64,000 nt of DNA. It comes from Rhodospirillaceae bacterium (GTDB lineage Bacteria > Pseudomonadota > Alphaproteobacteria > Rhodospirillales > CALINB01). The stretch covers positions 25,528-89,527 of the forward strand of contig JAYNQW010000004.1 of assembly GCA_038114465.1 (NCBI GenBank), in the 5' to 3' direction. Shown one piece after another: positions 1 to 64,000 of this stretch. The translations under genes were made by a program, and so were the position numbers. The notes under the pieces were generated by a model. That model made no database searches. It was given only the letters and a program-made list of their open reading frames with translations, and had not been told where the DNA came from. Each line of letters starts with the position of its first letter. The first letter of the stretch is position 1.

Positions 1-4
1 TATC

Positions 5-1495
5 GTGAATGTCGCCGTACCAAGCGTGATGGGCGCCTTCGGCGTCGAACAAGGGCAGGTGCAATGGATCGCAACCGGTTTCATCGCCACCATGGTCGCC
101 AGCCAACTCATGAACGCTTGGGTAATCGGTGCGCTGGGCGAGCGTGTCGCCTTTTGCGGCGTTTTGGCTTTATTTACACTCGGTGCCATTGTCGCGGCGT
201 CCAGCACGACCCTCGAAATCCTCATCGCCGCCCGGATCCTACAAGGTTTTACCGCCGGCATCCTGATGCCGTTGGTGATGTCGGTGATGATCGCATCGTT
301 CCCGGATAACAAACGCGGCTTCGTGATCGGTATGTACGGCATGGGCGTGACCATGGCGCCCGGGTTCGGGCCGTTCTTCGGCGGCCTCGCCATCGATTTG
401 TTTTCCTGGCGCCATATGTTTTTGATGCCTCTGCCCCTGGTCGGTGTTTCGTTTCTATTGGGTTTGTTTTTGATGCCGCACCGGAAATTTTCCTGGGAGT
501 TTCCGAGTTTTAATTGGTCAGGCTATGCGCTGCTGATTGTCGCACTGATTTGCATCATGAGCGGTATCGGCAATGGGCAGCGTTGGGGATGGGGTTCTGA
601 TACGACGCTCATCACCTTCTCGCTGGGGATCGTGTCAGCGGTGATCTTTGTTATCTCGCAACTCCATGTCCGCAACCCGCTTTTGGACCCGACACTGTTT
701 CTGAATCCGCAGTACACATCCGCCGTCGTGTTGGCCTTCGTTTTCGGCCTCGGCAGTTTTGCCACCAACTACGCCATCCCCGTGTTTGCCCAAACCATCC
801 AGGGCTTCACGCCAACCAAGGCCGGACTCATTATTGTGCCGGCCGGCATGTTGTTGTTGGTCCTGATCCCCGTTGCCGGGCGAATTGCCGATCATATCCC
901 CAATCATATTCCGATCATGTGCGGCTGTGTTTTGTTCGCCCTTTCCATGTACTTCGTTTCGGATGCCGACGTGAACACGTCGTTTTGGGCCATCGCGCTT
1001 TTGGTATTGGTCAGCCGCGGCGGCCACGGCATCGTTAATCCGAATATGGGCCGGGCGGCGCTGTCGGCAATTCCACAAGACAAGCTAAATCAGGGCGTCG
1101 GCACATACAACTTCATGCGCCAGATGGGTGGCGCCTTCGGCGTCAATATCATCGTGGTCATCATGGAAACCCGCACCGCGTTTCACAGCGAAACCCTGAC
1201 CGCCACGCAAACCGCCGGCAACCCGACCAGTCGCGAATTCCTCGGAAAGGTCGAAGGCCTGCTCAACGAGGCCGGCGTCGCCGCAGCGATCCGGGAAGGC
1301 GGAGCGCTCGATTACCTCGGCAAGGTGATTTATGCCCAGGCCAGCACGCTTGGTTTCCAAGACGCGTTTACGGTCATCAGTATTCTGTTCGTCTTAGTGC
1401 TCATTCCCGCCTGGATCGTCGGCCGTGCTCACAAAAGGGTGGAACGGGCGGAGGCCCAAGAAGCCCGCAAAAACGCCAAGGCCGCCAAGGCCTAG
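5..1495 (+). CDS. MFS transporter, DHA2/EmrB-QacA-like (5' end cut by window edge)
   Basis: The ORF is open to the window start. The profile is polytopic and hydrophobic, with MFS-like segments (ARILQGFTAGILMPL) and a short K/A-rich C-terminal tail. Confidence 0.8.
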   Translation: MNVAVPSVMGAFGVEQGQVQWIATGFIATMVASQLMNAWVIGALGERVAFCGVLALFTLGAIVAASSTTLEILIAARILQGFTAGILMPLVMSVMIASFPDNKRGFVIGMYGMGVTMAPGFGPFFGGLAIDLFSWRHMFLMPLPLVGVSFLLGLFLMPHRKFSWEFPSFNWSGYALLIVALICIMSGIGNGQRWGWGSDTTLITFSLGIVSAVIFVISQLHVRNPLLDPTLFLNPQYTSAVVLAFVFGLGSFATNYAIPVFAQTIQGFTPTKAGLIIVPAGMLLLVLIPVAGRIADHIPNHIPIMCGCVLFALSMYFVSDADVNTSFWAIALLVLVSRGGHGIVNPNMGRAALSAIPQDKLNQGVGTYNFMRQMGGAFGVNIIVVIMETRTAFHSETLTATQTAGNPTSREFLGKVEGLLNEAGVAAAIREGGALDYLGKVIYAQASTLGFQDAFTVISILFVLVLIPAWIVGRAHKRVERAEAQEARKNAKAAKA

Positions 1496-1611
1496 ACCGG
1501 CTTTTCACGCCATCGTCTTTAGATTTCCGTGGATTCCCGTTGCCGGAACGGCATCGGCCTGATATGAGAACATAACAAGAACTTTTGAACCTGCCCCCGC
1601 AAGGCGGCGGA

Positions 1612-2748
1612 ATGATGATGGACCCGCAAACCACTCAGAATCTGTTCTTTAGTGAAAAACGCGACTGGCTGCGCCTGATTCGCTCCGAAAACGTTGGCCC
1701 GATCACATTTTTCCGGTTGTTGGCACATTTCGGCACGGCGACCGACGCGCTGTTGGCGTTGCCCGATATGGCACGGCGCGGCGGGCGCAGGAAACCAATC
1801 AAAATTTGTCCGCCGGAAGCAGCGGAAGCCGAGATGGAAATACTCGATACCCTGGGCGTGCAGTTGATTGCCGCGTGCGAACCGGCGTATCCACGCTTGC
1901 TGGCCGAAATAGACGACCCGCCACCATTGATTGCCGTACGCGGCCATGCCGATCTTTTAAACCAGCCGTCCGTCGCGATTGTCGGCGCACGCAACGCATC
2001 TCTCAACGGCCGGCGGTTTGCGCGCGATATCGCCCAGGAACTTGGCGGCCAAGGCCTCGTGATCGTATCAGGCATGGCCCGTGGCATTGATGCCTATGCC
2101 CATGACGGCGCGCTCGATACCGGCACCATTGGTGTCATCGCCGGCGGAATTGATCATATTTATCCGAAAGAAAACACGTCTCTCTATGCCGATATGTATG
2201 AACGCGGTGCCTTGGTCTCGGAAATGCCCCCCGGCACAGTACCCCAAGCGCAGCATTTTCCCCGCCGCAACCGCATGATTTCCGGCATCAGCCAGGGCGT
2301 CGTGGTGATTGAAGCCGGACGCCGGTCGGGCTCCCTGATCACCGCACGCATGGCGCTCGAACAAGGCCGCGACGTATTCGCCGTGCCCGGCTCACCCCAG
2401 GACCCGCGAAACCGGGGCAGCAACGATTTATTGCGCCAAGGTGCAATTTTAACAGAAAAAGCCGAAGATGTGATCACCGAGCTGGCGCCGCGCGATTACC
2501 CGCCGTTAAGAGAAACTCAACCTATTGAAACTAATGATATTTTTGATGAACCCGTCACACCGGAATCGAGCGAAACCATCCGCGATCGCATCCTCGAATG
2601 CCTCGGCCCCTCACCCGTGAAGGTTGACGAAATCATCCGTAGCTGCCATTTGTCCGCTCCCGTCGTTTCTGCGGCGCTCCTGGAACTGGAACTCGCAGGT
2701 CGATTGGAACGGCACCCTGGACAACAAGTATCACTGATACGCGCATAA
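1612..2748 (+). CDS. dprA: DNA processing protein DprA/Smf
   Basis: DprA Rossmann-like core is present: VGARNASLNGRRFA, SGMARGIDAYAHDGAL, FPRRNRMISGISQGVVVIEAGRRSGSLITAR. The start is ambiguous (TTG at 1585 or ATG at 1612). The gene lies directly upstream of topA, as in many bacteria. Confidence 0.85.
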   Translation: MMMDPQTTQNLFFSEKRDWLRLIRSENVGPITFFRLLAHFGTATDALLALPDMARRGGRRKPIKICPPEAAEAEMEILDTLGVQLIAACEPAYPRLLAEIDDPPPLIAVRGHADLLNQPSVAIVGARNASLNGRRFARDIAQELGGQGLVIVSGMARGIDAYAHDGALDTGTIGVIAGGIDHIYPKENTSLYADMYERGALVSEMPPGTVPQAQHFPRRNRMISGISQGVVVIEAGRRSGSLITARMALEQGRDVFAVPGSPQDPRNRGSNDLLRQGAILTEKAEDVITELAPRDYPPLRETQPIETNDIFDEPVTPESSETIRDRILECLGPSPVKVDEIIRSCHLSAPVVSAALLELELAGRLERHPGQQVSLIRA

Positions 2749-2752
2749 AAAT

Positions 2753-5443
2753 ATGAGCAACGTCGTCATCGTCGAATCGCCCGCCAAGGCCAAAACCATC
2801 AATAAGTACCTTGGCAGCGACTATAAGGTTCTCGCCAGTTACGGTCATATCCGTGACCTGCCGTCAAAAGATGGCTCGGTCCGGCCCGATGACGATTTTG
2901 ATATGGATTGGGAAATCGACCCCAAAGCCAATAAGCGCATTAAAGACATCACCAATGCCCTCAAAGGCGCGGATCATCTATATCTCGCGACTGACCCGGA
3001 CCGTGAAGGCGAGGCCATCGCTTGGCATGTGCAGGAAGTTCTCAAGGAAAAGAAGCTTCTCGATAACATCGACGTGAAACGCGTCGTCTTTAACGAAATT
3101 ACCGCCAAGGCCGTTCGCGAAGCTTTTACTCATCCGCGTGAACTTGATCATGAACTGATCGATGCTTATCTGGCCCGGCGTGCGCTGGATTATCTTGTCG
3201 GTTTTAATCTTTCGCCCGTGCTGTGGCGCAAATTACCAGGCAGTCGCTCGGCGGGCCGCGTGCAATCGGTCGCCCTGCGATTGATTTGCGAACGCGAAAC
3301 CGAAATCGAAGCCTTTAAGCCGGACGAATATTGGTCCATCGAAGTCACCCTGGAAACGCCGAAAGGTGAACCCTTCACGGCGCAACTGACCCAACTCGAA
3401 GGCGAGAAGCTCAAAAAGCTCAGCATCGCCAACCAAGAACAAGCCGATAACGCCGTCGCGCTGATCCGCGCCGCCAACTACAAAGCTGCCGAGGTCGAGC
3501 GTAAACAAGTACGCCGGAATCCGCCGCCGCCGTTTATTACCTCGACCTTGCAGCAGGAAGCCGCTCGCAAGCTGTATTTCAATGCGCGGCGCACGATGCA
3601 GGTCGCACAAAAACTTTATGAAGGTGTCGACATCGGCGGTGAAACGGTCGGCCTGATTACCTATATGCGGACCGACGGTGTCACATTGGCGCAGGAAGCC
3701 ATTACCGGCGCGCGTGAAGTTATCAGCAAGGAATTCGGTGCCGAGTATGTGCCGCCTGAGCCCCGGGTGTTTAAAAGCAAAGCGAAAAACGCTCAGGAAG
3801 CGCACGAAGCCGTCCGCCCGACAGACCTCGCCCGGCGCCCTGATGACGTCGCTAAATATCTAGATCAGGAACAATACAAGCTTTACGAACTCATTTGGAA
3901 ACGTACCGTTGCCTGCCAAATGGCCTCGGCGGTTTTGGATCAAGTCGGCATCAACATTCCGGCCGATGACGGAAAAACCGTGCTGCGTGCCACCGGTTCT
4001 GTCGTCACGTTCGACGGCTTCTTTAAAGTGTATCAAGAGGGCCAAGACGACACCGATCAAAACGACGATAAGGATAAAGGCGATTCCAAGGATCGCATTC
4101 TGCCGGCCATCAACGAAAACGATCCGCTCAGTCAGAAAGACATCAAACCAGAACAGCACTTCACACAACCGCCACCGCGTTATTCTGAAGCAAGCTTGGT
4201 TAAAAAACTCGAAGAGCTGGGCATTGGCCGGCCCTCGACCTACGCATCGATCATCTCCGTTCTGCAGGACCGTAATTATGTCCGCATCGAAAAACGCCGG
4301 TTCATTCCCGGCGACCGGGGCCGGTTAGTCACGGCGTTTCTATCCAGCTTCTTTACGCGGTACGTCGAATACAATTTTACCGCCGAGCTTGAAAACGAAC
4401 TCGACGAAATTACCGAAGGCAAAGTGAACTGGAAAAAAGTTCTCAAGGATTTCTGGTCGGCCTTCAGCAGTGCAGTCGGTGAAACCAAGGACCTTCGCAT
4501 CCGCGAGGTGCTCGACACGCTTGATGAATTACTCGGTCCGCACTTTTTCCCCGAGTCGTCGAACGGCAAAGACCCGCGCGCATGCGGTGCCTGTGACGAC
4601 GGCCGGCTGAATTTAAAACTCGGCAAATTCGGCGCCTTTATCGGCTGCTCGAATTACCCCGACTGCCGTTTCACCCGGCCGTTGGAAGTCGTCGACGGCG
4701 AAGGCGACGGTGTCGGCAGCCTGCCCAAAAATTTAGGCAAAGATCCGGAAACTGAACTAGACATCACCTTACGCAAAGGCCCCTATGGGTTTTATTTGCA
4801 ACGGGGCGAGCCCATCGGCGAAGGCGACGATCAAGTTAAGCCGAAACGCACGGCCCTGCCGAAAACGTATGCACCGTCCGATGTCGATCTTGAGCTCGCC
4901 TTGGCTTTATTGTCCCTACCGCGACGGCTCGGGCATCACCCGGAAACCAACAAAGTCATCGCCGCCGGCATCGGTCGTTTCGGTCCGTATATTCGGCATG
5001 ATCAAAACTACGTTTCGCTTAAGGGTGATGATGACGTCTTAACGATTGGATTGAATCGGGCCGTCACGTTAATCGCCGATGCGCCGAAAAAAGAGCCGCC
5101 GAAAGAAGTCGCAAAACACCCCGATGACGGCAAGCCGATCACCATTCGCACCGGGCGTTACGGACCTTACCTGCAACACGGCACGCTACGTGCGGCATTG
5201 CCCAAAGATAAAAGCGAAGACGACATCACGCTTGAAATAGCCCTGGAGCTTTTGGCGGCAAAAGCGAAAAAAAGTCCGCAAAAGAAAACCAAGAAAAAGG
5301 CGGCAAAGAAAAAAGCGACAAAAAAGAAGGCCACGAAAAAGAAAACCGCTAAGAAAAAAACAGCGAAGAAAAAAGCGAAAAGCGATACGAAAACCGAAGA
5401 TTCCGAAGACACAGCCTCTCCTGAAACTGTTGTCAGCGATTAA
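2753..5443 (+). CDS. topA: DNA topoisomerase I with a lysine-repeat C-terminal tail
   Basis: 896 aa. It has the Toprim N-terminus (VVIVESPAKAKTINKYLG, ATDPDREGEAIAWH), the active-site region (ITYMRTDG) and a C4 zinc-ribbon (CGACDDG...CSNYPDC). The tail reads KKKATKKKATKKKTAKKKTAKKKAK. Confidence 0.97.
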   Translation: MSNVVIVESPAKAKTINKYLGSDYKVLASYGHIRDLPSKDGSVRPDDDFDMDWEIDPKANKRIKDITNALKGADHLYLATDPDREGEAIAWHVQEVLKEKKLLDNIDVKRVVFNEITAKAVREAFTHPRELDHELIDAYLARRALDYLVGFNLSPVLWRKLPGSRSAGRVQSVALRLICERETEIEAFKPDEYWSIEVTLETPKGEPFTAQLTQLEGEKLKKLSIANQEQADNAVALIRAANYKAAEVERKQVRRNPPPPFITSTLQQEAARKLYFNARRTMQVAQKLYEGVDIGGETVGLITYMRTDGVTLAQEAITGAREVISKEFGAEYVPPEPRVFKSKAKNAQEAHEAVRPTDLARRPDDVAKYLDQEQYKLYELIWKRTVACQMASAVLDQVGINIPADDGKTVLRATGSVVTFDGFFKVYQEGQDDTDQNDDKDKGDSKDRILPAINENDPLSQKDIKPEQHFTQPPPRYSEASLVKKLEELGIGRPSTYASIISVLQDRNYVRIEKRRFIPGDRGRLVTAFLSSFFTRYVEYNFTAELENELDEITEGKVNWKKVLKDFWSAFSSAVGETKDLRIREVLDTLDELLGPHFFPESSNGKDPRACGACDDGRLNLKLGKFGAFIGCSNYPDCRFTRPLEVVDGEGDGVGSLPKNLGKDPETELDITLRKGPYGFYLQRGEPIGEGDDQVKPKRTALPKTYAPSDVDLELALALLSLPRRLGHHPETNKVIAAGIGRFGPYIRHDQNYVSLKGDDDVLTIGLNRAVTLIADAPKKEPPKEVAKHPDDGKPITIRTGRYGPYLQHGTLRAALPKDKSEDDITLEIALELLAAKAKKSPQKKTKKKAAKKKATKKKATKKKTAKKKTAKKKAKSDTKTEDSEDTASPETVVSD

Positions 5444-5469
5444 CTTCTTTAAGATCGGCCCTGATTGTT

Positions 5470-7725
5470 GTGGCTAAATCAAAAAAAACGACCAAACAGA
5501 AAGCCGCGCCTTTCCCCAGCCGCGATGAAATTCTTCAATACGTTTTAGACAACCCCCAGCACGTCGGCAAAAGAGATATTGCCCGAGCTTTTCGACTTAA
5601 TTCCAAACAACGCATCGCCCTAAAACACGTCCTTAAAGAGCTTGAGAACGACGGCTTAATCGGCCGCCAGCGCGGTCGCCGGTATGCCCCGCCGGAAGCC
5701 CTCCCCTCGGTCACCGTGCTCGAAGTAACCGGCATGGATGATGACGGCGAGCTTCTCGCCCGGCCTGTCAACTGGGATAATGATTCCCCGCCACCCACTA
5801 TTTATGTATTGCCTGACAAGAAAGAAGGGGCTGCACTCGGCATTGGCGAACACATTCTCGCCCGTCTCAGCCGCGCCGGATCATCAAGTTATGAAGCGCG
5901 GACGATCAAGCGCCTGAAACCCCCGCCGAAACAAGTTCTCGGAATGTACCGCGCCGGCCCGAACGGCCAAGGTCGGTTAGTCCCGACAAATAAAAGAAAT
6001 CGCCAGGAACTTATTATCGCTAAAGAAAATACAAACGGTGCCAAGCCAGGAGACCTGGTTATTGCCGAAATTCTGCCTGGACGGCCGTTCGGGTTACGGC
6101 ACGGCAAAATCAGCGAGCGGATCGATCAAACGCAAGGCACCCAACTCATCAGCACCATCGCTCTGCACGAATACGACATCCCGATTGAATTCACACCCGA
6201 AGCCCTCAATGAAGCCAAGGCGGCAAAAGCGGCCCCTTTAGCCGACAGGGATGATCTCCGCGATATCCCACTCGTTACGATAGACGGTGCCGACGCCCGC
6301 GATTTCGATGATGCGGTTTGGGCAGAAGCCGATCCGAATCCGGACAACATCGGCGGCTGGCACGTGATTGTCGCCATCGCCGATGTCGCTTGGTATGTCC
6401 ACCCGGGATCGCCCTTAGACACTTGCGCCTACGAACGCGGCAACTCGGTTTATCTGCCCGACAAAGTCGTGCCGATGTTGCCTGAAGAATTGTCGAACGG
6501 CTGGTGCAGTTTAAAGCCGAACGAAGACCGACCTTGCATGTACGTTCATCTGTGGTTTGACAAGCAAGGCCGAAAAATTCGTCATAAATTCGGCCGCGCC
6601 TTGATGCGTTCCACCGCACGATTAACTTACGAGCAGGTTCAAGCCGCTTACGATGGAAACACGGATGAACATACCGCATCCTTGCGCGACACCGTAATTG
6701 CCCCGCTCTATGGCGCCTATGAAGCACTGGCAAACGCGCGGGAACAACGGGGCGTTCTCAACCTGGATCTGCCCGAACATCAAATCATGATCGACGATTC
6801 GGGCAACGTGACTGGCGTATCTTTGCGCGCCCGATACGACAGCCACCGGTTAATTGAAGAATTCATGATTAGCGCCAACGTCGCAGCAGCTGAGACTTTA
6901 GAAAAACAACACCAGCCCTGCATGTACCGCATTCACGATGAACCGTCGCCGGAAAAACTTGAAGCCTTGCGAATTTTATTGGACGGAATCGGTATCCGTT
7001 TGGCGAAGGGCCAGGTTTTAAAACCAATTCACTTTAACCGTATTCTGGAAAAGGCCGCCGGCAAGGAATATGCCGACATGGTCAACCAATCCGTACTCCG
7101 CGCACAATCTCAAGCGGAATATAACCCGGACAATATCGGACACTTTGGTCTTTCTCTTCGGCGTTACGCTCATTTTACGTCGCCGATCCGTCGGTATGCC
7201 GATTTGCTGGTGCATAGAGCGTTGATCAAAGGTCTCGGCCTTGGCGTTGGCGCCCTAGAAAATGATCCGCGTGACTTTGCTGAAATGGGTGAACATATTT
7301 CTGCAACCGAGCGTCAGGCTGCCGCCGCCGAACGGGATGCCGTCGACCGGTTTACCGCCGCATTTCTCGCCGACCGCATCGGCGCACAATTTTTGGCCCG
7401 CATCGGCGGCGTGACCCGTTTTGGCTTATTCGTCACCCTTGCCGAGACAAACGCCGACGCTTTGGTGCCCATCGCCAGTCTGCCCGATGATTATTATGTT
7501 CATGATGAAGACCACCATCTTTTACGCGGACGCCACAGCGGTCGAATGTACAAACTTGGCGATTCCATCGACGTAACGCTGATCGAAGCCGATCCTTTAA
7601 CCGGAAGTTTACTGTGTCACGTTATGGATAGTGGTAAAGCGCCCAAAGAACGACGCAAATCAAAGAAAAAACGCGCGGCACACCGAAAGGGGCGGAAAAA
7701 AAACAAAACAAAACGGCAACCATGA
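5470..7725 (+). CDS. rnr: Ribonuclease R (RNB family 3'-5' exoribonuclease)
   Basis: 751 aa with a GTG start. RNB motifs are present (IDGADARDFDDAVW, YLPDKVVPMLPEELSNGWCSL, HFGLSLRRYAHFTSPIRRYADLLVHR), followed by an S1-like domain and a basic K/R tail. Confidence 0.93.
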   Translation: MAKSKKTTKQKAAPFPSRDEILQYVLDNPQHVGKRDIARAFRLNSKQRIALKHVLKELENDGLIGRQRGRRYAPPEALPSVTVLEVTGMDDDGELLARPVNWDNDSPPPTIYVLPDKKEGAALGIGEHILARLSRAGSSSYEARTIKRLKPPPKQVLGMYRAGPNGQGRLVPTNKRNRQELIIAKENTNGAKPGDLVIAEILPGRPFGLRHGKISERIDQTQGTQLISTIALHEYDIPIEFTPEALNEAKAAKAAPLADRDDLRDIPLVTIDGADARDFDDAVWAEADPNPDNIGGWHVIVAIADVAWYVHPGSPLDTCAYERGNSVYLPDKVVPMLPEELSNGWCSLKPNEDRPCMYVHLWFDKQGRKIRHKFGRALMRSTARLTYEQVQAAYDGNTDEHTASLRDTVIAPLYGAYEALANAREQRGVLNLDLPEHQIMIDDSGNVTGVSLRARYDSHRLIEEFMISANVAAAETLEKQHQPCMYRIHDEPSPEKLEALRILLDGIGIRLAKGQVLKPIHFNRILEKAAGKEYADMVNQSVLRAQSQAEYNPDNIGHFGLSLRRYAHFTSPIRRYADLLVHRALIKGLGLGVGALENDPRDFAEMGEHISATERQAAAAERDAVDRFTAAFLADRIGAQFLARIGGVTRFGLFVTLAETNADALVPIASLPDDYYVHDEDHHLLRGRHSGRMYKLGDSIDVTLIEADPLTGSLLCHVMDSGKAPKERRKSKKKRAAHRKGRKKNKTKRQP

Positions 7726-7768
7726 TTCCTATGGTGACGCCGATAAGAAAATCGAAGACAATAGCGAA

Positions 7769-9385
7769 ATGATCCGATTAAAAAACACAAAAACATCATT
7801 CGGGATAAGCCGCACATTCGCTGCGGCAATTTTGCTTGGATTTTTATCGTCTTGCTCGACCCAACCGGATGTTGCACCAACATCCGAGACTTTGATTCAT
7901 GAGCCGGCCACTATTAATTTATTTGCCAAGGGCTACCGGCAAATTGCCGATAAATACATTGAGGCCATACCGGTACGCCAATTGGCCCTGGAGGGCATCA
8001 AGGGGCTAAGTTCAATCGATCCCGAAATTGTCATTTCAAAAAACCGCACACAACTCACGCTTTCAGCTAACGATCAACCCGTAAAAAATTTTAATACGCC
8101 AAATTCTGAAGATGAAATGGCCTGGGCAACACTTACCAATGCCGTTTGGCACGAGGCGAGAAAATATTCTTCTTCGATTCATGACGCCCCTGCCGAACAA
8201 ATATATGAGGCTATATTCGATGGTACACTTTCGACCTTGGATGGTTTTTCGCGTTACGCCGGCAAAAAACAAGCACGGCGAAACCGGAACCGCCGGGATG
8301 GCTTTGGCGGCATCGGTATACGCTTCCATTACCGGCGCGGGTTAATTCATGTCGTTCGCGTGCTTAAAAACACACCGGCTGATACCGCCGGATTAAAGAA
8401 AGGCGATATCATCACCCATGTCGGCGATGTCCCACTCAAAGGTTTAAAATCCCGTGATATCATCGCGCAGCTTCACGGCCCGATAAAAAGTCTTGTCAAT
8501 ATTACCGTTCAACGGACAGGGCGGCATAGGCCGCTGCACTTTACCTTGGAGCGTTCACTGATCGTACCGAATACGGTAAAATCGCGCATCAAAAATGGCC
8601 TGATCATTGTCCGTATTCGCGGTTTTAATCAAAAAACATCCGAACGCACAGCCCAACGAATTCTATCGGCACGCAAAACGATGGGAAGTCGAATGAAAGG
8701 TGTCGTTCTGGACCTTCGTGGTAATCCGGGCGGCCTGCTCAAACAGGCCATCAAGGTCGCGGATTTGTTTCTGAAAAAATCCAGCATAGTTTCGACACGC
8801 GGCCGCCATCCGGACAGTTACCAATATTACGAGGCGAATTTCGAAGACATAATAAATGGGCTTCCGTTAGCGGTATTGATCGATGGCAAGTCGGCATCAG
8901 CTGCCGAAGTTTTAGCTGCAGCGCTGCAGGATTCAGGCCGGGCCGTTATTATTGGCACCACCTCGTATGGCAAAGGCACCGTGCAATCCGTGATCCGCCT
9001 GCCGAATGACGGCGAAATTACGCTGACATGGTCCCGGCTGCATTCACCCGCCGGATACATTTTTCATAATCTCGGCATTTTTCCATCAATTTGCACCAGC
9101 GGCCAAAATAACAAGCCAGCCCAGGTGATACGGACCGCGCTGGATCAACATGCAAAAGTCTTGTCGACCTATCAGGCGTGGTGGCAAAGCAACAAGATAA
9201 CAAATGATAAGCGAAACAGCCTCCGGGAAACTTGTCCGCCTGAACGGCGGAAAAGCAATCTTGAGGTCGACATCGCGACTGCATTGCTTGCCGACAAGTT
9301 GCTTTATGCCAGGGCGATGATGGACGTCCCGGAAATGGCGCACCGGCCATACCGCGAATTATCGTTACAGCCTTCAACGCCTTGA
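7769..9385 (+). CDS. S41 family C-terminal processing peptidase, lipoprotein
   Basis: The ATG at 7769 gives a signal peptide plus lipobox (AAILLGFLSSC). A PDZ segment (VLKNTPADTAGLKKGDIITHV) and S41 catalytic segments (RGNPGG, SASAAEVLAAALQD, TSYGKGTVQ) follow. The 7631 start in the ORF track would overlap rnr. Confidence 0.85.
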   Translation: MIRLKNTKTSFGISRTFAAAILLGFLSSCSTQPDVAPTSETLIHEPATINLFAKGYRQIADKYIEAIPVRQLALEGIKGLSSIDPEIVISKNRTQLTLSANDQPVKNFNTPNSEDEMAWATLTNAVWHEARKYSSSIHDAPAEQIYEAIFDGTLSTLDGFSRYAGKKQARRNRNRRDGFGGIGIRFHYRRGLIHVVRVLKNTPADTAGLKKGDIITHVGDVPLKGLKSRDIIAQLHGPIKSLVNITVQRTGRHRPLHFTLERSLIVPNTVKSRIKNGLIIVRIRGFNQKTSERTAQRILSARKTMGSRMKGVVLDLRGNPGGLLKQAIKVADLFLKKSSIVSTRGRHPDSYQYYEANFEDIINGLPLAVLIDGKSASAAEVLAAALQDSGRAVIIGTTSYGKGTVQSVIRLPNDGEITLTWSRLHSPAGYIFHNLGIFPSICTSGQNNKPAQVIRTALDQHAKVLSTYQAWWQSNKITNDKRNSLRETCPPERRKSNLEVDIATALLADKLLYARAMMDVPEMAHRPYRELSLQPSTP

Positions 9386-9492
9386 TTTTATCACAGAAAT
9401 TCGTTCTCTCTTGACATCGGCGGGATGGATTGTATGTTTCGCGCCCGTAGAGACGCCCGCAGTGAATTAACCCCCCGGGAGCTGAGAAGGCC

Positions 9493-9660
9493 ATGGCCAA
9501 GTCGAGCACAGTTTTGATCAAACTCGTCAGCAGCGCTGACACGGGATTTTATTATGTGACGAAGAAAAACCCTCGCACATCGACAGAGAAACTTGAGCTG
9601 AAAAAGTACGATCCCGTCGCGCGCAAACACGTGTTATTCAAAGAAGCCAAAATCAAATAA
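9493..9660 (+). CDS. rpmG: 50S ribosomal protein L33
   Basis: Hand-translated 55-aa ORF, below the ORF-track length cutoff: [61 protein letters not shown] Shine-Dalgarno lies 4 nt upstream. There are no CxxC pairs, so this is the zinc-independent form. Confidence 0.9.
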
Positions 9661-9859
9661 CGGCTGATTTCCGGCGATTTTCTGAAAAAGAAAAAGCCGC
9701 CAAACGATTTCTGACGGCTCAAAGTCTAGGATCAAAAAGGGACTGTTTCCAGTCACGAGGGACTATGCCTGAAGCCCCCTGCATCCACAGTGACGGACGT
9801 CACTCATCCGGCTTTTCCGCATAAAATATCTCTAATTATTTGAAATTAAACGATTCTTT

Positions 9860-10690
9860 TTAGGAGGTGAATCGCTGAGATGCGGCCAAGGATATTCGCG
9901 CGGCCGGCTTTTCGCCTTGAACCTGATCCACCATATTTTGCAGCCGCTCAACATCATGAATCACTAGGTGGTCCTTCCGCCGCTCCAAAATACCTTGCCG
10001 TACCAAGTCATTGAGAACCCGGGCTACGGTTTCACGGGTCGTACTCACGCGGCTGGCTAAATCGCTGTGAACAGGGATCGGCTTAATGACGGCCTCATTG
10101 TCATCATTCACATTTGCCACAGCTTGACGCAAAAGTTCGGCGTGAACCCGGTTATTCGCACCCAGGGTGCTCAAATCCATAATCCGGTCCGTTGATCGGC
10201 GAATAATTTTTGCCATTTGTCGCATCACTGCCATGGATATCGCGGGATACCGTTCCAGGGCCGCCAGGAATACCTTTTGCGGTATAGAAACGATCACACA
10301 GTCAGCCAAGGCCATGACACTGGCAGAACGGGGTTCGCCGTCGATCGCGGCAAGCTCGCCGAAGTGACCGCCTTGAATCACATCATCGAGGGCGATTTCC
10401 CGGCCCGACAGGGAATAATTCACAATTCGGACGCTGCCGCGCACGACAAAAAATACATCCGTGGTTTTACTTTGCCGGTCGAAAATCTGCTCACCGGCTG
10501 AAAACTTCTTGTAGCGGCAGTATTCCTCAAGCTTAGCCACGTCTGCGGGTTTAACCCCCTCAAGGAGCCCGACGCCTTCTAAAAGTTTTGGGTCCGCTTC
10601 CGCCAATGCCTTCTCTCCCCCGAATCCCGGTCGATCCGGGATATTCGTCATGTTACTAGGAAATACCACACAAGGCGATATTGCCTTCAT
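9860..10690 (-). CDS. Crp/Fnr family transcriptional regulator (cNMP-binding domain + C-terminal HTH)
   Basis: A cNMP-binding beta-barrel is present (VFFVVRGSVRIVNYSLSGREIALDDV..GGHFGELAAIDGEPRSASV), with an HTH at the C-terminus (SDLASRVSTTRETVARVLNDLVRQGIL). The start is uncertain (TTG 10732, ATG 10690 or ATG 10651). Confidence 0.8.
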   Translation of the reverse strand: MKAISPCVVFPSNMTNIPDRPGFGGEKALAEADPKLLEGVGLLEGVKPADVAKLEEYCRYKKFSAGEQIFDRQSKTTDVFFVVRGSVRIVNYSLSGREIALDDVIQGGHFGELAAIDGEPRSASVMALADCVIVSIPQKVFLAALERYPAISMAVMRQMAKIIRRSTDRIMDLSTLGANNRVHAELLRQAVANVNDDNEAVIKPIPVHSDLASRVSTTRETVARVLNDLVRQGILERRKDHLVIHDVERLQNMVDQVQGEKPAARISLAASQRFTS

Positions 10691-10887
10691 ATCCGTCTTT
10701 CTAGCCCCGAACCCTTGCGGTTTCCTGACCAAATCAAGGTCGTAAATTAGGGCAATTCCCGTATTTTCCAGGAATCGCCCGGTTATCAGCCTTACATCAT
10801 CACAAGCTCTATTACATTATAACCTTGATTTCACGGCAATTTTTCACAAGTTTGTCGGTAACAACCGATCTGACCAGGACCATTGGC

Positions 10888-11862
10888 ATGCGCCAACTCA
10901 AAATCGCCATACTTTTACCTTGCTTCAACGAAGAGCTGACCATCGCCGACGTCGTTAAAAGCTTTCAACAAGCGGTGCCAGGAAGTGTTGTTTATGTCTA
11001 CGACAACGCTTCAACCGATCAAACTGCAGCCCGCGCCCAAGAAGCTGGTGCCCTCGTTGCCCATGAAAATAGGCGAGGCAAAGGAGAGGTTGTCCGTCGC
11101 ATGTTTGCCGATATCGATGCCGATATTTACGTGATGGCCGATGGCGACGGCACATATGATGCCTCATATGCGCCGCAACTCATCGATAAATTGACGAGTA
11201 AAAATCTCGATATGGTTGTCGGCACCCGGCAAGAAACAGCCGAAGAACAGGATGGCGACGCTTACCGGCGCGGTCACCGGTTCGGCAATCGTTTATTCAA
11301 TTGGTTCGTCGCTTTGCTATTTTCACGTCAATTTTCAGATATTTTTTCCGGATATCGCGTCTTTTCGCGCCGTTTCGTTAAATCGTATCCGGCATTTGCA
11401 AAAGGTTTCGAAATTGAAACAGAGATGACAATCCATAGCCTCGATCTTCGCATACCGGTTGCCGAGTTTCCGACACCTTACAAAGCGCGGCCGGAAGGAT
11501 CAGAAAGCAAACTCAACAGCATCACCGACGGCTTTAGAATTCTCGGCACGATCTTCATGCTTTTAAAAGAAACGAAACCGATTCAGTTTTTCACGGCTTT
11601 ATTCATTCTCTTCGCCGCGACATCCGTTGCTCTGGCCGTACCGCTTTTTATTTCCTACCTTGAAACCGGCTTAGTTCCGCGTCTTCCCACTGCTGTTCTA
11701 ACGACAGGTATTATGTTGGTCGGCGTCGTTTGCTTTATTTGCGGCCTTATTCTCGACAGTGTCAGCCGGGGCCGCCGCGAGGCGAAGCTCCTGCGTTATC
11801 TATCAATTCCATGTATCCAAGAAGACCTCAAAGGCGGTCGAGACGCGAAAGTTGACACCTAA
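10888..11862 (+). CDS. Family 2 glycosyltransferase with C-terminal transmembrane segments
   Basis: The GT2 N-terminus is present (KIAILLPCFNEELTI...YVYDNASTDQT...MADGDGTYD), and two hydrophobic helices lie near the C-terminus. The ATG at 10888 is preferred over the TTG at 10825. Confidence 0.8.
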   Translation: MRQLKIAILLPCFNEELTIADVVKSFQQAVPGSVVYVYDNASTDQTAARAQEAGALVAHENRRGKGEVVRRMFADIDADIYVMADGDGTYDASYAPQLIDKLTSKNLDMVVGTRQETAEEQDGDAYRRGHRFGNRLFNWFVALLFSRQFSDIFSGYRVFSRRFVKSYPAFAKGFEIETEMTIHSLDLRIPVAEFPTPYKARPEGSESKLNSITDGFRILGTIFMLLKETKPIQFFTALFILFAATSVALAVPLFISYLETGLVPRLPTAVLTTGIMLVGVVCFICGLILDSVSRGRREAKLLRYLSIPCIQEDLKGGRDAKVDT

Positions 11863-11971
11863 GGCCCAAAACCCCATCATCTTTGCCGGTAACTCTCTCA
11901 ACTCCCTGTAGAATCGGCTTCGATGGCGAGTTCGTCATAATTTATCAATCTTTGTACTGTAGTTTGCCCAA

Positions 11972-12571
11972 ATGAAAATTGCTTTTTACTTATTCTTAGC
12001 CATTGGCGTTCTGATCACACCCGCAGCGACAGCGCGGGCAAACGATGCGCTTATTAATGCCGTGTCCTATGAAAAATTTGGTCAAGACCTACCGATTTCA
12101 GTTCGGCCGTTGGATAATTCGGACATTAACTTAGCCCTGCAAAAAACAATCGAAGATTCTTTACGGGCAAAAGGATACACAGTACTCGATAACGCTGGAT
12201 TGGTTTTTTCCTTTGATACAGAGAACGAATCAGGCGCGTGGTCAAATGCGGGAGACCGACAGCTCATTGAATTAAAGAATCAGGATGGAACACCGCACTC
12301 TAACAATCCGGAGGTTCGCCTCAACCTTTTCAACAGCAGCCGTGGCGGTGTTTTTAACCCTGGGCGTCCCGGCACATCGCAGGTAACGCCGACAATTTAC
12401 CGCCTCAACGCGACCCTCGAAAACAGCGCCAATGGACAACGGCTGTGGGAGGGATGGACCAAGGCAGAACTGGGCCTCGCCGACGAGGCAACCCTTTCAA
12501 GGGCCATGGTGCCGATCCTCCTGAACGCATTAGGCAAAACCATCCGTCAGAAAAAAACTAGTCTCTACTGA
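11972..12571 (+). CDS. Hypothetical secreted protein
   Basis: 199-aa ORF with an N-terminal signal peptide (MKIAFYLFLAIGVLITPAATARA). No family was recognised. Confidence 0.55.
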   Translation: MKIAFYLFLAIGVLITPAATARANDALINAVSYEKFGQDLPISVRPLDNSDINLALQKTIEDSLRAKGYTVLDNAGLVFSFDTENESGAWSNAGDRQLIELKNQDGTPHSNNPEVRLNLFNSSRGGVFNPGRPGTSQVTPTIYRLNATLENSANGQRLWEGWTKAELGLADEATLSRAMVPILLNALGKTIRQKKTSLY

Positions 12572-12679
12572 CATCCTTTCACCTTTCGGCATAATCACGC
12601 TATGATCGGTTCCTACCGGCGGCACCATATTTGTGTGAAGACACCCTATTTACGTTTAACCCTCTTTTGAACCTCAGCC

Positions 12680-13903
12680 ATGCCAAATAATTCTGAAAAA
12701 GCACTTCTTCCCGCAGGACTTAGCGACGTGTTGCCGCCCTATGCCCGCCATGAAGCCGCGGTTCAGGAAAATATTTTGTCGGCATTCGCATTGTACGGGT
12801 ATGAACGGGTCAAGCCCCCGCTGATCGAGTTTGAAGATAATTTGCTGAGTGGCATCGGCACGGCGATGGCCGAGCAAACCTTTCGACTGATGGATCCTGT
12901 TTCACAACGCATGATGGGGCTGCGCGCCGATATGACCCTGCAGGTCGCCCGTATTGCAGCAAGCCGTTTGTACAAACAACACCGCCCGCTTCGGCTGAGT
13001 TATGCCGGTCAGGTTTTGCGTGTCAAAGGCACCCAATTACGGCCGGAAAGGCAATTTGGACAGGTCGGCGCCGAATTAATCGGTGATGACTCCGTTGCAG
13101 CCGATGCCGAGGTCATCTGTATGGCGACGGAGGCGCTTAATTCGATTGGCGTGTCGGACCTCTCCGTTGATTTGTGCATGCCGACGCTGGTACCGGCCGT
13201 TTATAAAAATAAAACAATTTCAGAAAAGACAGCGCAAAAATTGCGCCAATCACTCGACAGCAAAGATATTGCCGGCGTCCGATCGCTCAGCAAAGAACTC
13301 GGTAAATCGACGACAAATATAATAGCCCAAATGTTAACGGCAGCCGGCACAGCTGATGATTCTCTCAACGCCTTAAAAAAACTTAAGTTGCCCAAGCCGG
13401 CCGCGGCAGAGTTATCCCGCTTAATGGCGACGGTTAAGGCTATCCGCCAGCTCACACCGGCATTAACATTGACGATCGATCCCGTCGAAAACCGCGGCTT
13501 CGAATACCACACAGGCGTGACGTTTACCCTTTTTGCCAAAGGCGCCCGGGGCGAATTGGGCAGTGGCGGACGCTATTTGACCGGCAACGGGAGCGACCGG
13601 CAAGAGGCAGCAACAGGGCTTACCCTGTTTATGGATACCATCCTGCGTGCGGCACCTGTTCAGGCTGAGCCGAATCGGCTGTATTTACCGCACGGCACCT
13701 CACCTGACGTAGCTAACGCCTTCCGTTCCCAAGGCTGGGTTACCATTGCGGCATTGAAGCGTGCCGCAAAACCTGAAATAGATGCAAAAAAGATGAACTG
13801 CACGCATATGTTATCCAAAGGTGCACCCGTTTCATTGAAACAAAAAAAGAGTTCAAAAAAAACGGCGCATAAATCAAAACGCAAAAGGGCAAGGAGCCAA
13901 TAA
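12680..13903 (+). CDS. hisZ: ATP phosphoribosyltransferase regulatory subunit (HisRS-like) with a K/R-rich C-terminal extension
   Basis: The HisZ/HisS-like N-terminus is present (LLPAGLSDVLPPYARHEAAVQENILSAFALYGYERVKPPLIEFED; FRLMDPVSQRMMGLRADMT; RLSYAGQVLR). No anticodon-binding domain is present. The tail reads KQKKSSKKTAHKSKRKRARSQ. Confidence 0.8.
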   Translation: MPNNSEKALLPAGLSDVLPPYARHEAAVQENILSAFALYGYERVKPPLIEFEDNLLSGIGTAMAEQTFRLMDPVSQRMMGLRADMTLQVARIAASRLYKQHRPLRLSYAGQVLRVKGTQLRPERQFGQVGAELIGDDSVAADAEVICMATEALNSIGVSDLSVDLCMPTLVPAVYKNKTISEKTAQKLRQSLDSKDIAGVRSLSKELGKSTTNIIAQMLTAAGTADDSLNALKKLKLPKPAAAELSRLMATVKAIRQLTPALTLTIDPVENRGFEYHTGVTFTLFAKGARGELGSGGRYLTGNGSDRQEAATGLTLFMDTILRAAPVQAEPNRLYLPHGTSPDVANAFRSQGWVTIAALKRAAKPEIDAKKMNCTHMLSKGAPVSLKQKKSSKKTAHKSKRKRARSQ

Positions 13904-13906
13904 TTC

Positions 13907-15199
13907 ATGGCTAACGTTGTTGTTGTCGGATCCCAATGGGGGGATGAAGGAAAAGGAAAAATTGTCGATTGGCTCTCCGAACGGGCCGATGTCGTGGTGC
14001 GCTTCCAAGGCGGCCATAACGCCGGGCATACGCTCGTTATCGACGGTGTAACGTATAAATTAAGCCTGTTGCCGTCAGGCGTGGTCCGCGGTGGCAAGCT
14101 CTCGATTATCGGCAACGGTGTCGTCCTGGACCCCTGGGCGTTTATTGAGGAGGTTGAAACCATTAAAGGGCAAGGTGTTGATGTGACACCGGACTCAGTC
14201 TGCATCGCTGAAAATGCACCGCTCATCTTATCCCTTCACCGCAATCTCGATCAGGCACGCGAGCAAGCCCTTGGTAAAGCCAAAATCGGAACAACAGGCA
14301 GAGGCATCGGCCCGGCCTACGAAGATAAGATAGCCCGCCGAGCGATACGGGTCGGCGACCTGGCGGAACCGGAAGTGCTACAAGATAAAGTCGACAAAAT
14401 GTTATTTCATCACAATGCGCTGCTACGCGGCCTCGGGATGCCTGAAATTGACCCCAATGAGCTGATGAACGATCTTCATGAAATCGCGCCAAAAATTTTA
14501 CCTTATGCCGATAGTGTTTGGAAAAGACTCAACAGCGCCCGGCGCAACGGGCAGAGAATTTTATTTGAAGGTGCACAAGGGACGATGCTCGATATCGACC
14601 ACGGGACCTACCCTTTTGTCACTTCATCAAACACGGTCGCCGGACAAGCCGCCGTTGGTTCCGGGCAAGGCCCCGGCGCTATTGATTATGTGCTTGGCAT
14701 TTCCAAAGCTTACACGACGCGTGTCGGCAGCGGGCCGTTCCCGACGGAGCTTGAAGACGAAATCGGCCAACGAATTGGAGAACGTGGCCATGAGTTCGGC
14801 ACCGTCACCGGACGCCCACGGCGTTGCGGCTGGTTTGATGCCGTCCTCGTACGCCAAGCGGTCAAGGTTAACGGCATTAACGGCATTGCCTTAACAAAAA
14901 TGGATGTATTGGACGGTGAAAAAGAATTGAAAGTGTGTGTCGGGTACCGTTTGGACGGACAAACCATCGACCACTTTCCGGCATCTTCAATCGGCCAAGC
15001 CCGGGTCGAACCCATCTATGAAACCCATGAAGGTTGGTCAGAAAGCACCCAAGGCGCGCGTTCATGGGCCGATTTACCAGCTACGGCTGTAAAATATGTC
15101 CGCCGTATCGAAGAGCTAATCGAGGCGCCCGTTGCCCTACTTTCCACAAGCCCGGAACGGGACGATACGATATTGGTCCATGACCCGTTTGAGGACTAA
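13907..15199 (+). CDS. purA: Adenylosuccinate synthetase
   Basis: 430 aa with the canonical N-terminus ([17 protein letters not shown]) and the motifs [14 protein letters not shown] and [14 protein letters not shown]. Confidence 0.97.
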
Positions 15200-15373
15200 G
15201 CCCTATTGGTCCTGATTTAGACGCTGGGCTGGTTAATTCGCAAAAAAATTAACCAAGAAATTCTCCGGAAATCCGGGAAAAATTCGATTTTTATAATGGA
15301 ATATTGTCTTAATCGCCGGGGATGATTAAGATTCAGGCCATATACGAGCATTGCTAGGCGGTAAGGGATCAGA

Positions 15374-17509
15374 ATGATGGCCGATACGCCCGCAGAAGCT
15401 AAGCAAATGGCCGAGTCAGCGAAGGCGCCGGAGACCAATGAGTCTGCCGGTAAGCCGGATGATAAAACTGCAGAAAAACCTACAGCGCCTGTGAACGCGC
15501 AGACGAAGTCTGTGCGGCCTATTGTGCTGAATGAAAATTTCCTCATTAATCCTGCTGAGCCGTTCGAAACACTCGATACACAAACGGCAAAGGCCTATTA
15601 CGCTGAAGACAAGCGTGACCCAGGCCGAAAACTATATGCACTGATTTGCGATCCAAACATCCCGGTCAGAATGAATGTCTTAGATTCCATCAAAGGGGCA
15701 ACCCTGCGCGGCATGCTATCGCTAGTTTCATCAGGACCGGTCAAGTGGGCACCACAACGTAGAAAATGCATGGCCCTCATTTACGAACGTCCCCTCGGTG
15801 GCCCGGTCATAAAAGACGGTGTCAAACAATTGTCTCACATCAGCGAGTATGACTTTCCCGGGTTTATCTTCCGCCCTTTAATTCGCGCCATTAGCGAGCT
15901 CGAATCACGCGGCTACGCTCACAGAGCCATTCATCCCTCAAATCTCTATTTTTTCGATGAAGCCAAGGAACAAATCGTATTGGGTGATTGCTTAACGGCG
16001 CCGCCTGGCTTTACACAGCCTGTTTTGTACGAAACCATTCCCAATGGAATGGCCGATCCGAATGGCCGCAGCGAAGGCAGCGCCAACGATGATGTATATA
16101 CACTTGGAAGCACCATCGTCTTTTTACTTGTGGATTCACACCCAACCGATCGTTTGTCAGATGATCAAGTGTTGGCCGCAAAAATTGAAAAAGGGACGTT
16201 CTCGCTATTCTGTACCAACACACGGATCCCCGCCCCGTTGTTAGAGCCGCTGCGCGGCATATTGAACGATGACTCATCGCTGCGCTGGGGCGTTAGAGAA
16301 ATAGACGGCTGGCTCAACGGCATCAAGCAAGCAAACCCGCAACGCAAGCCCACAGAGAAAGGTGATTTGCCTTACGAATTTATGCATTACGAGCATGTTT
16401 CTCCGCGCACGATTGCCCTCGCTTTTTCAAAAAACGTCCCTGAGGCGATCGCAGCGCTAAAGGACGGCGAGCTTGTATCCTGGGTCCGCCGGATACTTCA
16501 CAATCCTTCTCTTTCAGAAGCGATCGCCGGCATTGTCGACGGCAGGAAACCAGCGGGAGATGATATAACCGCCAGTGATGAATTTATCATCGCAAAAGTC
16601 TGTATCCTTTTAGACCCTAGCGCGCCCATCCGATACAAAGGAATGTCGTTTATGCCGGAAAGCATCGGCATGAAGTACGCAATGGAGTTATTGGCAAAGA
16701 ACGATCTGAATAAAATTACAGAGCTCGTTCAGAGCGGATTACCGGAATTTTGGATTGCCGCGCAACCCGGACCGCCTAATTCTGCGCGGCTGAAATTTCT
16801 GCATAAACTTTACAACCAAGCACAAAGCTTCCTCGGCATTAACGAATATGGCTTCGGTATTGAACGTTGTATTTATGAGTTTAATGATGGCATTCATTGC
16901 TTAAGTCCCTTGCTGAGATCTGATTACGTTATCGATATCGAAAATCTTCTGCCGGCGCTCGACGAAGTGGCAAACCGGATCGACCCGAAACACCTGCCAG
17001 TCGACCGGCACATCGCCTCATTTGTTGTGACCCAACATAATCAAAGCATTGACCCTCACTTAAAAGCGTTATCCAGTTCAAGAATATCGACGAAACTGGT
17101 AGGTGTCCTCAGTGTCTTGGCCTTGCTGCAATGGCGTCATAAACCCGGCCCGCTCTATGGTCTGGTTAGCTGGGTGGGCGGATTGCTGGGCCCCGTGATC
17201 AATACCTATCACAGCCGGACGACGCGGCGCGAAATCGAGCGTGAAGTGCCCAGGCTTGTCCGTAAAGGCAATTTACTGGATTTATTTGATCTGATTGATA
17301 ACATCGAAAGACGACAGACAGATAATACCGACTTTCATGAAGCAAAAAGCCAGTACAACGAAGCCGAACATGAGATTAAGGAAATTGAATCCAATTCGGC
17401 AGCACGAAGACGACTATATGAGAACAAAGGACAGCAATTTGCTGCCATGTCTTCCATGTTTATCGCGATGATGATCATTATGATCTTCCTCGTCTTGGAA
17501 ACAGTTTAG
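15374..17509 (+). CDS. Protein-kinase-like (probable pseudokinase) protein with coiled-coil region and C-terminal membrane anchor
   Basis: The kinase-like core has substituted catalytic motifs. HRAIHPSN (15920-15943) stands in place of HRDxKxxN, and GDC (15983-15991) stands in place of DFG. A DDVYTLGSTIVFLL subdomain-IX-like segment is present. The C-terminal hydrophobic helix is FAAMSSMFIAMMIIMIFLVL. Confidence 0.55.
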   Translation: MMADTPAEAKQMAESAKAPETNESAGKPDDKTAEKPTAPVNAQTKSVRPIVLNENFLINPAEPFETLDTQTAKAYYAEDKRDPGRKLYALICDPNIPVRMNVLDSIKGATLRGMLSLVSSGPVKWAPQRRKCMALIYERPLGGPVIKDGVKQLSHISEYDFPGFIFRPLIRAISELESRGYAHRAIHPSNLYFFDEAKEQIVLGDCLTAPPGFTQPVLYETIPNGMADPNGRSEGSANDDVYTLGSTIVFLLVDSHPTDRLSDDQVLAAKIEKGTFSLFCTNTRIPAPLLEPLRGILNDDSSLRWGVREIDGWLNGIKQANPQRKPTEKGDLPYEFMHYEHVSPRTIALAFSKNVPEAIAALKDGELVSWVRRILHNPSLSEAIAGIVDGRKPAGDDITASDEFIIAKVCILLDPSAPIRYKGMSFMPESIGMKYAMELLAKNDLNKITELVQSGLPEFWIAAQPGPPNSARLKFLHKLYNQAQSFLGINEYGFGIERCIYEFNDGIHCLSPLLRSDYVIDIENLLPALDEVANRIDPKHLPVDRHIASFVVTQHNQSIDPHLKALSSSRISTKLVGVLSVLALLQWRHKPGPLYGLVSWVGGLLGPVINTYHSRTTRREIEREVPRLVRKGNLLDLFDLIDNIERRQTDNTDFHEAKSQYNEAEHEIKEIESNSAARRRLYENKGQQFAAMSSMFIAMMIIMIFLVLETV

Positions 17510-17524
17510 CGAGTGTGAAGTAAG

Positions 17525-18187
17525 ATGGCGACGGATATACCCGAAACCGAACAGACAGCGGGCCAGTCGAAGAAATATACACCGCGCATGAAGTTAGGGA
17601 TGATTCTCGCCCTGCTCACGGTGATGTTTTTCTCGACGTCCAGCCTGCTATTGATCTTCTTCGCCATGCTGCCGACATTTGTCGCCTATGTTATTGATCG
17701 TTCCTATAATCGCTCGAATACGATTTGCGTCGGTGCGGCTAATTTATGCGGTGTGTTTCCGTTTTTACTTGAATTGTGGCTCGGCCAACATTCGATTGCC
17801 GGCGCCATCATTATTCTGACAAATCTCTTTAATATCGCCATCATGTATTTTGCCGCTGCGTTTGGCTGGATGCTGTTTATAGCAGTACCCCCTGTGGTCG
17901 TGTCTGTTCAACGGGTCTTTGATCAACATCACGTTGTGAACCTAAAGGCTCAACAGAGAAAATTGCTTGAAGAATGGAGTAAGGCGGTGGCTGAAGACGT
18001 TAAGGATTCAGCTGTCTTAAAAGAGACGTTGGCAAAATCATCAGACAAAAAAACCGATAAAGGCAAAGCCGATCCGAAAGTTTCGGCATCCGAACTTGCG
18101 AATACACCGCCGAACGCGGGACAACCGGTGCCGCCGACACCACCGCCTGCAAACGGTGCCCCACCGTCGCCTCAACCCACAGCTTAA
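17525..18187 (+). CDS. Hypothetical polytopic membrane protein with proline-rich C-terminus
   Basis: 220-aa ORF starting 15 nt after the preceding gene. It has about 4 predicted TM helices and the tail PPNAGQPVPPTPPPANGAPPSPQP. A terminator follows. Confidence 0.6.
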   Translation: MATDIPETEQTAGQSKKYTPRMKLGMILALLTVMFFSTSSLLLIFFAMLPTFVAYVIDRSYNRSNTICVGAANLCGVFPFLLELWLGQHSIAGAIIILTNLFNIAIMYFAAAFGWMLFIAVPPVVVSVQRVFDQHHVVNLKAQQRKLLEEWSKAVAEDVKDSAVLKETLAKSSDKKTDKGKADPKVSASELANTPPNAGQPVPPTPPPANGAPPSPQPTA

Positions 18188-18200
18188 GTTTCAAACCACC

Positions 18201-18246
18201 AAAAAAACGAAGGCTTGAAAATATCAAGCCCTCGTTTCGTTTGAGT
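18201..18246. terminator. Bidirectional rho-independent terminator between convergent genes
   Basis: The core stem is GGCTTGA/TCAAGCC (18212-18218 / 18224-18230) with a 5-nt loop, and the stem is extendable. It is flanked by A7 on the left and TTTCGTTT on the right. Confidence 0.75.
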
Positions 18247-18273
18247 ATCCTCGAACATCTAACGGAGATGCGG

Positions 18274-19179
18274 TTAATTTGAATAGGATCGCCGGTCCAT
18301 AAATGTGTTTTTCACGCTCTTCTGTACTTTTTCGAAGGCCTTTACCTCGATCTGACGGACCCGCTCACGGGAAATGCCGTACTCCTGGCTCAAGTGCTCC
18401 AAGGTCCTCGGCGAATCTTTGAGGCGCCGCTCCGTAAAAATATGGCGCTCACGACCGGAAAGCTCCGACATGGCTTGCTTCAAAAGCTCGCGCCGGTCGC
18501 GTAACTCCTGAAACGTGCCCAACGTTTCTTCCTGACTCACCTCGCCGCTCTCAAGCCAGTCCTGCCATTCGCCCTCGCTTTCGTCATTCAGCGGTGCGTT
18601 TAATGAATGGTCCGGCTGGGTCAAACGGCGGTTCATGCTGATAACATCCGTTTCAGAGACCTGCAAAGCCGATGCGATCTTTTTGACATTCTCCGGGGAC
18701 AAATCACCTTCCTCAAGAGCCTGTATTTGCCCTTTAAGCTTGCGCAGGTTGAAAAACAGTTTTTTCTGTGATGCCGTCGTCCCCATTTTTACAAGCGACC
18801 AGGAATGCAAAATGTATTCCTGCATCGCTGCACGAATCCACCACATGGCATAGGTTGAAAACCGAAAGCCGCGCTCCGGGTCAAATCTGTTCAAAGCCTG
18901 CATCAGGCCGATATTGCCTTCCGAAATCAGCTCAGCCACAGGCAAACCATAACCGCGATAACCCATTGCGATTTTTGCAACCAATCTTAAGTGGCTTGTA
19001 ACAATTGTATCGCCGGCTTGGCTATCTTCATGGTCTCGCCAGCGCCGGGCAAGGGACTGCTCCTCTTCAGGCGCAAGCATCGGGTACCCGCGAATCGTTT
19101 GTAGATACCGGGTTAAATTTTGTTCGGGGGACACGTTATGTGCCGTTTGTTCTATGGTCGAAGACGTGGTCACGTTCAA
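18274..19179 (-). CDS. rpoH: RNA polymerase sigma-32 (heat-shock sigma factor)
   Basis: 301 aa. It has sigma-70 regions 2-4 (HLRLVAKIAMGYRGYGLPVAELISEGNIGLMQALNRFDPERGFRFSTYAMWWIR) and an RpoH-box-like segment (QKKLFFNLRKLK). Confidence 0.93.
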   Translation of the reverse strand: MNVTTSSTIEQTAHNVSPEQNLTRYLQTIRGYPMLAPEEEQSLARRWRDHEDSQAGDTIVTSHLRLVAKIAMGYRGYGLPVAELISEGNIGLMQALNRFDPERGFRFSTYAMWWIRAAMQEYILHSWSLVKMGTTASQKKLFFNLRKLKGQIQALEEGDLSPENVKKIASALQVSETDVISMNRRLTQPDHSLNAPLNDESEGEWQDWLESGEVSQEETLGTFQELRDRRELLKQAMSELSGRERHIFTERRLKDSPRTLEHLSQEYGISRERVRQIEVKAFEKVQKSVKNTFMDRRSYSN

Positions 19180-19335
19180 TGCTCCTTTCGTTACCGGTGT
19201 CTCCTCCCCCCGGTTTCCGCATGCCGTTTATTTTATTGAGCGTCATGCGACGAATGGATAGCGTGCTTCCTCTATATACTTGACTAATTTAGTCATGAAT
19301 AAGATAGCTAATTTAGACGGCGCTGTACAGAAAAA

Positions 19336-20319
19336 TTAAATTCCGTCTAAAAAATTCATTAACTCACTGTATTCTAATGGTATTTTTTCCTCAAATCGAA
19401 GTATTTCGCCGCTTTTCGGGTGCGTAAACCCGATCAAATATGCGTGAAGTGCCTGGCGTTTAAATGCCGCGATGCGTAGGCGGGCCTGGGGATCGATCTT
19501 GGGCAAAGCACGGCGCAAACCGCGGCTATAAAACGGATCACCAATCACCGGATGGCCGATATGAGAAAGATGGACGCGGATTTGATGCGTCCGGCCCGTT
19601 TCCAGCCGGCATTCGATAAGGCTGGCAACGCTCCCCACTCTTTGCACGACACGGTAATGGGTAAGGGCCGATTTTCCACCCCGGGTCACCACCGCCATTT
19701 TTTTCCGGTTTGTAGGGCTGCGTCCGATATTGCCCTCGATGCTTCCTCGCATCGGTTTCGGGGTTCCCCACACTAAGGCTTGATAAACGCGTTCGATACG
19801 ATGTTCGGCAAGTTGCGCCGATAGATGCTGATGGGCCTGATCATTTTTGGCCACTAACATCAGACCGCTGGTGTCTTTATCTAGGCGATGAACGATTCCG
19901 GGCCGTGTCACGCCGCCGATCCCGGAAAGGCTGTCACCGCAGTGGGCCAACAACGCATTCACCAGGGTGCCGTCAGCATGCCCGGCGGCCGGATGAACGA
20001 CAAGCCCGGCCGGCTTATTCACAACCAGCAAGTCATCATCTTCAAAGAGAATATCGAGCGGAATGTCTTGCGCCTGAGGGCGCGCCGGTTCGGCAGGCGG
20101 AACGGTAACGGCATATTCTTCTCCAGCCTGAACCCGGTGATCCGCCGAAAGATTTTGCGCCGAAGCTCTCAAAACCACATGACCGGCTTCAATGAGAGTT
20201 TTGATCCGGGTCCGAGATAAATCCGCCAAAGCATCCGCCAGAACGCGATCGAGCCGCGCACCGGTCTTGTCCTCGGGCACGACAACAGTATAAGGAGTAG
20301 GTAAATTCGATGTGTTCAT
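19336..20319 (-). CDS. rluD: RluA-family 23S rRNA pseudouridine synthase (RluD-like) with N-terminal S4 domain
   Basis: An S4-like segment (RLDRVLADALADLSRTRIKTLIEAGHVVL) and the catalytic motif HRLDKDTSGLMLVAK are present. The ATG at 20319 (MNTSNL) is preferred over 20349. Confidence 0.85.
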   Translation of the reverse strand: MNTSNLPTPYTVVVPEDKTGARLDRVLADALADLSRTRIKTLIEAGHVVLRASAQNLSADHRVQAGEEYAVTVPPAEPARPQAQDIPLDILFEDDDLLVVNKPAGLVVHPAAGHADGTLVNALLAHCGDSLSGIGGVTRPGIVHRLDKDTSGLMLVAKNDQAHQHLSAQLAEHRIERVYQALVWGTPKPMRGSIEGNIGRSPTNRKKMAVVTRGGKSALTHYRVVQRVGSVASLIECRLETGRTHQIRVHLSHIGHPVIGDPFYSRGLRRALPKIDPQARLRIAAFKRQALHAYLIGFTHPKSGEILRFEEKIPLEYSELMNFLDGI

Positions 20320-20334
20320 GCGCTCAATGAAAGA

Positions 20335-20658
20335 ATGAAAATGCTTCAAGCCCTTAAAGTACTCGTTATCGTAATGGCCGTCATTATCGCCGTTGGATTG
20401 GCCGCCTTAGGGTATGGCATGTACCAAAAAGCTAAGGAGCTTGGCACGGGTTCGAAGGAATCACTTCCGAAAAGCGGTAAATTTGAACAAACGCTGCCAA
20501 TTCCGCCAAACTGCCAAATCGCCGATATGAAACCGGACGGCAGCCGGCTTTATCTTCGTCTCGAACCGAAACAGGCGCCGGATCGCAAATGCGGCATGAT
20601 CCTGATCATCGATACGACGACAGGAACGTCAATGGGAACATTAAAGACTGAACCGTGA
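20335..20658 (+). CDS. Small membrane-anchored hypothetical protein
   Basis: 107-aa ORF with a single N-terminal TM helix (VLVIVMAVIIAVGLAALGYGM). Its stop overlaps the GTG start of the next gene (GTGA). Confidence 0.5.
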   Translation: MKMLQALKVLVIVMAVIIAVGLAALGYGMYQKAKELGTGSKESLPKSGKFEQTLPIPPNCQIADMKPDGSRLYLRLEPKQAPDRKCGMILIIDTTTGTSMGTLKTEP

Positions 20659-21089
20659 TCATCCTAACGCCCGAACAGCTGTCAGAAATCGAAGATGCCG
20701 CCACCGCTGCCTATCCGAAGGAAAGCTGTGGGCTGCTTATCGGACAACAACATTCAAAGAATTCACAAACCGTGACCCGGGTTGCTGTCAGCCCAAACAA
20801 AACCGAGAACGATACGCGCGATTCATTCGAAATTGACCCGCAGCTTCGTTTCGACATCATGCGTGAATTGAAAGATACATCAGAAGACATCGTCGGCCAT
20901 TTTCATTCTCATCCGAACGGACCGGCGCACCCCTCGGCACGCGATCTCGAACAAGCGTGGGAACCCGCACTTATTTGGGTTATCACATCAATAAAGGACG
21001 GCACCGTGGGGGAGACCGCTGCATTTCGTTACGATGAAAAAGAACGGCAATTTTCAAATTTTGAAATTGAAATTGCGGTGGGTCATTAA
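20655..21089 (+). CDS. JAB/MPN (Mov34) domain metalloprotease
   Basis: The JAMM motif HFHSHPNGPAHPSARD is present, with an upstream E (PKESCGLLIG). 144 aa. Confidence 0.8.
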   Translation: MIILTPEQLSEIEDAATAAYPKESCGLLIGQQHSKNSQTVTRVAVSPNKTENDTRDSFEIDPQLRFDIMRELKDTSEDIVGHFHSHPNGPAHPSARDLEQAWEPALIWVITSIKDGTVGETAAFRYDEKERQFSNFEIEIAVGH

Positions 21090-21118
21090 ACAGGTTAAAG
21101 CTGACACCTCACCTGCAG

Positions 21119-21194
21119 GTCCCCTTCGTCTAGTGGCCTAGGACATCGCCCTCTCACGGCGAAAACAGGGGTTCGACTCCCCTAGGGGACGCCA
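21119..21194 (+). tRNA. tRNA-Glu (anticodon CUC)
   Basis: I folded a 76-nt cloverleaf by hand. The acceptor stem is GTCCCCT/AGGGGAC, the anticodon stem TCGCC/GGCGA, the anticodon loop CTCTCAC, the T-arm AGGGG-TTCGACT-CCCCT, and CCA is encoded. It closely resembles canonical bacterial tRNA-Glu. Confidence 0.92.
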
Positions 21195-21200
21195 TAATGT

Positions 21201-21236
21201 AAACACCAAAAACAACGCCGACGAAATACGTCGGCG
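21201..21236 (-). terminator. Rho-independent terminator (minus strand; may also act after the tRNA)
   Basis: A perfect 8-bp stem CGCCGACG/CGTCGGCG (21216-21223 / 21229-21236) with loop AAATA is followed on the minus strand by TTGTTTTTGGTGTTT. Confidence 0.7.
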
Positions 21237-21263
21237 CTGTCAATCTGGATAATCATTTAATAG

Positions 21264-21656
21264 TTACTTACCTGAAACCTTGTGCATGTTGGGGTCTGTT
21301 TTGTCGTTTGCCAAACAGCGAATGACATCGACCCGTTTTGCGACCAGCTTGATGTAATTGGCCAAGGCATCACCGGCAATTTTCACTTTTTTGCCTTTAT
21401 AGCGGACAAAAACCGAACTTTCCCGCTTATGGACGTCTTTTAGTTTATCGACCTGCTTCGACCATTTCTGAATGTACGGCAACCACTTGCCGTCATGCTT
21501 TCGGGTTACAAAGGCATCCACGGTTTAATGGCTTAAGCTGCCCCACCACGGCACTTTCGGAAACGAATCACAGGTTGAGGCCTGGGCGGAAGAGGCCGCC
21601 ATCAAGGCCAGAGCAAATATGATTCCGGTAAATTTAACCAAATTCTTTGTGCGCAT
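21264..21656 (-). pseudogene. Small secreted protein gene interrupted by an in-frame TAA (or two tiny adjacent ORFs)
   Basis: The ATG at 21656 has an AGGAG Shine-Dalgarno and a Sec signal peptide (MRTKNLVKFTGIIFALALMAASSAQA). A TAA stop lies at 21525-21527. The same frame reopens one codon later (GTG at 21521) for 85 more aa, with no Shine-Dalgarno of its own. Confidence 0.35.
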
Positions 21657-21982
21657 TTCTACACTCCTATCCTTCGGCTTCTCCGAAGATTGACGGTTAA
21701 TGAATCCCTGAAGAGTCATAAACCTGCGTACTTGTTTAGGTATGTTTGTAAGTACGTCTTATGGGAAAATAATTCATTAATGGCAGATGTACAGTAAGGG
21801 ATTTCCACAACATACAATATGTAGTATGACGTGACTTTCAGGCTTAGCCTCCCTGCCACACGGCGAGATATGAATTAAATTTTACAATGTTATCTTTATC
21901 GTTTTTGTATACCGCGCCGGCTGCAGGCATACTGAAAATCCTGTCATCAGCCGCATGACGCGGCCAACAAGATTGTTCAACC

Positions 21983-22801
21983 ATGGCGCTAGACAAACGA
22001 TTATTCGACGCCGCTGAGGAGCTCTACACACCGGGCATGGGCACGGAACATGTCGCACCGATGCTTTATTCTCTTGTGCGCATGACGCGCCCGCGGCGTG
22101 TGCTTGAAGTGGGACTCGGTTACACATCGCCCTTCCTCGCACAAGCGCTGCACGACAATCTCGCAGAAATCAGACACGATAAAAAAATTCTCTCCGGTAA
22201 GGACGAAAATTCGAAACGTAAGGCCGTCTTGGTGCCTGACTATTACGAAAAAGATTACGACCCGAGCTTGATCGCGATCGATGACATGTCGCTCAAGGGT
22301 TCAACGGCGCCCAAAGTTCAAGATATTCTGAAACGTCTCGAACTGGACACGTTAGTTGATGTGCATAACGGTGACTTCCGCGGATACAGCGATAAGTTCG
22401 AGCTTGACCAGCTTCCCCTCGATTTTGTTTGGTTTGATTGCGGCGGAGCCGACGAATACATTCAATTTCTGGAGGAATATTGGCCCCTCATCAATTGTGA
22501 ACACGGCATTCTGGTCCTGCACTTCACATATTGGTATGCTGATCTAAGCGAAGAAGAAGGAACACACGAGTTCGAACACTTCCTCGCACCCATTGCCAAT
22601 GACATTAAACGCCAACAAATGGCGGCCGGCCACGATGCGGAATTTGAAGTCCTAAGCCTGTTGGAGCCGCATAAAAGCCGGCAAGGTAGCGTGACGATGG
22701 TCCGCAAACTCAATGAATTTTCCATGAGCCGCGATGAAGACTTCCAAGATGCCATGAACAATTTGACCGATTGGCAAGCGCCGCCGATGCCAAAGCTTTA
22801 A
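21983..22801 (+). CDS. Class I SAM-dependent methyltransferase-like protein
   Basis: A motif-I-like segment (RRVLEVGLGYTSPFLAQAL) and an acidic motif (FVWFDCGG) are present. 272 aa. Confidence 0.55.
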   Translation: MALDKRLFDAAEELYTPGMGTEHVAPMLYSLVRMTRPRRVLEVGLGYTSPFLAQALHDNLAEIRHDKKILSGKDENSKRKAVLVPDYYEKDYDPSLIAIDDMSLKGSTAPKVQDILKRLELDTLVDVHNGDFRGYSDKFELDQLPLDFVWFDCGGADEYIQFLEEYWPLINCEHGILVLHFTYWYADLSEEEGTHEFEHFLAPIANDIKRQQMAAGHDAEFEVLSLLEPHKSRQGSVTMVRKLNEFSMSRDEDFQDAMNNLTDWQAPPMPKL

Positions 22802-22825
22802 ATTCCATAAAGCGCGGCAAAAATT

Positions 22826-24184
22826 GTGAGCAATACAATCTCTTCCTACTTATTTCTGCTGATCGCCGTCATGACCGTGCTGCATGCACTGTCACAACTG
22901 GCGGTCTTTAATCATATTGCCATTCTCGCAGTGATCATTTTCCTTGTATTGGAATACCACCGCACGCCGTTAACCCATAAAATCGTCGGCAGCATTTTGG
23001 TAATCGGCGGCGTCGGTACCGCGGCTTTCCACGGCACATTTTATGAAACCCTTTATGCCGGCTTCACGAGAACCCTGCCGTTTTTACTGTTATTCGCTTC
23101 GATTGCCTGGCTGCAGGTGCCGTCGTCGCAATCACCATCCTTGCTGGCTGTTCGTGAAGCAGTCATGCGCCAGCCGCCCGGTCGCCGGTTCGCCTCAGTC
23201 GTGACTGCATCACATTTTCTAGGGGTTTCGTTCAATCTGGCCGGGCTCGCCCTGTTGACTCCCATGGTCCGTAAAGGCGTGAGCCCCTCTTTACAGCGCC
23301 GGCTCGGCAGCGCCATGGCGCAAGGGTTCAGCGCCGGCACTTGCTGGTCACCGTTTTATGTGGGCACGGCATTTATCCTCACCGCCGTGCCGGGCGTTGA
23401 CTGGATCAACGTCGGCCTGCCCGGCTTTATGATTGCTTTGGCCCTGATGTTATGGAGCTGGCTGATCGACAGGCTGTTTTCGCGCCCGGCAGCACCCGAC
23501 ACACCGGCAGGTTTAACCGGCGAAACCAGCTTGCCGATCGCTGCTATATGGAAAACCTTTTTAATCCTGGCCGCCTTGTTTAGCGCCGTCATCGCAATGG
23601 TCGAAGGATTCGATTTATCGATCCCGATTTCACTCGCCATTGTTGCGCCCCTATTCGCCCTTTTATGGACATTGATCATTCACCGAGCCGGTGCGGGTTC
23701 CAGCATGACCGAAACGGCGAAAAACGTCCTCGCCGGTTACCCGGGATTACGCGGCGAAACATTATTATTTACCGGCGCGAATATTTTGGGAATTGCCATC
23801 GCCGCGCTGATCCCGCCATCAGTCGCGGAAAACTGGGCAGCCAGTATTTCGGCTTATCCATATTTAACACTCTTTATTTTGGTTGCCGGCTATGGCACCG
23901 CCAGCGCCATCGGCATTCATCCGGTCGTGTCCGTTGTTCTGGTCACGACAATCATCACTCCTGAAATGATCGGATTTCCGCCGGAAATTCTAGCCCTCGC
24001 CCTCATGGCCATGTGGGGACAAGGCACCAATACATCACCGTTTTCCGCGACAATCCTTTACATGTCCCGCGTAACCGGCGTCGACAGTTGGACCATCGCC
24101 TGGCGTTGGAATGCGCCATTTGTCGCTTCGGTTATGATGTTGATTTACGTTATCGTCATTGGACTAAACGAAGCGGGTCTCTAA
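22826..24184 (+). CDS. Polytopic integral membrane protein, putative permease
   Basis: 452-aa ORF with a GTG start and about 11-12 hydrophobic helices. No specific family was recognised. Confidence 0.6.
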   Translation: MSNTISSYLFLLIAVMTVLHALSQLAVFNHIAILAVIIFLVLEYHRTPLTHKIVGSILVIGGVGTAAFHGTFYETLYAGFTRTLPFLLLFASIAWLQVPSSQSPSLLAVREAVMRQPPGRRFASVVTASHFLGVSFNLAGLALLTPMVRKGVSPSLQRRLGSAMAQGFSAGTCWSPFYVGTAFILTAVPGVDWINVGLPGFMIALALMLWSWLIDRLFSRPAAPDTPAGLTGETSLPIAAIWKTFLILAALFSAVIAMVEGFDLSIPISLAIVAPLFALLWTLIIHRAGAGSSMTETAKNVLAGYPGLRGETLLFTGANILGIAIAALIPPSVAENWAASISAYPYLTLFILVAGYGTASAIGIHPVVSVVLVTTIITPEMIGFPPEILALALMAMWGQGTNTSPFSATILYMSRVTGVDSWTIAWRWNAPFVASVMMLIYVIVIGLNEAGL

Positions 24185-24204
24185 CGATAAGGCCTCAAAA
24201 ACAT

Positions 24205-25059
24205 TCACGAATAAAACGGTGCATCACCACCGATGGTGGTGCGGTGCATATGGCGGATGTAGGTGGGGTCATCAAGACGCGTGTGATCAGCAATATGGTG
24301 CGTGCACCGGTTGTCCCAAAACGTTAAATCACCAACTTGCCATTGATGGCGATAAACAAATTTTTCTTGCGCGGTATGTTCGAATAAGGCGGATAAAACA
24401 TCAGCCGACTCGTGCTCATCCATACCTTCGATGGCCAGTGTGTGCTGCGGATTAGCAAAAATACATTTTCGGCCTGTTTCCGGATGAATACGAATCAACG
24501 GATGAACGTTACCGGGCGTTCTTTCTTTTTGCTCTTCATTAAGCGGCCTTTTAAATGATCGGTCCGCATTACTGCGCCCGGCCAGGAAAAACCCGCGTTT
24601 TCCCTCGACGGCCTTTTTTAGATCCATCGGTAACGCCTCATAGGCCTTATACATATTGGCAAAACCGGTATTCCCACCCTGATCGGGAATTTCGATTCCG
24701 TAAAGCATCGAACCCAGTGCCGTTTCTTTTTTATAAGCCAGATCGGAATGCCACATCGGCCCACCATCCGGGACACCGATATAACGGCCATTTTCCTTGC
24801 GGGTCGAAACGATCAGGATATCCGGAAAGCCCGACACCACCGCATCGTCTGAAGGATGCCGATCAAGGGGCCCAAACCGTTTGGAAAACGCGACGTGCTG
24901 TTGGGGTGTGAGTTTTTGGCTGCGGAATACCAATACAAGATAATCCAAATGCGCCTGATGCACCCGCGCAAACGTCTCGTCACTCATGGGCTTAGCGACA
25001 TCAAGGCCGATAACTTCGGCGCCCAGCACGTCGGATAGGGGGCGGACTTCAAACGCCAT
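24205..25059 (-). CDS. TauD/TfdA family Fe(II)/2-oxoglutarate-dependent dioxygenase
   Basis: 284 aa with a family-typical N-terminus (PLSDVLGAEVIGLDVAKPMSDETF), the HxD facial triad (WHSDLAY) and a distal His region (WDNRCTHH). Confidence 0.85.
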   Translation of the reverse strand: MAFEVRPLSDVLGAEVIGLDVAKPMSDETFARVHQAHLDYLVLVFRSQKLTPQQHVAFSKRFGPLDRHPSDDAVVSGFPDILIVSTRKENGRYIGVPDGGPMWHSDLAYKKETALGSMLYGIEIPDQGGNTGFANMYKAYEALPMDLKKAVEGKRGFFLAGRSNADRSFKRPLNEEQKERTPGNVHPLIRIHPETGRKCIFANPQHTLAIEGMDEHESADVLSALFEHTAQEKFVYRHQWQVGDLTFWDNRCTHHIADHTRLDDPTYIRHMHRTTIGGDAPFYS

Positions 25060-25076
25060 GGCGATTAAACACGCCC

Positions 25077-25970
25077 TTACATCGTTTTAGTGGCACCGAC
25101 GGTAATCCGCCAAATCAACCGGCGCTCATCGGGCCATTTATAGTCGAATGTGGCTAAATGCTGTACGGCGCAATTGTCCCACATCAGGATGTCGCCAACC
25201 TGCCAGTGGTGACGGTAGCGAAACGGCTCTTGCGTGATGAGCTTTGCGTGTTCGTTAATAAGCGAAACGCCTTCCGCCGCATCCATGCCTTCCACGCCGA
25301 TACATTCACCGGGGCTGACATAAAGACACTTTCTCCCCGTCAAGGGGTGGACCCGCACGAACGGGTGGCGGACATTCGGCATCTTTTTACGCTTGTCATT
25401 GTCCTGGGTACCGGTGCCGGTTTTCGCCCGGCGTCCGAATACATCATGCACAACGATCAAGTCTTCCAATTGCTCTTTGGTTTTGTGAGGCAAAGAATCA
25501 TAGGCCGCCGCCGCACTGGCAAAGTTGGTATCGCCCCGGACAACACCATCGCGGACCGGCACCTCTAAAGCATATAAAACCGTTGCCCGTGGCGGACAGT
25601 CCATGAAGGACATATCCGTATGCCAAACCCGGCCCGCATCGGCATGACCGATGTCTTCGCCGTTTTCCTTGATGTTTGAAACCAGCAGGACTTCGTCATG
25701 ATCCGGGTGATGATAGTGGTCGAGAAAATTCTTTTCGACATTGCCAAAGCGTTTGGCAAAGGCAATGTATTGCTCGGCAGTGATTTCTTGACCCCGGATG
25801 CATAAAACCGAACGCTCGTTAAAAATCTCTTCAATTTTGGCGAATGTCTCGTCATCAAGTGGCTGCGATAAATCAACACCTGAAATCTCAGCGCCGATGA
25901 CCGCATCGGGATAGGAAATGTTCAGGCCGCTGATATGATTTTGAGGTTCAATCTGCGTTGTTTGAGGCAT
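25077..25970 (-). CDS. TauD/TfdA family Fe(II)/2-oxoglutarate-dependent dioxygenase (tandem paralog)
   Basis: 297 aa with WHTDMSF (HxD) and WDNCAVQH. It lies 17 nt upstream of its paralog on the same strand. Confidence 0.85.
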   Translation of the reverse strand: MPQTTQIEPQNHISGLNISYPDAVIGAEISGVDLSQPLDDETFAKIEEIFNERSVLCIRGQEITAEQYIAFAKRFGNVEKNFLDHYHHPDHDEVLLVSNIKENGEDIGHADAGRVWHTDMSFMDCPPRATVLYALEVPVRDGVVRGDTNFASAAAAYDSLPHKTKEQLEDLIVVHDVFGRRAKTGTGTQDNDKRKKMPNVRHPFVRVHPLTGRKCLYVSPGECIGVEGMDAAEGVSLINEHAKLITQEPFRYRHHWQVGDILMWDNCAVQHLATFDYKWPDERRLIWRITVGATKTM

Positions 25971-26034
25971 ACGGCTCGCTCCCTGAGTAGCTTCACAGAG
26001 GTAGAGTACACCGAAACACCGATCACAGCAAAAC

Positions 26035-27111
26035 CTAGGCTTTCAAGCGGGCCCGGTACGTGCGGAATACGACACTATAAAGGAATGGCATGAGCGGGAA
26101 AGCAACCGGTACGGCATGATAACTAACAATCGGCTCGTCGGTTTGGTTAACTAATGCATAACCGGCTTGATCGAGGAAGTATTCATAATCGTGGCTGGTG
26201 GTTTGATTTGAAATAATATCACTGCGCTTATCATCAACACCGCTTTGGAAATATCGCCCCGAAATCGGGTTCGGGCCGATCAATTCTGTCCCGACAAGCC
26301 ATTTAATACCGCGCTCCCGTGCCGTTTGATAAACATCTTGAAATTTTTTCGGCATCATTTCTGTAAAAGAGCGGACATGGCAAAGCATGACGGATTGCTC
26401 AGGCCTTTTTGGTTTAAGTCTTGCCATAAGACGATGGAAATCGCCGTCAATGTAAAGAAGATTATCAGCTTGAAAGGCCTTTCGGTTCATTTCAATAGCA
26501 AGGGTTTCTCTGTCATACCCAACCCATTGGGTATCGGGAAACTCCTTAGAGAGATTATAATCAGGGAACCCACAAAATGTGCCGAAATTAAACACGATTC
26601 CTAAAGAAGAATCTTCTTTTAATGTCGTTTTAATGCCCTCAATCAACGCACCGTTAATTTGACACCCAACGTTCGTGTACCGGCCACTGTTCTTAAAGCT
26701 TAAATAATAATGCCGCCAAGTGGACTCAATTTTTTCCTTATCATCCCAATAACTTTCGTTATGATTCGTTTCCAAACGATCATTTTGAAGCGCGATTGAT
26801 AAATCGTTTTCGGCCACTTCATACATGGCCAATGCATTAGGGCTCTCTTTAAGAATTTTCATCTTTAATTCTGCAAATGCGGCATTTGCCTCATCAGCTT
26901 GCCCCATAGCGAAAAGTACAGATGCTCTTTTTCCAAGCGTTAGAATATTTGCGCCGATTTTTTTATCGATGCCGTCATAACATTTCAAAGCATCAGAATA
27001 GCGTCCCGCCGCGATAAAACGACGGGCAAGGACATCCATCATTTCCGGGCTAAACAAAGACAATTGATCAAGATGACTCTGATCTTCCTGTGGATCATTA
27101 CGGCCATCCAT
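26035..27111 (-). CDS. Hypothetical protein, TPR-like N-terminus + possible degenerate methyltransferase fold
   Basis: The ORF lies in an AT-rich block. TPR-like helices are present (RRFIAAGRYSDALKCYDG...GQADEANAAFAELK). The C-terminal half has MTase-like strand patterns (IVFNFGTFCG, VGYDRETLAIEM), but this match is weak. The start could be 27111 or 27162. Confidence 0.45.
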   Translation of the reverse strand: MDGRNDPQEDQSHLDQLSLFSPEMMDVLARRFIAAGRYSDALKCYDGIDKKIGANILTLGKRASVLFAMGQADEANAAFAELKMKILKESPNALAMYEVAENDLSIALQNDRLETNHNESYWDDKEKIESTWRHYYLSFKNSGRYTNVGCQINGALIEGIKTTLKEDSSLGIVFNFGTFCGFPDYNLSKEFPDTQWVGYDRETLAIEMNRKAFQADNLLYIDGDFHRLMARLKPKRPEQSVMLCHVRSFTEMMPKKFQDVYQTARERGIKWLVGTELIGPNPISGRYFQSGVDDKRSDIISNQTTSHDYEYFLDQAGYALVNQTDEPIVSYHAVPVAFPLMPFLYSVVFRTYRARLKA

Positions 27112-27385
27112 AAAAATCTGCAGCGGCAAACAAAGCCGGGAACAAAGATGTGGTCGAACCATGACCGTTTCCCGATAGTTTCGTTCTTTTCGACAAAAAT
27201 CGTTCTAAAAAATAATTTGTATCAATTGAAATGCAGCCGCAAATAGAATGATACAACCAATACCGCTGGTCATCGGTCAATTCGTTTGCATTGGAAACGA
27301 TGGATGCCAATTCTGCATTGTTACCGTAATCGAGTTTAATACCCAGACAATCGATATGTATGCTACGGCGATTCTCTTCAGTCAT
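27098..27385 (-). CDS. Hypothetical 95-aa protein (may be the frameshifted N-terminus of the downstream gene)
   Basis: This ORF in the AT-rich block overlaps the next gene's start by 14 nt. No family was recognised. Confidence 0.3.
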   Translation of the reverse strand: MTEENRRSIHIDCLGIKLDYGNNAELASIVSNANELTDDQRYWLYHSICGCISIDTNYFLERFLSKRTKLSGNGHGSTTSLFPALFAAADFYGWP

Positions 27386-27607
27386 CGGTGCATCCTTGTT
27401 TCCCTATTCTGTCATCCGCGTTTCGATTCTTAAAAAGTCAAAATATCGCCCAAAAGTTAATAATGTTTTTGTGAGTTCCAATGTACCAAATACCAAGGGT
27501 CCGCGCCGTTCTACGAGGCAAAGCTTGTTTACTGACAATGATTTAGGTATCACGACGCGAAGCGGGACACATCTTGAGGGAGCGGCGGATACCGCCGTAT
27601 AGGTCTG

Positions 27608-28096
27608 ATGGCCGAGCAAAAAGATGACAAGGACGACGCAGAAGAAAAACAACCGTTTGAGGTCGTCGAATCCGAGCTTGATGAAAAAACCCACGCCGAG
27701 GTCCAACTTTTATATCGGGACTCTTCTGAAACGGTGCTTTTTGCTAAAAGCATGCAATGGAAAACGGTCGGTTCGACACTGGTCGTTTATATTATCCTCA
27801 TTGTCATTGCGAAATTCATATCCAAAGATCCGACCCTGATAACGTTTCTCAAGGGTGCGATGATCCTAAGCGCCATCGGCGCCATCTACACACTCTTCAT
27901 TTACCAGTTCTGGCAGCACGATAAGCTGAAGAAGCTAAAAACAGCCGGCGATCACTTCTCCAACTTGTTTAGAAATCTCCGGGACATCAAATCACGGAAA
28001 GAGTCAAACGTTCACCGCTATACGCTGCTGACGTTTATGGTCTGTATTTTGATGCTTGGCGGATTTATTACATTTCAAAGTCTTGCCCGAATTTAA
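27608..28096 (+). CDS. Hypothetical membrane protein with acidic N-terminus
   Basis: 162 aa with the N-terminus MAEQKDDKDDAEEKQPFEVVESELDEK followed by about 3 TM helices. It is divergent from the preceding orphan genes across an AT-rich spacer. Confidence 0.45.
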   Translation: MAEQKDDKDDAEEKQPFEVVESELDEKTHAEVQLLYRDSSETVLFAKSMQWKTVGSTLVVYIILIVIAKFISKDPTLITFLKGAMILSAIGAIYTLFIYQFWQHDKLKKLKTAGDHFSNLFRNLRDIKSRKESNVHRYTLLTFMVCILMLGGFITFQSLARI

Positions 28097-28308
28097 GCCT
28101 ATAACACCTCTTTTCTGAATGGTGATCCTCGCGTACATTATGACCCGAGGATTGCAATTCATCCGTAGCAACGACGGTATAAAGGGTTCCCGCACTGAAA
28201 CCTGTACGGCAAAAAAGTTGGATCGACGGCTTTAACCGGCTTATTCGCTTCCGCCTTATCATTCCCCTCAAACGCAGCCAGCATTCACCGGAATATACGG
28301 CACGCGGT

Positions 28309-28764
28309 GTGATGGTCGGTATGATTTGGGCGATGACGCCGACTGTCGGCATTCAAATGCCGCTGGTTTTCATCACCTGGCTGATCTCGAAAAAATTTTT
28401 TAATTGGGATTTTTCCGTCATTAACGGCATGGCCTGGACGTGGACGACAAACGTCTTCACCCTCATTCCGATTTATTACACTTTTTATATTACCGGCCAG
28501 ATGATGTTGGGCCGGCATGGCGATCTCACGGGTTACGATAGCTTCAACAAGCTGTGGGAAATGGCCTTCGATCCCAACATCGGCTTTTGGGATACCACAG
28601 TCATGTGGTTCGACACCCTCATCCGGGGCTGGGGTGTGCCGATGCTGGTCGGCTCGTTGCCTTGGGCTGCTTTTTCCGGCTGGCTCGCCTATGTTCTTAG
28701 CTTAAGATTTGTGATTAGCTACCGGCAGCGCCGTATGCAAAAATCAATGAATAAAACAAATTAA
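28309..28764 (+). CDS. DUF2062-like membrane protein (N-terminus uncertain)
   Basis: The TM-rich ORF begins ARGVMVGMIWAMTPTVGIQMP. The frame is open upstream to 28183 and encodes a family-like segment (RLIRFRLIIPLKRSQHSPEYTARG), but it has no ATG, GTG or TTG there. Confidence 0.6.
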   Translation: MMVGMIWAMTPTVGIQMPLVFITWLISKKFFNWDFSVINGMAWTWTTNVFTLIPIYYTFYITGQMMLGRHGDLTGYDSFNKLWEMAFDPNIGFWDTTVMWFDTLIRGWGVPMLVGSLPWAAFSGWLAYVLSLRFVISYRQRRMQKSMNKTN

Positions 28765-28780
28765 CCATAGGGAGGACATC

Positions 28781-30154
28781 ATGGCAAAAACAACTTACCG
28801 ATTAAGTGCGCCAACGAAACGGCTATCTGAATACATGGCCGGGGCGCGGCGAATGAAGCTGCCTGCCAATGTCGTCGAAAAAACCAAACATCATATCCTC
28901 GATACGTTGGCTGCGATCATCTCAGGATCGCGCTTGGTGCCCGGCGAACGGGCGATTAGCTTTATAAAGCCCCAAGGCGGCGCCAAGGAAGCCACAGTTA
29001 TCGGCACCAAACTCAAAACCAGTGCAATCAATGCAGCCCTTGCCAACGCCATCATGGCGCATGCCGATGAAACCGACGATTCCCATTTTTTATCTAACAT
29101 GCATCCGGGCAGCGTCATCGTGCCCGCCGCCTTGGCCATGTCTGAACGGCAGGGCTCGAACGGCCAAGCATTCCTGCGCTCCGTAACCTTGGGTTACGAT
29201 ATCGGCGCGCGCGTCAACATGGTCCTCAGCCCCGAAGCCATGCGCAAGCATGCATACGACTCCCACAGTTTCGGGGGCAACTTCGGCGGTGCTGCTGCCG
29301 CGGCCATGCATCTCAAACTGAACGCCCAACAGATGCGTCACGTACTTTCTTATGCCGCTCAGCAAACATCGGGCATGCGAACCTGGGGGCGCGACCCCGA
29401 ACACGTCGAGAAAGCCTTTGTCTTTTCCGGCATGGCGGCGCGCAACGGTGTCACCGCGGCCCTTATGATCGATGACGGCTTTACCGGTGTTGAGGACGTC
29501 TTCTCCGGCAACCCGAATTATTTCGATATTTATGTCGAAGCACCGAAGCGGCGCGAGTTGACGGCCCTCCTCGGCAAGCGCTTTGAGGTTATCCGCACCA
29601 ATATCAAGCGCTGGTCGGTCGGATCGCCGGCCCAAGCAGCCCTCGATGCGACCCAAGACCTGATCGATACCTACGGCTTTAAACCGAATGATATCGAAAA
29701 AATTGAAATTACCCTCACGGATCACGGCGCCAAGACGGTCGATAACCGGGACATGCCCGATATTTGCGCACAACACCTCGTCGCCATGATGTTCGTCGAC
29801 GGCACCGCAACGTTTGAGTCAACACACGATTATAAACGCATGTCGGATCCGAAGATTTTAGCGCTTCGCAAAAAAACCACGCTTAAAGGCAGCATGAAAC
29901 TCGAACACGCCACGCCGCCGCGCCAAGGTATCGTGTCGGTAACGCCAAAGGGCGGCAAAAAAGTCACATCACATACCAAGGCCGTTCGCGGCACGGCCGA
30001 CAACCCCATGACCCGCGACGAGGTTGAAACCAAGGCGTATGACCTAATCGCACCGATCTTGGGCAAGAAACGTTCGAAGAATCTTATCACCAAGATTTGG
30101 GGGCTCGAAAAGGTGAAAAACGTCCGCAAGCTGCGCGAACTGCTGACCGCTTAA
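28781..30154 (+). CDS. MmgE/PrpD family protein (2-methylcitrate dehydratase superfamily)
   Basis: 457 aa with a family-typical N-terminal helical domain (KHHILDTLAAIISGS..., AHADETDDSH, GGNFGGAAAAA). Confidence 0.8.
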   Translation: MAKTTYRLSAPTKRLSEYMAGARRMKLPANVVEKTKHHILDTLAAIISGSRLVPGERAISFIKPQGGAKEATVIGTKLKTSAINAALANAIMAHADETDDSHFLSNMHPGSVIVPAALAMSERQGSNGQAFLRSVTLGYDIGARVNMVLSPEAMRKHAYDSHSFGGNFGGAAAAAMHLKLNAQQMRHVLSYAAQQTSGMRTWGRDPEHVEKAFVFSGMAARNGVTAALMIDDGFTGVEDVFSGNPNYFDIYVEAPKRRELTALLGKRFEVIRTNIKRWSVGSPAQAALDATQDLIDTYGFKPNDIEKIEITLTDHGAKTVDNRDMPDICAQHLVAMMFVDGTATFESTHDYKRMSDPKILALRKKTTLKGSMKLEHATPPRQGIVSVTPKGGKKVTSHTKAVRGTADNPMTRDEVETKAYDLIAPILGKKRSKNLITKIWGLEKVKNVRKLRELLTA

Positions 30155-30164
30155 GGGCACGCCG

Positions 30165-31664
30165 ATGAAAATCCACGACGTCAGCCCGCACAAGCCGGGG
30201 GAGGTTCTTGCCAAACCCGATCAACTTGCCTGGAAACTCGCCGCCGTCGCGCTGGATCCGACACCCAACGATGCCGATGCCGTCGATATGGCGATCAACC
30301 GCATCATCGATAATGCCGGTGTCGCCATTGCAGCCATCAATAATCGGGCGGTGGCGAATGCGCGTGCACAAGCCCTCGCCCACCCGCGCGAAGGGGGTGC
30401 GACCGTCTTGGGCGTGCCAAACGACACACGGGTGCATTGCGAATGGGCAGCATGGGCCAACGCCACGGCTGTGCGGGAGCTCGACTTTCATGATTACTTC
30501 GGCGGTGTCGACTCGGGCCATCCCGGCGATAATATCCCGTCCATCATTGCCGCCGCGGAGCAATGCGCATGCACCGGTGATGCCCTCGCGCGTGGCATCA
30601 TCATCGCGTATGAAACGCAAATCTCCATGGCGAAAGGGCTGAACATTAAGCGTCACGGCCTCGAGAACCTGGGCAACGTCGGCCCGGGTGTCGCCGCCGG
30701 CATCGGCGCCATGATGGGGCTGGATATCGAAACACTATACGAAGCCCTGCAACAGGCTGCCCATGTTTCACAAACTGTACGGCAAACCCGCCGGGGCGAC
30801 ATCACCAGCTGGAAAGCCTATGCGCCGGGACATGTCGGCAAACTCGCTATCGAGGCCGTCGACCGTGCACTACGCGGTGAACGCAGCCCGACGCCAATTT
30901 ACGAAGGCACCGACGGCATTCTCGCCCGCCAAGTCGGTGGTGATACGGGGCATATTCCCCTGGCAGAACCAGGCGAGCCTAAAACGCAAATCCTCGAAAC
31001 ATTCACCAAGGAACATTCGATCGGCTATCACGGCCAGGCCATCGTCGATTTGGCATTTAAGATGCGTGATCAGCTCGATAATCTGGAGAACATCGAGAGC
31101 ATCGTTCTTCTTACCAAACGTAACACCCACAACGTGATGGGATGCGGCGGCAATGATCCGCAGAAGTACGATCCCGATGCGAGCCGGGAAACCCTCGATC
31201 ATAGCGGCATGTACGCGTTTGCCGTCGCCCTTGAAGACGGTGCTTGGCATCATATCAATAGTTATTTGCCCGAGCGCACCCACCGGCCGGAGACCGTCAC
31301 GCTATGGAAGAAAATCAGCACGGTCGAGAGCGAAGAATGGAACAAGCGATACGACGACCCGCCGCCGCTGGAACGTGACCATGGGTGCCGCGCCGTCGTA
31401 ACTTATAAAGACGGTCGGCAGGTCATCGACGAACTCGGTGTTGCCAACGCTCATCCGCGCGGGGCGCGGCCCTTTGCTCGACCCGAATATATCAACAAAT
31501 ATCTGACACTCGCCGACGGCATCGTCGAGGCGGGCGAAAGCGAACGGTTTCTCGATACCGTTCAACGGCTGGCCGATTTAAAACCTGAAGAAATTTCCGG
31601 GCTGAATATTGCGCTCGATCCAGGCAAGCTTGAAATGCTAACACCGAAACGCAGTATTTTTTGA
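30165..31664 (+). CDS. MmgE/PrpD family protein (tandem paralog)
   Basis: 499 aa with RIIDNAGVAIAAIN, VRELDFHDYF and HPGDNIPSIIAAAE. It starts 10 nt after its paralog. Confidence 0.8.
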   Translation: MKIHDVSPHKPGEVLAKPDQLAWKLAAVALDPTPNDADAVDMAINRIIDNAGVAIAAINNRAVANARAQALAHPREGGATVLGVPNDTRVHCEWAAWANATAVRELDFHDYFGGVDSGHPGDNIPSIIAAAEQCACTGDALARGIIIAYETQISMAKGLNIKRHGLENLGNVGPGVAAGIGAMMGLDIETLYEALQQAAHVSQTVRQTRRGDITSWKAYAPGHVGKLAIEAVDRALRGERSPTPIYEGTDGILARQVGGDTGHIPLAEPGEPKTQILETFTKEHSIGYHGQAIVDLAFKMRDQLDNLENIESIVLLTKRNTHNVMGCGGNDPQKYDPDASRETLDHSGMYAFAVALEDGAWHHINSYLPERTHRPETVTLWKKISTVESEEWNKRYDDPPPLERDHGCRAVVTYKDGRQVIDELGVANAHPRGARPFARPEYINKYLTLADGIVEAGESERFLDTVQRLADLKPEEISGLNIALDPGKLEMLTPKRSIF

Positions 31665-31666
31665 TG

Positions 31667-32434
31667 TTACGGCCCTAAAAATCGGCCGCCGTTGACGTGA
31701 ATCGTTTGCCCGGTAATGTAGCGGCCCGCCGGCACACATAATGCGTGCACCATATTCGCGATGTTCTCGAACGACCCCATGTAACCTAGGGGTATGCTCT
31801 TGGTGCCGGCTTTATTCGCCGACTCGGGCGATGTTTTACTGCGCTCCCCGCCGATACCGCCCGGTGCGATGAGGTTCACCGTAATGTTATGCTCGGCCAG
31901 TTCCATCGCGAGGGCCCGGGTCATGCCACCGAGGCCGGCCTTACCCGCCGCAACATGAACCCGGTTCTTAGCACCCACATGGTGGCTGATACCGCCCATG
32001 TTGGCCACGACACCGCCGCCGTTTTTGATCATGTGCGGCACACACGCGCGCGTGCAAAGAAACGTTCCATCGAGAATAATGGAAAGCAACTGCTGCCATT
32101 CTTCAAGACTCATTTCAAGAAAAGGTGTTTGTTTTCGGATTGCAGCATTGTTCACGAGTATATCGATACGACCGAAACGCTCGATAATGGCATCAATTAG
32201 ACCTTTGACGGCGGTCTCGTCAGTTACATCGGCCAAATGAACCATTGCTTCGCCGCCAAGGTCCTTGATTTCCTTTTCGAGGGCTTCGGCTTCATCGCGC
32301 GAATTTTGCGCGTGCACGACAATGGCTGCCCCTTCACGTGCCAGTGATAAGGCGGATGCCCGCCCAATACGCCGAACACCGCCGGTAATTAAAGCAACCT
32401 GACCGGCTAACTGTTTGGCACCGGAATCGGGCAT
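31667..32434 (-). CDS. Short-chain dehydrogenase/reductase (FabG-like), last gene of the cupin operon
   Basis: The ATG at 32434 is preceded by AAGGAAAAGAGG. The cofactor motif TGGVRRIG, NNAA and a YxxxK-region equivalent are present. The longer ORF-track start would overlap the upstream cupin. Confidence 0.85.
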   Translation of the reverse strand: MPDSGAKQLAGQVALITGGVRRIGRASALSLAREGAAIVVHAQNSRDEAEALEKEIKDLGGEAMVHLADVTDETAVKGLIDAIIERFGRIDILVNNAAIRKQTPFLEMSLEEWQQLLSIILDGTFLCTRACVPHMIKNGGGVVANMGGISHHVGAKNRVHVAAGKAGLGGMTRALAMELAEHNITVNLIAPGGIGGERSKTSPESANKAGTKSIPLGYMGSFENIANMVHALCVPAGRYITGQTIHVNGGRFLGP

Positions 32435-32450
32435 CCTCTTTTCCTTATTC

Positions 32451-32870
32451 TTATTTTTTGTTTTCCGGTTCGAAACCGGGTTCGTACCATGGCCGGTCCA
32501 CATTTTTATCTTCGGCATACCCCATGATACCGAGTTCCGGATCACTCCCGGCATCTTTCGCCATAAAATAAATATTTAAGCCTTCGCCGATCGCAACCAT
32601 TTGGTGCAAAGCATTTGCCGGGATATGAACCATATCGCCCGGGACCATCTCATGATGTTCGCCCTCGACCATCGCTTTGAATTTTCCTTGAAGCACGTAA
32701 TTAAACTGCTCGACCTTAGGATGACGATGCGGCTGCGAACCGGACCCTTGTTTTTTCTCCACAACGCCTGCGGAAATGCGTTCGCCTTCAACCATGCCGA
32801 TTTCAGCCGAACTGATGTGGGCCGCGACCATATCGCGCTTTTCATCAATAATTCTGTGAAAATATTTCAT
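32451..32870 (-). CDS. Cupin paralog 1 (139 aa, monocupin)
   Basis: Cupin motif 1 is GSGSQPHRHPKVEQFNYVLQG and motif 2 is GDMVHIPANALHQ. The N-terminus is MKYFHRIIDE and the C-terminal tail is WYEPGFEPENKK. Confidence 0.85.
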   Translation of the reverse strand: MKYFHRIIDEKRDMVAAHISSAEIGMVEGERISAGVVEKKQGSGSQPHRHPKVEQFNYVLQGKFKAMVEGEHHEMVPGDMVHIPANALHQMVAIGEGLNIYFMAKDAGSDPELGIMGYAEDKNVDRPWYEPGFEPENKK

Positions 32871-32893
32871 GCTTAACTCCTTCGTTTTAAAAA

Positions 32894-33736
32894 TTAATGT
32901 TTTTCCGGATCATGACCTTCCGCATAGCGCGGTGTGTTAAGGCTGGGGTCTTCCGGCACCCCGAAAATACTGCGTCCCTCTTGCTTACCGACATCTTTCG
33001 CGACCACAAATACCCAGTCTTCATCGCCGACAACGATGTTGCCGTGCAGGGCGTTCGGCGGGACATACCATAAATCTCCCGGGCCGATGACTTTCTCTTC
33101 GCCTTCGACGGAAACTTCGCACCGTCCGGAAATAGTATACATGAATTGTTCGACATCCGGATGGCGATGCAGTTGAGCGCCGGTGCCAGCAGCATGGCTC
33201 ATCAACCCGATGGTAATTCGGTCACCATCAATTCGTGTTCCCTTTGTCGTCGTCATTTTAGGATTCAGTAACTCGGCATCGTTCTTATTGAATTTGAAGA
33301 AGTACTTCGAATCTTCACCTTTATCGATACCTTCGAGGACTTCTGACTCCTGACGCGGCGCACTCACGTTTGGGTCCTCCGGCACACCGCTGGTGCCCCG
33401 TTCCGGATCCTTAGCCGCATCTTTTACCATGAAAAAGATGCAGTCTTCTTCGCCGACGGCGATGATGCTGTGCAATGTATTGGCCGGGATATGAACGGCT
33501 TCACCGGGACCGATCACACGCTCCTCACCGTCAACCCAGGGCTGTAATTGGCCCTTTAAGACGAAATTAAATTGCTCAACATTCGGATGGCGGTGCGGCT
33601 GCGAACCGGTGCCGCGCTCTTTATGCACATAACCGACCGTCAAGCGCTCGCCTTTGACCCGCGCACCCTTGGAGGTCGTTATTTTTTTAGAGAACTCCTG
33701 AATGCCCATCGCCGGCAGGTTATGAACAAACGCCAT
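32894..33736 (-). CDS. Cupin paralog 2 (280 aa, bicupin made of two units of the same family)
   Basis: Two complete motif sets are present (GTGSQPHRHPNVEQF...VHIPANTLH and GTGAQLHRHPDVEQF...WYVPPNALH). The second half starts KYFFKFNKND and ends RYAEGHDPEKH. Confidence 0.85.
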   Translation of the reverse strand: MAFVHNLPAMGIQEFSKKITTSKGARVKGERLTVGYVHKERGTGSQPHRHPNVEQFNFVLKGQLQPWVDGEERVIGPGEAVHIPANTLHSIIAVGEEDCIFFMVKDAAKDPERGTSGVPEDPNVSAPRQESEVLEGIDKGEDSKYFFKFNKNDAELLNPKMTTTKGTRIDGDRITIGLMSHAAGTGAQLHRHPDVEQFMYTISGRCEVSVEGEEKVIGPGDLWYVPPNALHGNIVVGDEDWVFVVAKDVGKQEGRSIFGVPEDPSLNTPRYAEGHDPEKH

Positions 33737-33767
33737 GATTTAAGTCTCCTTAAATTCTCAATCGGCC

Positions 33768-34187
33768 TTATTTCTTTTTATCAGGCTCAAACCCGGGTTC
33801 GTACCAGGGCGTTTCCTCTGTACCTTCATCATAAACGCCGTAAATCCAGTTATCCGGATCGCTATGAGCGTCTTTCGCCATAAAATAAATATTCGGGCCG
33901 TCGCCGACAGCAACCATATGATGCAGTGCATTCGGTGGGATATGAACCATGTCACCCGGTTCCATCGTATGATGCTCGCCTTCCACCATCGATTTAAACT
34001 TGCCGGCAATCACGTAATTAAACTGCTCGACTTTGGGGTGACGGTGCGGACGGGAACCCGAGCCCTTTTCCTTTTCGATCAATCCGGCAGTAATTCGGTC
34101 GCCTTTAATGACAGCAGCATGAGCCGTTGTACGTGTGCGTTTTAAATCCGCCCGCTCTTCATCGATGATACGGTGAAAATATTTCAT
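33768..34187 (-). CDS. Cupin paralog 3 (139 aa)
   Basis: It starts MKYFHRIIDE, carries GSGSRPHRHPKVEQF and GDMVHIPPNALHH, and ends WYEPGFEPDKKK. Confidence 0.85.
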   Translation of the reverse strand: MKYFHRIIDEERADLKRTRTTAHAAVIKGDRITAGLIEKEKGSGSRPHRHPKVEQFNYVIAGKFKSMVEGEHHTMEPGDMVHIPPNALHHMVAVGDGPNIYFMAKDAHSDPDNWIYGVYDEGTEETPWYEPGFEPDKKK

Positions 34188-34225
34188 AAATGTTGCCTCC
34201 CATTTTTGCAGCTTGACTTAATTCT

Positions 34226-34645
34226 CTATTTTTTTTCATCCGGATCGAAACCGGGCTCATACCAAGGCTTCGTTGCCGTTTTATCTTCCGCTTCGCCGTA
34301 AATCCATCGTTCCGGATCGCTGATGGTATCTTTGGCCATAAAATAAATATTTTCGCCTTCACCAACAGCGACCATCTGATGAAGTGCGTTCGGCGGTATA
34401 TGGACCATATCACCTTCTTCCATGATGTGGTGTTCACCTTCGACCATGGATTTAAATTTTCCTTTGATGATGAAATTAAACTGCTCAAGTTTTGGATGAC
34501 GGTGCGGCTGCGAGCCGGACCCTTGCTCCTTTTGCACGAGACCAGCAGTAATGCGTTCGCCTTTAATGACGGCGGCATGCGCCGTACTTGTTTTGCTTTT
34601 GATACTTTTTCTGTCTTCGTCGATGATCCGATGGAAATATTTCAT
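34226..34645 (-). CDS. Cupin paralog 4 (139 aa)
   Basis: It starts MKYFHRIIDE, carries GSGSQPHRHPKLEQF and GDMVHIPPNALHQ, and ends WYEPGFDPDEKK. By hand alignment, 103 of 139 residues are identical to paralog 3. Confidence 0.85.
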   Translation of the reverse strand: MKYFHRIIDEDRKSIKSKTSTAHAAVIKGERITAGLVQKEQGSGSQPHRHPKLEQFNFIIKGKFKSMVEGEHHIMEEGDMVHIPPNALHQMVAVGEGENIYFMAKDTISDPERWIYGEAEDKTATKPWYEPGFDPDEKK

Positions 34646-34662
34646 CTCAGTGCTCCCCCTTA

Positions 34663-35088
34663 TTATTTTTTTGCGTCAGGCTCAAAGCCCGGTTCGTAAT
34701 GGGGCGTATTGGCCCCTTCCCGGTCTGGAATGCCCATAATGCCGAGCTTTTTGTCCGACTGCGCGTCTTTCGCCATAAAATATATACAGTCACCATCGCC
34801 GATGGCGACCGTTTGGTGCAATGCATTGGCCGGAATGTATACTAATCCGCCGGGGCCGATTTCGATTTGCTCGTCCTCCACTAAGGCACGCAACCGGCCT
34901 TCCAAAACATAATTGAATTGCTCCACATTGGGATGGCGGTGCGGCTGCGAGCCGGTACCGAGCGCCTTGCGCACGACGGCAACCGTCACCTTTTCACCAG
35001 AAACAGTTGCCGGCTTCGCCGTGGTATGCCGGTCCGGCAAATCATCCGGTTCTTGATTCAAAAGATCATAAAAGTATTTCGATGTCAT
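34663..35088 (-). CDS. Cupin paralog 5 (141 aa)
   Basis: It carries GTGSQPHRHPNVEQF and GGLVYIPANALHQ and ends HYEPGFEPDAKK. Confidence 0.85.
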   Translation of the reverse strand: MTSKYFYDLLNQEPDDLPDRHTTAKPATVSGEKVTVAVVRKALGTGSQPHRHPNVEQFNYVLEGRLRALVEDEQIEIGPGGLVYIPANALHQTVAIGDGDCIYFMAKDAQSDKKLGIMGIPDREGANTPHYEPGFEPDAKK

Positions 35089-35137
35089 ACCAACGGGCCT
35101 CCCTTTATTTATATTTATTAGTATTGCCTAAGCCGTT

Positions 35138-36256
35138 TTATCGGAAGTGTTTCGCTACCTCCATAAACTTGGCAAAAGATTCGGGATCGATGGAATGATC
35201 CTCTTTTTTCTTAACCGAGAATTCAAACGCCGAAAGCGTTTCTTCGATTGTTTCTTGGGCGATACCATTGGTGATGAAAACAATCCGCGTCTGATCATTC
35301 CCACCCGGAAAGGAATCGAGTTCGACCGGCGGATGAAACAGATGCTGCACCGCCTGCACGACAATCGGCGTGCCTTCGACATTCACGATACCTTTCATGC
35401 GCAAAAGGTCGCTTCCTTTAAAGGCTGAAAGCATGTTGAACCATACTTCCAGTCCCTGTGCCATCACCGGCTTGTCATAGGTGATGCAATAGGAACTGAT
35501 GTTCTCGTCGTGATGAGCGTGTTTATGACCGCTGGCATGACTATGGTCATGATCGTGAATATGAGCGTGCTCATCCGTTTTTAACCATTCTTCGATTTCA
35601 TTTTCACCCCAGCGCTCATTATCCGGATTCAGGCCAAACAACGTATCGGGGTCAACTTCACCATGAAGAATCTTATCAATCACTACGCCAGGATTAATGT
35701 GTTCAATGCGCTTGCAGAGAGTCGTGTAAGTTTCGTCATTACTGAGGTCAGTTTTGGTGATGAAAATTCGGTCGGCAACGGCGACTTGCTTGACGGATTC
35801 ATAATGATCATCAAATTGCCCGAGAGCATGCACCGAATCGACAACCGTAATAACGCCATCGACAAAAAACCAATCGCCGAGCCCACTATCGGAGATCACC
35901 GTCATCAACACCGGTACCGGATCGGCCAATCCGGTCGTCTCGACGAGCACGCGATCAAACGGCGGAATTTCGCCTTTGGCCCGGCTTTCAAGCAGGCCAC
36001 TAAGCGTATCAACAAGATCGCCCCGAACCGAACAGCATAAACATCCGCTCGATAGCAGCATGACGTCTTCATTGGGGGTCGTCATCAGCTCATGGTCGAG
36101 TGCAATATCGCCGAATTCGTTAATAATCACGGCGGCATTTTCCATGCCCGGATGCTTCAAAATCCGGTTTAACAGCGTCGTCTTGCCGCTGCCCAAAAAG
36201 CCCGTAATCACGGTCAGCGGGATAAAAGCCTTTTCAGGCCGTTCAAGTTCTTGCAT
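35138..36256 (-). CDS. COG0523/CobW-family G3E GTPase metallochaperone with His-rich insert
   Basis: The Walker A motif is GFLGSGKTTLLN and the CxCC motif is SSGCLCCSVRGD. The His-rich segment DEHAHIHDHDHSHASGHKHAHHD lies at 35507-35575. A CobW C-terminal domain is present. This is the first gene of the same-strand run with the five cupins. Confidence 0.88.
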   Translation of the reverse strand: MQELERPEKAFIPLTVITGFLGSGKTTLLNRILKHPGMENAAVIINEFGDIALDHELMTTPNEDVMLLSSGCLCCSVRGDLVDTLSGLLESRAKGEIPPFDRVLVETTGLADPVPVLMTVISDSGLGDWFFVDGVITVVDSVHALGQFDDHYESVKQVAVADRIFITKTDLSNDETYTTLCKRIEHINPGVVIDKILHGEVDPDTLFGLNPDNERWGENEIEEWLKTDEHAHIHDHDHSHASGHKHAHHDENISSYCITYDKPVMAQGLEVWFNMLSAFKGSDLLRMKGIVNVEGTPIVVQAVQHLFHPPVELDSFPGGNDQTRIVFITNGIAQETIEETLSAFEFSVKKKEDHSIDPESFAKFMEVAKHFR

Positions 36257-36311
36257 TTTCTGTTATCTCTACCCTGGTGAACGAAGATTTGATCAGAATG
36301 GACCACACTCG

Positions 36312-37088
36312 ATGACTATGGTCAACCGCCAGCACATCATCATCCCATACGGCTTAACCCATTGGGATAAAAATGTTTTTTCGAGCACGATGGGCGCCGG
36401 TGGCGATCTTGTTATCAATTGCCGTACCCGTTTTGTTGTGATCGACCCGACAGAGCACTCCCCGTTGCGCCTCAATGGTGGGCAATACGAGTTTCATGAG
36501 CCGCCGAACATGCGCTTACTACCGACGGTCCTGGATCAATTGGCCTTCCTCGAAACCCATTTTTTTGCGCTGTGCGGAACCTGGTCGAAAATGCAGCGGC
36601 TCTTTATTTCGCGTTATTTCGAATTCATTGTAAATCGGGTGGAAGCAGAGCGTTCACACCTCTCAAAATCAATTGAAGCATTCGGCAATCTTTACGAATA
36701 TCAGGATTGGGCTTACTCCGCCTTGCGGCCCCTACCACAGGCCTATGTCTTTGCTCCAAGGGGCGGCAGCGGTGAGGGACTCCCCCAGGCGGATGATTTT
36801 ATCCTTACCGACATTGTTTTTTGGACAGGTAAAAAAGTTTTCGTTCTCGATTTTTCCGATCCCAATGCGACCGATCCGTTCCAAAAGCGTAAATTTGATC
36901 GGATTAAAAATGCCGGTATCAAAATTTTACCTATGACGGCGGATATACTTGAAGACAAATCTTCATCAAACTTCGCCAATAGTTTACCTGAAGTGTTCCA
37001 AAATTTCTGGCAGGGCGAACTCGCGCCATCCCGCCCGTTCGTCGACACCAAGCTCGGCGACCTATCCATCAGCGACATCGGATTTTGA
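36312..37088 (+). CDS. Hypothetical protein (258 aa)
   Basis: The ATG at 36312 (MTMVNRQ...) is used, because the upstream part of the 35976 ORF is antisense to the COG0523 gene. No family was recognised. A terminator follows. Confidence 0.5.
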   Translation: MTMVNRQHIIIPYGLTHWDKNVFSSTMGAGGDLVINCRTRFVVIDPTEHSPLRLNGGQYEFHEPPNMRLLPTVLDQLAFLETHFFALCGTWSKMQRLFISRYFEFIVNRVEAERSHLSKSIEAFGNLYEYQDWAYSALRPLPQAYVFAPRGGSGEGLPQADDFILTDIVFWTGKKVFVLDFSDPNATDPFQKRKFDRIKNAGIKILPMTADILEDKSSSNFANSLPEVFQNFWQGELAPSRPFVDTKLGDLSISDIGF

Positions 37089-37090
37089 AC

Positions 37091-37124
37091 AAAAAAACGG
37101 CGCTCCCGAAAGAGCGCCGCTTTG
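37091..37124. terminator. Bidirectional rho-independent terminator between convergent genes
   Basis: The stem is CGGCGCTC/GAGCGCCG (37098-37105 / 37112-37119) with a 6-nt loop. A7 lies on the left and CTTTG on the right. Confidence 0.7.
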
Positions 37125-37144
37125 AAAATATAGTGGCCGAGTGA

Positions 37145-38257
37145 TCAGGACCCGACCAGTTTCGTCTTCACGAATTTCAAGATCCACTTTTTAACCTCAG
37201 GCTTGATGCCGGCGCCGCGTTTCACGACTTCGGTGGCATCTTTGCCGAACGATTGCGGATTATTGCCGAACCGCTTCTTGGTCAGCTTTTTGAACTTCTT
37301 ATCCTTGTAAACTTTCTTGATCGTCGCTTGATAGGTGTCGAGGACATCTTTGGAGACACCCGGCGGCAACCATAAACCCTTGTTCGACATGGAAATGAGA
37401 TTGATCAACGCTGTATGCGCTTCCCATTGCATGCCCGAGGGTTTTCTACCGTTCAACTTTTCGTAAATTTCACCGACGTGCGGCAGTTCAGGCATAATCG
37501 GGTCGCGACCGATGGTGCCATCCGGCTTAGCAAAACCAAGCGCAGCAAAGGTAATAACGCCTTGCTTTTGCAATTTAGCGTGATTCTGTTTGCATTTGAT
37601 CACGGTTTCCTGGCTGAACTGCAATTCACCCCGGACAACCGCTTTGCGGCGCTTACCTGTCGACAGGCCGAATAACGGCTTCACGTTGGGAATACCGAGC
37701 ATGTCGAAGGCCACGAACGAACCGAGACCGGACGAAATGGCGTTTTTATCGCCCATGAGCAAACGCCCCTTATCGGCGCCCGCTTTGCGTAATGCTTTGA
37801 CGTCAGCCAGAGCATCCGAACCGTTGACGCCGAGTTCCTTACGCGCTTGCAAGCAAATACCGAACGGCGATAGAACAATCGGGTTCCATTTCAACAAGTC
37901 AAATTTGACTTTCTTGCCACCAAAAACATAGCTGGTTTGAACCGAACCGCCGGTTGTCATGATGACAGTACCGTCTCTCGGTGCATTTTTCTGAAACCAG
38001 TTCGAACCCTTGATGCCGCCACCGCCTGGTTTATTGACAGCGAGCACCGCCGGTTTGCCCGGTAGGTATTTGCCGATAAAACTGGCAAAAATTCGACCGT
38101 ACTTATCCGTACCGCCGCCTTCTTTTGTCGGAATAATAACTTGAATCTTTTTACCGGAATAATCGGCAGCGATTCCTGTTGCCGGTGCGGCAACAATACC
38201 GGCACCGAGTACGAGAGCACCGGCCATTGTATAAAGTTTTGAATAATGACTACGCAT
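37145..38257 (-). CDS. Periplasmic solute-binding protein, Bug/TctC-like (tripartite tricarboxylate transporter receptor family)
   Basis: A signal peptide is present (AGALVLGAGIVAAPATGIAA). The family-like pattern is IIPTKEGGGTDKYGRIFA...VNKPGGGGIKGSNW...PRDGTVIM. No TctA or TctB gene is adjacent. Confidence 0.55.
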   Translation of the reverse strand: MRSHYSKLYTMAGALVLGAGIVAAPATGIAADYSGKKIQVIIPTKEGGGTDKYGRIFASFIGKYLPGKPAVLAVNKPGGGGIKGSNWFQKNAPRDGTVIMTTGGSVQTSYVFGGKKVKFDLLKWNPIVLSPFGICLQARKELGVNGSDALADVKALRKAGADKGRLLMGDKNAISSGLGSFVAFDMLGIPNVKPLFGLSTGKRRKAVVRGELQFSQETVIKCKQNHAKLQKQGVITFAALGFAKPDGTIGRDPIMPELPHVGEIYEKLNGRKPSGMQWEAHTALINLISMSNKGLWLPPGVSKDVLDTYQATIKKVYKDKKFKKLTKKRFGNNPQSFGKDATEVVKRGAGIKPEVKKWILKFVKTKLVGS

Positions 38258-38414
38258 AAGCTTCCTCCATGTTGGCTAACCTGTATCCCCATAATTTATT
38301 AGTATTCATTTGGACACTTCTCATATTAAACACCAAAATCGGGCTCTTGGCTTGCACAATCGCAACCCGCAGTTTCCGGCGGAAACCCTAGATATTTAGC
38401 GCTGATGGATGTCC

Positions 38415-39383
38415 TTAATCGATCGTGAACGGCACTTCGAGCCCAATGCCTTGATCCCGGGCCAGTTCGAAAGCCTTCTTCGCCAGCGCCACGTCCTCCA
38501 TGGCAACGCCATGGGAATTATAAACGGTGATGGCATCAGATGACGCCCGCCCCTTTGCGGGATCCGCCATAATGTCACCGAGTTCCAGAACATCCTCCCA
38601 TGACCGACTCCCGTTTTCGACAGCGCGCAACAGGACGGCGGATTCTTTTTGTGCCTGAACCTTATTATCGACCGTGATAACCGAACACGCTTCAAGAGCG
38701 GCATCATCGAGTTCACGGCGTTCGAGCCGGTTCGCCCCCATCGCATTGATATGCGTGCCAGGCTTTAGATGCTCACCGAACAAAACCGGATCCGCTGACG
38801 TGGTTGCCGTCACCAAAACCGAACATGCGTAAAGTTCTTCCGGCGATTTTGCCGCGGATACGGGAATGCCGAGCTTATCCGTCATTTCTTTGCAAAATAT
38901 ATCGAGACGGCCTTGATCCCTGCCGATAGCAAGAATGTTTTTAATCGGCCTGACAGCGGCCACTGCGGCAAGTTGTGTCTTGGCTTGGCGCCCGGTGCCG
39001 AAAATACCGATGGAGTCAGCATCTTCTCGCGCCAGCAGTTTGGTACCGACACCGCTCGCGGCTGCCGTGCGCAACGCACCCAAATGAAAGACTTCAATGA
39101 TGGCATCGACCCGACCGGTCTTACTGTCCACCAATATCAATGTTCGCCCCGACTCGCTCGCAAAAACCATCGAGGACGATACTTTGACGGCAATTTTTCC
39201 CAACGGCGAAACGATTGCCGACGTTAGGCGCAAATAACCGCCGCCGGGAATATCGATCTGCTGACGCGGCGGATTGATAACCTCCCCCGCACCGCTGATC
39301 TTGAACACTTCCGACACCGCGTCGATGGCGTCCTCGATCGTGACGAGGGATTTAATATCGGCTTCAGAAAGAAAGATGGCCAT
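38415..39383 (-). CDS. Ornithine cyclodeaminase / mu-crystallin family protein
   Basis: 322 aa with the Rossmann segment IGIFGTGRQAKTQLAAVAAVRPI and a family-typical N-terminus. Confidence 0.75.
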   Translation of the reverse strand: MAIFLSEADIKSLVTIEDAIDAVSEVFKISGAGEVINPPRQQIDIPGGGYLRLTSAIVSPLGKIAVKVSSSMVFASESGRTLILVDSKTGRVDAIIEVFHLGALRTAAASGVGTKLLAREDADSIGIFGTGRQAKTQLAAVAAVRPIKNILAIGRDQGRLDIFCKEMTDKLGIPVSAAKSPEELYACSVLVTATTSADPVLFGEHLKPGTHINAMGANRLERRELDDAALEACSVITVDNKVQAQKESAVLLRAVENGSRSWEDVLELGDIMADPAKGRASSDAITVYNSHGVAMEDVALAKKAFELARDQGIGLEVPFTID

Positions 39384-39399
39384 AAAGCGCTCTATGTTT

Positions 39400-40164
39400 T
39401 TAAACGATCACCTCACCGCCCATGACATTCACGGATGTACCGGTCACGAATGATGAATCATCGGAAGCAAAATACAAACAAGCATTGGCGATGTCCTCAA
39501 CCTCACCGCGACGGCGAAGCGGGATCATCTCGAGGTGTTCCTTGGAACCACGAGGAACTTTTCGATCCTTGTACCATTCCGGGTTACGCCGTTCGGTTGC
39601 GATCGACCCTGGGTTGATCAAATTCGCCCGAATGCCGTAAGGGCCGCCTTCAGCCGCGACGGCGCGGATCAGCCCCAAAAGGCCATGTTTGCTGGCGGCA
39701 ACAGTACTGGTGCTTGGCTTAGCGGTAATAGCGCCCTTGCCACCCATCGCCATGATCGAGCCGTGTTTGCGTTCCATCATCCCCGGCATGACAGCGCGAA
39801 TAAGATAAAATGCGGCATGAAGATTGACACCCATTCCCCAATGCCATTCCTCATCGGTGATGTCGATGATCGGTGTATGGGGCCGCACGCCGGCGTTGTT
39901 CACCAAAATATCGATGCCGCCGATCGTTTCCGTCGCCTCCTTGACCATTGCGTTGACCTGCTGCGAGTCGGACACATCACCTTGTATGGCAAGGGCCTTG
40001 CGTCCTTTATCGCGGCACGCTGCGGCGACTTCCTCTAATTCATCCGGATTGCTTTTGGAAAGGACGATGATATCGGCCCCCTCATCAGCGAACGTCAATG
40101 CGATTTGCTTGCCGATATTCCGGCTCGCACCCGAAATCAACGCGATTTTACCTTGAAGTTTCAT
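39400..40164 (-). CDS. Short-chain dehydrogenase/reductase
   Basis: It carries ALISGASRNIGK and NNAG, and the catalytic segment SKHGLLGL falls in the YxxxK position region. 254 aa. Confidence 0.8.
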   Translation of the reverse strand: MKLQGKIALISGASRNIGKQIALTFADEGADIIVLSKSNPDELEEVAAACRDKGRKALAIQGDVSDSQQVNAMVKEATETIGGIDILVNNAGVRPHTPIIDITDEEWHWGMGVNLHAAFYLIRAVMPGMMERKHGSIMAMGGKGAITAKPSTSTVAASKHGLLGLIRAVAAEGGPYGIRANLINPGSIATERRNPEWYKDRKVPRGSKEHLEMIPLRRRGEVEDIANACLYFASDDSSFVTGTSVNVMGGEVIV

Positions 40165-40250
40165 GAATCCTCCCGTTAGCGAAATTGTTGTTTTTTTTCA
40201 TTATGCTGCCAAAATTCGATGAATGCCAACAATTACCGCGGAAGAATTAA

Positions 40251-41216
40251 ATGAATAAAAAACCCGTCATTGTCGTCGGACGCAAACTGCCGGAATCTAT
40301 TGAGGCGCGTTTAACCCGCGATTACGAACCACGATTTAATGCGGATGACAAACTCTATTCAACCGATGAACTCTTGGCGTTATGCGAGGGCGCGGACGCG
40401 GTGCTGCCGTGTCATTCCGAGCATTTCACGGCGGATGTGATCGCCAAACTACCGGATAGCATTAAGGCCATCGCCAATTTTTCCGTCGGAGTCGATCATG
40501 TCGACCTTGAGGCCGCTAAAGCCCGCGGCATCATCGTCACCAACACACCTAATGTCCTCAATGACGCCACCGCGGAAATCGCTATGCTGCTGATGTTGGG
40601 CGCGGCCCGGCGCGCCCATGAAGGCGAGCAGATCATGCGCCAAGGCACCTGGACGTCGTGGAGCCCGGCTTTCATGGTCGGCACGCAAGTTACCGGTAAG
40701 CGCTTTGGTGTCATCGGTATGGGCCGCGTCGGCCAAGTTGCAGCCGACCGCGCCCGCGGCTTCGGCATGGAAATCCATTATTACAACCGTAACCGTCTCA
40801 CCCCTGACCTCGAGAAAAGCGCGATCTATCACAAAACGGTTGAAGACCTCCTGCCCCATTGCGATGTGCTGTCGTTGCATTGCCCGGCGACGCCGGAAAC
40901 GGTGAAACTGCTGAATGCCAAACGCATTCAATTGTTGCCCGACGGCGCCATCGTGGTGAACACGGCACGCGGCGCCATCATCGATGAGGATGCTCTCGCG
41001 TCTGCCTTGAAAACAGGCAAGGTCGCCGCGGCGGGCTTGGATGTTTATGCCGAAGAACCGACGGCCCAATCCATATTCAAAGATATCCCGAATACATTTT
41101 TAATGCCGCACATCGGCAGCGCAACCCACGACACCCGCGATGCCATGGGGTTTCGCGCCCTCGATAATCTTGATGCGGTATTCGCCGGCAAGGAGCCGCG
41201 TGACCGCGTTGCTTAA
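40251..41216 (+). CDS. D-isomer-specific 2-hydroxyacid dehydrogenase (glyoxylate/hydroxypyruvate reductase-like)
   Basis: It carries GVIGMGRVGQVAADRA, NTARGAIIDEDAL and MPHIGSAT. Confidence 0.85.
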   Translation: MNKKPVIVVGRKLPESIEARLTRDYEPRFNADDKLYSTDELLALCEGADAVLPCHSEHFTADVIAKLPDSIKAIANFSVGVDHVDLEAAKARGIIVTNTPNVLNDATAEIAMLLMLGAARRAHEGEQIMRQGTWTSWSPAFMVGTQVTGKRFGVIGMGRVGQVAADRARGFGMEIHYYNRNRLTPDLEKSAIYHKTVEDLLPHCDVLSLHCPATPETVKLLNAKRIQLLPDGAIVVNTARGAIIDEDALASALKTGKVAAAGLDVYAEEPTAQSIFKDIPNTFLMPHIGSATHDTRDAMGFRALDNLDAVFAGKEPRDRVA

Positions 41217-41226
41217 AACGAAAAGC

Positions 41227-42432
41227 TTAAATCGCCATGTACTCGGGATCATGGCCCATGAGATAGGCCCCGACCGTTTGATAATGCACTTTATGGCCTT
41301 GGACTTGCTGAGTGACCGTAAGGAGGTCACGATAGCGTCGTTCAAACGGATTGTTCGCGAACACGGCCGTAGCACCGGCGGCATGGTAGGCGATGTCACC
41401 GGCTGTCTTGGCTTCCTGAATGGCGAAAGTCGTCGCCAAGCGTAGCCGCATTCGATGCTCCGGCGTACTAACAGTACCGCTTTCAGTCATTTCTTCCCAA
41501 ATCTCATTTACTTCATGCAGAACATAACTGCGGGCCGAACGAATGCGCGCCTCGGCAAGGGCCACTTCTGATTGGGAAAAGGCGTTATCCTTAAGCAGCG
41601 TCTTCCCGAAACGGCCCGATTTTTCCATGGCCAAGTCTTTAAAAGCTTCAAGGATACCCCGTGCCAAACCAATCGCGACACCGGCAAACATGATGGCATA
41701 CGTCGTATTTGAAAAAAATTTGTATAGAGTCCCATCGACATAATTGTTTTGATGGTCATCGCGGTAAAACGCGTACTTTTCCGGAATGAACAAATCTTTG
41801 ACTTCATAACCGTCGCTATTGGTTCCGCGCAGACCGATGACATCCCAGTAACCCTGAAAGTTTCCTTTCTCGGTGGGAAACAACATTGTCATCATGCGTG
41901 TTTCGTTTTCGGCTTCGGTAACGGGATTTCCATCATCATCGACAACCGTCACGTATTGTGCGCCCAGCCATGTCGAATGACGCCCGCCGCTTGAAAACAA
42001 CCACTTGCCGCTCACGCTGTAGCCGCCGTCGACGCGCTTGGCCTGCCCGCGACCAACTCCCCAGCCGAGACAGCCCTCGGGCTGGCCCCAAATTTCCTCG
42101 ACCGCGGAAGGTTCCAGCAAAGCCGAAGCGAGCGAACACCCATTGAGTTGGCCTAAACACCACGCGAGACTGCCGTCGTATTGCGCGACCGCGATCATGA
42201 TATCGTGCTGCTCCATCGGCGTTAATTCCGCACCGCCGTAGGCTTTCGGCAAGAGCGTTTTAAACAGTCCTGCTTCATGCAATTGGCTTAAAAGCGCAGG
42301 CGGCAAGGCCTGTTCGGCTTCGATTTGATCGGCGGCCTCAAGAATGACCGGCCCGAGTTCATGAACACGGGCAACGTAATCGGTGCCCGAGGCTGGTTCA
42401 ATTTTCTGTGTAGCCGAGCGGGGAGTCATCAA
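41227..42432 (-). CDS. Acyl-CoA dehydrogenase-fold protein (type-2 / flavin monooxygenase-like)
   Basis: 401 aa with a three-domain ACAD layout. The N-terminus (LPPALLSQLHEAGLFKTLLPKAYGGAEL) is typical of the ACAD type-2 group. Confidence 0.65.
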   Translation of the reverse strand: MMTPRSATQKIEPASGTDYVARVHELGPVILEAADQIEAEQALPPALLSQLHEAGLFKTLLPKAYGGAELTPMEQHDIMIAVAQYDGSLAWCLGQLNGCSLASALLEPSAVEEIWGQPEGCLGWGVGRGQAKRVDGGYSVSGKWLFSSGGRHSTWLGAQYVTVVDDDGNPVTEAENETRMMTMLFPTEKGNFQGYWDVIGLRGTNSDGYEVKDLFIPEKYAFYRDDHQNNYVDGTLYKFFSNTTYAIMFAGVAIGLARGILEAFKDLAMEKSGRFGKTLLKDNAFSQSEVALAEARIRSARSYVLHEVNEIWEEMTESGTVSTPEHRMRLRLATTFAIQEAKTAGDIAYHAAGATAVFANNPFERRYRDLLTVTQQVQGHKVHYQTVGAYLMGHDPEYMAI

Positions 42433-42455
42433 TTGATTCCATTCAAACGCGACGG

Positions 42456-43697
42456 CTAAATGTCGACTTCGCAGATATATAAACCACCGGAGAACCGGTC
42501 CACGCCGTACAACAGACCGGTTTCATCAACGTAAACATCGTTGATCTGTACCGCACCGGCGCGCGAGCCTTCCGGTGCTTCGGGAACGTAATAGGCGATT
42601 TCTTTCGGCTCAAACGGATCGGAGGTGTCGTAGACCCGCATGCCGGCATTGAACATGCCGCAGAACAAAATCGTGTCCGAACGGAATGAATAATCGCCCG
42701 GCCGGTTTTCATGTACGTTATGGGCACCGAAGCGGCCACCCCGGCGGGCGAATTCCTCAACCGGCGGCATCGGCAGCGTGCTGATCGGCACTAAATTCGT
42801 TTCCTCGCGCGCGTCCAAAATCCAAACCCGTTTTGGCCAATCCGCGCCACCGTCCTTGGTACACTCCTCACTGCAAATCAGCAAATCACGGCTGAGAAGC
42901 GGCATGACCGTATGCATGAAACCCGGGAACGGCGGATATGGGTTCCAATGGGTAATCATCTTCGGATTCGCCATGTCGGAAATATCCAACAGGATAACGC
43001 CGCCATCGATGTAAGCGAGGTATGCGCGATCTTTTTTCGCCGGATAGACATTTGTGTTGTGCGTACGAAAACCTGCCTCGAACGGAGGAACCCGTGGTGG
43101 CGGCGGCGCATCGTCGCCTTTGCGCGTACCCGGATACCACCAGCGGCCCACTTCGACCGGCTTGGTTGGATTTCGCACATCAATCGAGCGGTAAAACTGA
43201 CAATCGTTCGGATGGGTCGGCTCAAAATCCGGCGCCCCACCCGAAAAATGGATGTACTCGCCGTCAACAAACCAGCACTGGTGAACGCCCATCGAACCGG
43301 GGCCGGAGCAATCGTAAAACGAAATCGATTTTGGATTTTCTGGATCACTGACATCGAACAATTCAATCCCGGCCGGATCGCCACCCAACCCCGGATCAGA
43401 CACTAAGCCACTCGGCCCCATCGTTTGGTAGCACACGGCCATGATATCGCCGGCAAGGTCCAAGGAATTGGAGCGCACATACATATGTGGCAGCTCGGTT
43501 TGAACCGTTATTTTCGGATTTTTCGGATCAGTAACGTCGACGCCGGTAAAATTCTTTGGTGGGCCTTCATGCGCAAGCCACATGATACGGCGGCCGTCCT
43601 TGGTGACGTGTAATGCCATCCCCTCGCCCAGACCGCCGTAGCCGTCCAGGGTATGCTGTGAAATCAGGCGAATATTATGGGCTTCAGCTTGGCTCAT
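42456..43697 (-). CDS. LVIVD-repeat-like beta-propeller protein, apparently cytoplasmic
   Basis: The ATG at 43697 has a GGAGGT Shine-Dalgarno. The sequence shows repeated beta-strand blades (e.g. DVTDPKNPK, FDVSDPENPK, DISDMANPK, YDTSDPFEPK). No signal peptide is present. Confidence 0.55.
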   Translation of the reverse strand: MSQAEAHNIRLISQHTLDGYGGLGEGMALHVTKDGRRIMWLAHEGPPKNFTGVDVTDPKNPKITVQTELPHMYVRSNSLDLAGDIMAVCYQTMGPSGLVSDPGLGGDPAGIELFDVSDPENPKSISFYDCSGPGSMGVHQCWFVDGEYIHFSGGAPDFEPTHPNDCQFYRSIDVRNPTKPVEVGRWWYPGTRKGDDAPPPPRVPPFEAGFRTHNTNVYPAKKDRAYLAYIDGGVILLDISDMANPKMITHWNPYPPFPGFMHTVMPLLSRDLLICSEECTKDGGADWPKRVWILDAREETNLVPISTLPMPPVEEFARRGGRFGAHNVHENRPGDYSFRSDTILFCGMFNAGMRVYDTSDPFEPKEIAYYVPEAPEGSRAGAVQINDVYVDETGLLYGVDRFSGGLYICEVDI

Positions 43698-43792
43698 CTT
43701 ACCTCCGAAAAATCTTAATTTTGTTAATTGTTGGTCTTGGTATGTTATGAATTGTGTATGTATATGAATACCGTATTGAAGACACAATTACC

Positions 43793-44860
43793 ATGGCTCC
43801 AGTATCGAAAAATTTAAGAACGGATCGCATTCCGGTTTCCGTCATCACCGGCTTTCTCGGCAGCGGCAAAACCACGCTTTTGAACGCATTGCTCAAACAC
43901 CCCGGGATGGCCGACACCGCCGTCATTATTAATGAATTTGGCGAAATCGGCCTCGATCATCTTCTCGTCGAGGAAGCTTTTGAAGACGTCCTCTTGCTAC
44001 AAAGCGGGTGCCTGTGTTGCACGATCCGCGGCGATATAGTCGACACCCTCGACCGTCTGTATGGGCAAATGGACCGGGGGGAAGTCCCCCCCTTCAAACG
44101 CGCGGTCATTGAGACGACCGGCCTCGCCGACCCGGCACCCGTTCTACAGACCCTCATGACAGAAGACCTCATTACGAAGCGGTTTAGACTCGATAGCGTT
44201 ATCACCACGGTCGATGCGGCCAACGGCCTCGGTCAGCTTGATGAACACCCGGAACCGGCCAAACAAGCTGCCGTGGCCGACCGGATTGTTCTGACCAAAA
44301 CGGATCTTGTTTCAGATACGGAAGTTCAACAATTGAAAGAGCGCCTGGCGTCTTTAAATCCCGGTGCGCCGATTTTTGAAGTCATCAACGGGAATATCGA
44401 ACCCGACAAACTGTTCGGTGCCGCCCTATTCGATCTGACGCAAAAAACACCGGACGTGCAACAATGGTTGCGTGAAGAATCCTACAAATCCGAACACGAT
44501 CATCACGACAGTCACCATCACGATGTCAATCGTCACGGCGAAGACATCCGAGCATTTTGTTTAACTTATGACACACCGATCCCGTGGGATGCCTTTAAGG
44601 CATGGCTCGAATCCATCGCATCCGTGCGGGGTGCTGACCTGTTACGCATGAAAGGAATTGTTAACATCGAAGGCGAAACGACACCGATTGTTATCCATGC
44701 CGTGCAGCATGTGTTTCATCCTCCGGCACGCTTACCGAAGTGGCCCGATGATGATCATTCAACGCGTATTGTTTTTATTACCCGCAATATCGCGCAAGAA
44801 CCTCTGGCGAAAACACTGGAAGCATTCGCAACGCAAGTCAAACCGGCGTTTGCGGAATAA
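43793..44860 (+). CDS. COG0523/CobW-family G3E GTPase metallochaperone (second copy)
   Basis: It carries GFLGSGKTTLLN and QSGCLCCTIRGD. The His-rich segment EHDHHDSHHHDVNRH lies at 44492-44536. The ATG at 43793 is preferred. Confidence 0.88.
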   Translation: MAPVSKNLRTDRIPVSVITGFLGSGKTTLLNALLKHPGMADTAVIINEFGEIGLDHLLVEEAFEDVLLLQSGCLCCTIRGDIVDTLDRLYGQMDRGEVPPFKRAVIETTGLADPAPVLQTLMTEDLITKRFRLDSVITTVDAANGLGQLDEHPEPAKQAAVADRIVLTKTDLVSDTEVQQLKERLASLNPGAPIFEVINGNIEPDKLFGAALFDLTQKTPDVQQWLREESYKSEHDHHDSHHHDVNRHGEDIRAFCLTYDTPIPWDAFKAWLESIASVRGADLLRMKGIVNIEGETTPIVIHAVQHVFHPPARLPKWPDDDHSTRIVFITRNIAQEPLAKTLEAFATQVKPAFAE

Positions 44861-44861
44861 A

Positions 44862-46538
44862 TTAAACCACTGCTAAAGGCGCTAAAGCATCAATATCGGT
44901 GACCACATCGATAATCACCGGACGGTTCGCGTTAAACGCCTTGTCCAACGCACCGGGTAATTCGCCCGGTTTTTCGACCCGGATGCCGACGGCGCCCATG
45001 TCTTCGGCAATCTTGGCAAAATTGACGTCCGTGAAGTGCCATAAACGCAAGCCTTCGTCGGTTTGTTCGCCACCGTAGACGCGATCAAACCCGCGTTTAG
45101 ATTGATTGCCGGAACTGTTGTTGTTCACCAGCGTCACAGAATTCACCCCCCAACGGGCCGCCGATTCGATTTCGGCGATGTGATACCAAAAACCGGCATC
45201 GCCGGTGAAGGCGAACACGGGCCGGTCCGGCGCGCCGCATTTTGCACCAATACCGGCCGAAAACGCCCAGCCGAGATGCCCGGCGCTTCGCATATAGCTC
45301 TGGCTTGGCGTACGCAGGTCATACATGCCGCCCATCCACATGCCGCCATGTCCGGTATCGGCAACAACAATGGCATCATCCGGCAAGTGCTTGCTCAGTT
45401 CATGGCAAATCCGCTCCGGCCGCATGGGGGTCGCATCGGATTCTAATAAGTCCTTATATTTGTCATACCATTCGCCGACGACGTCTTTGGCACGTTTTGC
45501 CCAATTTTCCCGGCCGCTTGCAGACTCAGCGTTTGTTTGCTCGAGCATCCGCGCAATAACCGTTTTGGCGTCCCCCTGCACGGCCGCCTGGAACGGATAA
45601 TTACGGCCAAGCTCTTCCGGCTCAATGTCGATTTGAATGACCGGCCGACCGATCTCCGGCACCTGCCAAAAATTAGTCACCATACCGCCGGTCGATGAGC
45701 CGATGTAGCAAACGAGATCGGCTTCGTTCACGATCCGGTTGGCACTTTCGCGTGAATACGTTCCGACCACGCCAACGGATAGAGGATGCGTTGCCGGAAT
45801 TGAATCTTTGCCATTTAGCGATGTTGCGATGGGAATGTTCAGCCGTTCGGCTAACGATACCAGTTCAGCCTGCGCCCCTGATGCCCGCACACCACCACCG
45901 GCAACAATGACCGGTTTTTTTGATGCTTCGAGTAAAGACAGCGCCGCCCGGACCTGGTCCGGTGCTGGTTCGGGACGAAATGGAGTCACACGCTTAAACA
46001 TATCCTCGCACAACACTTCCATATCGGCTTCTTCGGCATCGACTTGGCCTTCATTCCCGCGAAATTGCAAATGAACCGGTCCGGGACAACCCGTAACAGC
46101 CGTGCGAAACGCTTGGCGTACCATATCGGGAAACCGTTCGACGGCATCGACGGTCGCATTGAATTTCGTTACAGGCTCAAACGCCGGCACGTCATCGACT
46201 TCCTGGTAAACACCACGGAACTTTGTCGACGGATCACGCCCACCAGTCATGGCAATGACAGGCGAGCGGGCCAACCACGCATCGCGCAAACCGGCGGCCA
46301 AATTTAAGGCACCGATGACCTGCGCCATGCAGATGCCGGGCTTTCCCGTAGCGCGAGCGTAGCCATCGGCCATGTACGCTGCCGATTTTTCCGAATGCAC
46401 ATGCAGACGTTTAATATCCGTGCGCTTTTCAAGCTCAACCATGGTCGTGCGCAGCACCGCCGGCACCATGAAGATGTGGCTAACATCATAGCCTTTAAGC
46501 ATATCGGCCATAACTTGCGCACCGGTCATTTTCGCCAT
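44862..46538 (-). CDS. Thiamine-pyrophosphate-dependent enzyme (acetolactate synthase large-subunit-like)
   Basis: 558 aa with an N-terminal Pyr domain (GYARATGKPGICM...GALNL) and the C-terminal TPP motif GDAGFWYHIAEIESAARWGVNSVTLVNNN. Confidence 0.8.
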   Translation of the reverse strand: MAKMTGAQVMADMLKGYDVSHIFMVPAVLRTTMVELEKRTDIKRLHVHSEKSAAYMADGYARATGKPGICMAQVIGALNLAAGLRDAWLARSPVIAMTGGRDPSTKFRGVYQEVDDVPAFEPVTKFNATVDAVERFPDMVRQAFRTAVTGCPGPVHLQFRGNEGQVDAEEADMEVLCEDMFKRVTPFRPEPAPDQVRAALSLLEASKKPVIVAGGGVRASGAQAELVSLAERLNIPIATSLNGKDSIPATHPLSVGVVGTYSRESANRIVNEADLVCYIGSSTGGMVTNFWQVPEIGRPVIQIDIEPEELGRNYPFQAAVQGDAKTVIARMLEQTNAESASGRENWAKRAKDVVGEWYDKYKDLLESDATPMRPERICHELSKHLPDDAIVVADTGHGGMWMGGMYDLRTPSQSYMRSAGHLGWAFSAGIGAKCGAPDRPVFAFTGDAGFWYHIAEIESAARWGVNSVTLVNNNSSGNQSKRGFDRVYGGEQTDEGLRLWHFTDVNFAKIAEDMGAVGIRVEKPGELPGALDKAFNANRPVIIDVVTDIDALAPLAVV

Positions 46539-46569
46539 GGGAAGACTCCGTCTTTGTTTAAGTTGCTAT

Positions 46570-47574
46570 TTATTTAATGGCGAGCGGATTGACCGGCGAA
46601 CCGACCGCGCCGGTGATCGGCAAGGCCGGCGCGACAAACATAAACTCGTATCGTCCGTCCTTGGCGCAATCCTTGGCGATTTCCGTGAAGTCGAAAATTT
46701 CGCCGACGGTCAAGCCCATGATCGGGATCGAAATCCAATGCCACGGCTGGTTGTATTCTTTCGACCGGTTCGGCCGTACTTCGGCCCCCCAAGTATCGGT
46801 CGCGACACCGGCGACTTCCTTTTCATGCAGCCATTGCAGTGTATCAAAACCGAGGCCCGGCGCATCGCCGCCGGGGTAGCCATCCCAGTTGCCCTTGTGC
46901 AGGCAATGCTCGAGCTGGCCGGTCCTCACCATGACAAAATCACCACGCTTGACCTCGACGTCATGATGCTTAGCCGTATCTTCCAAATGTTTTGCCGTGA
47001 CCTCAAATGCATCCGGCAGCCATTTCTTGCCGAGCATCTTCGGCACGTCTAATAAGATGCCCCGGCCGACGATTTTGTCGCGGGTCTTTTCAATGCCGCA
47101 TTTTTGCGCGCCGTTACTGGTCACCTCACGGACATCGAAACCGTTGTACATGTAGTCTTCGTAAAAGATGTGCCCTAATCCGTCCCATTGCGTGCCGCAT
47201 TGGGTCGGCAGGATAACGATATCATCAGAAGCCCGTATCTTGCGGTGATCCAGCACGCCGGAATAGGCATCCGTTCCCGTGCGCAACATGACATGGATCG
47301 GATTAAAACGGTTCATCGGCGGATACTTCGTTTTGCCACCTTGTGGTCCCGCTTGATCAAAATTGAGCGCCAGCGAAAAGACCTTGCCCCGTTGCACCAA
47401 TTGCGCGGCCTCAACGATGTCTTTCGGCTTGATGTAATTCAGCGTGCCAATTTCGTCTTTCTTGCCCCACTTACCCCAGTTTTTAAGCTTTCTCGCCGCG
47501 GCCTTCATCATGGGCTTGGTCACCAGCCCTTTGAAGCTCACTTTTTTCGCTTTTGATTTTGCTTTCTTCGCCAT
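46570..47574 (-). CDS. Cyclase-family (kynurenine-formamidase-like) metal hydrolase with K-rich N-terminal extension
   Basis: The N-terminus is MAKKAKSKAKKVSFKG...KLKNWGKWGKKDEIGTLN. The cyclase-family core contains GTQWDGLGH. Confidence 0.65.
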   Translation of the reverse strand: MAKKAKSKAKKVSFKGLVTKPMMKAAARKLKNWGKWGKKDEIGTLNYIKPKDIVEAAQLVQRGKVFSLALNFDQAGPQGGKTKYPPMNRFNPIHVMLRTGTDAYSGVLDHRKIRASDDIVILPTQCGTQWDGLGHIFYEDYMYNGFDVREVTSNGAQKCGIEKTRDKIVGRGILLDVPKMLGKKWLPDAFEVTAKHLEDTAKHHDVEVKRGDFVMVRTGQLEHCLHKGNWDGYPGGDAPGLGFDTLQWLHEKEVAGVATDTWGAEVRPNRSKEYNQPWHWISIPIMGLTVGEIFDFTEIAKDCAKDGRYEFMFVAPALPITGAVGSPVNPLAIK

Positions 47575-47589
47575 GATGACTCCTCTGAG

Positions 47590-48000
47590 TTATTTCTTTT
47601 CGTCCGGATCGAATCCCGGCTCATAATGGGGTTTATCGTAAGTACCGTCTTGGGTTTCCGTTTTCAGTTCCCGTGATGCATCTTTAATGCCGATAAATTC
47701 AACATCTTCATCCGACACCGTAATGAACTGATGATAGACGCCGGCGGGGACATAAACGAGTTCACCCGGACCAACGACGCGTTCGTCTTCACCCTCAATC
47801 ACGACTTTTAATTGTCCTTTGAGGATGTAATTAAACTGCTCAATCGAATGCTTGTGCATGCGAGAGCCTGTCCCCTTGGCTTTTGTTGCCAAGCCGAAGC
47901 TGATGCGCTCGCCAATCAATTTCGCGCCGTGAGAAGACGACACGCCCGGCGCATAGTCGAACTTTTCGGCTTCCGAAAAATTCGGAAAAATGTGTTTCAT
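47590..48000 (-). CDS. Cupin paralog 6 (136 aa)
   Basis: It carries GTGSRMHKHSIEQFNYILKG and GELVYVPAGVYHQ and ends HYEPGFDPDEKK. Confidence 0.85.
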   Translation of the reverse strand: MKHIFPNFSEAEKFDYAPGVSSSHGAKLIGERISFGLATKAKGTGSRMHKHSIEQFNYILKGQLKVVIEGEDERVVGPGELVYVPAGVYHQFITVSDEDVEFIGIKDASRELKTETQDGTYDKPHYEPGFDPDEKK

Positions 48001-48055
48001 TGTTTAGACCTCCCTGGTTTCTATGTTTTAGCTTGTCTTGGTCCTTACAGCAATA

Positions 48056-48086
48056 AGCCCCGGCGAAGACAATGCCGGGGCTTTTG
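48056..48086. terminator. Hairpin/terminator between the amidohydrolase and cupin 6 genes
   Basis: The 9-bp stem is AGCCCCGGC/GCCGGGGCT (48056-48064 / 48074-48082). The T-run (TTTTGATT) is on the plus strand, and only a weak U-tract lies on the coding (minus) strand. Confidence 0.45.
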
Positions 48087-48108
48087 ATTAAATCGTTCGA
48101 TTTTTGGC

Positions 48109-49461
48109 TTAGAGGTCGTCCAGCTTCTTCCAGGGCGGCGGTGCCGGATGGACCACATAACGCGGTGTATCGGAGAAACGGTCGATAAAAACACCGCCGG
48201 CCTTCATCACCATTTTGATGTTGTCTTTTTTCTGCAGAACGGTGATATCGCGATCCGGGCTGCCGTCGATGGCGAGAATATCGGCGATTTTGCCTTTCTC
48301 GATCGTGCCGAGATCTTTGTCGAGCCGGACCGCTTCGGCGGCGTTTTTCGTCGCCGTCACGATGGCTTCCATCGGCGTCATCCCGAGATCGACATAAAGC
48401 GCCAACTCGTTTGCATTTTCGCCGAATTCCGGATCGAGACCAGTATCCGTACCCATGGCCAGCTTCACGCCTGACTGATGGAATTTTTTGAAGGATTCAT
48501 AAGTGTAAGGCTGAATCTTTTTCATTTTCTTCAAAATGAATTCCGGCGTACCGCATTTCCGGCGCACCTCAATGGCATGATCAGTCCGGTGCAGAAGCGT
48601 CGGAATCACAGGAATTTGCGCATCTTCGATCATCTTGATGGTTTCGTCATCGGTAAAGACGATGTGCTCAATCGTATCAACCCCGGCGCGCACACACATG
48701 CGATGCGATTCGGTCGTAAAACAGTGCACAGCGCATTGCGCGTGGAAAGCATGACACTCATCAACAATGGCATCGAGCTCTTCCTGGGTCATATTGCGCA
48801 CGTCGGGCTCTTCCTTATCGGTACCGCCGCCGCCGGATGCGGACGTTTTGATAAAGTCTGCACCATGACGAAGCTGCTCACGAGTGGCCCGACGCAAATC
48901 CCACGGCCCATCGGCAACCAAATCATCGGCGACCCGGACATGGGCACGCGGCAGCGTAAGATCCAAGTGAGAATTCGTAATGACGGCGCGGCCGCAAACG
49001 ATCAAACGAGGTCCGGCTAAAACACCGTTATCAATGGCATCTTTCAAGGCAACCATTTCAACCGTGTTTTGCCCAGTCGGCAACATGCGGCCTTGATCGC
49101 GCAACGTCGTGAAACCCATTTCAAAACACAACTGTGCATGAAACAGCGTGTAATAACTTTGCAGTCCGCGGGAAACTTCGAAAATGGAGACCCGATAGTT
49201 ATTCCAAGTGATCGGGTTAAAAGCTGCAATATGCACATGCAGATCGAACATGCCCGGCATTAGCGTGTATTTGGAGGCATCGATGACTTCGGCGCCGGCT
49301 GGGATCTTAACTTTACCCTTAACACCGACTTCCTTGATGCGGTCGTCTTTAATGACGATGATCGGATTATTAATAATCTCTCCGCCGTTGCCATCAACGA
49401 GCCGCTTGCCCTTGATGACTTTGACATTGCCTGATTTCTTTTTTGCTGCCGATTTTGCCAC
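48109..49461 (-). CDS. Metal-dependent amidohydrolase-superfamily protein with K-rich N-terminus
   Basis: The HxH motif (PGMFDLHVHIA) and distal ligand regions (AVHC, GTDTG) are present. The GTG at 49461 is preceded by GAGGGAGA, giving an N-terminus MAKSAAKKKSGNVKVIKGKR. The ORF-track start at 49524 has no Shine-Dalgarno. Confidence 0.8.
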   Translation of the reverse strand: MAKSAAKKKSGNVKVIKGKRLVDGNGGEIINNPIIVIKDDRIKEVGVKGKVKIPAGAEVIDASKYTLMPGMFDLHVHIAAFNPITWNNYRVSIFEVSRGLQSYYTLFHAQLCFEMGFTTLRDQGRMLPTGQNTVEMVALKDAIDNGVLAGPRLIVCGRAVITNSHLDLTLPRAHVRVADDLVADGPWDLRRATREQLRHGADFIKTSASGGGGTDKEEPDVRNMTQEELDAIVDECHAFHAQCAVHCFTTESHRMCVRAGVDTIEHIVFTDDETIKMIEDAQIPVIPTLLHRTDHAIEVRRKCGTPEFILKKMKKIQPYTYESFKKFHQSGVKLAMGTDTGLDPEFGENANELALYVDLGMTPMEAIVTATKNAAEAVRLDKDLGTIEKGKIADILAIDGSPDRDITVLQKKDNIKMVMKAGGVFIDRFSDTPRYVVHPAPPPWKKLDDL

Positions 49462-49726
49462 TGGATTTATCTCCCTCTCGCCCCCGCAATGATTAAATTG
49501 CAGATTAAAATATTTTGTTTGCATTAGTTTAAGAGCAACTAAGACGTCTGATTATCATAGACGGCAATTCAGCCCTGTCAATTGCCTGACCGAACCGTAA
49601 TATCCTTTAAACATTAGAATTTTTCTATTGCGACATATTCGCAAAACACTTGCTTCACGATGCCTCTAAATTTATGTTTGTGAGCAACCATTCACGGCAC
49701 AATTAACCACCCAGGAACCGAACATC

Positions 49727-50602
49727 ATGGCCAAATCTTTGAGGAAAAAGAAGAAACCTGCGCGACGCAAAAAGCCCGCGAAACGCAAAGCGGTCAAAAA
49801 GAAAACCGTATCGAAGCGCCGTCCAACAAAACGCAAAGCCACGAAGCGCAAGGCAACTAAACGTAAAACGGTGAAGCGCAAAGCGACGAAGCGCAAGGCG
49901 ACGAAGCGTAAGGCGACTCGCAAAAAGCCGGCTAAAAAGAAAGCAACAAAAAAAAGTAAATCCTCAAAGAAAACCGCACGGAAAAAACCCGCGAAGCGGA
50001 AGCCGGCCAAGAAAAAATCAACGAGCAAAAAACCGGTGAAGAAAAAAACACCGGCTAAGCGTAAGGCCACGAAGAAGAAAAAAGCTACGGCTTCGAAGAA
50101 AAAGCCGAAGGTTTTCGTCTACAACATGTACGACCTTAAAAAGCCGAAAGGGCCGGCGAGCGCCGAGGTTAACCCGCACCGCAAGCTGTCGGGCAAATCG
50201 ACAACGGAAGCCTGTAATATTAAAGGCGCGCAAATGCAGGTGGGGATCGCCCACAAACGCCAGGGCACCGGCTCCAAGCTCCATACGCACCCGAACGAGC
50301 AATACAACTTCGTGCTCAAGGGAACGCTGGTTGTGGATATCGACGGTCGAATTCAACGATGCCCCGCCGGCAGTGTCGTTCATATACCAGCAGGCACGGT
50401 ACACAGCACCTGCGCATCCGAAGAGGGCGACGCCATCTTCTACGTCTGTAAGGATAACCGTCACGGTATGGCGGGGCCACCGATCGACGGCAAGGAAGAT
50501 GGTGCGCGCTATCTACCTGGCTTCGAGCCGACGGAAGAGCAACGCCAACAAGACGCGGATAAAACTCGCAAAGTTACAGACGACAAAGTCAAAAGACTTT
50601 AG
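49727..50602 (+). CDS. Histone-H1-like lysine-repeat domain fused to cupin paralog 7
   Basis: The N-terminal ~135 aa are almost entirely K/R/A/T/P repeats (KRKAT x6, PAKKK...). The C-terminal cupin carries GTGSKLHTHPNEQYNFVLKG, GSVVHIPAGTVH and RYLPGFEPTEE. Confidence 0.8.
   Translation: MAKSLRKKKKPARRKKPAKRKAVKKKTVSKRRPTKRKATKRKATKRKTVKRKATKRKATKRKATRKKPAKKKATKKSKSSKKTARKKPAKRKPAKKKSTSKKPVKKKTPAKRKATKKKKATASKKKPKVFVYNMYDLKKPKGPASAEVNPHRKLSGKSTTEACNIKGAQMQVGIAHKRQGTGSKLHTHPNEQYNFVLKGTLVVDIDGRIQRCPAGSVVHIPAGTVHSTCASEEGDAIFYVCKDNRHGMAGPPIDGKEDGARYLPGFEPTEEQRQQDADKTRKVTDDKVKRL
49733..50130 (+). repeat. In-frame low-complexity coding repeat (15-nt ACNAARCGNAARGCN units at 49826-49918 inside a longer AAG/AAA-rich tract)
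   Basis: Direct reading shows six consecutive units: acaaaacgcaaagcc / acgaagcgcaaggca / actaaacgtaaaacg / gtgaagcgcaaagcg / acgaagcgcaaggcg / acgaagcgtaaggcg. Confidence 0.85.
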
Positions 50603-52050
50603 GAACGGCTATCCAGAAAGCGCTCGTAGGCCGCCATACCTGCGAGCGCGGATGCCGCATTTGCGAGTTCATCGAATACGGGAATCCCCCGCTCACCTGC
50701 CCAAGCGCGAAACTCTTGCTTACAATGTTCGGTTTCCGGTTTGCCGTCCGAACGCAGCACCAGCATAAAATGTTCATCACCGGGATGGCATTGCCGGACT
50801 GTTTCGGCAAGCGTGAGAACGGTCTCGACTGTTTTTGCATCCGTCACCACTTGGGTTAAAAGAACCGGCAAATTGATGTGCAGCACGAACGCATCCAATG
50901 TCTCGTTTTTAAAAACCACATCCATAATCTCTTCGGCGAGCTTGCCGCCTTTGCGCTGAAAGGCGCCGGCCGGCGTATCGATAGGATTAACGTAGCCTGT
51001 GCCTGGCGGCAGATCGAGAGCGATTAATGCATCCTGTGTTTTTTGCGAGAACGGCAACACATTGAGCCCCTTTTCGGCAAAGGCATCGACCGCGATCACG
51101 CTGGTCCCGCCGCCGTTGCCGAACAAGGCTGCCCCCGTTGTCGGCCGGTTGGGGCGCGGCGTTAGCGCCTGAAAAGCGCTCAGAATATCAAGCAAGTCGT
51201 GCAGATCGTTTGCCCGGATCGCACCGGTTTGCTTAAACAACGCATCCCATACCCGGTCGTCGGCAGCAAGCGCACCCGTATGGGACGCCGCCGCTAATTG
51301 CCCTTGTACCGAGCGGCCACTTTTTAAAATAATAACCGGCTTTTTCCCCTTCGCTTTCTTCAGTGTTTCGAAAAATGCCCGCCCGTCGCGCGCGCCTTCC
51401 AGATAAAGGGCAATGATTTTTGTTTCCGTGTCAGCGAGATAATATTCGAGCAGTTCACCCGGCGTGACATCGGCCGTATTCCCGGTTGTCATGACCGCAC
51501 TAAAACGCAAGCCGCGCTCGTTGCCGCTCCAAATGATGTCCATGGCAATCCCGCCGCTTTGCGACACCACGCCGATATGCCCTGGTTCGGGCGAACTATT
51601 CTCGACAAAGATCAAGCCGCCGGTTGGGCAATACGCGCCGGGACAATTCGGGCCTAAAATTCGAATGCCGGACTCTTTTCCCGCGATGGCTAATTCTTGC
51701 TGCAAGGCCATGCCGTCTTCGGTCTCGCCGAAACCGCTGGAAATAACATGGGCGAATTTGACATTTCCCGTTCCGGCACGCAATGCGTCCGGTATCGCAC
51801 CGGCAGGAATCGCGACATAAACATAGTCAACGGGTTCGGGCGTCTCGCCTAATGAGGCATACGCTCTTAAGCCATCGATTTCAGCCGCCTTCGGGTGGAT
51901 TGGATAAATCGGCCCTTGAAATCCAAACCGCTGCAGCCGGTCGATGATGACATTCGAACGGTTGCGTGTCGTCGAGGATGCCCCCATCACCGCAATCGTC
52001 TTGGGATGGAATAGTGACTTAAAATTGGCGCCAATATCGGTTTTGGTCAT
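50599..52050 (-). CDS. CoA-binding / NDP-forming acyl-CoA synthetase alpha-type protein
   Basis: The N-terminus is LFHPKTIAVMGASSTTRNRSNVIIDRLQRFGFQGPIYPIHPK. CoA-ligase domain segments are present (GPNCPGAY, SQSGG). No ATP-grasp domain is present. Confidence 0.75.
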   Translation of the reverse strand: MTKTDIGANFKSLFHPKTIAVMGASSTTRNRSNVIIDRLQRFGFQGPIYPIHPKAAEIDGLRAYASLGETPEPVDYVYVAIPAGAIPDALRAGTGNVKFAHVISSGFGETEDGMALQQELAIAGKESGIRILGPNCPGAYCPTGGLIFVENSSPEPGHIGVVSQSGGIAMDIIWSGNERGLRFSAVMTTGNTADVTPGELLEYYLADTETKIIALYLEGARDGRAFFETLKKAKGKKPVIILKSGRSVQGQLAAASHTGALAADDRVWDALFKQTGAIRANDLHDLLDILSAFQALTPRPNRPTTGAALFGNGGGTSVIAVDAFAEKGLNVLPFSQKTQDALIALDLPPGTGYVNPIDTPAGAFQRKGGKLAEEIMDVVFKNETLDAFVLHINLPVLLTQVVTDAKTVETVLTLAETVRQCHPGDEHFMLVLRSDGKPETEHCKQEFRAWAGERGIPVFDELANAASALAGMAAYERFLDSRS

Positions 52051-52181
52051 ACGATTAGCTTGTTCTCGGCTGTTCGTCTCATGGGCTTGATTTCAGATAC
52101 CATAGCAGCGCTTGCGGCTACATTCACGACTCTGGTACAACCGCACGAAACAACCAATAATCCAATACCCCGGAGGATCCT

Positions 52182-53369
52182 ATGAGCAAAGACGACATTT
52201 TCATTCTTGGTGGTGCACGCACGCCGATCGGTCGCTTCGGCGGTGCCATATCGGCCTCCAATGCTGTCGACATCGGCGCGACAGCAATTGCCGCTGCGGT
52301 TAAAAATGCCGCCGTCAGCCCCGATGATGTTAATCTCTGCGTCATGGGCCATGCCCGTCAAGCTGGCAACGGCCCCAATCCGGCACGCCTGATGGCCCTG
52401 AAAGGCGGACTACCGAAATCGGCCCCCGCGTTCACCACACAAATGGCCTGTATCTCCGGTTTGCTCGCCGTGATCGAGGCGCGTGCCGCCATCATGGACG
52501 GCGAAGCCGATGTCGCCGTCGTCGGCGGCTGCGAACACATGAGTTCGATCCCCTATTTAATCCAGGGTATGCGTTGGGGCACCAAAATGGGCGACGCCCC
52601 GGTGCTTGACGGCCTCTCCAAAGACGGCTTTCGCGATCCGCTAACCGGTGCCCATATGGGTGAACTGGCCGATCACATGGCCAAACGTGAAGGCATCAGC
52701 CGCGAGGATCAGGATCAGTTCTCTTTACGCAGTCAACAAACCGCGGCCAAGGCCATCGAAGCGGGACATTACAAATCTCAAATTGAACCGGTCGAAATCC
52801 CGGGCCGCAAAGGCCCAGAGGTGGTCGAGCTTGATGAACATCCCCGCCCCGATACTAAGCTCGAAAGTCTTGCGAAACTAAAACCGGTTTTTGTTAAGGA
52901 TGGCAGCGTCACAGCGGGATCGTCTTCCGGTATCACGGATGGCGCCTGCGCCCTGGTGATTGCCAACGAAGCCGCAGTCAAGCGCCTTAAGGCAAACCCC
53001 CGGGCAAGAATCATGGGCGCCTCGCTGGCCGCCTTGGTCCCCGAGGACTACACCATCGCACCAGTTGAATCGACCAAGAAGCTGATGAAAAAACTGGGTG
53101 TTAACATCCAGGATGTCGATCAAACCGAAATTAACGAAGCCTTTGCCGCCATGGCAATCGCGTGCACGCGCATGCTTGATCTCGATCCCGAAACCGTCAA
53201 CAACTGGGGTGGCGCCATCGCCCTTGGCCATCCGATCGGCATGTCGGGCGCGCGCATTCTGCTGAACACACTACAACGGCTCGAAGAAGACGGCGGTACA
53301 ACAGGACTCGCAACCCTTTGCGGCAACGGCGGACACGGCGCGTCGATGCTGATCGAAAAAGCGGCTTAA
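52182..53369 (+). CDS. Thiolase (acetyl-CoA C-acyltransferase/acetyltransferase)
   Basis: 395 aa with the active-site Cys region (TQMACISGL), the C-terminal motif NEAFAA and the segment [16 protein letters not shown]...LCGNGGHG. Confidence 0.9.
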
Positions 53370-53373
53370 TTAA

Positions 53374-54906
53374 ATGGCGAATAGAACAATCGGAGACGGC
53401 TTCACGATCGGTATTCTCGGGGCTGGTGCCATGGGCCGCGGGATTGCACAAGTTGCCGCGCTTGGTGGCTTATCGGTAGTTTTGGTCGATGGCCAGGACG
53501 GCGTTGCTGAAGAGGCCCGTGCTTTTGTCAAAAATATGCTCGGCCGCGCCGTCGAAAAAAATCGCCTCGAACAAAACGATGCCGATAAGGCCATGACATT
53601 GATCGGCACCGGCAACCGTATCGAAAACCTTAAAGATTGTGACCTCGTGATCGAAGCAATCATTGAAGATATCGAGATCAAAAAAGAAACCTTCAAAAGA
53701 CTCGAGGAATTATGCGGCAGCGAAACCATCCTCGCGTCGAACACCTCGGCTTTGCCGATTTCCGTCATCGGATCGGCATGTGAACATCGCGGCCGCATTG
53801 CCGGCATGCATTTTTTCAATCCGGTGCCGCTGATGAAGCTGGTTGAAATCATCCACACGCCGTTTACCGATCCCGATGTGATCGAACTGCTGTGCGAAGT
53901 TGCCAAGCGCATGACCCGCACACCAGTCCGGGTCAAAGATAATCCTGGCTTTCTTGCCGGTAACACCGGCCGGGCGTTTTTTACCGAAGCCCTGCGCATC
54001 CATCAGGAACAAATTGCGCCGCCTGCAGATATCGACCGGATCGCGCGTGAGGCCGGCGGTTTCCGCATGGGACCGTTCGAGCTCATCGACCTCATCGGCA
54101 TGGATGTAAACTACCCGGCAACCCTGTCGATGTTTCACGATTTCTTCAGCGAGCCCCGCTACCGGCCGAGCCCGGATTATCGTTTGCTTTTTGAATCAAA
54201 AACCTTGGGGCGCAAAACCGGTCAAGGATTTTACCGTTACGGTGATGACAAAAAACCGATCATCGAACCCGAACCCAATACGCCGGAAAAACTGCCGGAA
54301 GCTGTTTGGGTTTGGGGCCACGACAAAACTGCAAAGAAAAAGCTGGCCGATCTTGCCAAAAATGCCGGGGTTAAAGTGGAAGCCGGCAAAAACCCCGGTA
54401 AAGGTACACTCGCTTTAATCGCGCCGCTCGCTGATGACGCTACAACAACAGCGCTTAAACTCGGCATCGATCCCGCTCGAACCGTTGCCGTCGATACAGT
54501 ATTTGGATGGGATGCCCGGCGGACGGCCATGGCGCCGCCCGGTGCGGATACGGCAATCGTCGACCAGGCCCTCGCCCTGCTGGCCTCGGACGGCGTCAAA
54601 GTCACACGGGTTAACGATTCGCCCGGTTTTGTTATGCCGCGCATCCAGGCCGTGATGACAAACCTAAGTTGTGAGAACTGTCAGCTTGGCGTCGCAACAC
54701 CGGATGATCTCGATACCGCAATGAAACTAGGCTTCAACTACCCGGAAGGGCCGCTCGAAGCCGGCGATAGGCTGGGTGGCGAAACGATCCTCAGTCTGAT
54801 TGAATCGCTTTATTCGTTTTATGGCGACGGCCGTTACCGGACCAGCCCCTGGTTGAAACGCCGGGCGCAACTCGGCATCTCCCTCAAGACTTCTGAGCGA
54901 TCATAG
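53374..54906 (+). CDS. 3-hydroxyacyl-CoA dehydrogenase (long form with duplicated C-terminal domain)
   Basis: It carries ILGAGAMGRGIAQVAALGG, SNTSALPIS, HFFNPVPLMKLVEI and a second PGF-type segment near the C-terminus. Confidence 0.88.
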   Translation: MANRTIGDGFTIGILGAGAMGRGIAQVAALGGLSVVLVDGQDGVAEEARAFVKNMLGRAVEKNRLEQNDADKAMTLIGTGNRIENLKDCDLVIEAIIEDIEIKKETFKRLEELCGSETILASNTSALPISVIGSACEHRGRIAGMHFFNPVPLMKLVEIIHTPFTDPDVIELLCEVAKRMTRTPVRVKDNPGFLAGNTGRAFFTEALRIHQEQIAPPADIDRIAREAGGFRMGPFELIDLIGMDVNYPATLSMFHDFFSEPRYRPSPDYRLLFESKTLGRKTGQGFYRYGDDKKPIIEPEPNTPEKLPEAVWVWGHDKTAKKKLADLAKNAGVKVEAGKNPGKGTLALIAPLADDATTTALKLGIDPARTVAVDTVFGWDARRTAMAPPGADTAIVDQALALLASDGVKVTRVNDSPGFVMPRIQAVMTNLSCENCQLGVATPDDLDTAMKLGFNYPEGPLEAGDRLGGETILSLIESLYSFYGDGRYRTSPWLKRRAQLGISLKTSERS

Positions 54907-54916
54907 GGCCGGTTTC

Positions 54917-55891
54917 ATGAAAATTCTGCACAGCCTCACTTACAAAACGAATTTATTCGATATGTTGCAGAAGAAATATTCCGACATTCAATTCGTTCGC
55001 ATTGAAACACCCGAGGATATTAAACGTGAATGTTCCGATTGCGACGCATTGATCGTTGCCGGCAGCCGTTACAATAACGAAGTCGCCGATACCCTTCGCC
55101 AACACGCCAAAAAGTTACGCTGGATTCAAGCCGGCTCCGACGGCCTCGATAAATTCGTGAAGCCCGGCATTCCCGACGGGGTAACTATTACAAATACCAG
55201 CGGCACCAAAGGCGGCACCATCGCCGAGCATGCCATCGGCTTGCTGATTGCACTGCACCAGAAAATACATCGCTATGAACGCATGCGCGACAACCGGGAC
55301 TGGCAGGCAGGCCGCATCGCCATGCGCCCGCTCGTCGGCTCCATTGAAAATCAAACGCTGCTGATACTTGGCTACGGACATATCGGCAAGGAGATTGCGC
55401 GCAAAGCCAAGGCCTTCGATGCCACCGTGATCGCTTTCAACAGATCCGGCAAAAACGGCGGCGAGGCTGATGAAGTCGTATCGATCGAAAAACTGCACGA
55501 CTATCTGCCGAAGGCCGATGCCGTTTTTTTCTCGATGCCCTTTACAAAACAAACCCGCGGCATATTCGGCGCCAAAGAAATCGGAATGGTGAAGGACGGC
55601 GCTATGATCGTTAATGTGGCCCGCGGCGAATTGATCGATACCGATGCCATGGTCAAAGCTCTTCAGGAAGGCAAACTCGGCGGCGCCGGTCTTGACGTGA
55701 TTGAACCGGAACCCCTTCCCGCCGATCACCCCTTGTGGGACATCGAGAATGTGATTGTCTCGCCCCATGTTGCCGGTCACGGCGGGCCGCTTTATGAGCG
55801 GATCGCCGAACTTTATGCAGACAATATCGAGCGCTTTTATAACGGCGAGCCCCTGCGCAATATCATTAACCTTGAAGATCACGCGGTATAA
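54917..55891 (+). CDS. D-isomer-specific 2-hydroxyacid dehydrogenase family protein
   Basis: It carries ILGYGHIGKEIARKA, NVARGELIDTDAM and SPHVAGH. Confidence 0.82.
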   Translation: MKILHSLTYKTNLFDMLQKKYSDIQFVRIETPEDIKRECSDCDALIVAGSRYNNEVADTLRQHAKKLRWIQAGSDGLDKFVKPGIPDGVTITNTSGTKGGTIAEHAIGLLIALHQKIHRYERMRDNRDWQAGRIAMRPLVGSIENQTLLILGYGHIGKEIARKAKAFDATVIAFNRSGKNGGEADEVVSIEKLHDYLPKADAVFFSMPFTKQTRGIFGAKEIGMVKDGAMIVNVARGELIDTDAMVKALQEGKLGGAGLDVIEPEPLPADHPLWDIENVIVSPHVAGHGGPLYERIAELYADNIERFYNGEPLRNIINLEDHAV

Positions 55892-55894
55892 CAA

Positions 55895-56896
55895 ATGAGC
55901 GAATTTACCATTACCCTGGGCTGCAATGCTTACGACCGAAATATCCCTGTCATGGATGGGCGCGTGCCGATTGAAGGCTGCGAAGTGGCCGCCGTCAAAC
56001 TGCCCGGCCAGCAACTGCATGTCCGCGCCCTGCAACGCCAGGAATTCGACGTCACCGAGCTTTCCGTCAGCAGCTATTTGATGCAAGTCGCCAACGGCGA
56101 AAACAAATATCTCGCCATTCCCATTTTTACATCCCGCGCATTCCGTCACCGGTGCTTTTACATCCGCACCGACCGGGGCATTGATACGCCAAAAGATTTG
56201 GAAGGCAAGAAAGTCGGCTTGCCGGAGTACCAAGTGACCGTTGCGCTTTGGACCCGCGGCATTCTACAGGACGAATATGGTGTCGATTTCAAAAAACTGA
56301 AATACCGTAACGGCGGCGTCAATCAAGCCGGCCGGGAAGAACGGCTCGCGCTCGACCTGCCCGGCGACATCGACGTCGAACCAGTCCCGAAAGACAAAAC
56401 CCTATCGGATCTCTTGGCCTCCGGCGAGATCGATGCGGTCATCGCCCCGGACGTGCCAAAATGTTTCAGGGAAAACCATCCGCAGGTCGCCCGCCTGTTT
56501 CCTGACCATATCGCGGAAGAAAAAAATTATTACCGCAAAACCGGGTTCTTCCCGATGATGCATTTGATTGCGGTCCGCAAATCGCTTGCTCAAGAGCATC
56601 CCTGGCTCGCACCGAACGTTTACAAAGCTTTCGTCGAGGCCAAACGCCTCGTCATGGCGGAATACGATGGGATAGCTGCCTATTCCGCCAATATGCTAAC
56701 CCTGCCCTGGTTCGCCGATGATCTGGCCGCGACCAAAGAGCTGATGAGCGAGGATTATTGGCCGTACGGCGTCGCGGACAACCGCAAGGAGCTCGAAACA
56801 CTCGCACGCTATTCTGAAGAGCAATTCCTCGCCAAACGCCGGATCGATGTCGACGAGCTTTTCGCCCCCGGCACCCATGACCTGCCGGGAATTTAA
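55895..56896 (+). CDS. 4,5-dihydroxyphthalate-decarboxylase-like (periplasmic-binding-protein-fold) enzyme
   Basis: The family-like pattern, recalled from memory, is LGCNAYDRNIPVMDGRVPIEG...FDVTELSVSSY...IPIFTSRAFRH...DLEGKKVGLPEYQVTVALWTRGILQDEYGV. Confidence 0.55.
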   Translation: MSEFTITLGCNAYDRNIPVMDGRVPIEGCEVAAVKLPGQQLHVRALQRQEFDVTELSVSSYLMQVANGENKYLAIPIFTSRAFRHRCFYIRTDRGIDTPKDLEGKKVGLPEYQVTVALWTRGILQDEYGVDFKKLKYRNGGVNQAGREERLALDLPGDIDVEPVPKDKTLSDLLASGEIDAVIAPDVPKCFRENHPQVARLFPDHIAEEKNYYRKTGFFPMMHLIAVRKSLAQEHPWLAPNVYKAFVEAKRLVMAEYDGIAAYSANMLTLPWFADDLAATKELMSEDYWPYGVADNRKELETLARYSEEQFLAKRRIDVDELFAPGTHDLPGI

Positions 56897-56899
56897 AAC

Positions 56900-57787
56900 T
56901 TATTGAGCTTGCTCGCGTTTTCGCAGTTGCTCGCGATGATAAATATAAAGGCCACTGGTGACGATGACGGCCGCACCCGATAGGGTCCAAATGCTGGGCA
57001 CGGTGGCGAAAAAACTGTAGCCGAAAATTGTCGACCAAATCAGATGCGAATAAAAATACGGCGCCACCGTCGGTGCCGGCGCAACCTGATAAGCCTTAAT
57101 CATCGCAAAGTGTCCGATCCCGGCGCTCGTTCCCATCATCGCCATCATCCCCCATTCGATCAGGCTCGGTTGAATCCAAACGAACGGAACAACCACACTT
57201 AAAATGATCGTGCCGCCGAGGGCCGAATACACCAACGATGTCGCCGCTGAATCGCTGTCGCTCACCCTGCGTGTGAATACTTGATAAAACATCTGGCAAA
57301 AGGCGGCACCGAGCATAAACAGCGCACCTGTTTGCATCATATCCGTCCCCGGGCGAATGATGATTAAAGCCCCGGCAAAGCCGAAGACGACACCGAGCCA
57401 ACGCCGATAACCGATACGTTCACCGAGAAACGGGGCTGCCAGCGCTGTCACTAGGATCGGCACTAGGAACATGATCGCGCTCGCATCAGCTAAGGGAATA
57501 TGGCTGATACCGGAAAAATAACATGCTGTTGCGACGATCATTAGCAACGAACGCAGACTTTGAAAACCAATGTGCGTGGTCTTCAGGGTACGGGGGAAAG
57601 CGATGCCGAGGACGGCGAGCAGCATAACGATATGGAACACATACCGCGCCCAGACGACTTGGGTAATCGAATAGTCCGCCGATAAGGTTTTGGCGAAAAT
57701 ATTGACGCTGGCGAGGAAGAAGCAGCCGAACAACATCCACAGGATGCCTTTTGCCGCCGACTGCGGCCCCCGTTTAGGGGCCTTCAT
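56900..57787 (-). CDS. DMT-superfamily (EamA-like) transporter
   Basis: It has about 10 TM helices. The ATG at 57787 (MKAPKRGPQ...) overlaps the upstream gene's stop by 14 nt. Confidence 0.8.
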   Translation of the reverse strand: MKAPKRGPQSAAKGILWMLFGCFFLASVNIFAKTLSADYSITQVVWARYVFHIVMLLAVLGIAFPRTLKTTHIGFQSLRSLLMIVATACYFSGISHIPLADASAIMFLVPILVTALAAPFLGERIGYRRWLGVVFGFAGALIIIRPGTDMMQTGALFMLGAAFCQMFYQVFTRRVSDSDSAATSLVYSALGGTIILSVVVPFVWIQPSLIEWGMMAMMGTSAGIGHFAMIKAYQVAPAPTVAPYFYSHLIWSTIFGYSFFATVPSIWTLSGAAVIVTSGLYIYHREQLRKREQAQ

Positions 57788-58925
57788 CAGCAGGCAAGCG
57801 AAGTTTACGCAAGGGAAACGGCTTACCGGCGTTCTTGATGAGCGCGTCTTCGTTGATATCCACGCCAAGACCTGGCGCCGTCGGAATCGGAATATATCCG
57901 TTCGTCGGTTTCAATTGGTTCGGCGAGACCTCATCGCCGAGCTCGACGAAGGGGAGGAAATATTCCGTGATGATGAAATTCGGCATTAAAGCGGACGCCT
58001 GAACCGTCGCCGCCAACCCGAGCACGGTTGAGTTATAGTTATGCGGCGACATGGCCACATAATGGGGCTCGGCCATTGCCGCGATTTCCTTCATCTCTAA
58101 TATTCCGCCAACGCTCGCGATATCGACATTGAGAATATCGGCTGCCATCGCATCCAGCACCGGTCGCACGCCGGCTTTGGCGTAAATTGCCTCACCGGTG
58201 ACCACAGGCAAGCTGATCTTGGCGCGGATTTCGGCCAAGGCATCGACGTTTTCCCACATGCAGGGCTCTTCGAAATAATACGGATTAAACTCGGCATAGC
58301 GGTCGGCCAAACGAATGGCATGCATCGGTGCCAGGCGGCGATGCAAATCGAGCAGAATATCGACATTCGGTCCAACGGCTTTACGTACGGTCCCGAGAAT
58401 TTCAACAGAGTAGTCTTCCTGCTCACGGGAAATGTGATTACGCCACGGTCCCGTAACCGGATCCATTTTGATCGCATCAAACCCATCTTTAACGACTTTT
58501 TCCGCAGCCTTGGCGTAATCCTTGGCACTGGTCATCTTGTAGTACCAGCCGTTGGCATAAACCCGGATTTTGTCGCGCACCGGGCCACCGAGAAGGTTAT
58601 AGACCGGCTGATTAAGCGCTTTGCCGCAAATATCCCACATCGCCGTCTCGATGCCCGAAACAGCGCTGTAAAATTCGAGTGAGCCGCGCCGCTGCGCGTA
58701 ATCATCGAAGGCGATTTGTGTGAAATGCTTGATTTGAAATGGATCGCGCCCGATCAAATATCGCCCCAATTCTTCGACATGAGCCGTCACCGCCCGGTCG
58801 CGGTCGTATTGCGAATATGCTTCACCCCACCCGACAACGCCATCATCGGTCTCGACCTTGACGTAAACCCAGTTTTTACGCCAGCCCGGGTGAACTGGAA
58901 AACATGTGACCGCCTTAACCTTCAT
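57774..58925 (-). CDS. Enolase-superfamily enzyme (mandelate racemase/muconate lactonizing; sugar-acid dehydratase-like)
   Basis: The N-terminal capping domain is VYVKVETDDGVVGWGEA. Barrel-domain acidic ligands lie in the expected spacing (KMD, EEP). 383 aa. Confidence 0.82.
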   Translation of the reverse strand: MKVKAVTCFPVHPGWRKNWVYVKVETDDGVVGWGEAYSQYDRDRAVTAHVEELGRYLIGRDPFQIKHFTQIAFDDYAQRRGSLEFYSAVSGIETAMWDICGKALNQPVYNLLGGPVRDKIRVYANGWYYKMTSAKDYAKAAEKVVKDGFDAIKMDPVTGPWRNHISREQEDYSVEILGTVRKAVGPNVDILLDLHRRLAPMHAIRLADRYAEFNPYYFEEPCMWENVDALAEIRAKISLPVVTGEAIYAKAGVRPVLDAMAADILNVDIASVGGILEMKEIAAMAEPHYVAMSPHNYNSTVLGLAATVQASALMPNFIITEYFLPFVELGDEVSPNQLKPTNGYIPIPTAPGLGVDINEDALIKNAGKPFPLRKLRLPADEGP

Positions 58926-58930
58926 CGCTT

Positions 58931-59731
58931 CTATCCTTTTCTATTTTCAGGTAGCCAATCTTTAATGGCTTGAAAATCGACCGAACGGCCAAGGCCGCGG
59001 CGCATGTTTTCAAGCCAGAATACCTCTTCAAACAACACGTTGGGGCCGATATTGATCGTTGGGCCGTAATTTAGCAAGAACCAGGTTTGCTGTTTGCGTT
59101 CGACGGATTCAATGATCAGGTTTTCGATCCCGACCAATTCAATAAGCTCGTGCATACGATCTGCGGTCGGCGCCTTGCCGTCTTTACCGAGAACCACATC
59201 CACTTCGCCTTCTTCGATGATGACAAATTTCGCCCCGGCGTCTAAAAGCGCCTTGATATCCTTGGATGCCGCTTTCGGATCGAGTGGCTCAGTGGGCGTT
59301 TTGATCCCCCATTCGAGCAACACATCAAAGCCCTTCTTCGCACATTGCTCGACCTTATTCATTTTTTCCTGTTCGGAAATCTCAAGATAATTGGTCGAGA
59401 CCTCAATCGCGCTGCAACCCGCGTCATATAAGTAATCGATTAATCTGTCCCAATGACCTTGCAGATGACAAATCTCGCCGGTCGTACCGCCGGTCAGCGT
59501 TTTAACGTCATAAGACTTGTACAGCTTAATCTGCTCGAGGAATAAGTCTTCCGAATAAAATCGCGGATTGTAATTGCGGAACTTCACGTAATCGATCCAG
59601 GCCGCACCGGTCTCCAGATAAGCATCGATCATTTTCAGGCCATAACCCGGATCACGCACTAGCGTGAGGCCCGACTTCCGCGGTTTATCTTCCCGTTCGA
59701 TAATTTCAATAAAATCGAGAGCGTATTTCAT
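58931..59731 (-). CDS. (2R)-phospho-3-sulfolactate synthase (ComA) family protein
   Basis: 266 aa with the N-terminus EREDKPRKSGLTLVRDPGYGL...DYVKF and a TIM-barrel-like layout resembling ComA/YitD. Confidence 0.6.
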   Translation of the reverse strand: MKYALDFIEIIEREDKPRKSGLTLVRDPGYGLKMIDAYLETGAAWIDYVKFRNYNPRFYSEDLFLEQIKLYKSYDVKTLTGGTTGEICHLQGHWDRLIDYLYDAGCSAIEVSTNYLEISEQEKMNKVEQCAKKGFDVLLEWGIKTPTEPLDPKAASKDIKALLDAGAKFVIIEEGEVDVVLGKDGKAPTADRMHELIELVGIENLIIESVERKQQTWFLLNYGPTINIGPNVLFEEVFWLENMRRGLGRSVDFQAIKDWLPENRKG

Positions 59732-59749
59732 TTCTAAGACCCCTAACCT

Positions 59750-60541
59750 CTAAATGTGTTTCGAGCGCCCACCATCAACCTTGATCTCAGTGCCGGTGAT
59801 CATCTTGCCCCGTTTCGAGGCCAAATAGACGACCGCCCCCGCGACGTCTTCCGCATCAACCGGCTCACCCAAAGGCACCAGCTCACGCAACCACGCCTCG
59901 GCGTCTTTTTCGCTTAAGCCTCGTTCTTTGGCGGTGATCTCGATCAACTCGTCGAAACGCCGGCCTGACGTAAACCCGGGCGTGACCACATTGACCGTAA
60001 TGCCTTTCGGCCCCAATGAACCGGCAAGACTTTTCGAAAAGCCGTGAGTCGCGGCGTTGATCGCCCCGGCCATCGCCGCCCAAGGAACCGGTTCCTTACC
60101 GTGCAAACCTGAGAGATTAATGATGCGGGCATGGTCGGACTTTTCAAGGTATGGCAAAGCCGCTTCGCACACGGCCATCAGGCCCAACGGTTTTGCATCG
60201 AGCCGGCGCATCCACTCATCATGAGATACCGCGCCCAAACCACCGCGCTTCGATCCGCCCGCGGCATTCACGACGATATCAAGCCCGCCCAATGCTTTGG
60301 CCGCATCATCGACGGCTTTCTTGACCCCTTCGTTCAAGCCGAGATCGGCAATCACCATCACGAACGTATTATCCGGATAGCGTTTTTCGAGATCAGCCAG
60401 CACTTCGGAACACAGCTTCTCGTCGCGCGCAAATAGCGCCACGGCGGCACCTTCCTTTGCGAACTCCTCGACACACGCCTTACCGATCCCGCGGGTCGCA
60501 CCCGAGATAAATGCCTTCTTGCCCTTTAAACCTAAATCCAC
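59750..60541 (-). CDS. Short-chain dehydrogenase/reductase
   Basis: It carries AFISGATRGIGKA and NAAG. 263 aa. Confidence 0.8.
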   Translation of the reverse strand: MDLGLKGKKAFISGATRGIGKACVEEFAKEGAAVALFARDEKLCSEVLADLEKRYPDNTFVMVIADLGLNEGVKKAVDDAAKALGGLDIVVNAAGGSKRGGLGAVSHDEWMRRLDAKPLGLMAVCEAALPYLEKSDHARIINLSGLHGKEPVPWAAMAGAINAATHGFSKSLAGSLGPKGITVNVVTPGFTSGRRFDELIEITAKERGLSEKDAEAWLRELVPLGEPVDAEDVAGAVVYLASKRGKMITGTEIKVDGGRSKHI

Positions 60542-60567
60542 TTTCTCGCCTCCCTTTTTCTGTAGTT

Positions 60568-61491
60568 TTATTTTTTTAGCTCAAGTGTAACACCGTTGTT
60601 CTGTTCCCACAGCTTCGCGACACAGGTTTGATCTTCCATGGCGCCGATCTTTTCAGACGCTTCCGTCCACAGCGCGCTGCACCGTTCGGCAACGGGCGCG
60701 AAGGCACCAATAGCATTGGCCATATCGACGGTGATGCGGGTGTCTTTGGCAAGCAAGGTTAAGTCCATGCCAGTGCCGAACTTGCGCGTGAGAATATGAG
60801 GGATGACTTTTTTCTCGATCGGGTTGTTGCGTCCCGTGGCTGCTGCCGTCATCGATTCCATCATAATATCCATATCAAGGCCGAATTTTGCACCTAAGGA
60901 TAGCGCTTCGATCGCCGTAATCAATGCACTCGCATTGACGTAGTTATTGAGCGCTTTCATGGCGTGACCCGCACCAAGATCACCGCAATAAAACAGGCTT
61001 TTGCTGTAGGCATCGAACACGGGCCGGCATTTTTCGATCAGCCCTTTGTCGCCACCAGCGGTGATTTCCAAGGTACCGTCGCGGGCGAAAACCATGCCGC
61101 CGGCAACCGGCGCATCAATCATCTCAATACCCTGCTTTGCGAGCTCTTTACCAAGCGCTTGTGTATCAACAGGATCGGACGTGCTGGCATCGATAACAAT
61201 TTTACCTTTGGACAGGCCGTTAATGACACAATCACTGTTACCGTCGCCCAAAATCACTGCACGGACAATCTTGCTAGTCGGCAACATGGTAATGACGATA
61301 TCGGCTTCCTCACCGAGAGCGGCCAGCGAGTCGGCCGCTTTAGCCCCCGGATGATCTTTCACAAACGATTCAATTTGCGCCGGGCTTGTATCGGAAACAA
61401 TAACATCAAACCCTGCCTTTGCGATAAAACCGGCCATGGGATAGCCCATTCGGCCAATACCAATAAAACCGACCTTTTTTATGTCACTCAC
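60568..61491 (-). CDS. NAD(P)-dependent 3-hydroxyisobutyrate-dehydrogenase-family oxidoreductase
   Basis: It carries VGFIGIGRMGYPMAG, DAPVAGG and KALNNY. Confidence 0.85.
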   Translation of the reverse strand: MSDIKKVGFIGIGRMGYPMAGFIAKAGFDVIVSDTSPAQIESFVKDHPGAKAADSLAALGEEADIVITMLPTSKIVRAVILGDGNSDCVINGLSKGKIVIDASTSDPVDTQALGKELAKQGIEMIDAPVAGGMVFARDGTLEITAGGDKGLIEKCRPVFDAYSKSLFYCGDLGAGHAMKALNNYVNASALITAIEALSLGAKFGLDMDIMMESMTAAATGRNNPIEKKVIPHILTRKFGTGMDLTLLAKDTRITVDMANAIGAFAPVAERCSALWTEASEKIGAMEDQTCVAKLWEQNNGVTLELKK

Positions 61492-61591
61492 GATAAACCT
61501 CTCTTAATTCAACGATTAAACTAAAACTGCCCTCCAACGGGATTTCCGAAGAAGGGCAGTAAAATTCACAACAAAAATCGAAAGAATCCGA

Positions 61592-62425
61592 TTATTTGCC
61601 CTCTTCGGCCCGCATCTGATCAACTTTTTCTTCAAGATATGGCATCGATTCAACAGCAGCGTAACGGACCGGCGCTTCATTGCCAGCCACCATACGTGCG
61701 GCATCACCTTTTCTGATTTGCACGATATCGCCTTCGCCCATGCTTTTCTTCTCACCGCCGACATCGGCATCCAGATTACCGGACATGAGATAAATGAATT
61801 TTTCATGTGCACTTTCAAATTCGGGCGTTTCAGTCCCCGGCGGGATGTCAGCAAACTCAAAAGCCAGCCGTTCACCTTCAACGCGGAATTTACGCCCGGC
61901 CGAGCGAACCGGCTCATCGAGGGAATCCAGCATCGGGTAATAGCAATTGCCGAGGCCTTCGATAATCGCTTGCGATTCATCGGCTGAGCCAGTGCCTTTG
62001 TTCTTACGGTCTTCGATTTCGCCCTTCTCAAACTTTTCGTTCACTTCCTCAATAGATAAAGCTTTTTCCGGTGGCTTTTCATTTGCTGCAACACCGACCA
62101 CGGTCCAGGTTTGGTCCTTCACGTAAAGATAGCTGAGCGGCCCCTCTTCCGTTGCTTTCATGGAATGGCGCGCAAAGGCCGGTGCATGCACAAAGGTTCC
62201 CGGTCTCACGATACGGCGGTCTTTGCCGACAATCGCATTGAGGACACCGTAAAACGGGAAAATCAACAATTCATTGGGGTGGTAATGCAACTCAGAACCC
62301 GTCCCCGGTTCTTTGAATACATTACAAAAGTACATGTATTGCCCCTCGATCACCGGGCCTTCGCCGGACGATAAATTGGGGGTCAGATAATTTCTGCCAA
62401 AATCTTCAAATCGATAAAAAGACAT
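61592..62425 (-). CDS. Bicupin protein (different subfamily from the tailed cupins)
   Basis: The ATG at 62425 is preceded by GGGAGGAAA. The first cupin unit carries GTGSELHYHPNE, and a second, degenerate unit is present. There is no YEPGFEP tail. Confidence 0.7.
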   Translation of the reverse strand: MSFYRFEDFGRNYLTPNLSSGEGPVIEGQYMYFCNVFKEPGTGSELHYHPNELLIFPFYGVLNAIVGKDRRIVRPGTFVHAPAFARHSMKATEEGPLSYLYVKDQTWTVVGVAANEKPPEKALSIEEVNEKFEKGEIEDRKNKGTGSADESQAIIEGLGNCYYPMLDSLDEPVRSAGRKFRVEGERLAFEFADIPPGTETPEFESAHEKFIYLMSGNLDADVGGEKKSMGEGDIVQIRKGDAARMVAGNEAPVRYAAVESMPYLEEKVDQMRAEEGK

Positions 62426-62580
62426 CGAGATATTTCCTCCCAAAGGCCGCCGCAAATAGGGGCTGGCTCAATTTAAAATTCTGAATTTCGGTATTCTCCC
62501 GAGCCCGAGTGGGCGGGAGCTCCCGGTGCGCTGTGCACCATACTGGTTCACTTTTTAACCGTCAACGAGACGGTCGCCCC

Positions 62581-63489
62581 TTAGCCGAACTCGATTTCCG
62601 ATTGCATGGCGATTTGGCCTTTGGGGTTAAGAATCCAAAGCTTTGCCGCCGATTCATCGTCATTGGGCTCACCGGAAACGGTAAAGGGCGTTCCCGAAAA
62701 CAATGGCGCCATGGCACGAAAACCGAATTTCTTTTGAAATGCATCGGGTTTGCTGCGCCGTGCTAGATCCAGCAACAGCGTTGCCAACAAGGGGCCGTGA
62801 ACGATCAGGCCGGGATACCCTTCTTCCTGTGTCACGTACGGTTCATCATAGTGAATGCGGTGGGTATTGAACGTCAGCGCGGAGTAACGAAACAATAAGC
62901 GCGGGTCCGGCTCAACATCCAAGGTCCACACCGCATTGCCTGGCGGTTCGGGTGCTTTTTTCGGTTTCGGTTTGTCTTTTTTTGCATCCGGCTTGTCTTT
63001 TGCCGCCTCTTTGGGCGCTTCGGGAGCCGGCCCTCGGTAAACGATGTCTTGCTCTTCGCTGACACATAAACCGTCTTCACCGAAATATTCGTGCTTGATC
63101 AGCAAAAAGACGAGATTGCCGCTACGGCCTTCCTTTAAATTCATATCGAGAATCGTGGATACTTTTTTGGCCTGCTCACCGACTTTAAGCGGCTTGATAT
63201 GATCTAACCGGCTACCCGCCCACATACGCCGCGGATAAGGAACCGGCGGCAAAAATCCGCCGAGTTTAGGGTGTCCATCTTCTTTGAGTTCGGATTGTTT
63301 TGCCTGTGGCAAAAAATAAAGCCAGTTCCACGCCAACGGCAGCGGATCACCGGCTTTCGGCGCGGGGTCATCTCGATCAAGGGTTGCCGATAGGCGGATA
63401 ATCGGCGATTCCGTTATGACATCCTCGAATTCTTCCGTCTTGCCGATCCACTGTTTCAGATGATCCATATCGATGTCTGAGGCGCTCAT
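62581..63489 (-). CDS. Double hot-dog (MaoC/HTD2-like) enoyl-CoA hydratase with K/P-rich interdomain linker
   Basis: The ATG at 63489 is preceded by AAGGGAGAA. The N-terminal half (PLPLAWNWLYF...MWAGSRL) and the C-terminal half (RYSALTFNTHRIHYDEPY...GLIVHGPL) resemble itaconyl/mesaconyl-CoA-hydratase-type proteins. Confidence 0.65.
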   Translation of the reverse strand: MSASDIDMDHLKQWIGKTEEFEDVITESPIIRLSATLDRDDPAPKAGDPLPLAWNWLYFLPQAKQSELKEDGHPKLGGFLPPVPYPRRMWAGSRLDHIKPLKVGEQAKKVSTILDMNLKEGRSGNLVFLLIKHEYFGEDGLCVSEEQDIVYRGPAPEAPKEAAKDKPDAKKDKPKPKKAPEPPGNAVWTLDVEPDPRLLFRYSALTFNTHRIHYDEPYVTQEEGYPGLIVHGPLLATLLLDLARRSKPDAFQKKFGFRAMAPLFSGTPFTVSGEPNDDESAAKLWILNPKGQIAMQSEIEFG

Positions 63490-63684
63490 AATGCAAGGTT
63501 CTCCCTTCAATTCGGCTAATCTTTGTATCCGTTGAATTGCCTTATAAGACAGGATACCCGGCGGTGCAACGAACCGCCCCGGAAACACTGAAAATTATCC
63601 ATTTTTATGTCCGGGCATTGACACATTGCAGAAATTCCGGTGTATCAAAGGAAAAGAAAGAACGAATTTTAGGGAGAAAAGACT

Positions 63685-64000
63685 ATGCCCCACGTTCCGG
63701 CTTCGGACGTCCTGTCACGCTTTACCGTATTGGACTTAACCCGTGTCCGCTCCGGGCCGACGGCTTCAAGACAGCTCGGCGATTGGGGTGCAAACGTCAT
63801 TAAGATTGAACAGCCCTCGGCGCTTGAAGCGGATGGTGCACTCGGCGCACCCCGGCATACGCCGGATTTTCAAAACCTTCAACGAAACAAGCGAAGCCTT
63901 ACACTGAACATGAAAGAGCCGGATGGCCTCGCCCTTTTTATGAAATTAGCTGAAAAGGCTGATGTCATCGTCGAAAATTTCCGGCCCGATGTCAAAGGTC
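63685..64000 (+). CDS. Family III (CaiB/BaiF) CoA-transferase, 3' end beyond window
   Basis: It carries RFTVLDLTRVRSGPTASRQLGDWGANVIKIE, NKRSLTLNMK and ADVIVENFRPD. A GGGAGAAAAG Shine-Dalgarno is present. Confidence 0.85.
   Translation, partial: MPHVPASDVLSRFTVLDLTRVRSGPTASRQLGDWGANVIKIEQPSALEADGALGAPRHTPDFQNLQRNKRSLTLNMKEPDGLALFMKLAEKADVIVENFRPDVKG

Follow-up and report, generated by a model that had tools for sequence, protein, structure and literature searches.

A COG0523 GTPase gene heading an array of cupin genes in a marine alphaproteobacterium, and its relation to a widespread COG0523–cupin module

The window analysed here, a 64,000-nucleotide stretch of DNA from a marine alphaproteobacterium, contains an operon of seven minus-strand genes in the order COG0523 GTPase (G1), cupin 5, cupin 4, cupin 3, bicupin 2, cupin 1 and SDR. 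The pairing of COG0523 and cupin genes is widespread yet undescribed, and the array is no isolated case. With belief and doubt about evenly balanced, we favour the reading that the G1 operon derives, within its clade, from a widespread module, and that in this clade the chaperone was duplicated and its cupin partners were amplified, and that G1 metalates the cupins, which would probably be separate enzymes. The presumed ancestral COG0523–amidohydrolase–cupin–transporter module is uncharacterised and catabolic. Bacterial clients of COG0523 proteins are mostly unknown, and the G1–cupin operon offers a testable candidate.

The operon holds four monocupins and one bicupin (five genes, six domains), and the only co-oriented partners of G1 are these cupins and the SDR. 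The operon and its upstream surroundings are as follows:

31667..32434, minus strand: SDR oxidoreductase, 255 aa, at the downstream end of the operon (adh_short_C2, 190 bits)
32451..32870, minus strand: cupin 1, 139 aa, final cupin of the array (Cupin_2, 52.3 bits)
32894..33736, minus strand: bicupin 2, 280 aa (Cupin_2, 109.6 bits in two stretches)
33768..34187, minus strand: cupin 3, 139 aa (Cupin_2, 57 bits)
34226..34645, minus strand: cupin 4, 139 aa (Cupin_2, 52.6 bits)
34663..35088, minus strand: cupin 5, 141 aa (Cupin_2, 53.9 bits)
35138..36256, minus strand: G1, COG0523 G3E GTPase, 372 aa, first gene of the operon (Pfam, motifs)
36257..36311, no strand: divergent intergenic spacer of 55 nt between G1 and the 258-aa gene (conserved sequence blocks)
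36312..37088, plus strand: conserved orphan protein, 258 aa, divergent from the operon (clade conservation)
37094..37123, minus strand: strong intrinsic-terminator-like hairpin, 13 pairs and a T-run (terminator scan)
37145..38257, minus strand: TctC-like periplasmic solute-binding protein, 370 aa, the upstream neighbour (conserved clade position)

Both the ORF listing and a separate extraction bear out the seven-gene order and the 16–49 nt spacing given in the preliminary description; in gene order, the gaps are 49, 17, 38, 31, 23 and 16 nt, and each contains a GGAG-type Shine–Dalgarno sequence. The earlier claim that no terminator lies between the genes also stands. A consensus scan had no matches in the operon's intergenic gaps, and its one terminator-like hairpin in the operon (34812–34786) falls within the cupin 5 coding sequence; hits totalled 16 against a shuffled expectation of 9.9 ± 3.3, which is within about 2 sd. 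The hairpin at 37094–37123 stands after the TctC-like gene and separates it from the operon. We infer that the operon genes are co-transcribed, and the 55-nt spacer is presumably their promoter and 5'UTR region. It contains blocks conserved between the window and five clade loci (L009, L012, L014, L016, L018), with no Rfam family match, no riboswitch and no Zur-box-like palindrome detected. The SDR lies outside the 32451–36256 span first described. Its longest ORF extends to 32554, and we chose the start MPDSGAKQ, as gene-called in eight sister contigs, where the 255-aa call is identical. The SDR stop codon is 2 nt from that of a convergent PrpD-like gene.

The HMM searches that had been proposed as a check gave matches for the GTPase (cobW PF02492, 152 bits; CobW_C PF07683, 62 bits) and for every cupin (Cupin_2 PF07883, 52–110 bits, the bicupin in two stretches). 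The Walker A motif, CxCC motif and 23-residue His/Asp-rich insert attributed to the GTPase were all located: GFLGSGKT at residue 19, CLCC at 72 and the linker insert DEHAHIHDHDHSHASGHKHAHHD. The C-terminal domain adds RMKG at 286, an instance of the RxKG motif defined for COG0523 proteins (PMC13001444). Judged by sequence, G1 thus carries all the hallmarks of an active COG0523 protein (P-loop, CxCC and C-terminal RxKG). Its best PDB match is E. coli YjiA (1nij, E=3e-44), and it scores under the NCBIfam cut-offs for YjiA, CobW and ZigA. Orthologs of G1 (82–100% identity) are confined to its own clade, the next best matches being about 53% identical, and its dN/dS across species is 0.03–0.04, with dS saturated.

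The full set of metal ligands reported for every cupin unit is indeed kept in all six domains (H-x-H...E...H). In 24 array units from four genomes, neither the ligands H48, H50, E54 and H89 nor the non-ligand residues R49, Q55, N86 and K105 vary; the broader family likewise keeps H, H, E, Q, H and K without exception. Between paralogs 3 and 4, 103 of 139 residues are identical, in exact agreement with the earlier hand count, and the remaining pairs are 33–68% identical. That the copies are old and diverged is borne out by pS values of 0.65–0.90 both between paralogs and between orthologs. Synonymous divergence is therefore saturated, which excludes an assembly artefact or a recent amplification. 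Purifying selection is evident across related Rhodospirillales, where the operon genes have dN/dS of 0.02–0.11 with saturated dS. Bicupin 2 is a fusion of two deep paralogs whose halves are 40–42% identical, with metal ligands intact in both. An AF2 model of cupin 3 (pLDDT 87.6) has a generic monocupin fold, nearest to KdgF and TM1459. Matches to these proteins, oxalate decarboxylase and quercetinase in fold or sequence are likewise generic and uninformative on chemistry, and fold, PDB-sequence and NCBIfam comparisons found no close characterised homolog of the array cupins.

The operon is kept in related Rhodospirillales MAGs with five to seven cupin genes and conserved gene order. Three sister-species loci (L009, L012, L013) have identical orthogroup order and flanks, and L014, L016 and L018 carry the operon in degraded or partly resolved form. 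Membership varies within this conserved synteny: orthogroups A, D, E and F occur in both the window and L012, accompanied by C in the former and by B in the latter, and L009 has seven. The cupin 5 orthogroup invariably comes first after the GTPase (91% identity to the first cupin of L009, dN/dS 0.02). Cupin 3 is 89% identical to its L009 and L012 orthologs and bicupin 2 is 79% identical to its own. Cupin 4 is 86% identical to L009 copy 3 and 83% to a stand-alone gene in L015; cupin 1 is 81% identical to L012 copy 5, and its orthogroup takes in a stand-alone gene in L017. These stand-alone relatives of two array members are 83–90% identical, with no COG0523 in the fetched DNA (2–5 kb upstream, 10 kb downstream). 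UxaC lies near the family cupin in L015 only.

The array cupins are members of a broader uncharacterised family marked by a C-terminal GPxYEPGF tail, in which the cupin is normally single. In metagenomes, COG0523 lies within 5 kb of 16/80 family loci, a count that becomes 13/41 when the flank is required to reach 6 kb and 6/15 when it must reach 15 kb. COG0523 density in the family loci is one per 39 kb; genomes in general have a few in several Mb. The linked COG0523s are spread over about eleven separate branches of the COG0523 tree, and this recurrence in about eleven independent lineages strengthens the earlier suggestion of a chaperone with dedicated clients. The commonest module is COG0523, a Cc2672-like amidohydrolase, cupin and a TctC transporter. 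Six loci pair COG0523 with the cupin and have no amidohydrolase (L026, L028, L031a, L032, L080, L088). In L026, on a 1.5-Mb contig, a family cupin (119 bits) is divergent from a COG0523 52% identical to G1, and in L031 and L032 COG0523 is immediately preceded by a bicupin gene of the same orientation. The preliminary description had set against its own reading the prospect of single-copy homologs in a known pathway and unlinked to COG0523; the homologs are mostly single-copy, but they belong to no known pathway, and roughly one in three is linked to COG0523.

The window carries its own copy of the widespread module, an amidohydrolase with a cupin directly downstream, 8–13 kb from the array and beside a second COG0523 gene (G2):

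43754..44860, plus strand: G2, second COG0523, 368 aa (Pfam, BLASTP, motifs)
47590..48000, minus strand: single family cupin, 136 aa (125 bits to the array HMM)
48109..49524, minus strand: Cc2672/Xaa-Pro-dipeptidase-like metal-dependent amidohydrolase (Amidohydro_1, 130 bits)
49727..50602, plus strand: family cupin carrying a Lys/Ala/Thr/Arg-rich N-terminal tail, about 135 aa long (array HMM)
61592..62455, minus strand: distant bicupin (window search)

G2 is 51% identical to G1 and shares its CLCC and RMKG motifs; it has a His-rich linker, and a G2-like copy is also found in L001, L016 and L018. The cupin at 47590–48000 has the motif HKHSIEQFNY and the tail PHYEPGFDPDEKK. The amidohydrolase matches PDB 3mtw (E=3e-66) and scores 329 bits against NF051886, under the cut-off of 500.

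This module suggests another client, absent from the preliminary description: the Zn-type amidohydrolase may itself be what COG0523 serves. The COG0523 subfamily would then metalate Cc2672-like amidohydrolases or other Zn enzymes, the cupins would belong to the same pathway, and the duplicated G1 would front the cupin block by chance. Outside the clade, 12 of 18 cupin-side COG0523 genes (17 from the 80 loci plus that of L026) adjoin a binuclear-metal amidohydrolase, which is translationally coupled to the cupin in 20/80 loci, often with a 1-nt gap. G1 homologs of about 50% identity in L024 and L025 lie alongside Amidohydro_1 with no cupin, Zn enzymes (3mtw, 3be7) are among the homologs of the amidohydrolase, and COG0523 proteins are mostly linked to Zn (PMC11672702). 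Other observations count against the cupins as clients: about 60% of well-flanked family loci have no nearby COG0523, cupin-adjacent and amidohydrolase-adjacent copies are intermixed in the COG0523 tree, and L071 has three cupin genes and an SDR (234 bits against the operon SDR) with COG0523 absent in 11.5 kb. Small cupins, moreover, usually get their metal without help. However, the G1 operon itself has no amidohydrolase, the closest being 12 kb off beside G2; the six loci above, which are independent, also lack one; and G1 has been retained with the array across species at the low dN/dS and saturated dS given above. We regard this reading, with the amidohydrolase or other Zn enzymes as clients and the cupins as pathway neighbours, as possible but doubtful.

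The remaining alternatives concern the cupins. A single hetero-oligomeric complex matured by G1, as urease and hydrogenase are by their accessory proteins, would suit the conserved orthogroup order, short intercistronic gaps and shared orientation; small cupins are typically dimers, and the fusion of deep paralogs is a Rosetta-stone hint of pairing. Yet membership differs among the window, L012 and L009, an IS insertion is tolerated within the L013 array, first-position copies are degraded in L014, and close relatives stand alone in L015 and L017. An obligate hetero-oligomer is hard to reconcile with variable copy number and with stand-alone copies; this earlier proposal is weakened and now seems improbable, while the bicupin keeps pairwise association of paralogs plausible. 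Metal buffering, also proposed before, found no positive evidence. Here the cupins would be non-enzymatic, with G1 loading and unloading them as a seawater buffer or store, or as UreE/HypA-like adaptors to the amidohydrolase. Numerous copies with one intact metal site apiece, a cupin always beside COG0523 and/or a metal-dependent hydrolase, and the failure to find a characterised enzyme homolog fit such a role, and non-enzymatic metal-binding or storage cupins exist (MncA, CucA, seed storage proteins). But a single site per 139 aa is ill suited to storage, the search for a Zur box was negative, and the neighbours are catabolic (SDR, PrpD-like, TTT transporter, CoA-pathway genes) rather than metal-uptake genes. 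The invariant R49, Q55, N86 and K105 of the array, with Q and K invariant family-wide, suit a pocket for catalysis or substrate binding better than they suit storage, and we consider a reservoir or relay quite improbable. Very improbable is a role as ligand sensors that bind a small molecule or metal and signal, as AraC-type cupin domains do. Weak AraC_binding Pfam matches point that way, as do Lys-rich, histone-H1-like tails, candidate DNA binders, on the cupin at 49727–50602 and on P0029 and P0031; but those scores are below the Cupin_2 scores, the array copies lack any domain for DNA binding or signalling, and five to seven sensors sharing an operon with an SDR are hard to explain.

Under the favoured reading of cupins metalated by G1, the ancestral module would have comprised COG0523, a Cc2672-like amidohydrolase, a GPxYEPGF-tail cupin and a TctC/TTT carboxylate transporter. 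Duplication of the chaperone gene in a Rhodospirillales lineage would have given G1 and G2, and the cupin partner would have been amplified long ago into at least seven orthogroups, gained and lost since. G1 would bind a divalent metal at CxCC, perhaps with the His-rich linker as well, and RxKG-driven GTP hydrolysis would load or re-load the cupin sites under metal-poor conditions. The small, cytoplasmic cupins, each with a 3-His/1-Glu site, would be separate, probably homodimeric enzymes with common chemistry and diversified substrate pockets acting on imported carboxylates, and the SDR may contribute an adjacent redox step. The array cupins are probably independent metalloenzymes of carboxylate catabolism. 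We infer that metal passes directly from G1 to them, and the same conditional reading extends to the identity of the metal, the cupins' enzymatic activity and their substrate.

The claim that no characterised system has this architecture holds within the literature searched. Full-text searches for COG0523, G3E or cobW with cupin and/or amidohydrolase found no such operon described, and the words cupin and amidohydrolase are absent from the main text of the founding COG0523 survey (PMC2770081). According to a 2024 review, CobW and Nha3 are the only bacterial COG0523 proteins whose clients are known (PMC11672702). Nha3 (P44K/P47K), with Fe-type nitrile hydratase, is similar in that a COG0523 gene is clustered with the metalloenzyme it matures in a Zur-independent, catabolic context (PMC2770081, PMC11672702). 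In contrast to the NHase α/β subunits, however, the operon partners of G1 are five to seven genes for 3-His/1-Glu cupins; the window has no NHase genes, and G1 lacks PETEEY, the motif assigned to SSN cluster 1 in a 2026 preprint (PMC13001444). Zur-regulated clusters (ZigA, ZagA/YciC, the P. aeruginosa PA5535 region) likewise encode COG0523 proteins that carry CxCC and a His-rich linker, with two or more paralogs in one region. The operon differs from them in having neither Zn-independent paralogs (FolE2, DksA2, PyrC2, ribosomal proteins) nor a Zur-box-like palindrome, and G1 scores 107 against the ZigA cut-off of 600. YjiA (1nij/4ixm), whose own client is unknown, is the nearest structural and sequence relative of G1 over both domains, and its model PRK11537 is the best in NCBIfam, but G1 scores 199, far under the equivalog cut-off of 361, and the 23-residue insert is missing from YjiA. 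In the UreG/UreE–urease and HypB/HypA–hydrogenase systems, a G3E GTPase gene also adjoins that of the metalloprotein served, and the cupin may be analogous to their small metal-binding partners; these GTPases are of other G3E subfamilies, though, and UreD/F/E and HypA homologs are absent. The KdgF and TM1459 monocupins share fold and size class with the array cupins (Foldseek E about 1e-8, TMt 0.85, 5fpx; phmmer E=8e-8 for 5fq0). KdgF is adjoined by the SDR KduD/DehR, and the array also adjoins an SDR. Identity is only 20–22%, however, an invariant Q and K and the C-terminal GPxYEPGF tail distinguish the array family, and there is no uronate or polysaccharide-lyase context within the window.

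The window has several features that the preliminary description lacked: G2, two more family cupins, the distant bicupin and the 258-aa orphan gene. The cupin at 49727–50602 matches the array HMM at 83 bits along residues 176–290, and its tailed architecture recurs in P0029 and P0031. The 370-aa TctC-like protein, recovered by phmmer as 'TctClike', has no Pfam match at E<0.001, and its assignment is based on similarity to TctC-context proteins and sequence inspection. The 258-aa orphan has no match in Pfam, NCBIfam or PADLOC, and its AF2 model (pLDDT 87) has no PDB fold match. The gene is found at all clade loci examined, and its distant homologs likewise adjoin cupin operons.

G1, the COG0523 GTPase at the head of the minus-strand cupin operon, opens a run of seven consecutive ORFs extending from 36256 to 31667. 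These genes and the one divergent from them are:

36312-37088, plus strand: conserved orphan gene, 258 aa, divergent from G1 across 55 nt
35138-36256, minus strand: COG0523 GTPase (G1), 372 aa
34663-35088, minus strand: cupin 5, 141 aa
34226-34645, minus strand: cupin 4, 139 aa
33768-34187, minus strand: cupin 3, 139 aa
32894-33736, minus strand: bicupin 2, 280 aa
32451-32870, minus strand: cupin 1, 139 aa
31667-32434, minus strand: SDR, 255 aa (adh_short by Pfam)

From G1 to the SDR the intergenic gaps are 49, 17, 38, 31, 23, and 16 nt, and every gap contains a GGAG-like ribosome-binding site. A consensus hairpin scan found no terminator-like site in these gaps. The only such match within the operon (34812-34786) falls inside the coding sequence of cupin 5, and the number of terminator-like matches was near the shuffled expectation. 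A strong terminator hairpin at 37123-37094 ends the gene upstream of the operon, which encodes a TctC-like binding protein (37145-38257, minus strand). The preliminary description had reported seven co-oriented genes lying 16-49 nt apart with no terminator between them, which both the ORF listing and the hairpin scan bear out. With one strand, short gaps, and no intergenic terminator, the sequence has the features of a predicted single transcription unit.

The 55-nt spacer between the starts of G1 and the 258-aa orphan contains blocks conserved across the clade. No sigma-70 match was found in this spacer upstream of G1, and no Rfam element or riboswitch was found at the operon. Two Zur-box consensus patterns, which may not be the motif of this clade, had no match near G1 or near G2 (43754-44860), the second COG0523 gene of the window; their sole match in the window, at about 14400, is at chance level, making this a weak negative. 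Zur-regulated COG0523 clusters adjoin Zn-independent paralogs (FolE2, DksA2, PyrC2, and C- ribosomal proteins), whereas the COG0523 neighbours in the window are cupins, SDRs, PrpD-like, OCD, and TauD proteins, a TPP enzyme, a cyclase, and an amidohydrolase. No evidence ties the operon to the classical Zur zinc-sparing regulon.

Judged by its domains and motifs, G1 is a bona fide COG0523 protein. It scores 152.4 bits against cobW (PF02492, Pfam cut-off 20.7) and 61.9 bits against CobW_C (PF07683, cut-off 22). COG0523 is defined by a Walker A motif (GxxGxGK[ST]) and by a CxCC metal-binding motif between the motifs named G2 and G3 (PMC11672702), and its C-terminal domain has an invariant RxKG (PMC13001444). 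The Walker A of G1 is GFLGSGKT at residue 19, the CxCC lies in SSGCLCCS at residues 69-76, and the RxKG ‘arginine finger’ is RMKG at 286-289 (298-301 in the G2 protein). The Walker A and CxCC motifs and a His/Asp-rich insert of twenty-three residues had been read from the sequence beforehand, and all were confirmed; the HMM check proposed at the same time (PF02492, PF07683, and Cupin_2 PF07883) gave scores above the Pfam gathering score throughout. G1 is not an equivalog of YjiA (198.8 against an NCBIfam cut-off of 361), CobW (147.5 against 332), or ZigA (106.8 against 600). Its closest relatives beyond its own clade number in the thousands at about 50 per cent identity, and G2 is 51 per cent identical to it. 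Membership in the Nha3 nitrile-hydratase activator subgroup was rejected, as no Fe-type NHase α/β genes are clustered with G1; none of the scanned window ORFs of at least 180 aa (the great majority of plausible genes) has an NHase domain. The arrangement resembles Nha3 and nitrile hydratase in that a chaperone is encoded with its putative partner, but the partner class here differs (cupins) and is amplified.

Each monocupin of the array scores between 52.3 and 57 bits against Cupin_2 (cut-off 27.2), and bicupin 2 reaches 109.6 bits over two stretches. Motif 1, G(x)5HxH(x)3-4E(x)6G, and the His of motif 2 are both present. The ligands H48, H50, E54, and H89 are invariant in twenty-four aligned units, upholding the claim that every cupin unit keeps the full metal-ligand set, and are invariant in the broader family too; R49, P51, Q55, N86, K105, and P127 are likewise invariant in the twenty-four units. 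The first hand count, 103 identical residues out of 139 between cupins 3 and 4, was reproduced exactly, and the remaining pairs share 33-68 per cent. NCBIfam returned only sub-threshold generic matches (ureidoglycine aminohydrolase, mandelonitrile lyase, gentisate dioxygenase), and searches of the PDB by sequence, profile, and Foldseek returned generic cupins alone. Characterised matches (KdgF, TM1459, quercetinase, oxalate decarboxylase) are generic as well, at 16-22 per cent identity. KdgF itself was rejected: identity is 20-22 per cent, and the window shows no uronate- or polysaccharide-utilisation setting (lyase, KduI, or KdgK). The conserved residues beyond the metal ligands and the catabolic setting (SDRs, PrpD-like, OCD, TauD, TPP enzyme, and CoA-pathway genes) point to the array cupins being enzymes rather than metal stores.

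Homolog searches place the array cupins only in a narrow set of MAGs labelled ‘Rhodospirillales/Rhodospirillaceae bacterium’, with seventeen clusters among 5.8 billion proteins and nine loci among 185,579 species genomes. Eight same-species contigs repeat the layout of the window, and related species keep its frame: a TctC-like gene, the divergent 258-aa gene, COG0523, cupins, the SDR, and a convergent PrpD-like pair. Cupin number varies within this frame, from five genes in locus L012 to seven genes with eight domains in L009. In L013 an insertion with a DUF4096 (IS-related) gene lies between cupin 3 and the bicupin (10946-11296). The near-identical same-species contig L012 lacks it, so the array tolerates disruption in natural populations. 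The first array positions of L014 (7023-8211) have decayed to fragments of 102, 102, and 96 aa, of which two match the cupin HMM and the third was not recovered; its four downstream cupin genes are intact.

Seven orthogroups, arranged in a conserved order, emerge from a distance tree. Five are present in the window and five in L012, but the two sets differ. Synonymous sites are saturated between orthologs (pS 0.65-0.85), and dN/dS is 0.02-0.11 for G1, each cupin, and the SDR. The copies had been described as old, and neither an assembly artefact nor a very recent amplification; saturated dS and orthologs that are closer than paralogs agree with this and dispose of both artefact and recent dosage amplification. 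From these comparisons, the history of the array is one of birth-and-death evolution from a predicted ancestor with at least seven genes, and it offers a clean example of this process acting over the long term in a metalloprotein array. Two single-copy genes nest within the array tree, one 83 per cent identical to cupin 4 (L015, 2169-2594) and one 90 per cent identical to an L009 copy (L017, 5107-5526). Neither has a COG0523 gene in the fetched flanks; the first lies among Ldh_2, MalK-type ABC ATPase, and UxaC genes and the second among rhodanese, cupredoxin, and helicase genes. Both look like escaped array copies, and the Desulfobacteraceae label of the L015 contig suggests transfer or mis-binning. 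The varying membership and these stand-alone relatives point away from a single fixed hetero-complex and towards independent enzymes that have diversified. The bicupin fusion still indicates that paralog pairs can associate.

Two tandem MmgE/PrpD-family genes (28781-31664, plus strand) lie tail to tail with the SDR and end 2 nt from its stop codon, and two tandem TauD-family dioxygenase genes occupy 24205-25970 on the minus strand. Each pair keeps its synteny in every clade locus, making the region rich in old tandem paralog pairs.

The array cupins belong to a broader uncharacterised family, here called the ‘GPxYEPGF-tail’ family. Among 1.84 billion representatives the array profile had eleven matches below 1e-30 and 233 below 1e-10, and the better ones have in common G(T/S)GSxxHxHPxEQFNY, a KD motif whose Lys is invariant, and the C-terminal GPxYEPGF tail. 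Three contexts were examined for the relatives about 50 per cent identical to G1. One reads Amidohydro_1, PrpD, COG0523, IclR; another reads Amidohydro_1, COG0523, IclR with TctABC; and in the third, from a contig of 1.5 Mb, COG0523 is divergent from a family cupin that scores 119 bits with the array HMM and is accompanied by TctCBA.

A metagenome scan with the family alignment gave more than 599 pattern matches, of which eighty loci were kept and annotated by HMM and phmmer. COG0523 lies within 5 kb of the cupin in 16/80 loci (13/41 with at least 6 kb of flank, 6/15 with at least 15 kb), an amidohydrolase within 0.5 kb in 20/80 (12/41 and 6/15 at the same flank lengths), and TctC within 3 kb in 31/80 (20/41 and 7/15). 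The amidohydrolase gene usually comes immediately before that of the cupin, often at a distance of 1 nt. Together these genes form a recurring module of COG0523, amidohydrolase, cupin, and TTT transporter that occurs in soil, freshwater, and marine metagenomes; an SDR often lies close by. The cupin-linked COG0523 proteins fall on about eleven separate branches. COG0523 genes number a few per several Mb genome-wide, and their density in these loci (one per 39 kb) is far above that level. No locus of the eighty has more than three cupin ORFs, so the array of five to seven genes is specific to this clade. Its closest parallel, L071, has a bicupin, TctC, and two cupins in order (3762-7179) on a high-GC metagenome contig, followed by 2-oxoacid dehydrogenase E1α and E1β. 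An SDR scoring 234 bits against that of the window and a PrpD-like gene are also present, the second bicupin domain has lost its His ligands, and no COG0523 gene was found within 11.5 kb. L071 represents a second type of multi-cupin locus.

Further relevant genes of the window are:

42456-43787, minus strand: cytoplasmic orphan, about 413 aa, divergent from G2, with a weak LVIVD, β-propeller-like signal
44862-46538, minus strand: acetolactate-synthase-like TPP enzyme
46570-47574, minus strand: putative cyclase
47590-48000, minus strand: family cupin, 136 aa, directly downstream of the amidohydrolase
48109-49524, minus strand: Cc2672-like amidohydrolase
49727-50602, plus strand: tail-cupin fusion, 291 aa, a family cupin after a Lys-rich tail
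61592-62455, minus strand: distant bicupin, 287 aa, array-HMM scores of 55 and 25 bits, two Cupin_2 matches

The amidohydrolase, cupin, cyclase, and TPP enzyme make up a co-oriented block (44862-49524, minus strand) convergent to G2. Its amidohydrolase and cupin, with G2 about 3 kb off, are the window’s canonical copy of the module. The unit of G1 and the array would be a derived copy: the chaperone gene was duplicated, and G1 leads a block of amplified cupins with the SDR at its end.

We favour a reading in which G1 would act as metallochaperone for the array cupins, because its co-oriented partners are cupins and an SDR alone, because an amidohydrolase is likewise missing from six further COG0523-cupin loci, and because G1 has stayed with the array while strongly constrained. 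Two of these six, L031 and L032, which are closely related to each other, carry a bicupin immediately upstream of COG0523 in the same orientation. In the chief rival reading, the true COG0523 client would be the amidohydrolase, a homolog of binuclear-Zn enzymes, and the cupins would be simply its pathway neighbours. In a COG0523 tree examined for client specialisation, cupin-adjacent and amidohydrolase-adjacent copies are intermixed, and the tree does not decide between the two clients. A more ambitious proposal, which we regard as unlikely, is that a widespread, non-Zur subfamily of COG0523 has the ‘GPxYEPGF-tail’ cupins as its dedicated partners, either as direct metalation clients or as UreE/HypA-like adaptors that relay metal to the adjacent amidohydrolase. 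If true, this would be a new multi-component COG0523 maturation pathway, with the Rhodospirillales array as its most elaborate form, one chaperone serving five to seven diversified cupins.

Metallochaperones of the COG0523 group are abundant in bacteria and important under metal limitation, as in infection or the open ocean. Bona fide bacterial clients are recorded for CobW and Nha3 alone (PMC11672702), and mechanistic progress awaits client identification (PMC11672702, PMC13001444). In the literature searched, whose coverage did not take in the 2021 Edmonds COG0523 SSN survey, neither a COG0523-cupin nor a COG0523-amidohydrolase-cupin module is described. By genomic association, this family of cupins, which are small and easy to express, is a concrete client candidate, of real interest and testable; its link to COG0523 recurs across many independent lineages. 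G1 provides a natural case, co-oriented with cupins and the SDR alone; with the usual amidohydrolase absent from its operon, pairwise interaction and metal-transfer tests are straightforward. The catabolic module of COG0523, amidohydrolase, cupin, and TTT transporter is worth characterising, as are the two conserved orphan proteins.

The distant bicupin lies 25 kb from the array. In the tail-cupin fusion, the first 135 or so residues are a Lys/Ala/Thr/Arg-rich, histone-H1-like repeat tail, and the cupin part reads GTGSKLHTHPNEQYNFVLKG ... ARYLPGFEP. Two unrelated representatives, P0029 and P0031, show this tail-plus-cupin arrangement too, and the tailed cupin may be DNA-binding or nucleoid-associated.

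The 258-aa orphan has no Pfam, NCBIfam, or PADLOC match, and with zero PADLOC matches a defence-system reading was rejected. Its AF2 model is confident (pLDDT 87), and comparison with the PDB gave no significant fold match, the best being weak and nuclease-like (TM < 0.25). The 413-aa protein, considered as an AztD-type Zn chaperone, had two weak haloalkylphosphorus hydrolase matches alone and is not AztD-like by sequence. Homologs of the 258-aa orphan (P0301 and P0307, 33-39 per cent identity) are likewise divergent from operons that combine a dehydrogenase with a cupin; another homolog, in L074, adjoins a family cupin. On the P0301 contig, which also carries a COG0523 gene, the homolog adjoins a 413-aa gene without a Pfam match.

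Follow-up and report, generated by a model that had tools for sequence, protein, structure and literature searches.

The conserved C-terminal extension of a clade of quercetinase-like monocupins: a probable structural strap on the cupin barrel

The monocupins KdgF (5FQ0) and TM1459 and the N-terminal domain of YxaG (1Y3T) have the barrel of the proteins discussed here and also their His-x-His-x3,4-Glu ... His metal motif. In the cupin superfamily, dimerisation of monocupins is common, as are C-terminal segments that gate the pocket. Short terminal peptides that target enzymes to encapsulins or bacterial microcompartments are Gly/Leu-rich or amphipathic-helical. Amidohydrolases of the COG1228 type, which recur next to the cupins of this study, are typically Zn enzymes. 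For the COG0523 GTPases, the C-terminal domain has been put forward as a candidate protein-interaction domain, the client rules of which are unknown (PMC11672702).

The window, i.e., the whole stretch of 64,000 nucleotides that was analysed, encodes five monocupins that end almost identically in P-[WH]-Y-E-P-G-F-[ED]-P-x-x-K-K, as the original prediction had it; the endings of all seven proteins it had considered were found in place (7/7), including the weaker motif versions on cupin C7 and on a bicupin. On the minus strand, C1 (32451-32870, 139 aa, ending RPWYEPGFEPENKK; Cupin_2 E=4.7e-14; AF2 pLDDT 94) has its tail PWYEPGFEPENKK encoded at 32454-32492, C2 (33768-34187, 139 aa, ending TPWYEPGFEPDKKK) its tail PWYEPGFEPDKKK at 33771-33809, C3 (34226-34645, 139 aa, ending KPWYEPGFDPDEKK) its tail PWYEPGFDPDEKK at 34229-34267, and C4 (34663-35088, 141 aa, ending TPHYEPGFEPDAKK) its tail PHYEPGFEPDAKK at 34666-34704. 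The fifth, C6 (47590-48000, minus strand, 136 aa, ending KPHYEPGFDPDEKK, tail PHYEPGFDPDEKK at 47593-47631), lies 12.5 kb away from this tandem array and immediately downstream of an amidohydrolase gene. The bicupin (32894-33736, minus strand, 280 aa, AF2 pLDDT 88) is a fusion of two cupins of the tailed-monocupin family, in which the terminal motif copy is degraded (PRYAEGHDPEKH; motif at 32906-32929) and the internal copy is lost, reading APRQESEVLEG instead; its orthologs keep RYAEGF/YDPD. Cupin C7 (49727-50602, plus strand, 291 aa) is composed of a Lys-rich N-terminal extension of ~130 aa, the cupin, RYLPGFEPTEE (motif at 50507-50530, ARYLPGFEPTEE) and 20 further residues, so that the motif is not at the very C-terminus. 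Beyond the range of the original prediction, an eighth cupin gene is present in the window, encoding a type-2 bicupin that lacks the tail (61592-62425, minus strand, 277 aa, two Cupin_2 stretches); it is an ortholog of a ~270-aa bicupin found alongside tailed and tail-less clades alike (phmmer E=2e-106 to the bicupin of locus L038).

When all six frames of the window were searched by regex, PGF[ED]P turned up only at these cupin C-termini; hence, the shared tail is not a matter of chance. While the barrels have diverged to 32-68% identity, the tail is invariant, and its codons vary at synonymous sites (TAC/TAT, GAA/GAG, CCC/CCG/CCT, GGT/GGG/GGC/GGA, TTC/TTT). The shared tail reflects common descent together with purifying selection on the protein. 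Recent gene conversion among the tails is excluded by the free synonymous variation.

All seven proteins and the type-2 bicupin, C2, C3, C4, C6 and C7 among them, match Cupin_2 (PF07883) above the gathering score, with E = 1e-11 to 6e-32. The metal-site pattern, G-x5-H-x-H-x3,4-E-x6-G and P-x-G-x2-H, is present, and neither alignment A1 nor the 97 relatives show any variation at H48, H50, E54 and H89. The β-barrel (AF2 pLDDT 94) is matched by Foldseek to KdgF, TM1459 and QueD with a probability of 1.0; as the alignment to minimal cupins of the KdgF/TM1459 type spans just ~106-110 residues, the last ~30 residues are appended and do not constitute the last barrel strand. This extension reads K-D-x-S-x-G-I-x-G-x-P-x-D-G-x3-G-P-x-Y-E-P-G-F-E-P, with Y-E-P-G-F-[ED]-P as its terminal segment, and distinguishes a single large clade of metal-binding monocupins of the quercetinase-like (COG1917/Cupin_2) kind, for which no clade-specific Pfam or NCBIfam model was found, generic cupin models alone matching. 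The linker had been described as poorly conserved. It is indeed looser among the window paralogs, which look so because of a four-residue insert, SDPE, at positions 109-112; family-wide, however, its Gly/Pro scaffold is conserved, with G114, I115, G117, P119, D121, G122, G126 and P127 kept across 97 non-identical tailed relatives.

The predicted structures argue for an extension that is an ordered part of the fold. The AF2 model of C1 has a mean pLDDT of 94, with 93-95 over residues 111-130 and three residues below 70, although AlphaFold confidence can also be high for segments that are truly packed in trans in homo-oligomers. For YEPGFEP itself, the pLDDT is ~90, as estimated from the block mean, and low values are confined to the last 2-3 residues. 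DSSP assigns β-bridges at 118-119 and 128-129 of the C1 monomer model, the partners of which, given that a single chain was modelled, lie in the same chain; no helix is assigned after residue 109, where the sequence is Pro/Gly-rich. Equivalent bridges follow both domains of the 280-aa bicupin model, while an N-terminal strand (4-6, 146-148) forms in the bicupin model only and not in the C1 monomer. Unchanged bridges together with a bicupin-specific N-terminal strand suggest that the C-terminal extension makes contacts in cis and the N-terminus in trans. Order of the linker and tail, with bridges within one chain, is largely what the original prediction had listed as speaking against a docking peptide. 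Nor does the segment lie in a disordered region, as would be usual for a short linear docking motif, being predicted as ordered in two independent models (C1 and the bicupin).

We, thus, favour, with a probability of roughly 0.6, the reading that the extension is a family-specific structural strap, a cap or brace on the barrel, which is kept because it is part of the fold. The Gly/Pro-scaffolded, non-helical strap would turn back and pack on the barrel in cis, as the DSSP bridges and pLDDT values of the monomer models suggest; its role there would probably be that of a cap or brace, and it may extend as far as the dimer interface. Purifying selection would, accordingly, maintain it as a component of the fold and not as a detachable address label.

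The same models bear on the unlikely alternative that, in a cupin homo- or heterodimer, the tail extends over to the adjacent subunit and locks the oligomer, in the manner of the inter-domain connector of bicupins. The dimerisation habit of monocupins would suit such a clasp, as would the alignment (posterior ~0.8-0.9) of the G-x-P-x-D...P-x-Y scaffold with the stretch that follows the N-terminal barrel in the B. subtilis quercetinase YxaG and leads into the inter-domain connector. Moreover, in the 280-aa bicupin, two such cupins are naturally fused, with two barrels in one chain in pseudo-dimer packing (two Cupin_2 stretches; AF2 pTM 0.87), and its model resembles OxdC, MncA and YxaG (Foldseek E = 5e-17, TM 0.63-0.65); tail-less and tailed paralogs sharing one operon would be in keeping with hetero-oligomers. 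The bridges at 118-119 and 128-129 are, however, already present in the single-chain model and are the same in the bicupin, where it is the N-terminal strand that changes; likewise, domain 1 of the bicupin is devoid of the motif, yet the confidence in domain pairing is intact. Of what had originally been proposed, the clasp or cap option, thus, fits the evidence, whereas the docking or targeting-peptide reading is mostly without support, the segment being ordered, family-wide and not portable.

A lid function, with the extension covering the barrel opening and Tyr129, Glu130 or Phe133 aiding in substrate binding or catalysis, is of low probability. In the tail, Y, E, F and E show about the same degree of conservation as the second-shell residues around the His-His-Glu-His metal site, and pocket gating by C-terminal segments has precedent among cupins; against this, window paralogs with diverged barrels and, presumably, different substrates share an identical tail, and tail-less paralogs persist. 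In the latter (P0022, P0029, P0031; loci L012/L014), the chain stops right after "...GPR" or "APR" with the scaffold kept and YEPGF missing; hence, the heptad is separable and not indispensable for folding. A free C-terminus is not needed either, since, in addition to the 20 trailing residues of C7, PR-x-LPGF is found after domain 1 with more chain behind it in the bicupins P0043, P0054, P0055, P0081, P0101 and P0137, and, upon direct reading of the sequence, also mid-chain in P0044.

Relatives with as little as ~40% identity, from many phyla, still carry the motif. Tails are present in Rhodospirillales, SAR11, Hyphomicrobiaceae, Burkholderiales, Desulfobacteraceae, Rokubacteria and Afifella, spanning Alpha-, Beta- and Deltaproteobacteria plus Rokubacteria, with COG0523 either near or absent. 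In the largest lineage at 60% identity, 46/46 members have the tail, while COG0523 is nearby in 25/46 and the amidohydrolase in 31/46; at seven loci, each flanked by 8 kb or more on both sides, the tail is kept with neither of them near. Compared with the synteny, the tail varies less, and its presence largely regardless of genomic context is the second outcome that had been named as contrary to a docking role. In metagenomes, 15 of the 120 YEPGFEP matches listed are on this cupin family, all 2-16 residues from the stop, and the others represent chance ORFs, tRNA look-alikes or motifs internal to proteins of unrelated families; among these matches, C-terminal YEPGFEP is, thus, almost confined to the tailed cupins.

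It is on these grounds, too, that a peptide directing cargo into an encapsulin or a bacterial microcompartment is exceedingly improbable. Its sole appeal lies in the superficial layout, in which a less conserved stretch is followed by a short, conserved motif at the C-terminus. The motif is, however, Pro/Gly/acidic and without helix by DSSP, while microcompartment peptides form an ~18-residue amphipathic helix; the linker is ordered and its scaffold conserved; and among the metagenome matches listed, the motif is not portable as a C-terminal tag of other protein families. No shell-protein family, including the HK97-fold encapsulin, was found among the window ORFs scanned, which cover part of the window genes, in agreement with the original remark that none was recognised, nor in the Pfam tables of loci L001-L010, and none is among the families that recur across 81 related loci. 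On the ORFs and loci covered, such targeting was, therefore, rejected.

The neighbourhood with COG0523, to which attention had been drawn early, is real and widely conserved across orders. GTPase "a" (35138-36256, minus strand, 372 aa; cobW and CobW_C domains, GCLCC motif, His-rich linker) has as its nearest NCBIfam models the YjiA-like GTPase, CobW and ZigA, all below cut-off, and opens the operon COG0523-C4-C3-C2-bicupin-C1-SDR, the genes of which are spaced by 16-49 nt. The COG1228-type amidohydrolase (48109-49524, minus strand, 471 aa) is nearest to NCBIfam XaaProDiPepCaul at 329 bits against a cut-off of 500; its orthologs (E 1e-144 to 1e-188) adjoin the cupin in 32/54 tailed loci, and in other genomes, no conserved gene is seen beside tailed cupins more often. 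COG0523 lies within 10 kb of the cupin in 26/54 tailed loci (SAR11, Rhodospirillales, Hyphomicrobiaceae, Burkholderiales). A second GTPase, "b" (43793-44860, plus strand; alternative GTG start at 43754), is divergent from an LVIVD beta-propeller gene (42456-43697, minus strand), a pair that also occurs in L012, L014, L034-L040, L047, L050 and L063.

This arrangement feeds the rather improbable explanation that the tail is a common handle of several cupin clients, read by COG0523 through its C-terminal domain, or by the amidohydrolase, for metal delivery or complex formation. The GTPase heads an operon with five tailed cupin genes, the tail is invariant over diverging barrels, and the trio with the amidohydrolase recurs in SAR11, Rhodospirillales, Hyphomicrobiaceae and Burkholderiales, both neighbours being near in 16/25 tailed versus 1/17 tail-less cupins at loci flanked by 8 kb or more on both sides. 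The candidate interaction domain of COG0523 (PMC11672702) would offer a reader, and in Deltaproteobacteria, the tails are degenerate (YEPGY, YESDY, FDQDY) at loci without COG0523 in their available contigs. However, the tail-less loci form one clade, so that the correlation between tail and synteny is phylogenetically confounded, resting on essentially one contrast. Apart from the seven long-flank loci, the Burkholderiales loci L018/L044 have an intact tail and no COG0523 within 10 kb; in L012/L014, a tail-less cupin shares the COG0523 operon of tailed paralogs; and the tail is predicted to be ordered, unlike a free linear motif. COG0523 might equally serve the amidohydrolase, which is an equally good candidate client.

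The strong synteny of the tailed clade with COG0523 and the amidohydrolase is not accounted for by a purely structural role and counts against it. Were Y-E-P-G-F-E-P the recognition handle of the COG0523 GTPase or the COG1228 amidohydrolase for the paralogous cupins, which we strongly doubt, no client-recognition motif of a bacterial COG0523 metallochaperone would have been defined before it, and it would belong to a module conserved in SAR11 and other abundant aquatic bacteria. The tail itself is ordinary and the gene neighbourhood modestly interesting; the association of tailed cupin, amidohydrolase and COG0523 in many bacteria, including SAR11, is the more useful result.

In comparison with described COG0523-client pairs (ZNG1-METAP1, ZagA-FolE, the nitrile hydratase activator), the locus is alike in the CxCC GTPase with its His-rich linker, in the operon shared with metal-dependent enzymes and in the synteny across orders (PMC11672702). 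The link between cupin and COG0523 is one of gene neighbourhood; a cupin client is neither named in that review (PMC11672702) nor was one found in the literature searched. With the encapsulin and microcompartment tags, the tail has in common a short conserved terminal motif on enzymes; those tags, however, have disordered linkers, several unrelated cargo families and shell genes nearby, the opposite of what is seen in the tailed cupins. The latter exceed a minimal monocupin by ~30 residues and share the G-x-P-x-D...P-x-Y scaffold after the barrel with YxaG, while the Y-E-P-G-F-E-P ending is absent from the solved structures of KdgF, TM1459 and YxaG. Finally, the extension sits where the connector of OxdC, MncA and YxaG leaves domain 1; unlike in these bicupins, the monocupin chain stops after the motif, and in the models, the presence of a second domain leaves its bridges unchanged.

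With the ORF list and a regex scan of all six frames, every cupin ending quoted in the original prediction was recovered at its reported place. Five monocupins, all encoded on the minus strand, carry the full C-terminal tail and share the ending P-[WH]-Y-E-P-G-F-[ED]-P-x-x-K-K, namely C1 (32451-32870), C2 (33768-34187), C3 (34226-34645), C4 (34663-35088) and C6 (47590-48000). The bicupin, a 280-aa fusion of two cupins (32894-33736, minus strand), terminates in RYAEGHDPEKH, and C7, a cupin with a long N-terminal extension (49727-50602, plus strand), contains RYLPGFEPTEE followed by 20 further residues. Outside these cupins, PGF[ED]P was not found in any frame of the whole window. All seven proteins belong to Cupin_2 and have an intact His-x-His-x3,4-Glu...His metal motif. 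The DNA encoding the tails is not identical among the paralogs, with the synonymous position varying at nearly every codon; thus, the identity of the peptide has been kept by selection and does not result from recent gene conversion. An eighth cupin-family gene beyond the region originally considered, the type-2 bicupin (61592-62425, minus strand), is devoid of the tail and matches, at E = 2e-106, an ortholog that accompanies tailed and tail-less clades alike. The window originates from a Rhodospirillales MAG, and the same operon is found on more than 20 public contigs.

The findings are best explained by a structural strap or cap specific to this family: the tail is predicted to be ordered and anchored in cis, is kept whatever the context, needs no free end and is not portable. 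In the AlphaFold2 model of C1 (mean pLDDT 94), residues 111-130 score 93-95, and pLDDT falls below 70 in only three residues of the whole chain, which are taken to be the terminal N-K-K. DSSP assigns beta-bridges at 118-119 and 128-129; since the model is a single chain, their partners are intrachain. In the bicupin model (pLDDT 88, pTM 0.87), the same bridges follow domain 1 (118-119 and 128-129), with counterparts behind domain 2 (260-261 and 271); compared with the C1 model, only here does the N-terminal segment (4-6, 146-148) form a strand. From the secondary-structure strings of these predicted models, we infer that inter-domain or inter-subunit contact would be made by the N-terminus and that the C-terminal extension would be anchored in cis; the tail may also contribute to a dimer interface. 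Of the roles originally envisaged for it, the structural one survives, and targeting to an encapsulin or microcompartment was rejected, given that no shell family was seen among the window ORFs scanned, the Pfam tables of the loci retrieved or the gene families recurrent at related loci, and that the tail has neither a disordered linker nor a helix.

The segment between barrel and tail had been described as a variable linker. An alignment of 97 non-identical tailed relatives instead reveals a conserved Gly/Pro scaffold, with G114, I115, G117, P119, D121, G122, G126 and P127 retained in the stretch that joins the final strand of the barrel (...K105-D106) to the tail, and the family signature K-D-x-S-x-G-I-x-G-x-P-x-D-G-x3-G-P-x-Y-E-P-G-F-E-P. 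The paralogs of the window possess a clade-specific four-residue insert, S-D-P-E, and looser versions of the scaffold, which is why the region had appeared unconserved; the description is correct only in part.

A word-indexed protein search yielded 36 relatives, most of which, down to ~43% identity, terminate in ...Y-E-P-G-F/Y-E-P.... When 1.84 billion cluster representatives were scanned in full with the HMM, 37 clusters reached E ≤ 1e-30 and 413 reached E ≤ 1e-10, with the motif present in many of the best matches. In species-representative genomes, 78 loci were recovered, belonging to Rhodospirillales, Pelagibacteraceae (SAR11, including the isolate HIMB1695), Hyphomicrobiaceae, Afifella pfennigii and Burkholderiales, and further to Desulfobacteraceae/Syntrophus, Rokubacteria, Tectomicrobia and Nitrospinota. 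The clade consists of Cupin_2/COG1917 members showing every defining feature tested. Neither a specific Pfam or NCBIfam model or name nor a solved structure exists for it, the label given by present profile libraries being merely "cupin domain-containing protein".

Variants within the family are informative. The bicupins P0043, P0054, P0055, P0081, P0101 and P0137 keep P-R-x-L-P-G-F after domain 1, followed by more chain, and the same mid-chain motif was read by eye in P0044; hence, a free C-terminus is not required. Conversely, P0022, P0029 and P0031 end directly after ...G/A-P-R, with the scaffold kept and the heptad absent, and so does the third gene of the COG0523-cupin operon at the related loci L012 and L014. 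The heptad is thus a terminal module that can be separated from the scaffold. The operon of a related MAG encodes a natural tail-less 132-aa cupin ending in ...SAPRVVAE (L014, 10435-10836; L012, 10453-10848). This tail-less cupin corresponds to the N-terminal half of the window bicupin; the comparison suggests that the latter arose by fusion of a tail-less and a tailed cupin.

A true targeting tag is expected on unrelated proteins. A metagenome collection was scanned with back-translated YEPGFEP and 120 listed stretches were classified, representing a sample, not a census. Among the 120 matches listed, at least 15 fall into this cupin family, and in all 15 the stop lies 2-16 residues from the motif; the others are tRNA T-arm look-alikes, short chance ORFs and members of unrelated families in which the heptad is buried far within the chain. 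No second family with YEPGFEP as a C-terminal tag was present among these 120. An unrelated ~189-aa family has the same heptad in another setting, within a conserved internal ...SFGEEYEPGFEPVPTSASELPELH (L099, L103, L108, L109, L115, L122, L142, L148, L163, L169, L180, L196).

The proposed link of COG0523 to the cupins has a real basis in the tight window operon COG0523a-C4-C3-C2-bicupin-C1-SDR, headed by the GTPase gene COG0523a (35138-36256, minus strand), and in the recurrence of COG0523 genes beside tailed cupins among the 78 loci. Across these loci, tailed cupins are also repeatedly adjoined by a strongly conserved amidohydrolase, an ortholog of that at 48109-49524 (minus strand; E 1e-144 to 1e-188). 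Among NCBIfam models, the Caulobacter-type Xaa-Pro dipeptidase comes closest to it, with a match below cut-off, suggesting a distinct, related (COG1228-type) subfamily. Other recurrent neighbours are one or two COG0523 genes, an LVIVD propeller, a 258-aa protein and the ~270-aa type-2 bicupin, together with genes resembling, by sequence and length, TTT-type (TctC/TctA-like) transporters and SDR- and HIBADH-like dehydrogenases. The module occurs in SAR11, Rhodospirillales, Hyphomicrobiaceae and Burkholderiales (L027-L040, L047, L050, L051, L057, L058, L063, L068, L072, L083, L085) and occupies 35138-36256, 43793-44860 (a second COG0523 gene, plus strand), 42456-43697, 47590-49524 and 61592-62425 of the window.

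It is possible that the tail docks to COG0523 or the amidohydrolase, synteny with both being the sole positive evidence. Within 10 kb, COG0523 accompanies 26 of 54 tailed and 0 of 24 tail-less loci, and the amidohydrolase 32/54 and 1/24, respectively. When lineages were collapsed at 60% identity, the tail-less loci proved to be essentially a single clade, whose C-terminus is of another kind, being helical, and whose neighbours also differ; the correlation thus amounts to a single phylogenetic contrast, and the co-occurrence of tail and COG0523 was dropped as evidence for docking. Synteny varies more than the tail does: all 46 members of the largest tailed lineage keep the tail, against 25 with COG0523 and 31 with the amidohydrolase. 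Of 25 tailed cupins flanked by 8 kb or more on either side, 16 have both neighbours, two the amidohydrolase only and seven, for example that of Afifella pfennigii DSM 17143, neither. Docking is weakened by intact tails in loci lacking both genes, by a tail-less paralog within the same operon and by the predicted order of the tail; a recognition handle for either protein is improbable. Another idea considered was that the amidohydrolase, being peptidase-like and a neighbour, acts on the tail (RiPP-like or trimming); adjacency is its sole support, countered by the ordered prediction and the internal motif copies in bicupins.

The conserved 258-aa gene (36312-37088, plus strand) is transcribed divergently from COG0523a and has no Pfam or NCBIfam match; homologs lie near COG0523 in L012, L014, L034, L035, L041, L047 and L050, and in L012/L014/L041 the two are immediate neighbours facing away from each other. 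By eye, no clear Zur-type palindrome was seen between the two genes (36257-36311). The product of 37145-38257 (minus strand; 370 aa) has a predicted signal peptide and likewise no Pfam or NCBIfam match; it takes the place of TctC-type binding proteins in related loci and is possibly a divergent solute-binding protein. NCBIfam offers no specific name for the cupins, the cyclase, or the 258-aa and 370-aa (periplasmic) proteins.

Basic low-complexity termini are a separate feature. The N-terminus of C7 (49727-50137) comprises ~130 Lys/Arg/Ala/Pro-rich, histone-H1-like residues, and Lys-rich starts are found in the adjoining cyclase (47455-47574) and amidohydrolase (~49420-49524). Similar basic C-terminal tails occur in relatives from Betaproteobacteria, Nitrospinota and Tectomicrobia; in those relatives that have the YEPGFEP motif, they come after it. 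Compared with the YEPGF tail, these stretches have more the look of a signal for localisation or polyanion binding.

Cupins often carry terminal extensions peculiar to one family; the tail by itself is therefore an ordinary signature of its family, and its chief use is as a diagnostic motif for a clade that has been neither named nor characterised. The cupin/amidohydrolase/COG0523 module is worth more; no published description of it or of the cupin family was found in the searchable literature. Since few clients are known for the COG0523 chaperones of bacteria (PMC11672702), the module is the more interesting by-product and offers concrete candidate clients.

Compared with known structures, just ~106-110 residues of C1 align in Foldseek to KdgF, TM1459 and similar minimal monocupins, so that the last ~30 residues constitute an appended element rather than the final strand of the barrel. 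Sequence searches of the PDB with C1 and the family profile matched the barrel only, returning no solved structure with the tail, and Foldseek searches of the PDB with the C1 and bicupin models gave generic cupin and bicupin neighbours, none covering the extension at low rmsd. The post-barrel segment VIGNPYDHAEHPPY (residues ~129-146) of the N-terminal domain of YxaG, the B. subtilis quercetinase (1Y3T), aligns to the G-x-P-x-D...P-x-Y scaffold of the family profile with posteriors of ~0.8-0.9; the scaffold is therefore old within the quercetinase-like lineage.

What the first reader, a model, noticed from the sequence alone, without database searches (positions are those of the whole stretch)
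49727..50602. Histone-H1/AlgP-like lysine-repeat domain (~135 aa) fused to a cupin paralog: candidate ligand-sensing nucleoid or DNA-binding protein
The N-terminal ~135 residues are almost pure K/R/A/T/P low complexity and include six consecutive KRKAT-type pentapeptides encoded by 15-nt repeats at 49826-49918. They are followed by a complete cupin of the local family (GTGSKLHTHPNEQ, VHIPAGTVH, RYLPGFEP). Such basic repeats bind DNA or RNA in eukaryotic H1 and in bacterial AlgP/Hc1-type proteins. Cupin domains serve as small-molecule sensor modules in AraC-type regulators. The surrounding ~32 kb contains no recognisable transcription factor, so this protein is a candidate unconventional regulator of the island. 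That last point is inference only.
Basis: partly seen in the sequence, partly recalled or inferred. Interest (0 to 1): 0.65.

Follow-up and report, generated by a model that had tools for sequence, protein, structure and literature searches.

The report
Cupin protein with histone-like lysine tail
A small metal-binding cupin protein from an uncultured, probably Rhodospirillales bacterium carries a real, conserved, 128-residue lysine-rich disordered tail of the kind that sticks other bacterial proteins to DNA, RNA or polyphosphate, an undescribed domain pairing whose role as a gene regulator is possible but not supported over a simpler "tethered enzyme" reading.

Summary
ORF 49727-50602 (+) encodes 291 aa. 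Residues 1-128 hold 72 K+R, no D/E and six KRKAT units from 15-nt repeats. A Cupin_2 barrel with intact His-His-Glu-His ligands follows.

The tail is translated and selected. The SD and MAKSLRKK start are conserved, the internal Met is not, and divergence is mainly at third codon positions. Ten orthologous tails (99-137 aa) keep 53-59% K+R and no acidic residue. Near-identical strains differ only by clean 15-nt unit insertions (6, 7 or 8 units).

The cupin's nearest relatives are tail-less bicupins, one of which sits directly upstream of a tctCBA transporter operon, as does a second tailed cupin. Nearest solved structures are metalloenzymes. Basic tails were added to this family several times, at either terminus. 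Identical KRKAT repeats elsewhere sit on SWIB, TBP, DksA-like and BlaI-type proteins, and on TopA in this window.

Best reading: a metal-cupin, probably still an enzyme, tethered non-specifically to DNA, RNA or polyphosphate. The regulator idea keeps some support (no transcription factor in 28-64 kb; conserved divergent position) but is untested. Verdict: new variant of a known kind, moderate interest.

The parts
49727..50602 (+). Complete gene for the 291-aa lysine-tail cupin (the stop codon overlaps the convergent CoA-ligase-like gene by 4 nt).
   Evidence: ORF list. The exact protein is listed in 43 blocks of the assembly collection (23 carrying contigs read), with the same neighbours in the four places shown. 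Orthologs in L005, L014 and L015 share synteny.
49727..50110 (+). Polycationic, intrinsically disordered H1-like tail (residues 1-128; 72 K+R and no D/E in residues 1-127).
   Evidence: Composition. No secondary structure and pLDDT about 45-60 in the AlphaFold2 model. Codon differences against L005 at positions 1/2/3 are 27/21/62, with 42 synonymous and 32 non-synonymous codon changes. Ten orthologous tails have no acidic residues.
49829..49918 (+). Six in-frame 15-nt units encoding KRKAT-type pentapeptides; copy number is polymorphic (6, 7 or 8).
   Evidence: TRF. Protein variants of 291, 296 and 301 aa. L021 is the same locus (4 mismatches in 6 kb of flanks) with a clean 30-nt insertion of two AAGCGTAAGGCGACG units.
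50111..50536 (+). Single cupin beta-barrel domain (residues 129-270) ending in the family motif RYLPGFEP.
   Evidence: Pfam Cupin_2 E = 1e-11. AlphaFold2 pLDDT is mostly 80-98 with nine strands. Foldseek top hits are small metal cupins with TM (target) 0.6-0.8.
50282..50299 (+). Metal-ligand motif H186-x-H188-x2-E191 (HTHPNE).
   Evidence: H186, H188 and E191 are at least 90% conserved in the 26-sequence family alignment. Coordinates were read from the sequence.
50402..50404 (+). Codon of H226, the fourth predicted metal ligand (VHIPAGTVH).
   Evidence: At least 90% conserved column in the family alignment.
50537..50602 (+). Charged C-terminal extension (TEEQRQQDADKTRKVTDDKVKRL) found only in the tailed clade; a short helix is predicted.
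   Evidence: Alignment: the DADK(T/A)RKV motif is present in P0002-P0005 and P0088 and absent from bicupins and local paralogs. Helix 270-277 in the model.
49650..49678 (+). Candidate promoter of the gene: TTGCTT, 17-nt spacer, TATGTT.
   Evidence: Both hexamer regions are conserved in the four-lineage alignment of the intergenic region, and are duplicated together with the gene in L014. The site falls below the consensus-scan threshold, so its promoter function is inferred.
49713..49716 (+). Shine-Dalgarno-like AGGA, 10 nt upstream of the ATG.
   Evidence: AGG is invariant in the window, L005, L014 and L015; the fourth base is A in the window and L005 and G in L014 and L015.
49554..49581 (-). 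Strong sigma-70-like promoter (TTGACA, 16-nt spacer, TATGAT) for the divergent amidohydrolase-cupin-cyclase operon.
   Evidence: Consensus scan gives 11 of 12 matches. The CTGTCA and CATCATA blocks are invariant in four lineages.
46570..49524 (-). Divergent partner operon: amidohydrolase (48109-49524, start probably near 49461), small cupin (47590-48000) and cyclase-family hydrolase (46570-47574).
   Evidence: Pfam. Adjacency to the tailed cupin is conserved in L005, L014, L015 and L021. The amidohydrolase and cyclase carry short lysine-rich N-terminal leaders in all lineages.

Best explanation
The gene encodes a cytoplasmic, metal-binding, single-domain cupin from an uncharacterised cupin family found among catabolic and transporter genes. 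In one clade, probably Rhodospirillales, this cupin has acquired an N-terminal tail of about 128 residues. The tail has no acidic residues, is about 57% lysine plus arginine, is intrinsically disordered, and was built by in-frame amplification of short KRKAT-type units.

Shown here: the tail is translated. Selection acts on its charge and composition, not on its exact sequence or length. The cupin metal site and all family-invariant residues are retained.

Inferred: the tail works like the lysine repeats of H1, AlgP, Hc2, PhaF and TopA. It would act as a non-sequence-specific electrostatic tether to a cellular polyanion (chromosomal DNA, RNA or polyphosphate). This would hold the cupin, probably as a dimer like other small cupins and like the pseudo-dimeric bicupin relatives, on the nucleoid, on RNA or in a condensate. 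The cupin itself most likely remains a metalloenzyme or metabolite-binding subunit linked to the adjacent amidohydrolase-cupin-cyclase and acyl-CoA genes. It is not a classical transcription factor.
For: The tail is translated:
- The SD-like AGG(A/G) and the ATG-GCN-AAR-TCT-TTG start are conserved in four lineages.
- The internal Met143 used by some gene callers (P0080) is Leu in P0002, P0006 and P0024.
- Only the lysine frame is open.
- Divergence is dominated by third codon positions.
- Lys codons are shifted toward AAG relative to other genes (31 AAA: 26 AAG against 181:92), and no A-run exceeds 8.

The tail is under selection:
- Ten orthologs have tails of 99-137 aa with 53-59% K+R and no D/E, although K to E is a single transition.
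- The tail is kept in both copies of a tandem duplication in L014.
- Alleles with 6, 7 or 8 units are always in frame.

The tail is disordered.

The polyanion-binding inference:
- Identical repeat grammar occurs on SWIB, TBP, DksA-like and BlaI-type proteins.
- It also occurs on the TopA C-terminus, and a basic tail is present on RNase R, in this window.
- The literature shows such tails binding DNA (TopA, PMC5714199; DdbA, PMC3643593; Hc2, PMC2848022), RNA (PhaF, PMC12818456) or associating with polyphosphate granules (AlgP, PMC9239181).

The cupin looks like an enzyme:
- H186, H188, E191, H226 and the other family-conserved residues are retained.
- Cupin identity within the clade is 73-97% while the tails diverge.
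- The nearest relatives are tail-less bicupins. Bicupin P0008 and the second tailed cupin P0052 both lie immediately upstream of tctCBA.
- The best PDB matches by sequence and by fold are metalloenzymes.
- No helix-turn-helix fusion was found among the ten relatives with long extensions that were scanned.
Against: - No binding, localisation or enzymatic data exist, and the polyanion partner cannot be identified computationally.
- The substrate and reaction of this cupin family are unknown, because every solved structure is distant (E worse than 1e-9).
- The conserved, monocistronic, divergent position next to a catabolic operon, together with the lack of any Pfam transcription factor in about 36 kb, fits a regulator as well as an enzyme.
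- Related amidohydrolase clusters in other Alphaproteobacteria do contain IclR-type regulators, so a regulator seems to be missing here.
- It is not obvious why a catabolic enzyme would benefit from a tether carrying about 72 positive charges.
Confidence: 0.5

Rival explanations
1. The protein is an unconventional one-component regulator or ligand-responsive nucleoid-associated protein. The lysine tail supplies DNA binding. The cupin senses a metabolite or metal and changes oligomerisation or DNA bridging, which controls the divergent amidohydrolase operon or the whole island.
For: - The gene is a stand-alone unit, divergently transcribed from the amidohydrolase-cupin-cyclase operon. This arrangement and both promoters are conserved in four lineages.
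- No Pfam transcription factor or riboswitch was found in 28-64 kb.
- Related clusters elsewhere carry IclR regulators.
- There is precedent for an H1-like N-terminal domain fused to a regulatory module (DdbA, PMC3643593).
- Cupins act as sensor domains in AraC-type and HTH-cupin (PuuR-type) regulators; this point is from my own knowledge.
- The AraC_binding model scores 25.7 bits, above its cut-off of 21.1.
Against: - Lysine-rich disordered tails give little sequence specificity, so control of one island is hard to explain mechanistically.
- The AraC_binding hit overlaps a stronger generic Cupin_2 hit, and no HTH is present.
- The cupin retains a complete catalytic-type metal site and groups with bicupins, one of which sits in an enzyme-like operon position.
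- The second tailed cupin P0052 lies in a locus that already has an IclR regulator.
- No conserved palindromic operator stands out in the intergenic alignment.
Confidence: 0.2
2. The tail has no specific binding partner. It would be a tolerated or mildly useful low-complexity expansion (a solubility or entropic-bristle tag, or an aid to expression), produced by slippage of 15-nt units in a lineage prone to lysine-rich termini.
For: - Unit number varies among near-identical strains.
- Tail length and sequence vary across the clade from 99 to 137 aa.
- Short lysine-rich leaders or tails also occur on unrelated enzymes of the same genome: amidohydrolase, cyclase and HisZ.
- Basic extensions of graded strength recur in the cupin family.
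Against: - Complete exclusion of acidic residues over more than 1,100 tail residues in diverged orthologs, a constant K+R fraction, and substitutions mainly at third codon positions all indicate purifying selection on charge.
- The tail is retained in all clade members and in both tandem copies.
- About 72 extra Lys and Arg residues are a high nitrogen cost (inference).
- A polycation of this charge cannot avoid binding nucleic acids inside a cell (inference from physical chemistry).
Confidence: 0.15
3. The tail is a scaffold or client signal for a polyanion-based condensate or polyphosphate granule. This would co-localise the pathway enzymes, with the long-tailed cupin as the driver and the short-tagged amidohydrolase and cyclase as clients.
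For: - Three proteins encoded around the same divergent promoter all start with MAK plus a lysine-rich leader, and this is conserved in four lineages.
- AlgP, an H1-like protein, associates with polyphosphate granules (PMC9239181).
Against: - The leaders on the neighbours are short (10-20 aa), and an alternative explanation is a translation-initiation preference for GCN-AAR codons (from my own knowledge).
- Neighbours of the other tailed cupins (L008, L012) carry no such tags.
- The small cupin located between the two tagged enzymes has none.
Confidence: 0.1
4. This would be an annotation artefact. Translation would really begin at the internal Met143 (50153) or later, giving an ordinary 122-158 aa cupin, and the lysine-rich frame would be untranslated leader sequence.
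For: Some pipelines called exactly these short products: P0080 (158 aa), P0083 and P0089 (122 aa), and the 118-aa call in L014.
Against: - Met143 is not conserved, being Leu in P0002, P0006 and P0024.
- The upstream ATG with its SD and the MAKSLRKK start are conserved.
- The lysine frame stays open in every ortholog and in the tandem copy, and all indels are multiples of 3.
- The codon-position pattern is that of a coding region.
Confidence: 0.03

Closest known systems
Stand-alone bacterial H1-like proteins: AlgP (Pseudomonas), the Burkholderiales H1-like protein (NCBIfam NF038053) and Hc2/HctB (Chlamydia)
   Same: All share a lysine-rich, Ala/Pro/Thr-containing, disordered repeat region built of short units. 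Hc2 also varies in size through the number of lysine-rich pentamers (PMC2848022), as seen here with 6, 7 or 8 units. AlgP associates with polyphosphate granules (PMC9239181).
   Different: Those proteins have no cupin or other enzymatic domain. HMM similarity is only compositional: NF038053 scores 14.1 bits against a cut-off of 80, and there is no PF07382 hit. The tail here has a higher charge density (57% K+R).
DdbA of Streptomyces (N-terminal H1-like domain plus C-terminal DksA-like domain; PMC3643593)
   Same: The architectural logic is the same: an N-terminal histone-H1-like lysine-rich region fused to a C-terminal folded effector domain. A DksA-type protein with a KRKAT-like tail also appeared among the tail-only hits (P0066).
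   Different: The effector domain there binds RNA polymerase. Here it is a metal cupin with no known link to transcription.
PhaF and PhaM (phasin-type proteins with H1-like tails)
   Same: A functional globular domain is tethered through a lysine-rich disordered tail. The PhaF disordered region binds RNA (PMC12818456). Tethering of PHA granules to the nucleoid is from my own knowledge.
   Different: The tail is C-terminal in those proteins. The partner domain is a granule-binding phasin, not a cupin.
Lysine repeats of topoisomerase I C-termini (Streptomyces and actinobacteria; PMC5714199)
   Same: These are an enzyme plus a lysine-repeat tail that stabilises the enzyme on DNA. The TopA encoded in this very window ends in KKKATKKKATKKKTAKKKTAKKK, the same pentapeptide grammar.
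   Different: TopA's substrate is DNA, so the purpose of its tether is obvious. No nucleic-acid substrate is known or suggested for Cupin_2 proteins of this type.
Cupin-sensor transcription factors: AraC/XylS family and HTH(XRE)-cupin regulators such as PuuR (from my own knowledge)
   Same: The AraC_binding model scores above its cut-off.
   Different: There is no helix-turn-helix of any kind. None was found in the ten family relatives with extensions that were scanned. The cupin groups with bicupins, one of which lies in an enzyme-like context.
Tail-less bicupins and monocupins of the same family (e.g. P0008, P0009, P0012, P0048; annotated only as cupin domain-containing or quercetin dioxygenase-like proteins)
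   Same: These are 46-57% identical in the cupin domain. They share the HTHPNEQ, HxPAG..H, KD..HG and YLPGFxP motifs and occur among catabolic and transporter genes.
   Different: They have a second cupin domain, or nothing, where the target has the lysine tail. They lack the DADKTRKV C-terminal extension. Their function is also unknown.
Dps (ferroxidase with a short lysine-containing N-terminal tail that mediates DNA binding and condensation; from my own knowledge)
   Same: It is a metalloprotein whose N-terminal basic tail places it on DNA.
   Different: The fold is unrelated (ferritin-like dodecamer). The tail has only a few lysines rather than about 72 basic residues.

Membership tests
Cupin_2 (PF07883) / cupin superfamily | Profile HMM match above the curated gathering score | tested here: met
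   E = 1e-11, 44.8 bits against a cut-off of 27.2, residues 180-239.
Cupin_2 (PF07883) / cupin superfamily | Small beta-barrel (jelly-roll) fold | tested here: met
   AlphaFold2 model with nine strands in residues 147-243 and pLDDT mostly 80-98. Foldseek probability is 1.00 to many small cupins, with TM (target) 0.6-0.8.
Cupin_2 (PF07883) / cupin superfamily | Two-motif metal site (His, His and Glu in motif 1; His in motif 2) | tested here: met
   H186, H188, E191 and H226 are present and at least 90% conserved in the family. The spacing is HxHx2E rather than the canonical HxHx3-4E. Metal binding itself was not tested.
Histone H1-like / AlgP / Hc2-type bacterial proteins | Match to curated family models (NCBIfam NF038053 hist_H1_lk_Burk; Pfam PF07382 HC2) | tested here: not met
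   NF038053 gives E = 0.041 and 14.1 bits against a cut-off of 80. There is no PF07382 hit at E up to 1.
Histone H1-like / AlgP / Hc2-type bacterial proteins | Lysine-rich, Ala/Pro/Thr-containing, acid-poor, disordered short-repeat region | tested here: met
   72 K+R and no D/E in 127 residues, six KRKAT units, and a predicted disordered state.
Histone H1-like / AlgP / Hc2-type bacterial proteins | Binding of DNA (or polyphosphate or RNA) by the repeat region | not testable with these tools
   Only analogy is available: the same repeats occur on DNA- and RNAP-associated domains and on TopA in this window.
AraC/XylS family regulators | AraC-type ligand-binding cupin plus a C-terminal double helix-turn-helix (HTH_18 / HTH_AraC) | tested here: not met
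   AraC_binding scores 25.7 bits (cut-off 21.1), but this overlaps a stronger Cupin_2 hit. No HTH domain is detected anywhere in the protein.
HTH(XRE)-cupin regulators (PuuR-like) | N-terminal HTH_3 domain preceding the cupin | tested here: not met
   There is no HTH hit in the target or in the ten relatives with N-terminal extensions or unusual lengths that were scanned.
Bicupins of the same subfamily (closest sequence relatives) | Two tandem cupin domains in one chain | tested here: not met
   A single Cupin_2 stretch is found. The region aligned to the N-terminal cupin of the bicupins is the lysine tail.

The most novel reading that the evidence does not exclude
The protein would be a new type of one-component regulator that uses a histone-H1-like disordered tail instead of a folded DNA-binding domain. 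Binding of a metabolite or metal in the cupin would change dimerisation or DNA bridging and compaction. This would switch transcription of the divergent amidohydrolase-cupin-cyclase operon, and perhaps of the whole cupin-rich catabolic island, which has no transcription factor. Unit-number variation in the tail would tune affinity between strains.
Probability: 0.15. Interest if true: 0.8.

Novelty: new variant of a known kind. Interest (0 to 1): 0.45.

Why it matters
Lysine-rich H1-like tails are known in bacteria on nucleoid proteins, phasins, HU and topoisomerase I. They have not been described on a cupin or on any small-molecule metalloenzyme. No paper in the searched library links a cupin to such a tail.

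Within this one cupin family the fusion is conserved, under selection and recurrent. Automated annotation often truncates it.

If the tail tethers an enzyme to the nucleoid, to RNA or to polyphosphate, it would be an example of sub-cellular placement of metabolism in bacteria by a simple electrostatic tag. If it makes the cupin a ligand-responsive chromatin protein, it would be a new design of regulator. Either outcome can be tested with one recombinant protein and a tail-deletion construct.

Tried and rejected
1. The genome-contig scan with the whole protein returned only a distant bicupin (L006) and a low-complexity match in a Gemmatimonadales SWIB-type gene (L007). It did not name the organism. 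Taxonomy therefore rests on source names of relatives (Rhodospirillaceae and Rhodospirillales MAGs) and on the dprA-topA-rnr gene order, which I recall from my own knowledge.

2. I tested for non-orthologous displacement by asking what sits at the divergent position of homologous amidohydrolase operons in genomes that lack the tailed cupin. The result was inconclusive. At 59-73% identity the amidohydrolase lies in differently organised clusters (amidohydrolase-CobW, TTT or TRAP transporters, IS elements). IclR regulators occur nearby in two of the four clusters, but not at an equivalent position.

3. I looked for co-tagging of neighbours in the loci of the other tailed cupins. It is not general.

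4. Sequence, profile and fold searches against the PDB found only distant, generic metal cupins, so no reaction can be assigned.

5. Rfam scans found no riboswitch or leader RNA.

6. The H1-like family HMMs fall below threshold.

7. I considered a secretion signal or targeting peptide and rejected it. The tail has no hydrophobic stretch (2 of 127 residues are L, I, F, W, Y or M).

8. I considered AT-rich mutational bias as the cause and rejected it. The window is about 52% GC, the tail DNA is 48% GC, and the encoded proteins overall have a normal 6.1% Lys.
Full report
**1. Observation**

The ORF 49727-50602 (+) encodes 291 aa. Tandem Repeats Finder reports a 15-nt period array at 49832-49917 with 5.7 copies. 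Read in frame, six units at 49829-49918 encode KRKAT, KRKAT, KRKTV, KRKAT, KRKAT, KRKAT.

Residues 1-127 contain 56 K, 16 R, 18 A, 14 T, 9 P, 8 S and 4 V. They have no D/E, no G, and two residues from L, I, F, W, Y or M. The genes of the window overall have 6.1% K and 5.7% R.

Pfam Cupin_2 matches residues 180-239 with E = 1e-11.

**2. Is the tail translated?**

Some pipelines started the gene at an internal Met, giving 158, 122 or 118 aa. The evidence favours the long form.
- An AGG(A/G) Shine-Dalgarno element 10 nt upstream and the start ATG-GCN-AAR-TCT-TTG (MAKSL) are conserved in four diverged lineages.
- Met143 is Leu in P0002, P0006 and P0024.
- Only the lysine frame is free of stops.
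- Against the 67%-identical ortholog in L005, tail codons differ at positions 1/2/3 by 27/21/62, with 42 synonymous and 32 non-synonymous codon changes. This is the same pattern as in the cupin part, 22/24/78.
- All indels among orthologs are in frame.
- Lys codons are shifted toward AAG relative to other genes (31:26 against 181:92 AAA:AAG), and the longest A-run is 8. This fits avoidance of slippery poly(A) tracts, which is my inference.

**3. Selection and dynamics of the tail**

Ten orthologs (cupin identity 73-100%) have tails of 99-137 aa. K+R is always 53-59% and no tail contains an acidic residue. Lys to Glu is a single transition, so this indicates purifying selection on charge, not on sequence or length.

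Near-identical strains carry 6, 7 or 8 KRKAT units (291, 296 and 301 aa). L021 is the same locus, with 4 mismatches in 6 kb of flanks, and has a clean 30-nt insertion of two AAGCGTAAGGCGACG units.

One lineage (L014) has a tandem duplication of promoter, SD, tail and cupin, and both copies keep the tail. The AlphaFold2 model has no secondary structure and pLDDT about 45-60 over residues 1-125.

**4. The cupin**

The model gives a confident barrel for residues 128-270. In a 26-sequence family alignment H186, H188, E191, Q192, H226, K242, D243, Y262, G265, F266 and P268 are invariant or at least 90% conserved, and all are present in the target.

Sequence, profile and fold searches of the PDB return only distant metalloenzymes and structural-genomics cupins: quercetinase YxaG, BacB, oxalate decarboxylase, KdgF, TM1459 and Sthe2323. 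The best sequence E-values are 3e-7 and 1e-9. No reaction can be assigned. No regulator is among the closest matches.

**5. Family and context**

An exhaustive search of 1.84 billion representatives finds only 403 relatives at E up to 1e-3. The closest tail-less relatives are bicupins of about 327 aa and one monocupin, 46-57% identical. Cupin domains encoded elsewhere in the window are 25-42% identical.

A neighbour-joining tree places the tailed clade as sister to the bicupin clade. A second N-terminally tailed group (P0050, P0052, P0119) sits elsewhere in the tree. C-terminally tailed cupins also exist (P0057, P0060, P0206, P0147 and the 192-aa ORF in L006). Milder basic disordered extensions occur in P0106, P0108 and P0112. 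The fusion therefore arose several times.

P0052 probably comes from the same genome as the window, because it shares a longest-contig length of 188,911 bp with the window's own proteins. That link is an inference. P0052 lies immediately upstream of tctCBA, and so does the tail-less bicupin P0008. This is the context of an enzyme acting on an imported substrate.

In the tailed clade itself, the gene is always a separate unit divergent from an amidohydrolase-cupin-cyclase operon, next to CoA-ligase, thiolase and 3-hydroxyacyl-CoA dehydrogenase genes. Both divergent promoters are conserved.

**6. Other tails**

In the same window, TopA ends in KKKATKKKATKKKTAKKKTAKKK, RNase R ends in a basic tail, and HisZ has a shorter one. 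The amidohydrolase and cyclase next to the target begin with lysine-rich leaders of 10-20 residues, conserved in four lineages. Neighbours of the other tailed cupins do not.

Proteins that matched only the tail of the query are SWIB-domain proteins, an archaeal TBP, a DksA-like protein, a BlaI-type repressor and HC2-like proteins. This repeat type is therefore typically attached to modules that associate with DNA or RNA polymerase.

**7. Literature**

- H1-like AlgP associates with and spaces polyphosphate granules (PMC9239181).
- The PhaF disordered region binds RNA and activates translation (PMC12818456).
- DdbA combines an N-terminal H1-like domain with a DksA-like domain (PMC3643593).
- Hc2 varies by the number of lysine-rich pentamers (PMC2848022).
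- Lysine repeats in TopA stabilise the enzyme-DNA complex (PMC5714199).

No paper in the library describes a cupin with such a tail.

**8. Interpretation**

Shown here: a translated, selected, disordered polycationic tail on an intact metal-type cupin; recurrence of this fusion in the family; conserved synteny; and allelic variation in unit number.

Inferred: the tail binds a polyanion (DNA, RNA or polyphosphate) without sequence specificity and so places a probably dimeric cupin on the nucleoid, on RNA or on granules. The cupin remains an enzyme or metabolite-binding subunit. I give this reading a probability of 0.5.

It is also supported by the absence of any Pfam transcription factor or riboswitch in 28-64 kb and by IclR regulators in related clusters. 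It lacks a source of sequence specificity and is not favoured by the cupin's relatives.

The other rivals are a neutral or solubility tail (0.15), a condensate or co-localisation tag (0.10) and a mis-called start (0.03).

**9. Comparison and novelty**

The tail works like H1, AlgP, Hc2, PhaF and TopA repeats, but it fails the curated H1-like models. The protein is a Cupin_2 member. It is not an AraC-type or HTH-cupin regulator because it has no HTH, and it is not a bicupin.

The domain pairing appears to be undescribed. I class it as a new variant of a known kind, namely a lysine-repeat tether on a new partner domain. It is of moderate interest, and would be of high interest only if the regulator or enzyme-clustering readings prove true.

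**10. Limits**

- There are no experimental data.
- The organism is inferred.
- The tree is neighbour-joining on 37 domains.
- Alignments within low-complexity sequence are approximate.
- Repeat-number variants come from short-read metagenome assemblies, although the flanks are essentially identical and the insertion is clean.

Noticed in passing
window 5264-5443 (TopA C-terminus), 7639-7725 (RNase R C-terminus), 13811-13903 (HisZ C-terminus): Three other proteins in the window end in lysine-rich tails. The TopA tail (KKKATKKKATKKKTAKKKTAKKK) uses the same pentapeptide grammar as the target. A basic tail on HisZ, a histidine-biosynthesis regulatory subunit, is unexpected.
   Followed up: partly
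window 49400-49524 (amidohydrolase N-terminus, - strand) and 47500-47574 (cyclase N-terminus, - strand); also L005, L014, L015: The two enzymes encoded divergently from the target start with lysine-rich leaders of 10-20 residues (AKSAAKKKSGNVKVIKGKR and MAKKAKSKAKKVSFKG). These are conserved in four lineages. The small cupin between them has none. The leaders could be a shared tag or simply a translation-initiation preference.
   Followed up: partly
window 31667-63588: This is a cupin-rich catabolic island. It has nine cupin genes: five in tandem at 32451-35088 including a bicupin, then 47590-48000, the target, and the bicupin at 61592-62455. It also holds two COG0523/CobW-type metallochaperone GTPases (35138-36256 and 43754-44860), MmgE/PrpD, SDR, enolase-superfamily and ComA genes. 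No transcription factor was found in it.
   Followed up: partly
L014 9988-10776: A tandem duplicate of the entire tailed-cupin unit (promoter, SD, tail and cupin; 259 aa from MAKSTRKKEKPAKRKK). The gene caller reported it as a 118-aa cupin. Together with P0080, P0083 and P0089, this shows that automated annotation often truncates the architecture.
   Followed up: yes
L008 and L009 8001-8648: A second N-terminally lysine-tailed cupin (P0052, 215 aa, about 39% identical) lies directly upstream of tctC-tctB-tctA.
   Followed up: partly
L012 8001-8696; L006 10928-11506 (- strand): A different cupin subfamily carries the lysine tail at the C-terminus, with variable length (192, 211 and 231 aa). It sits next to GRDB-like and ABC-transporter genes and two bicupins.
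   Followed up: no
window 50537-50599: The tailed clade alone has a charged C-terminal extension with a conserved DADK(T/A)RKV motif and a predicted short helix. Its role is unknown, and it co-occurs with the tail.
   Followed up: no
L017 7001-9563; L018 7001-9483: In more distant Alphaproteobacteria, including Aquamicrobium terrae, the homologous amidohydrolase is followed immediately by a CobW/COG0523 GTPase, with an IclR regulator nearby. This suggests the amidohydrolase is a client of the metallochaperone.
   Followed up: no
window 1585-7725: The dprA-topA-rnr gene order at the left end of the window fits an alphaproteobacterial chromosome (from my own knowledge). A Crp/Fnr-type regulator (9860-10732, assigned from reading its sequence, not scanned) and a sigma-70-family factor (18274-19179, Pfam) are the only transcription proteins seen in the window.
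   Followed up: partly
window 36257-37144: This 888-bp stretch has no confident gene. The only long ORF (35976-37088, +) overlaps the CobW gene and has no Pfam match.
   Followed up: no
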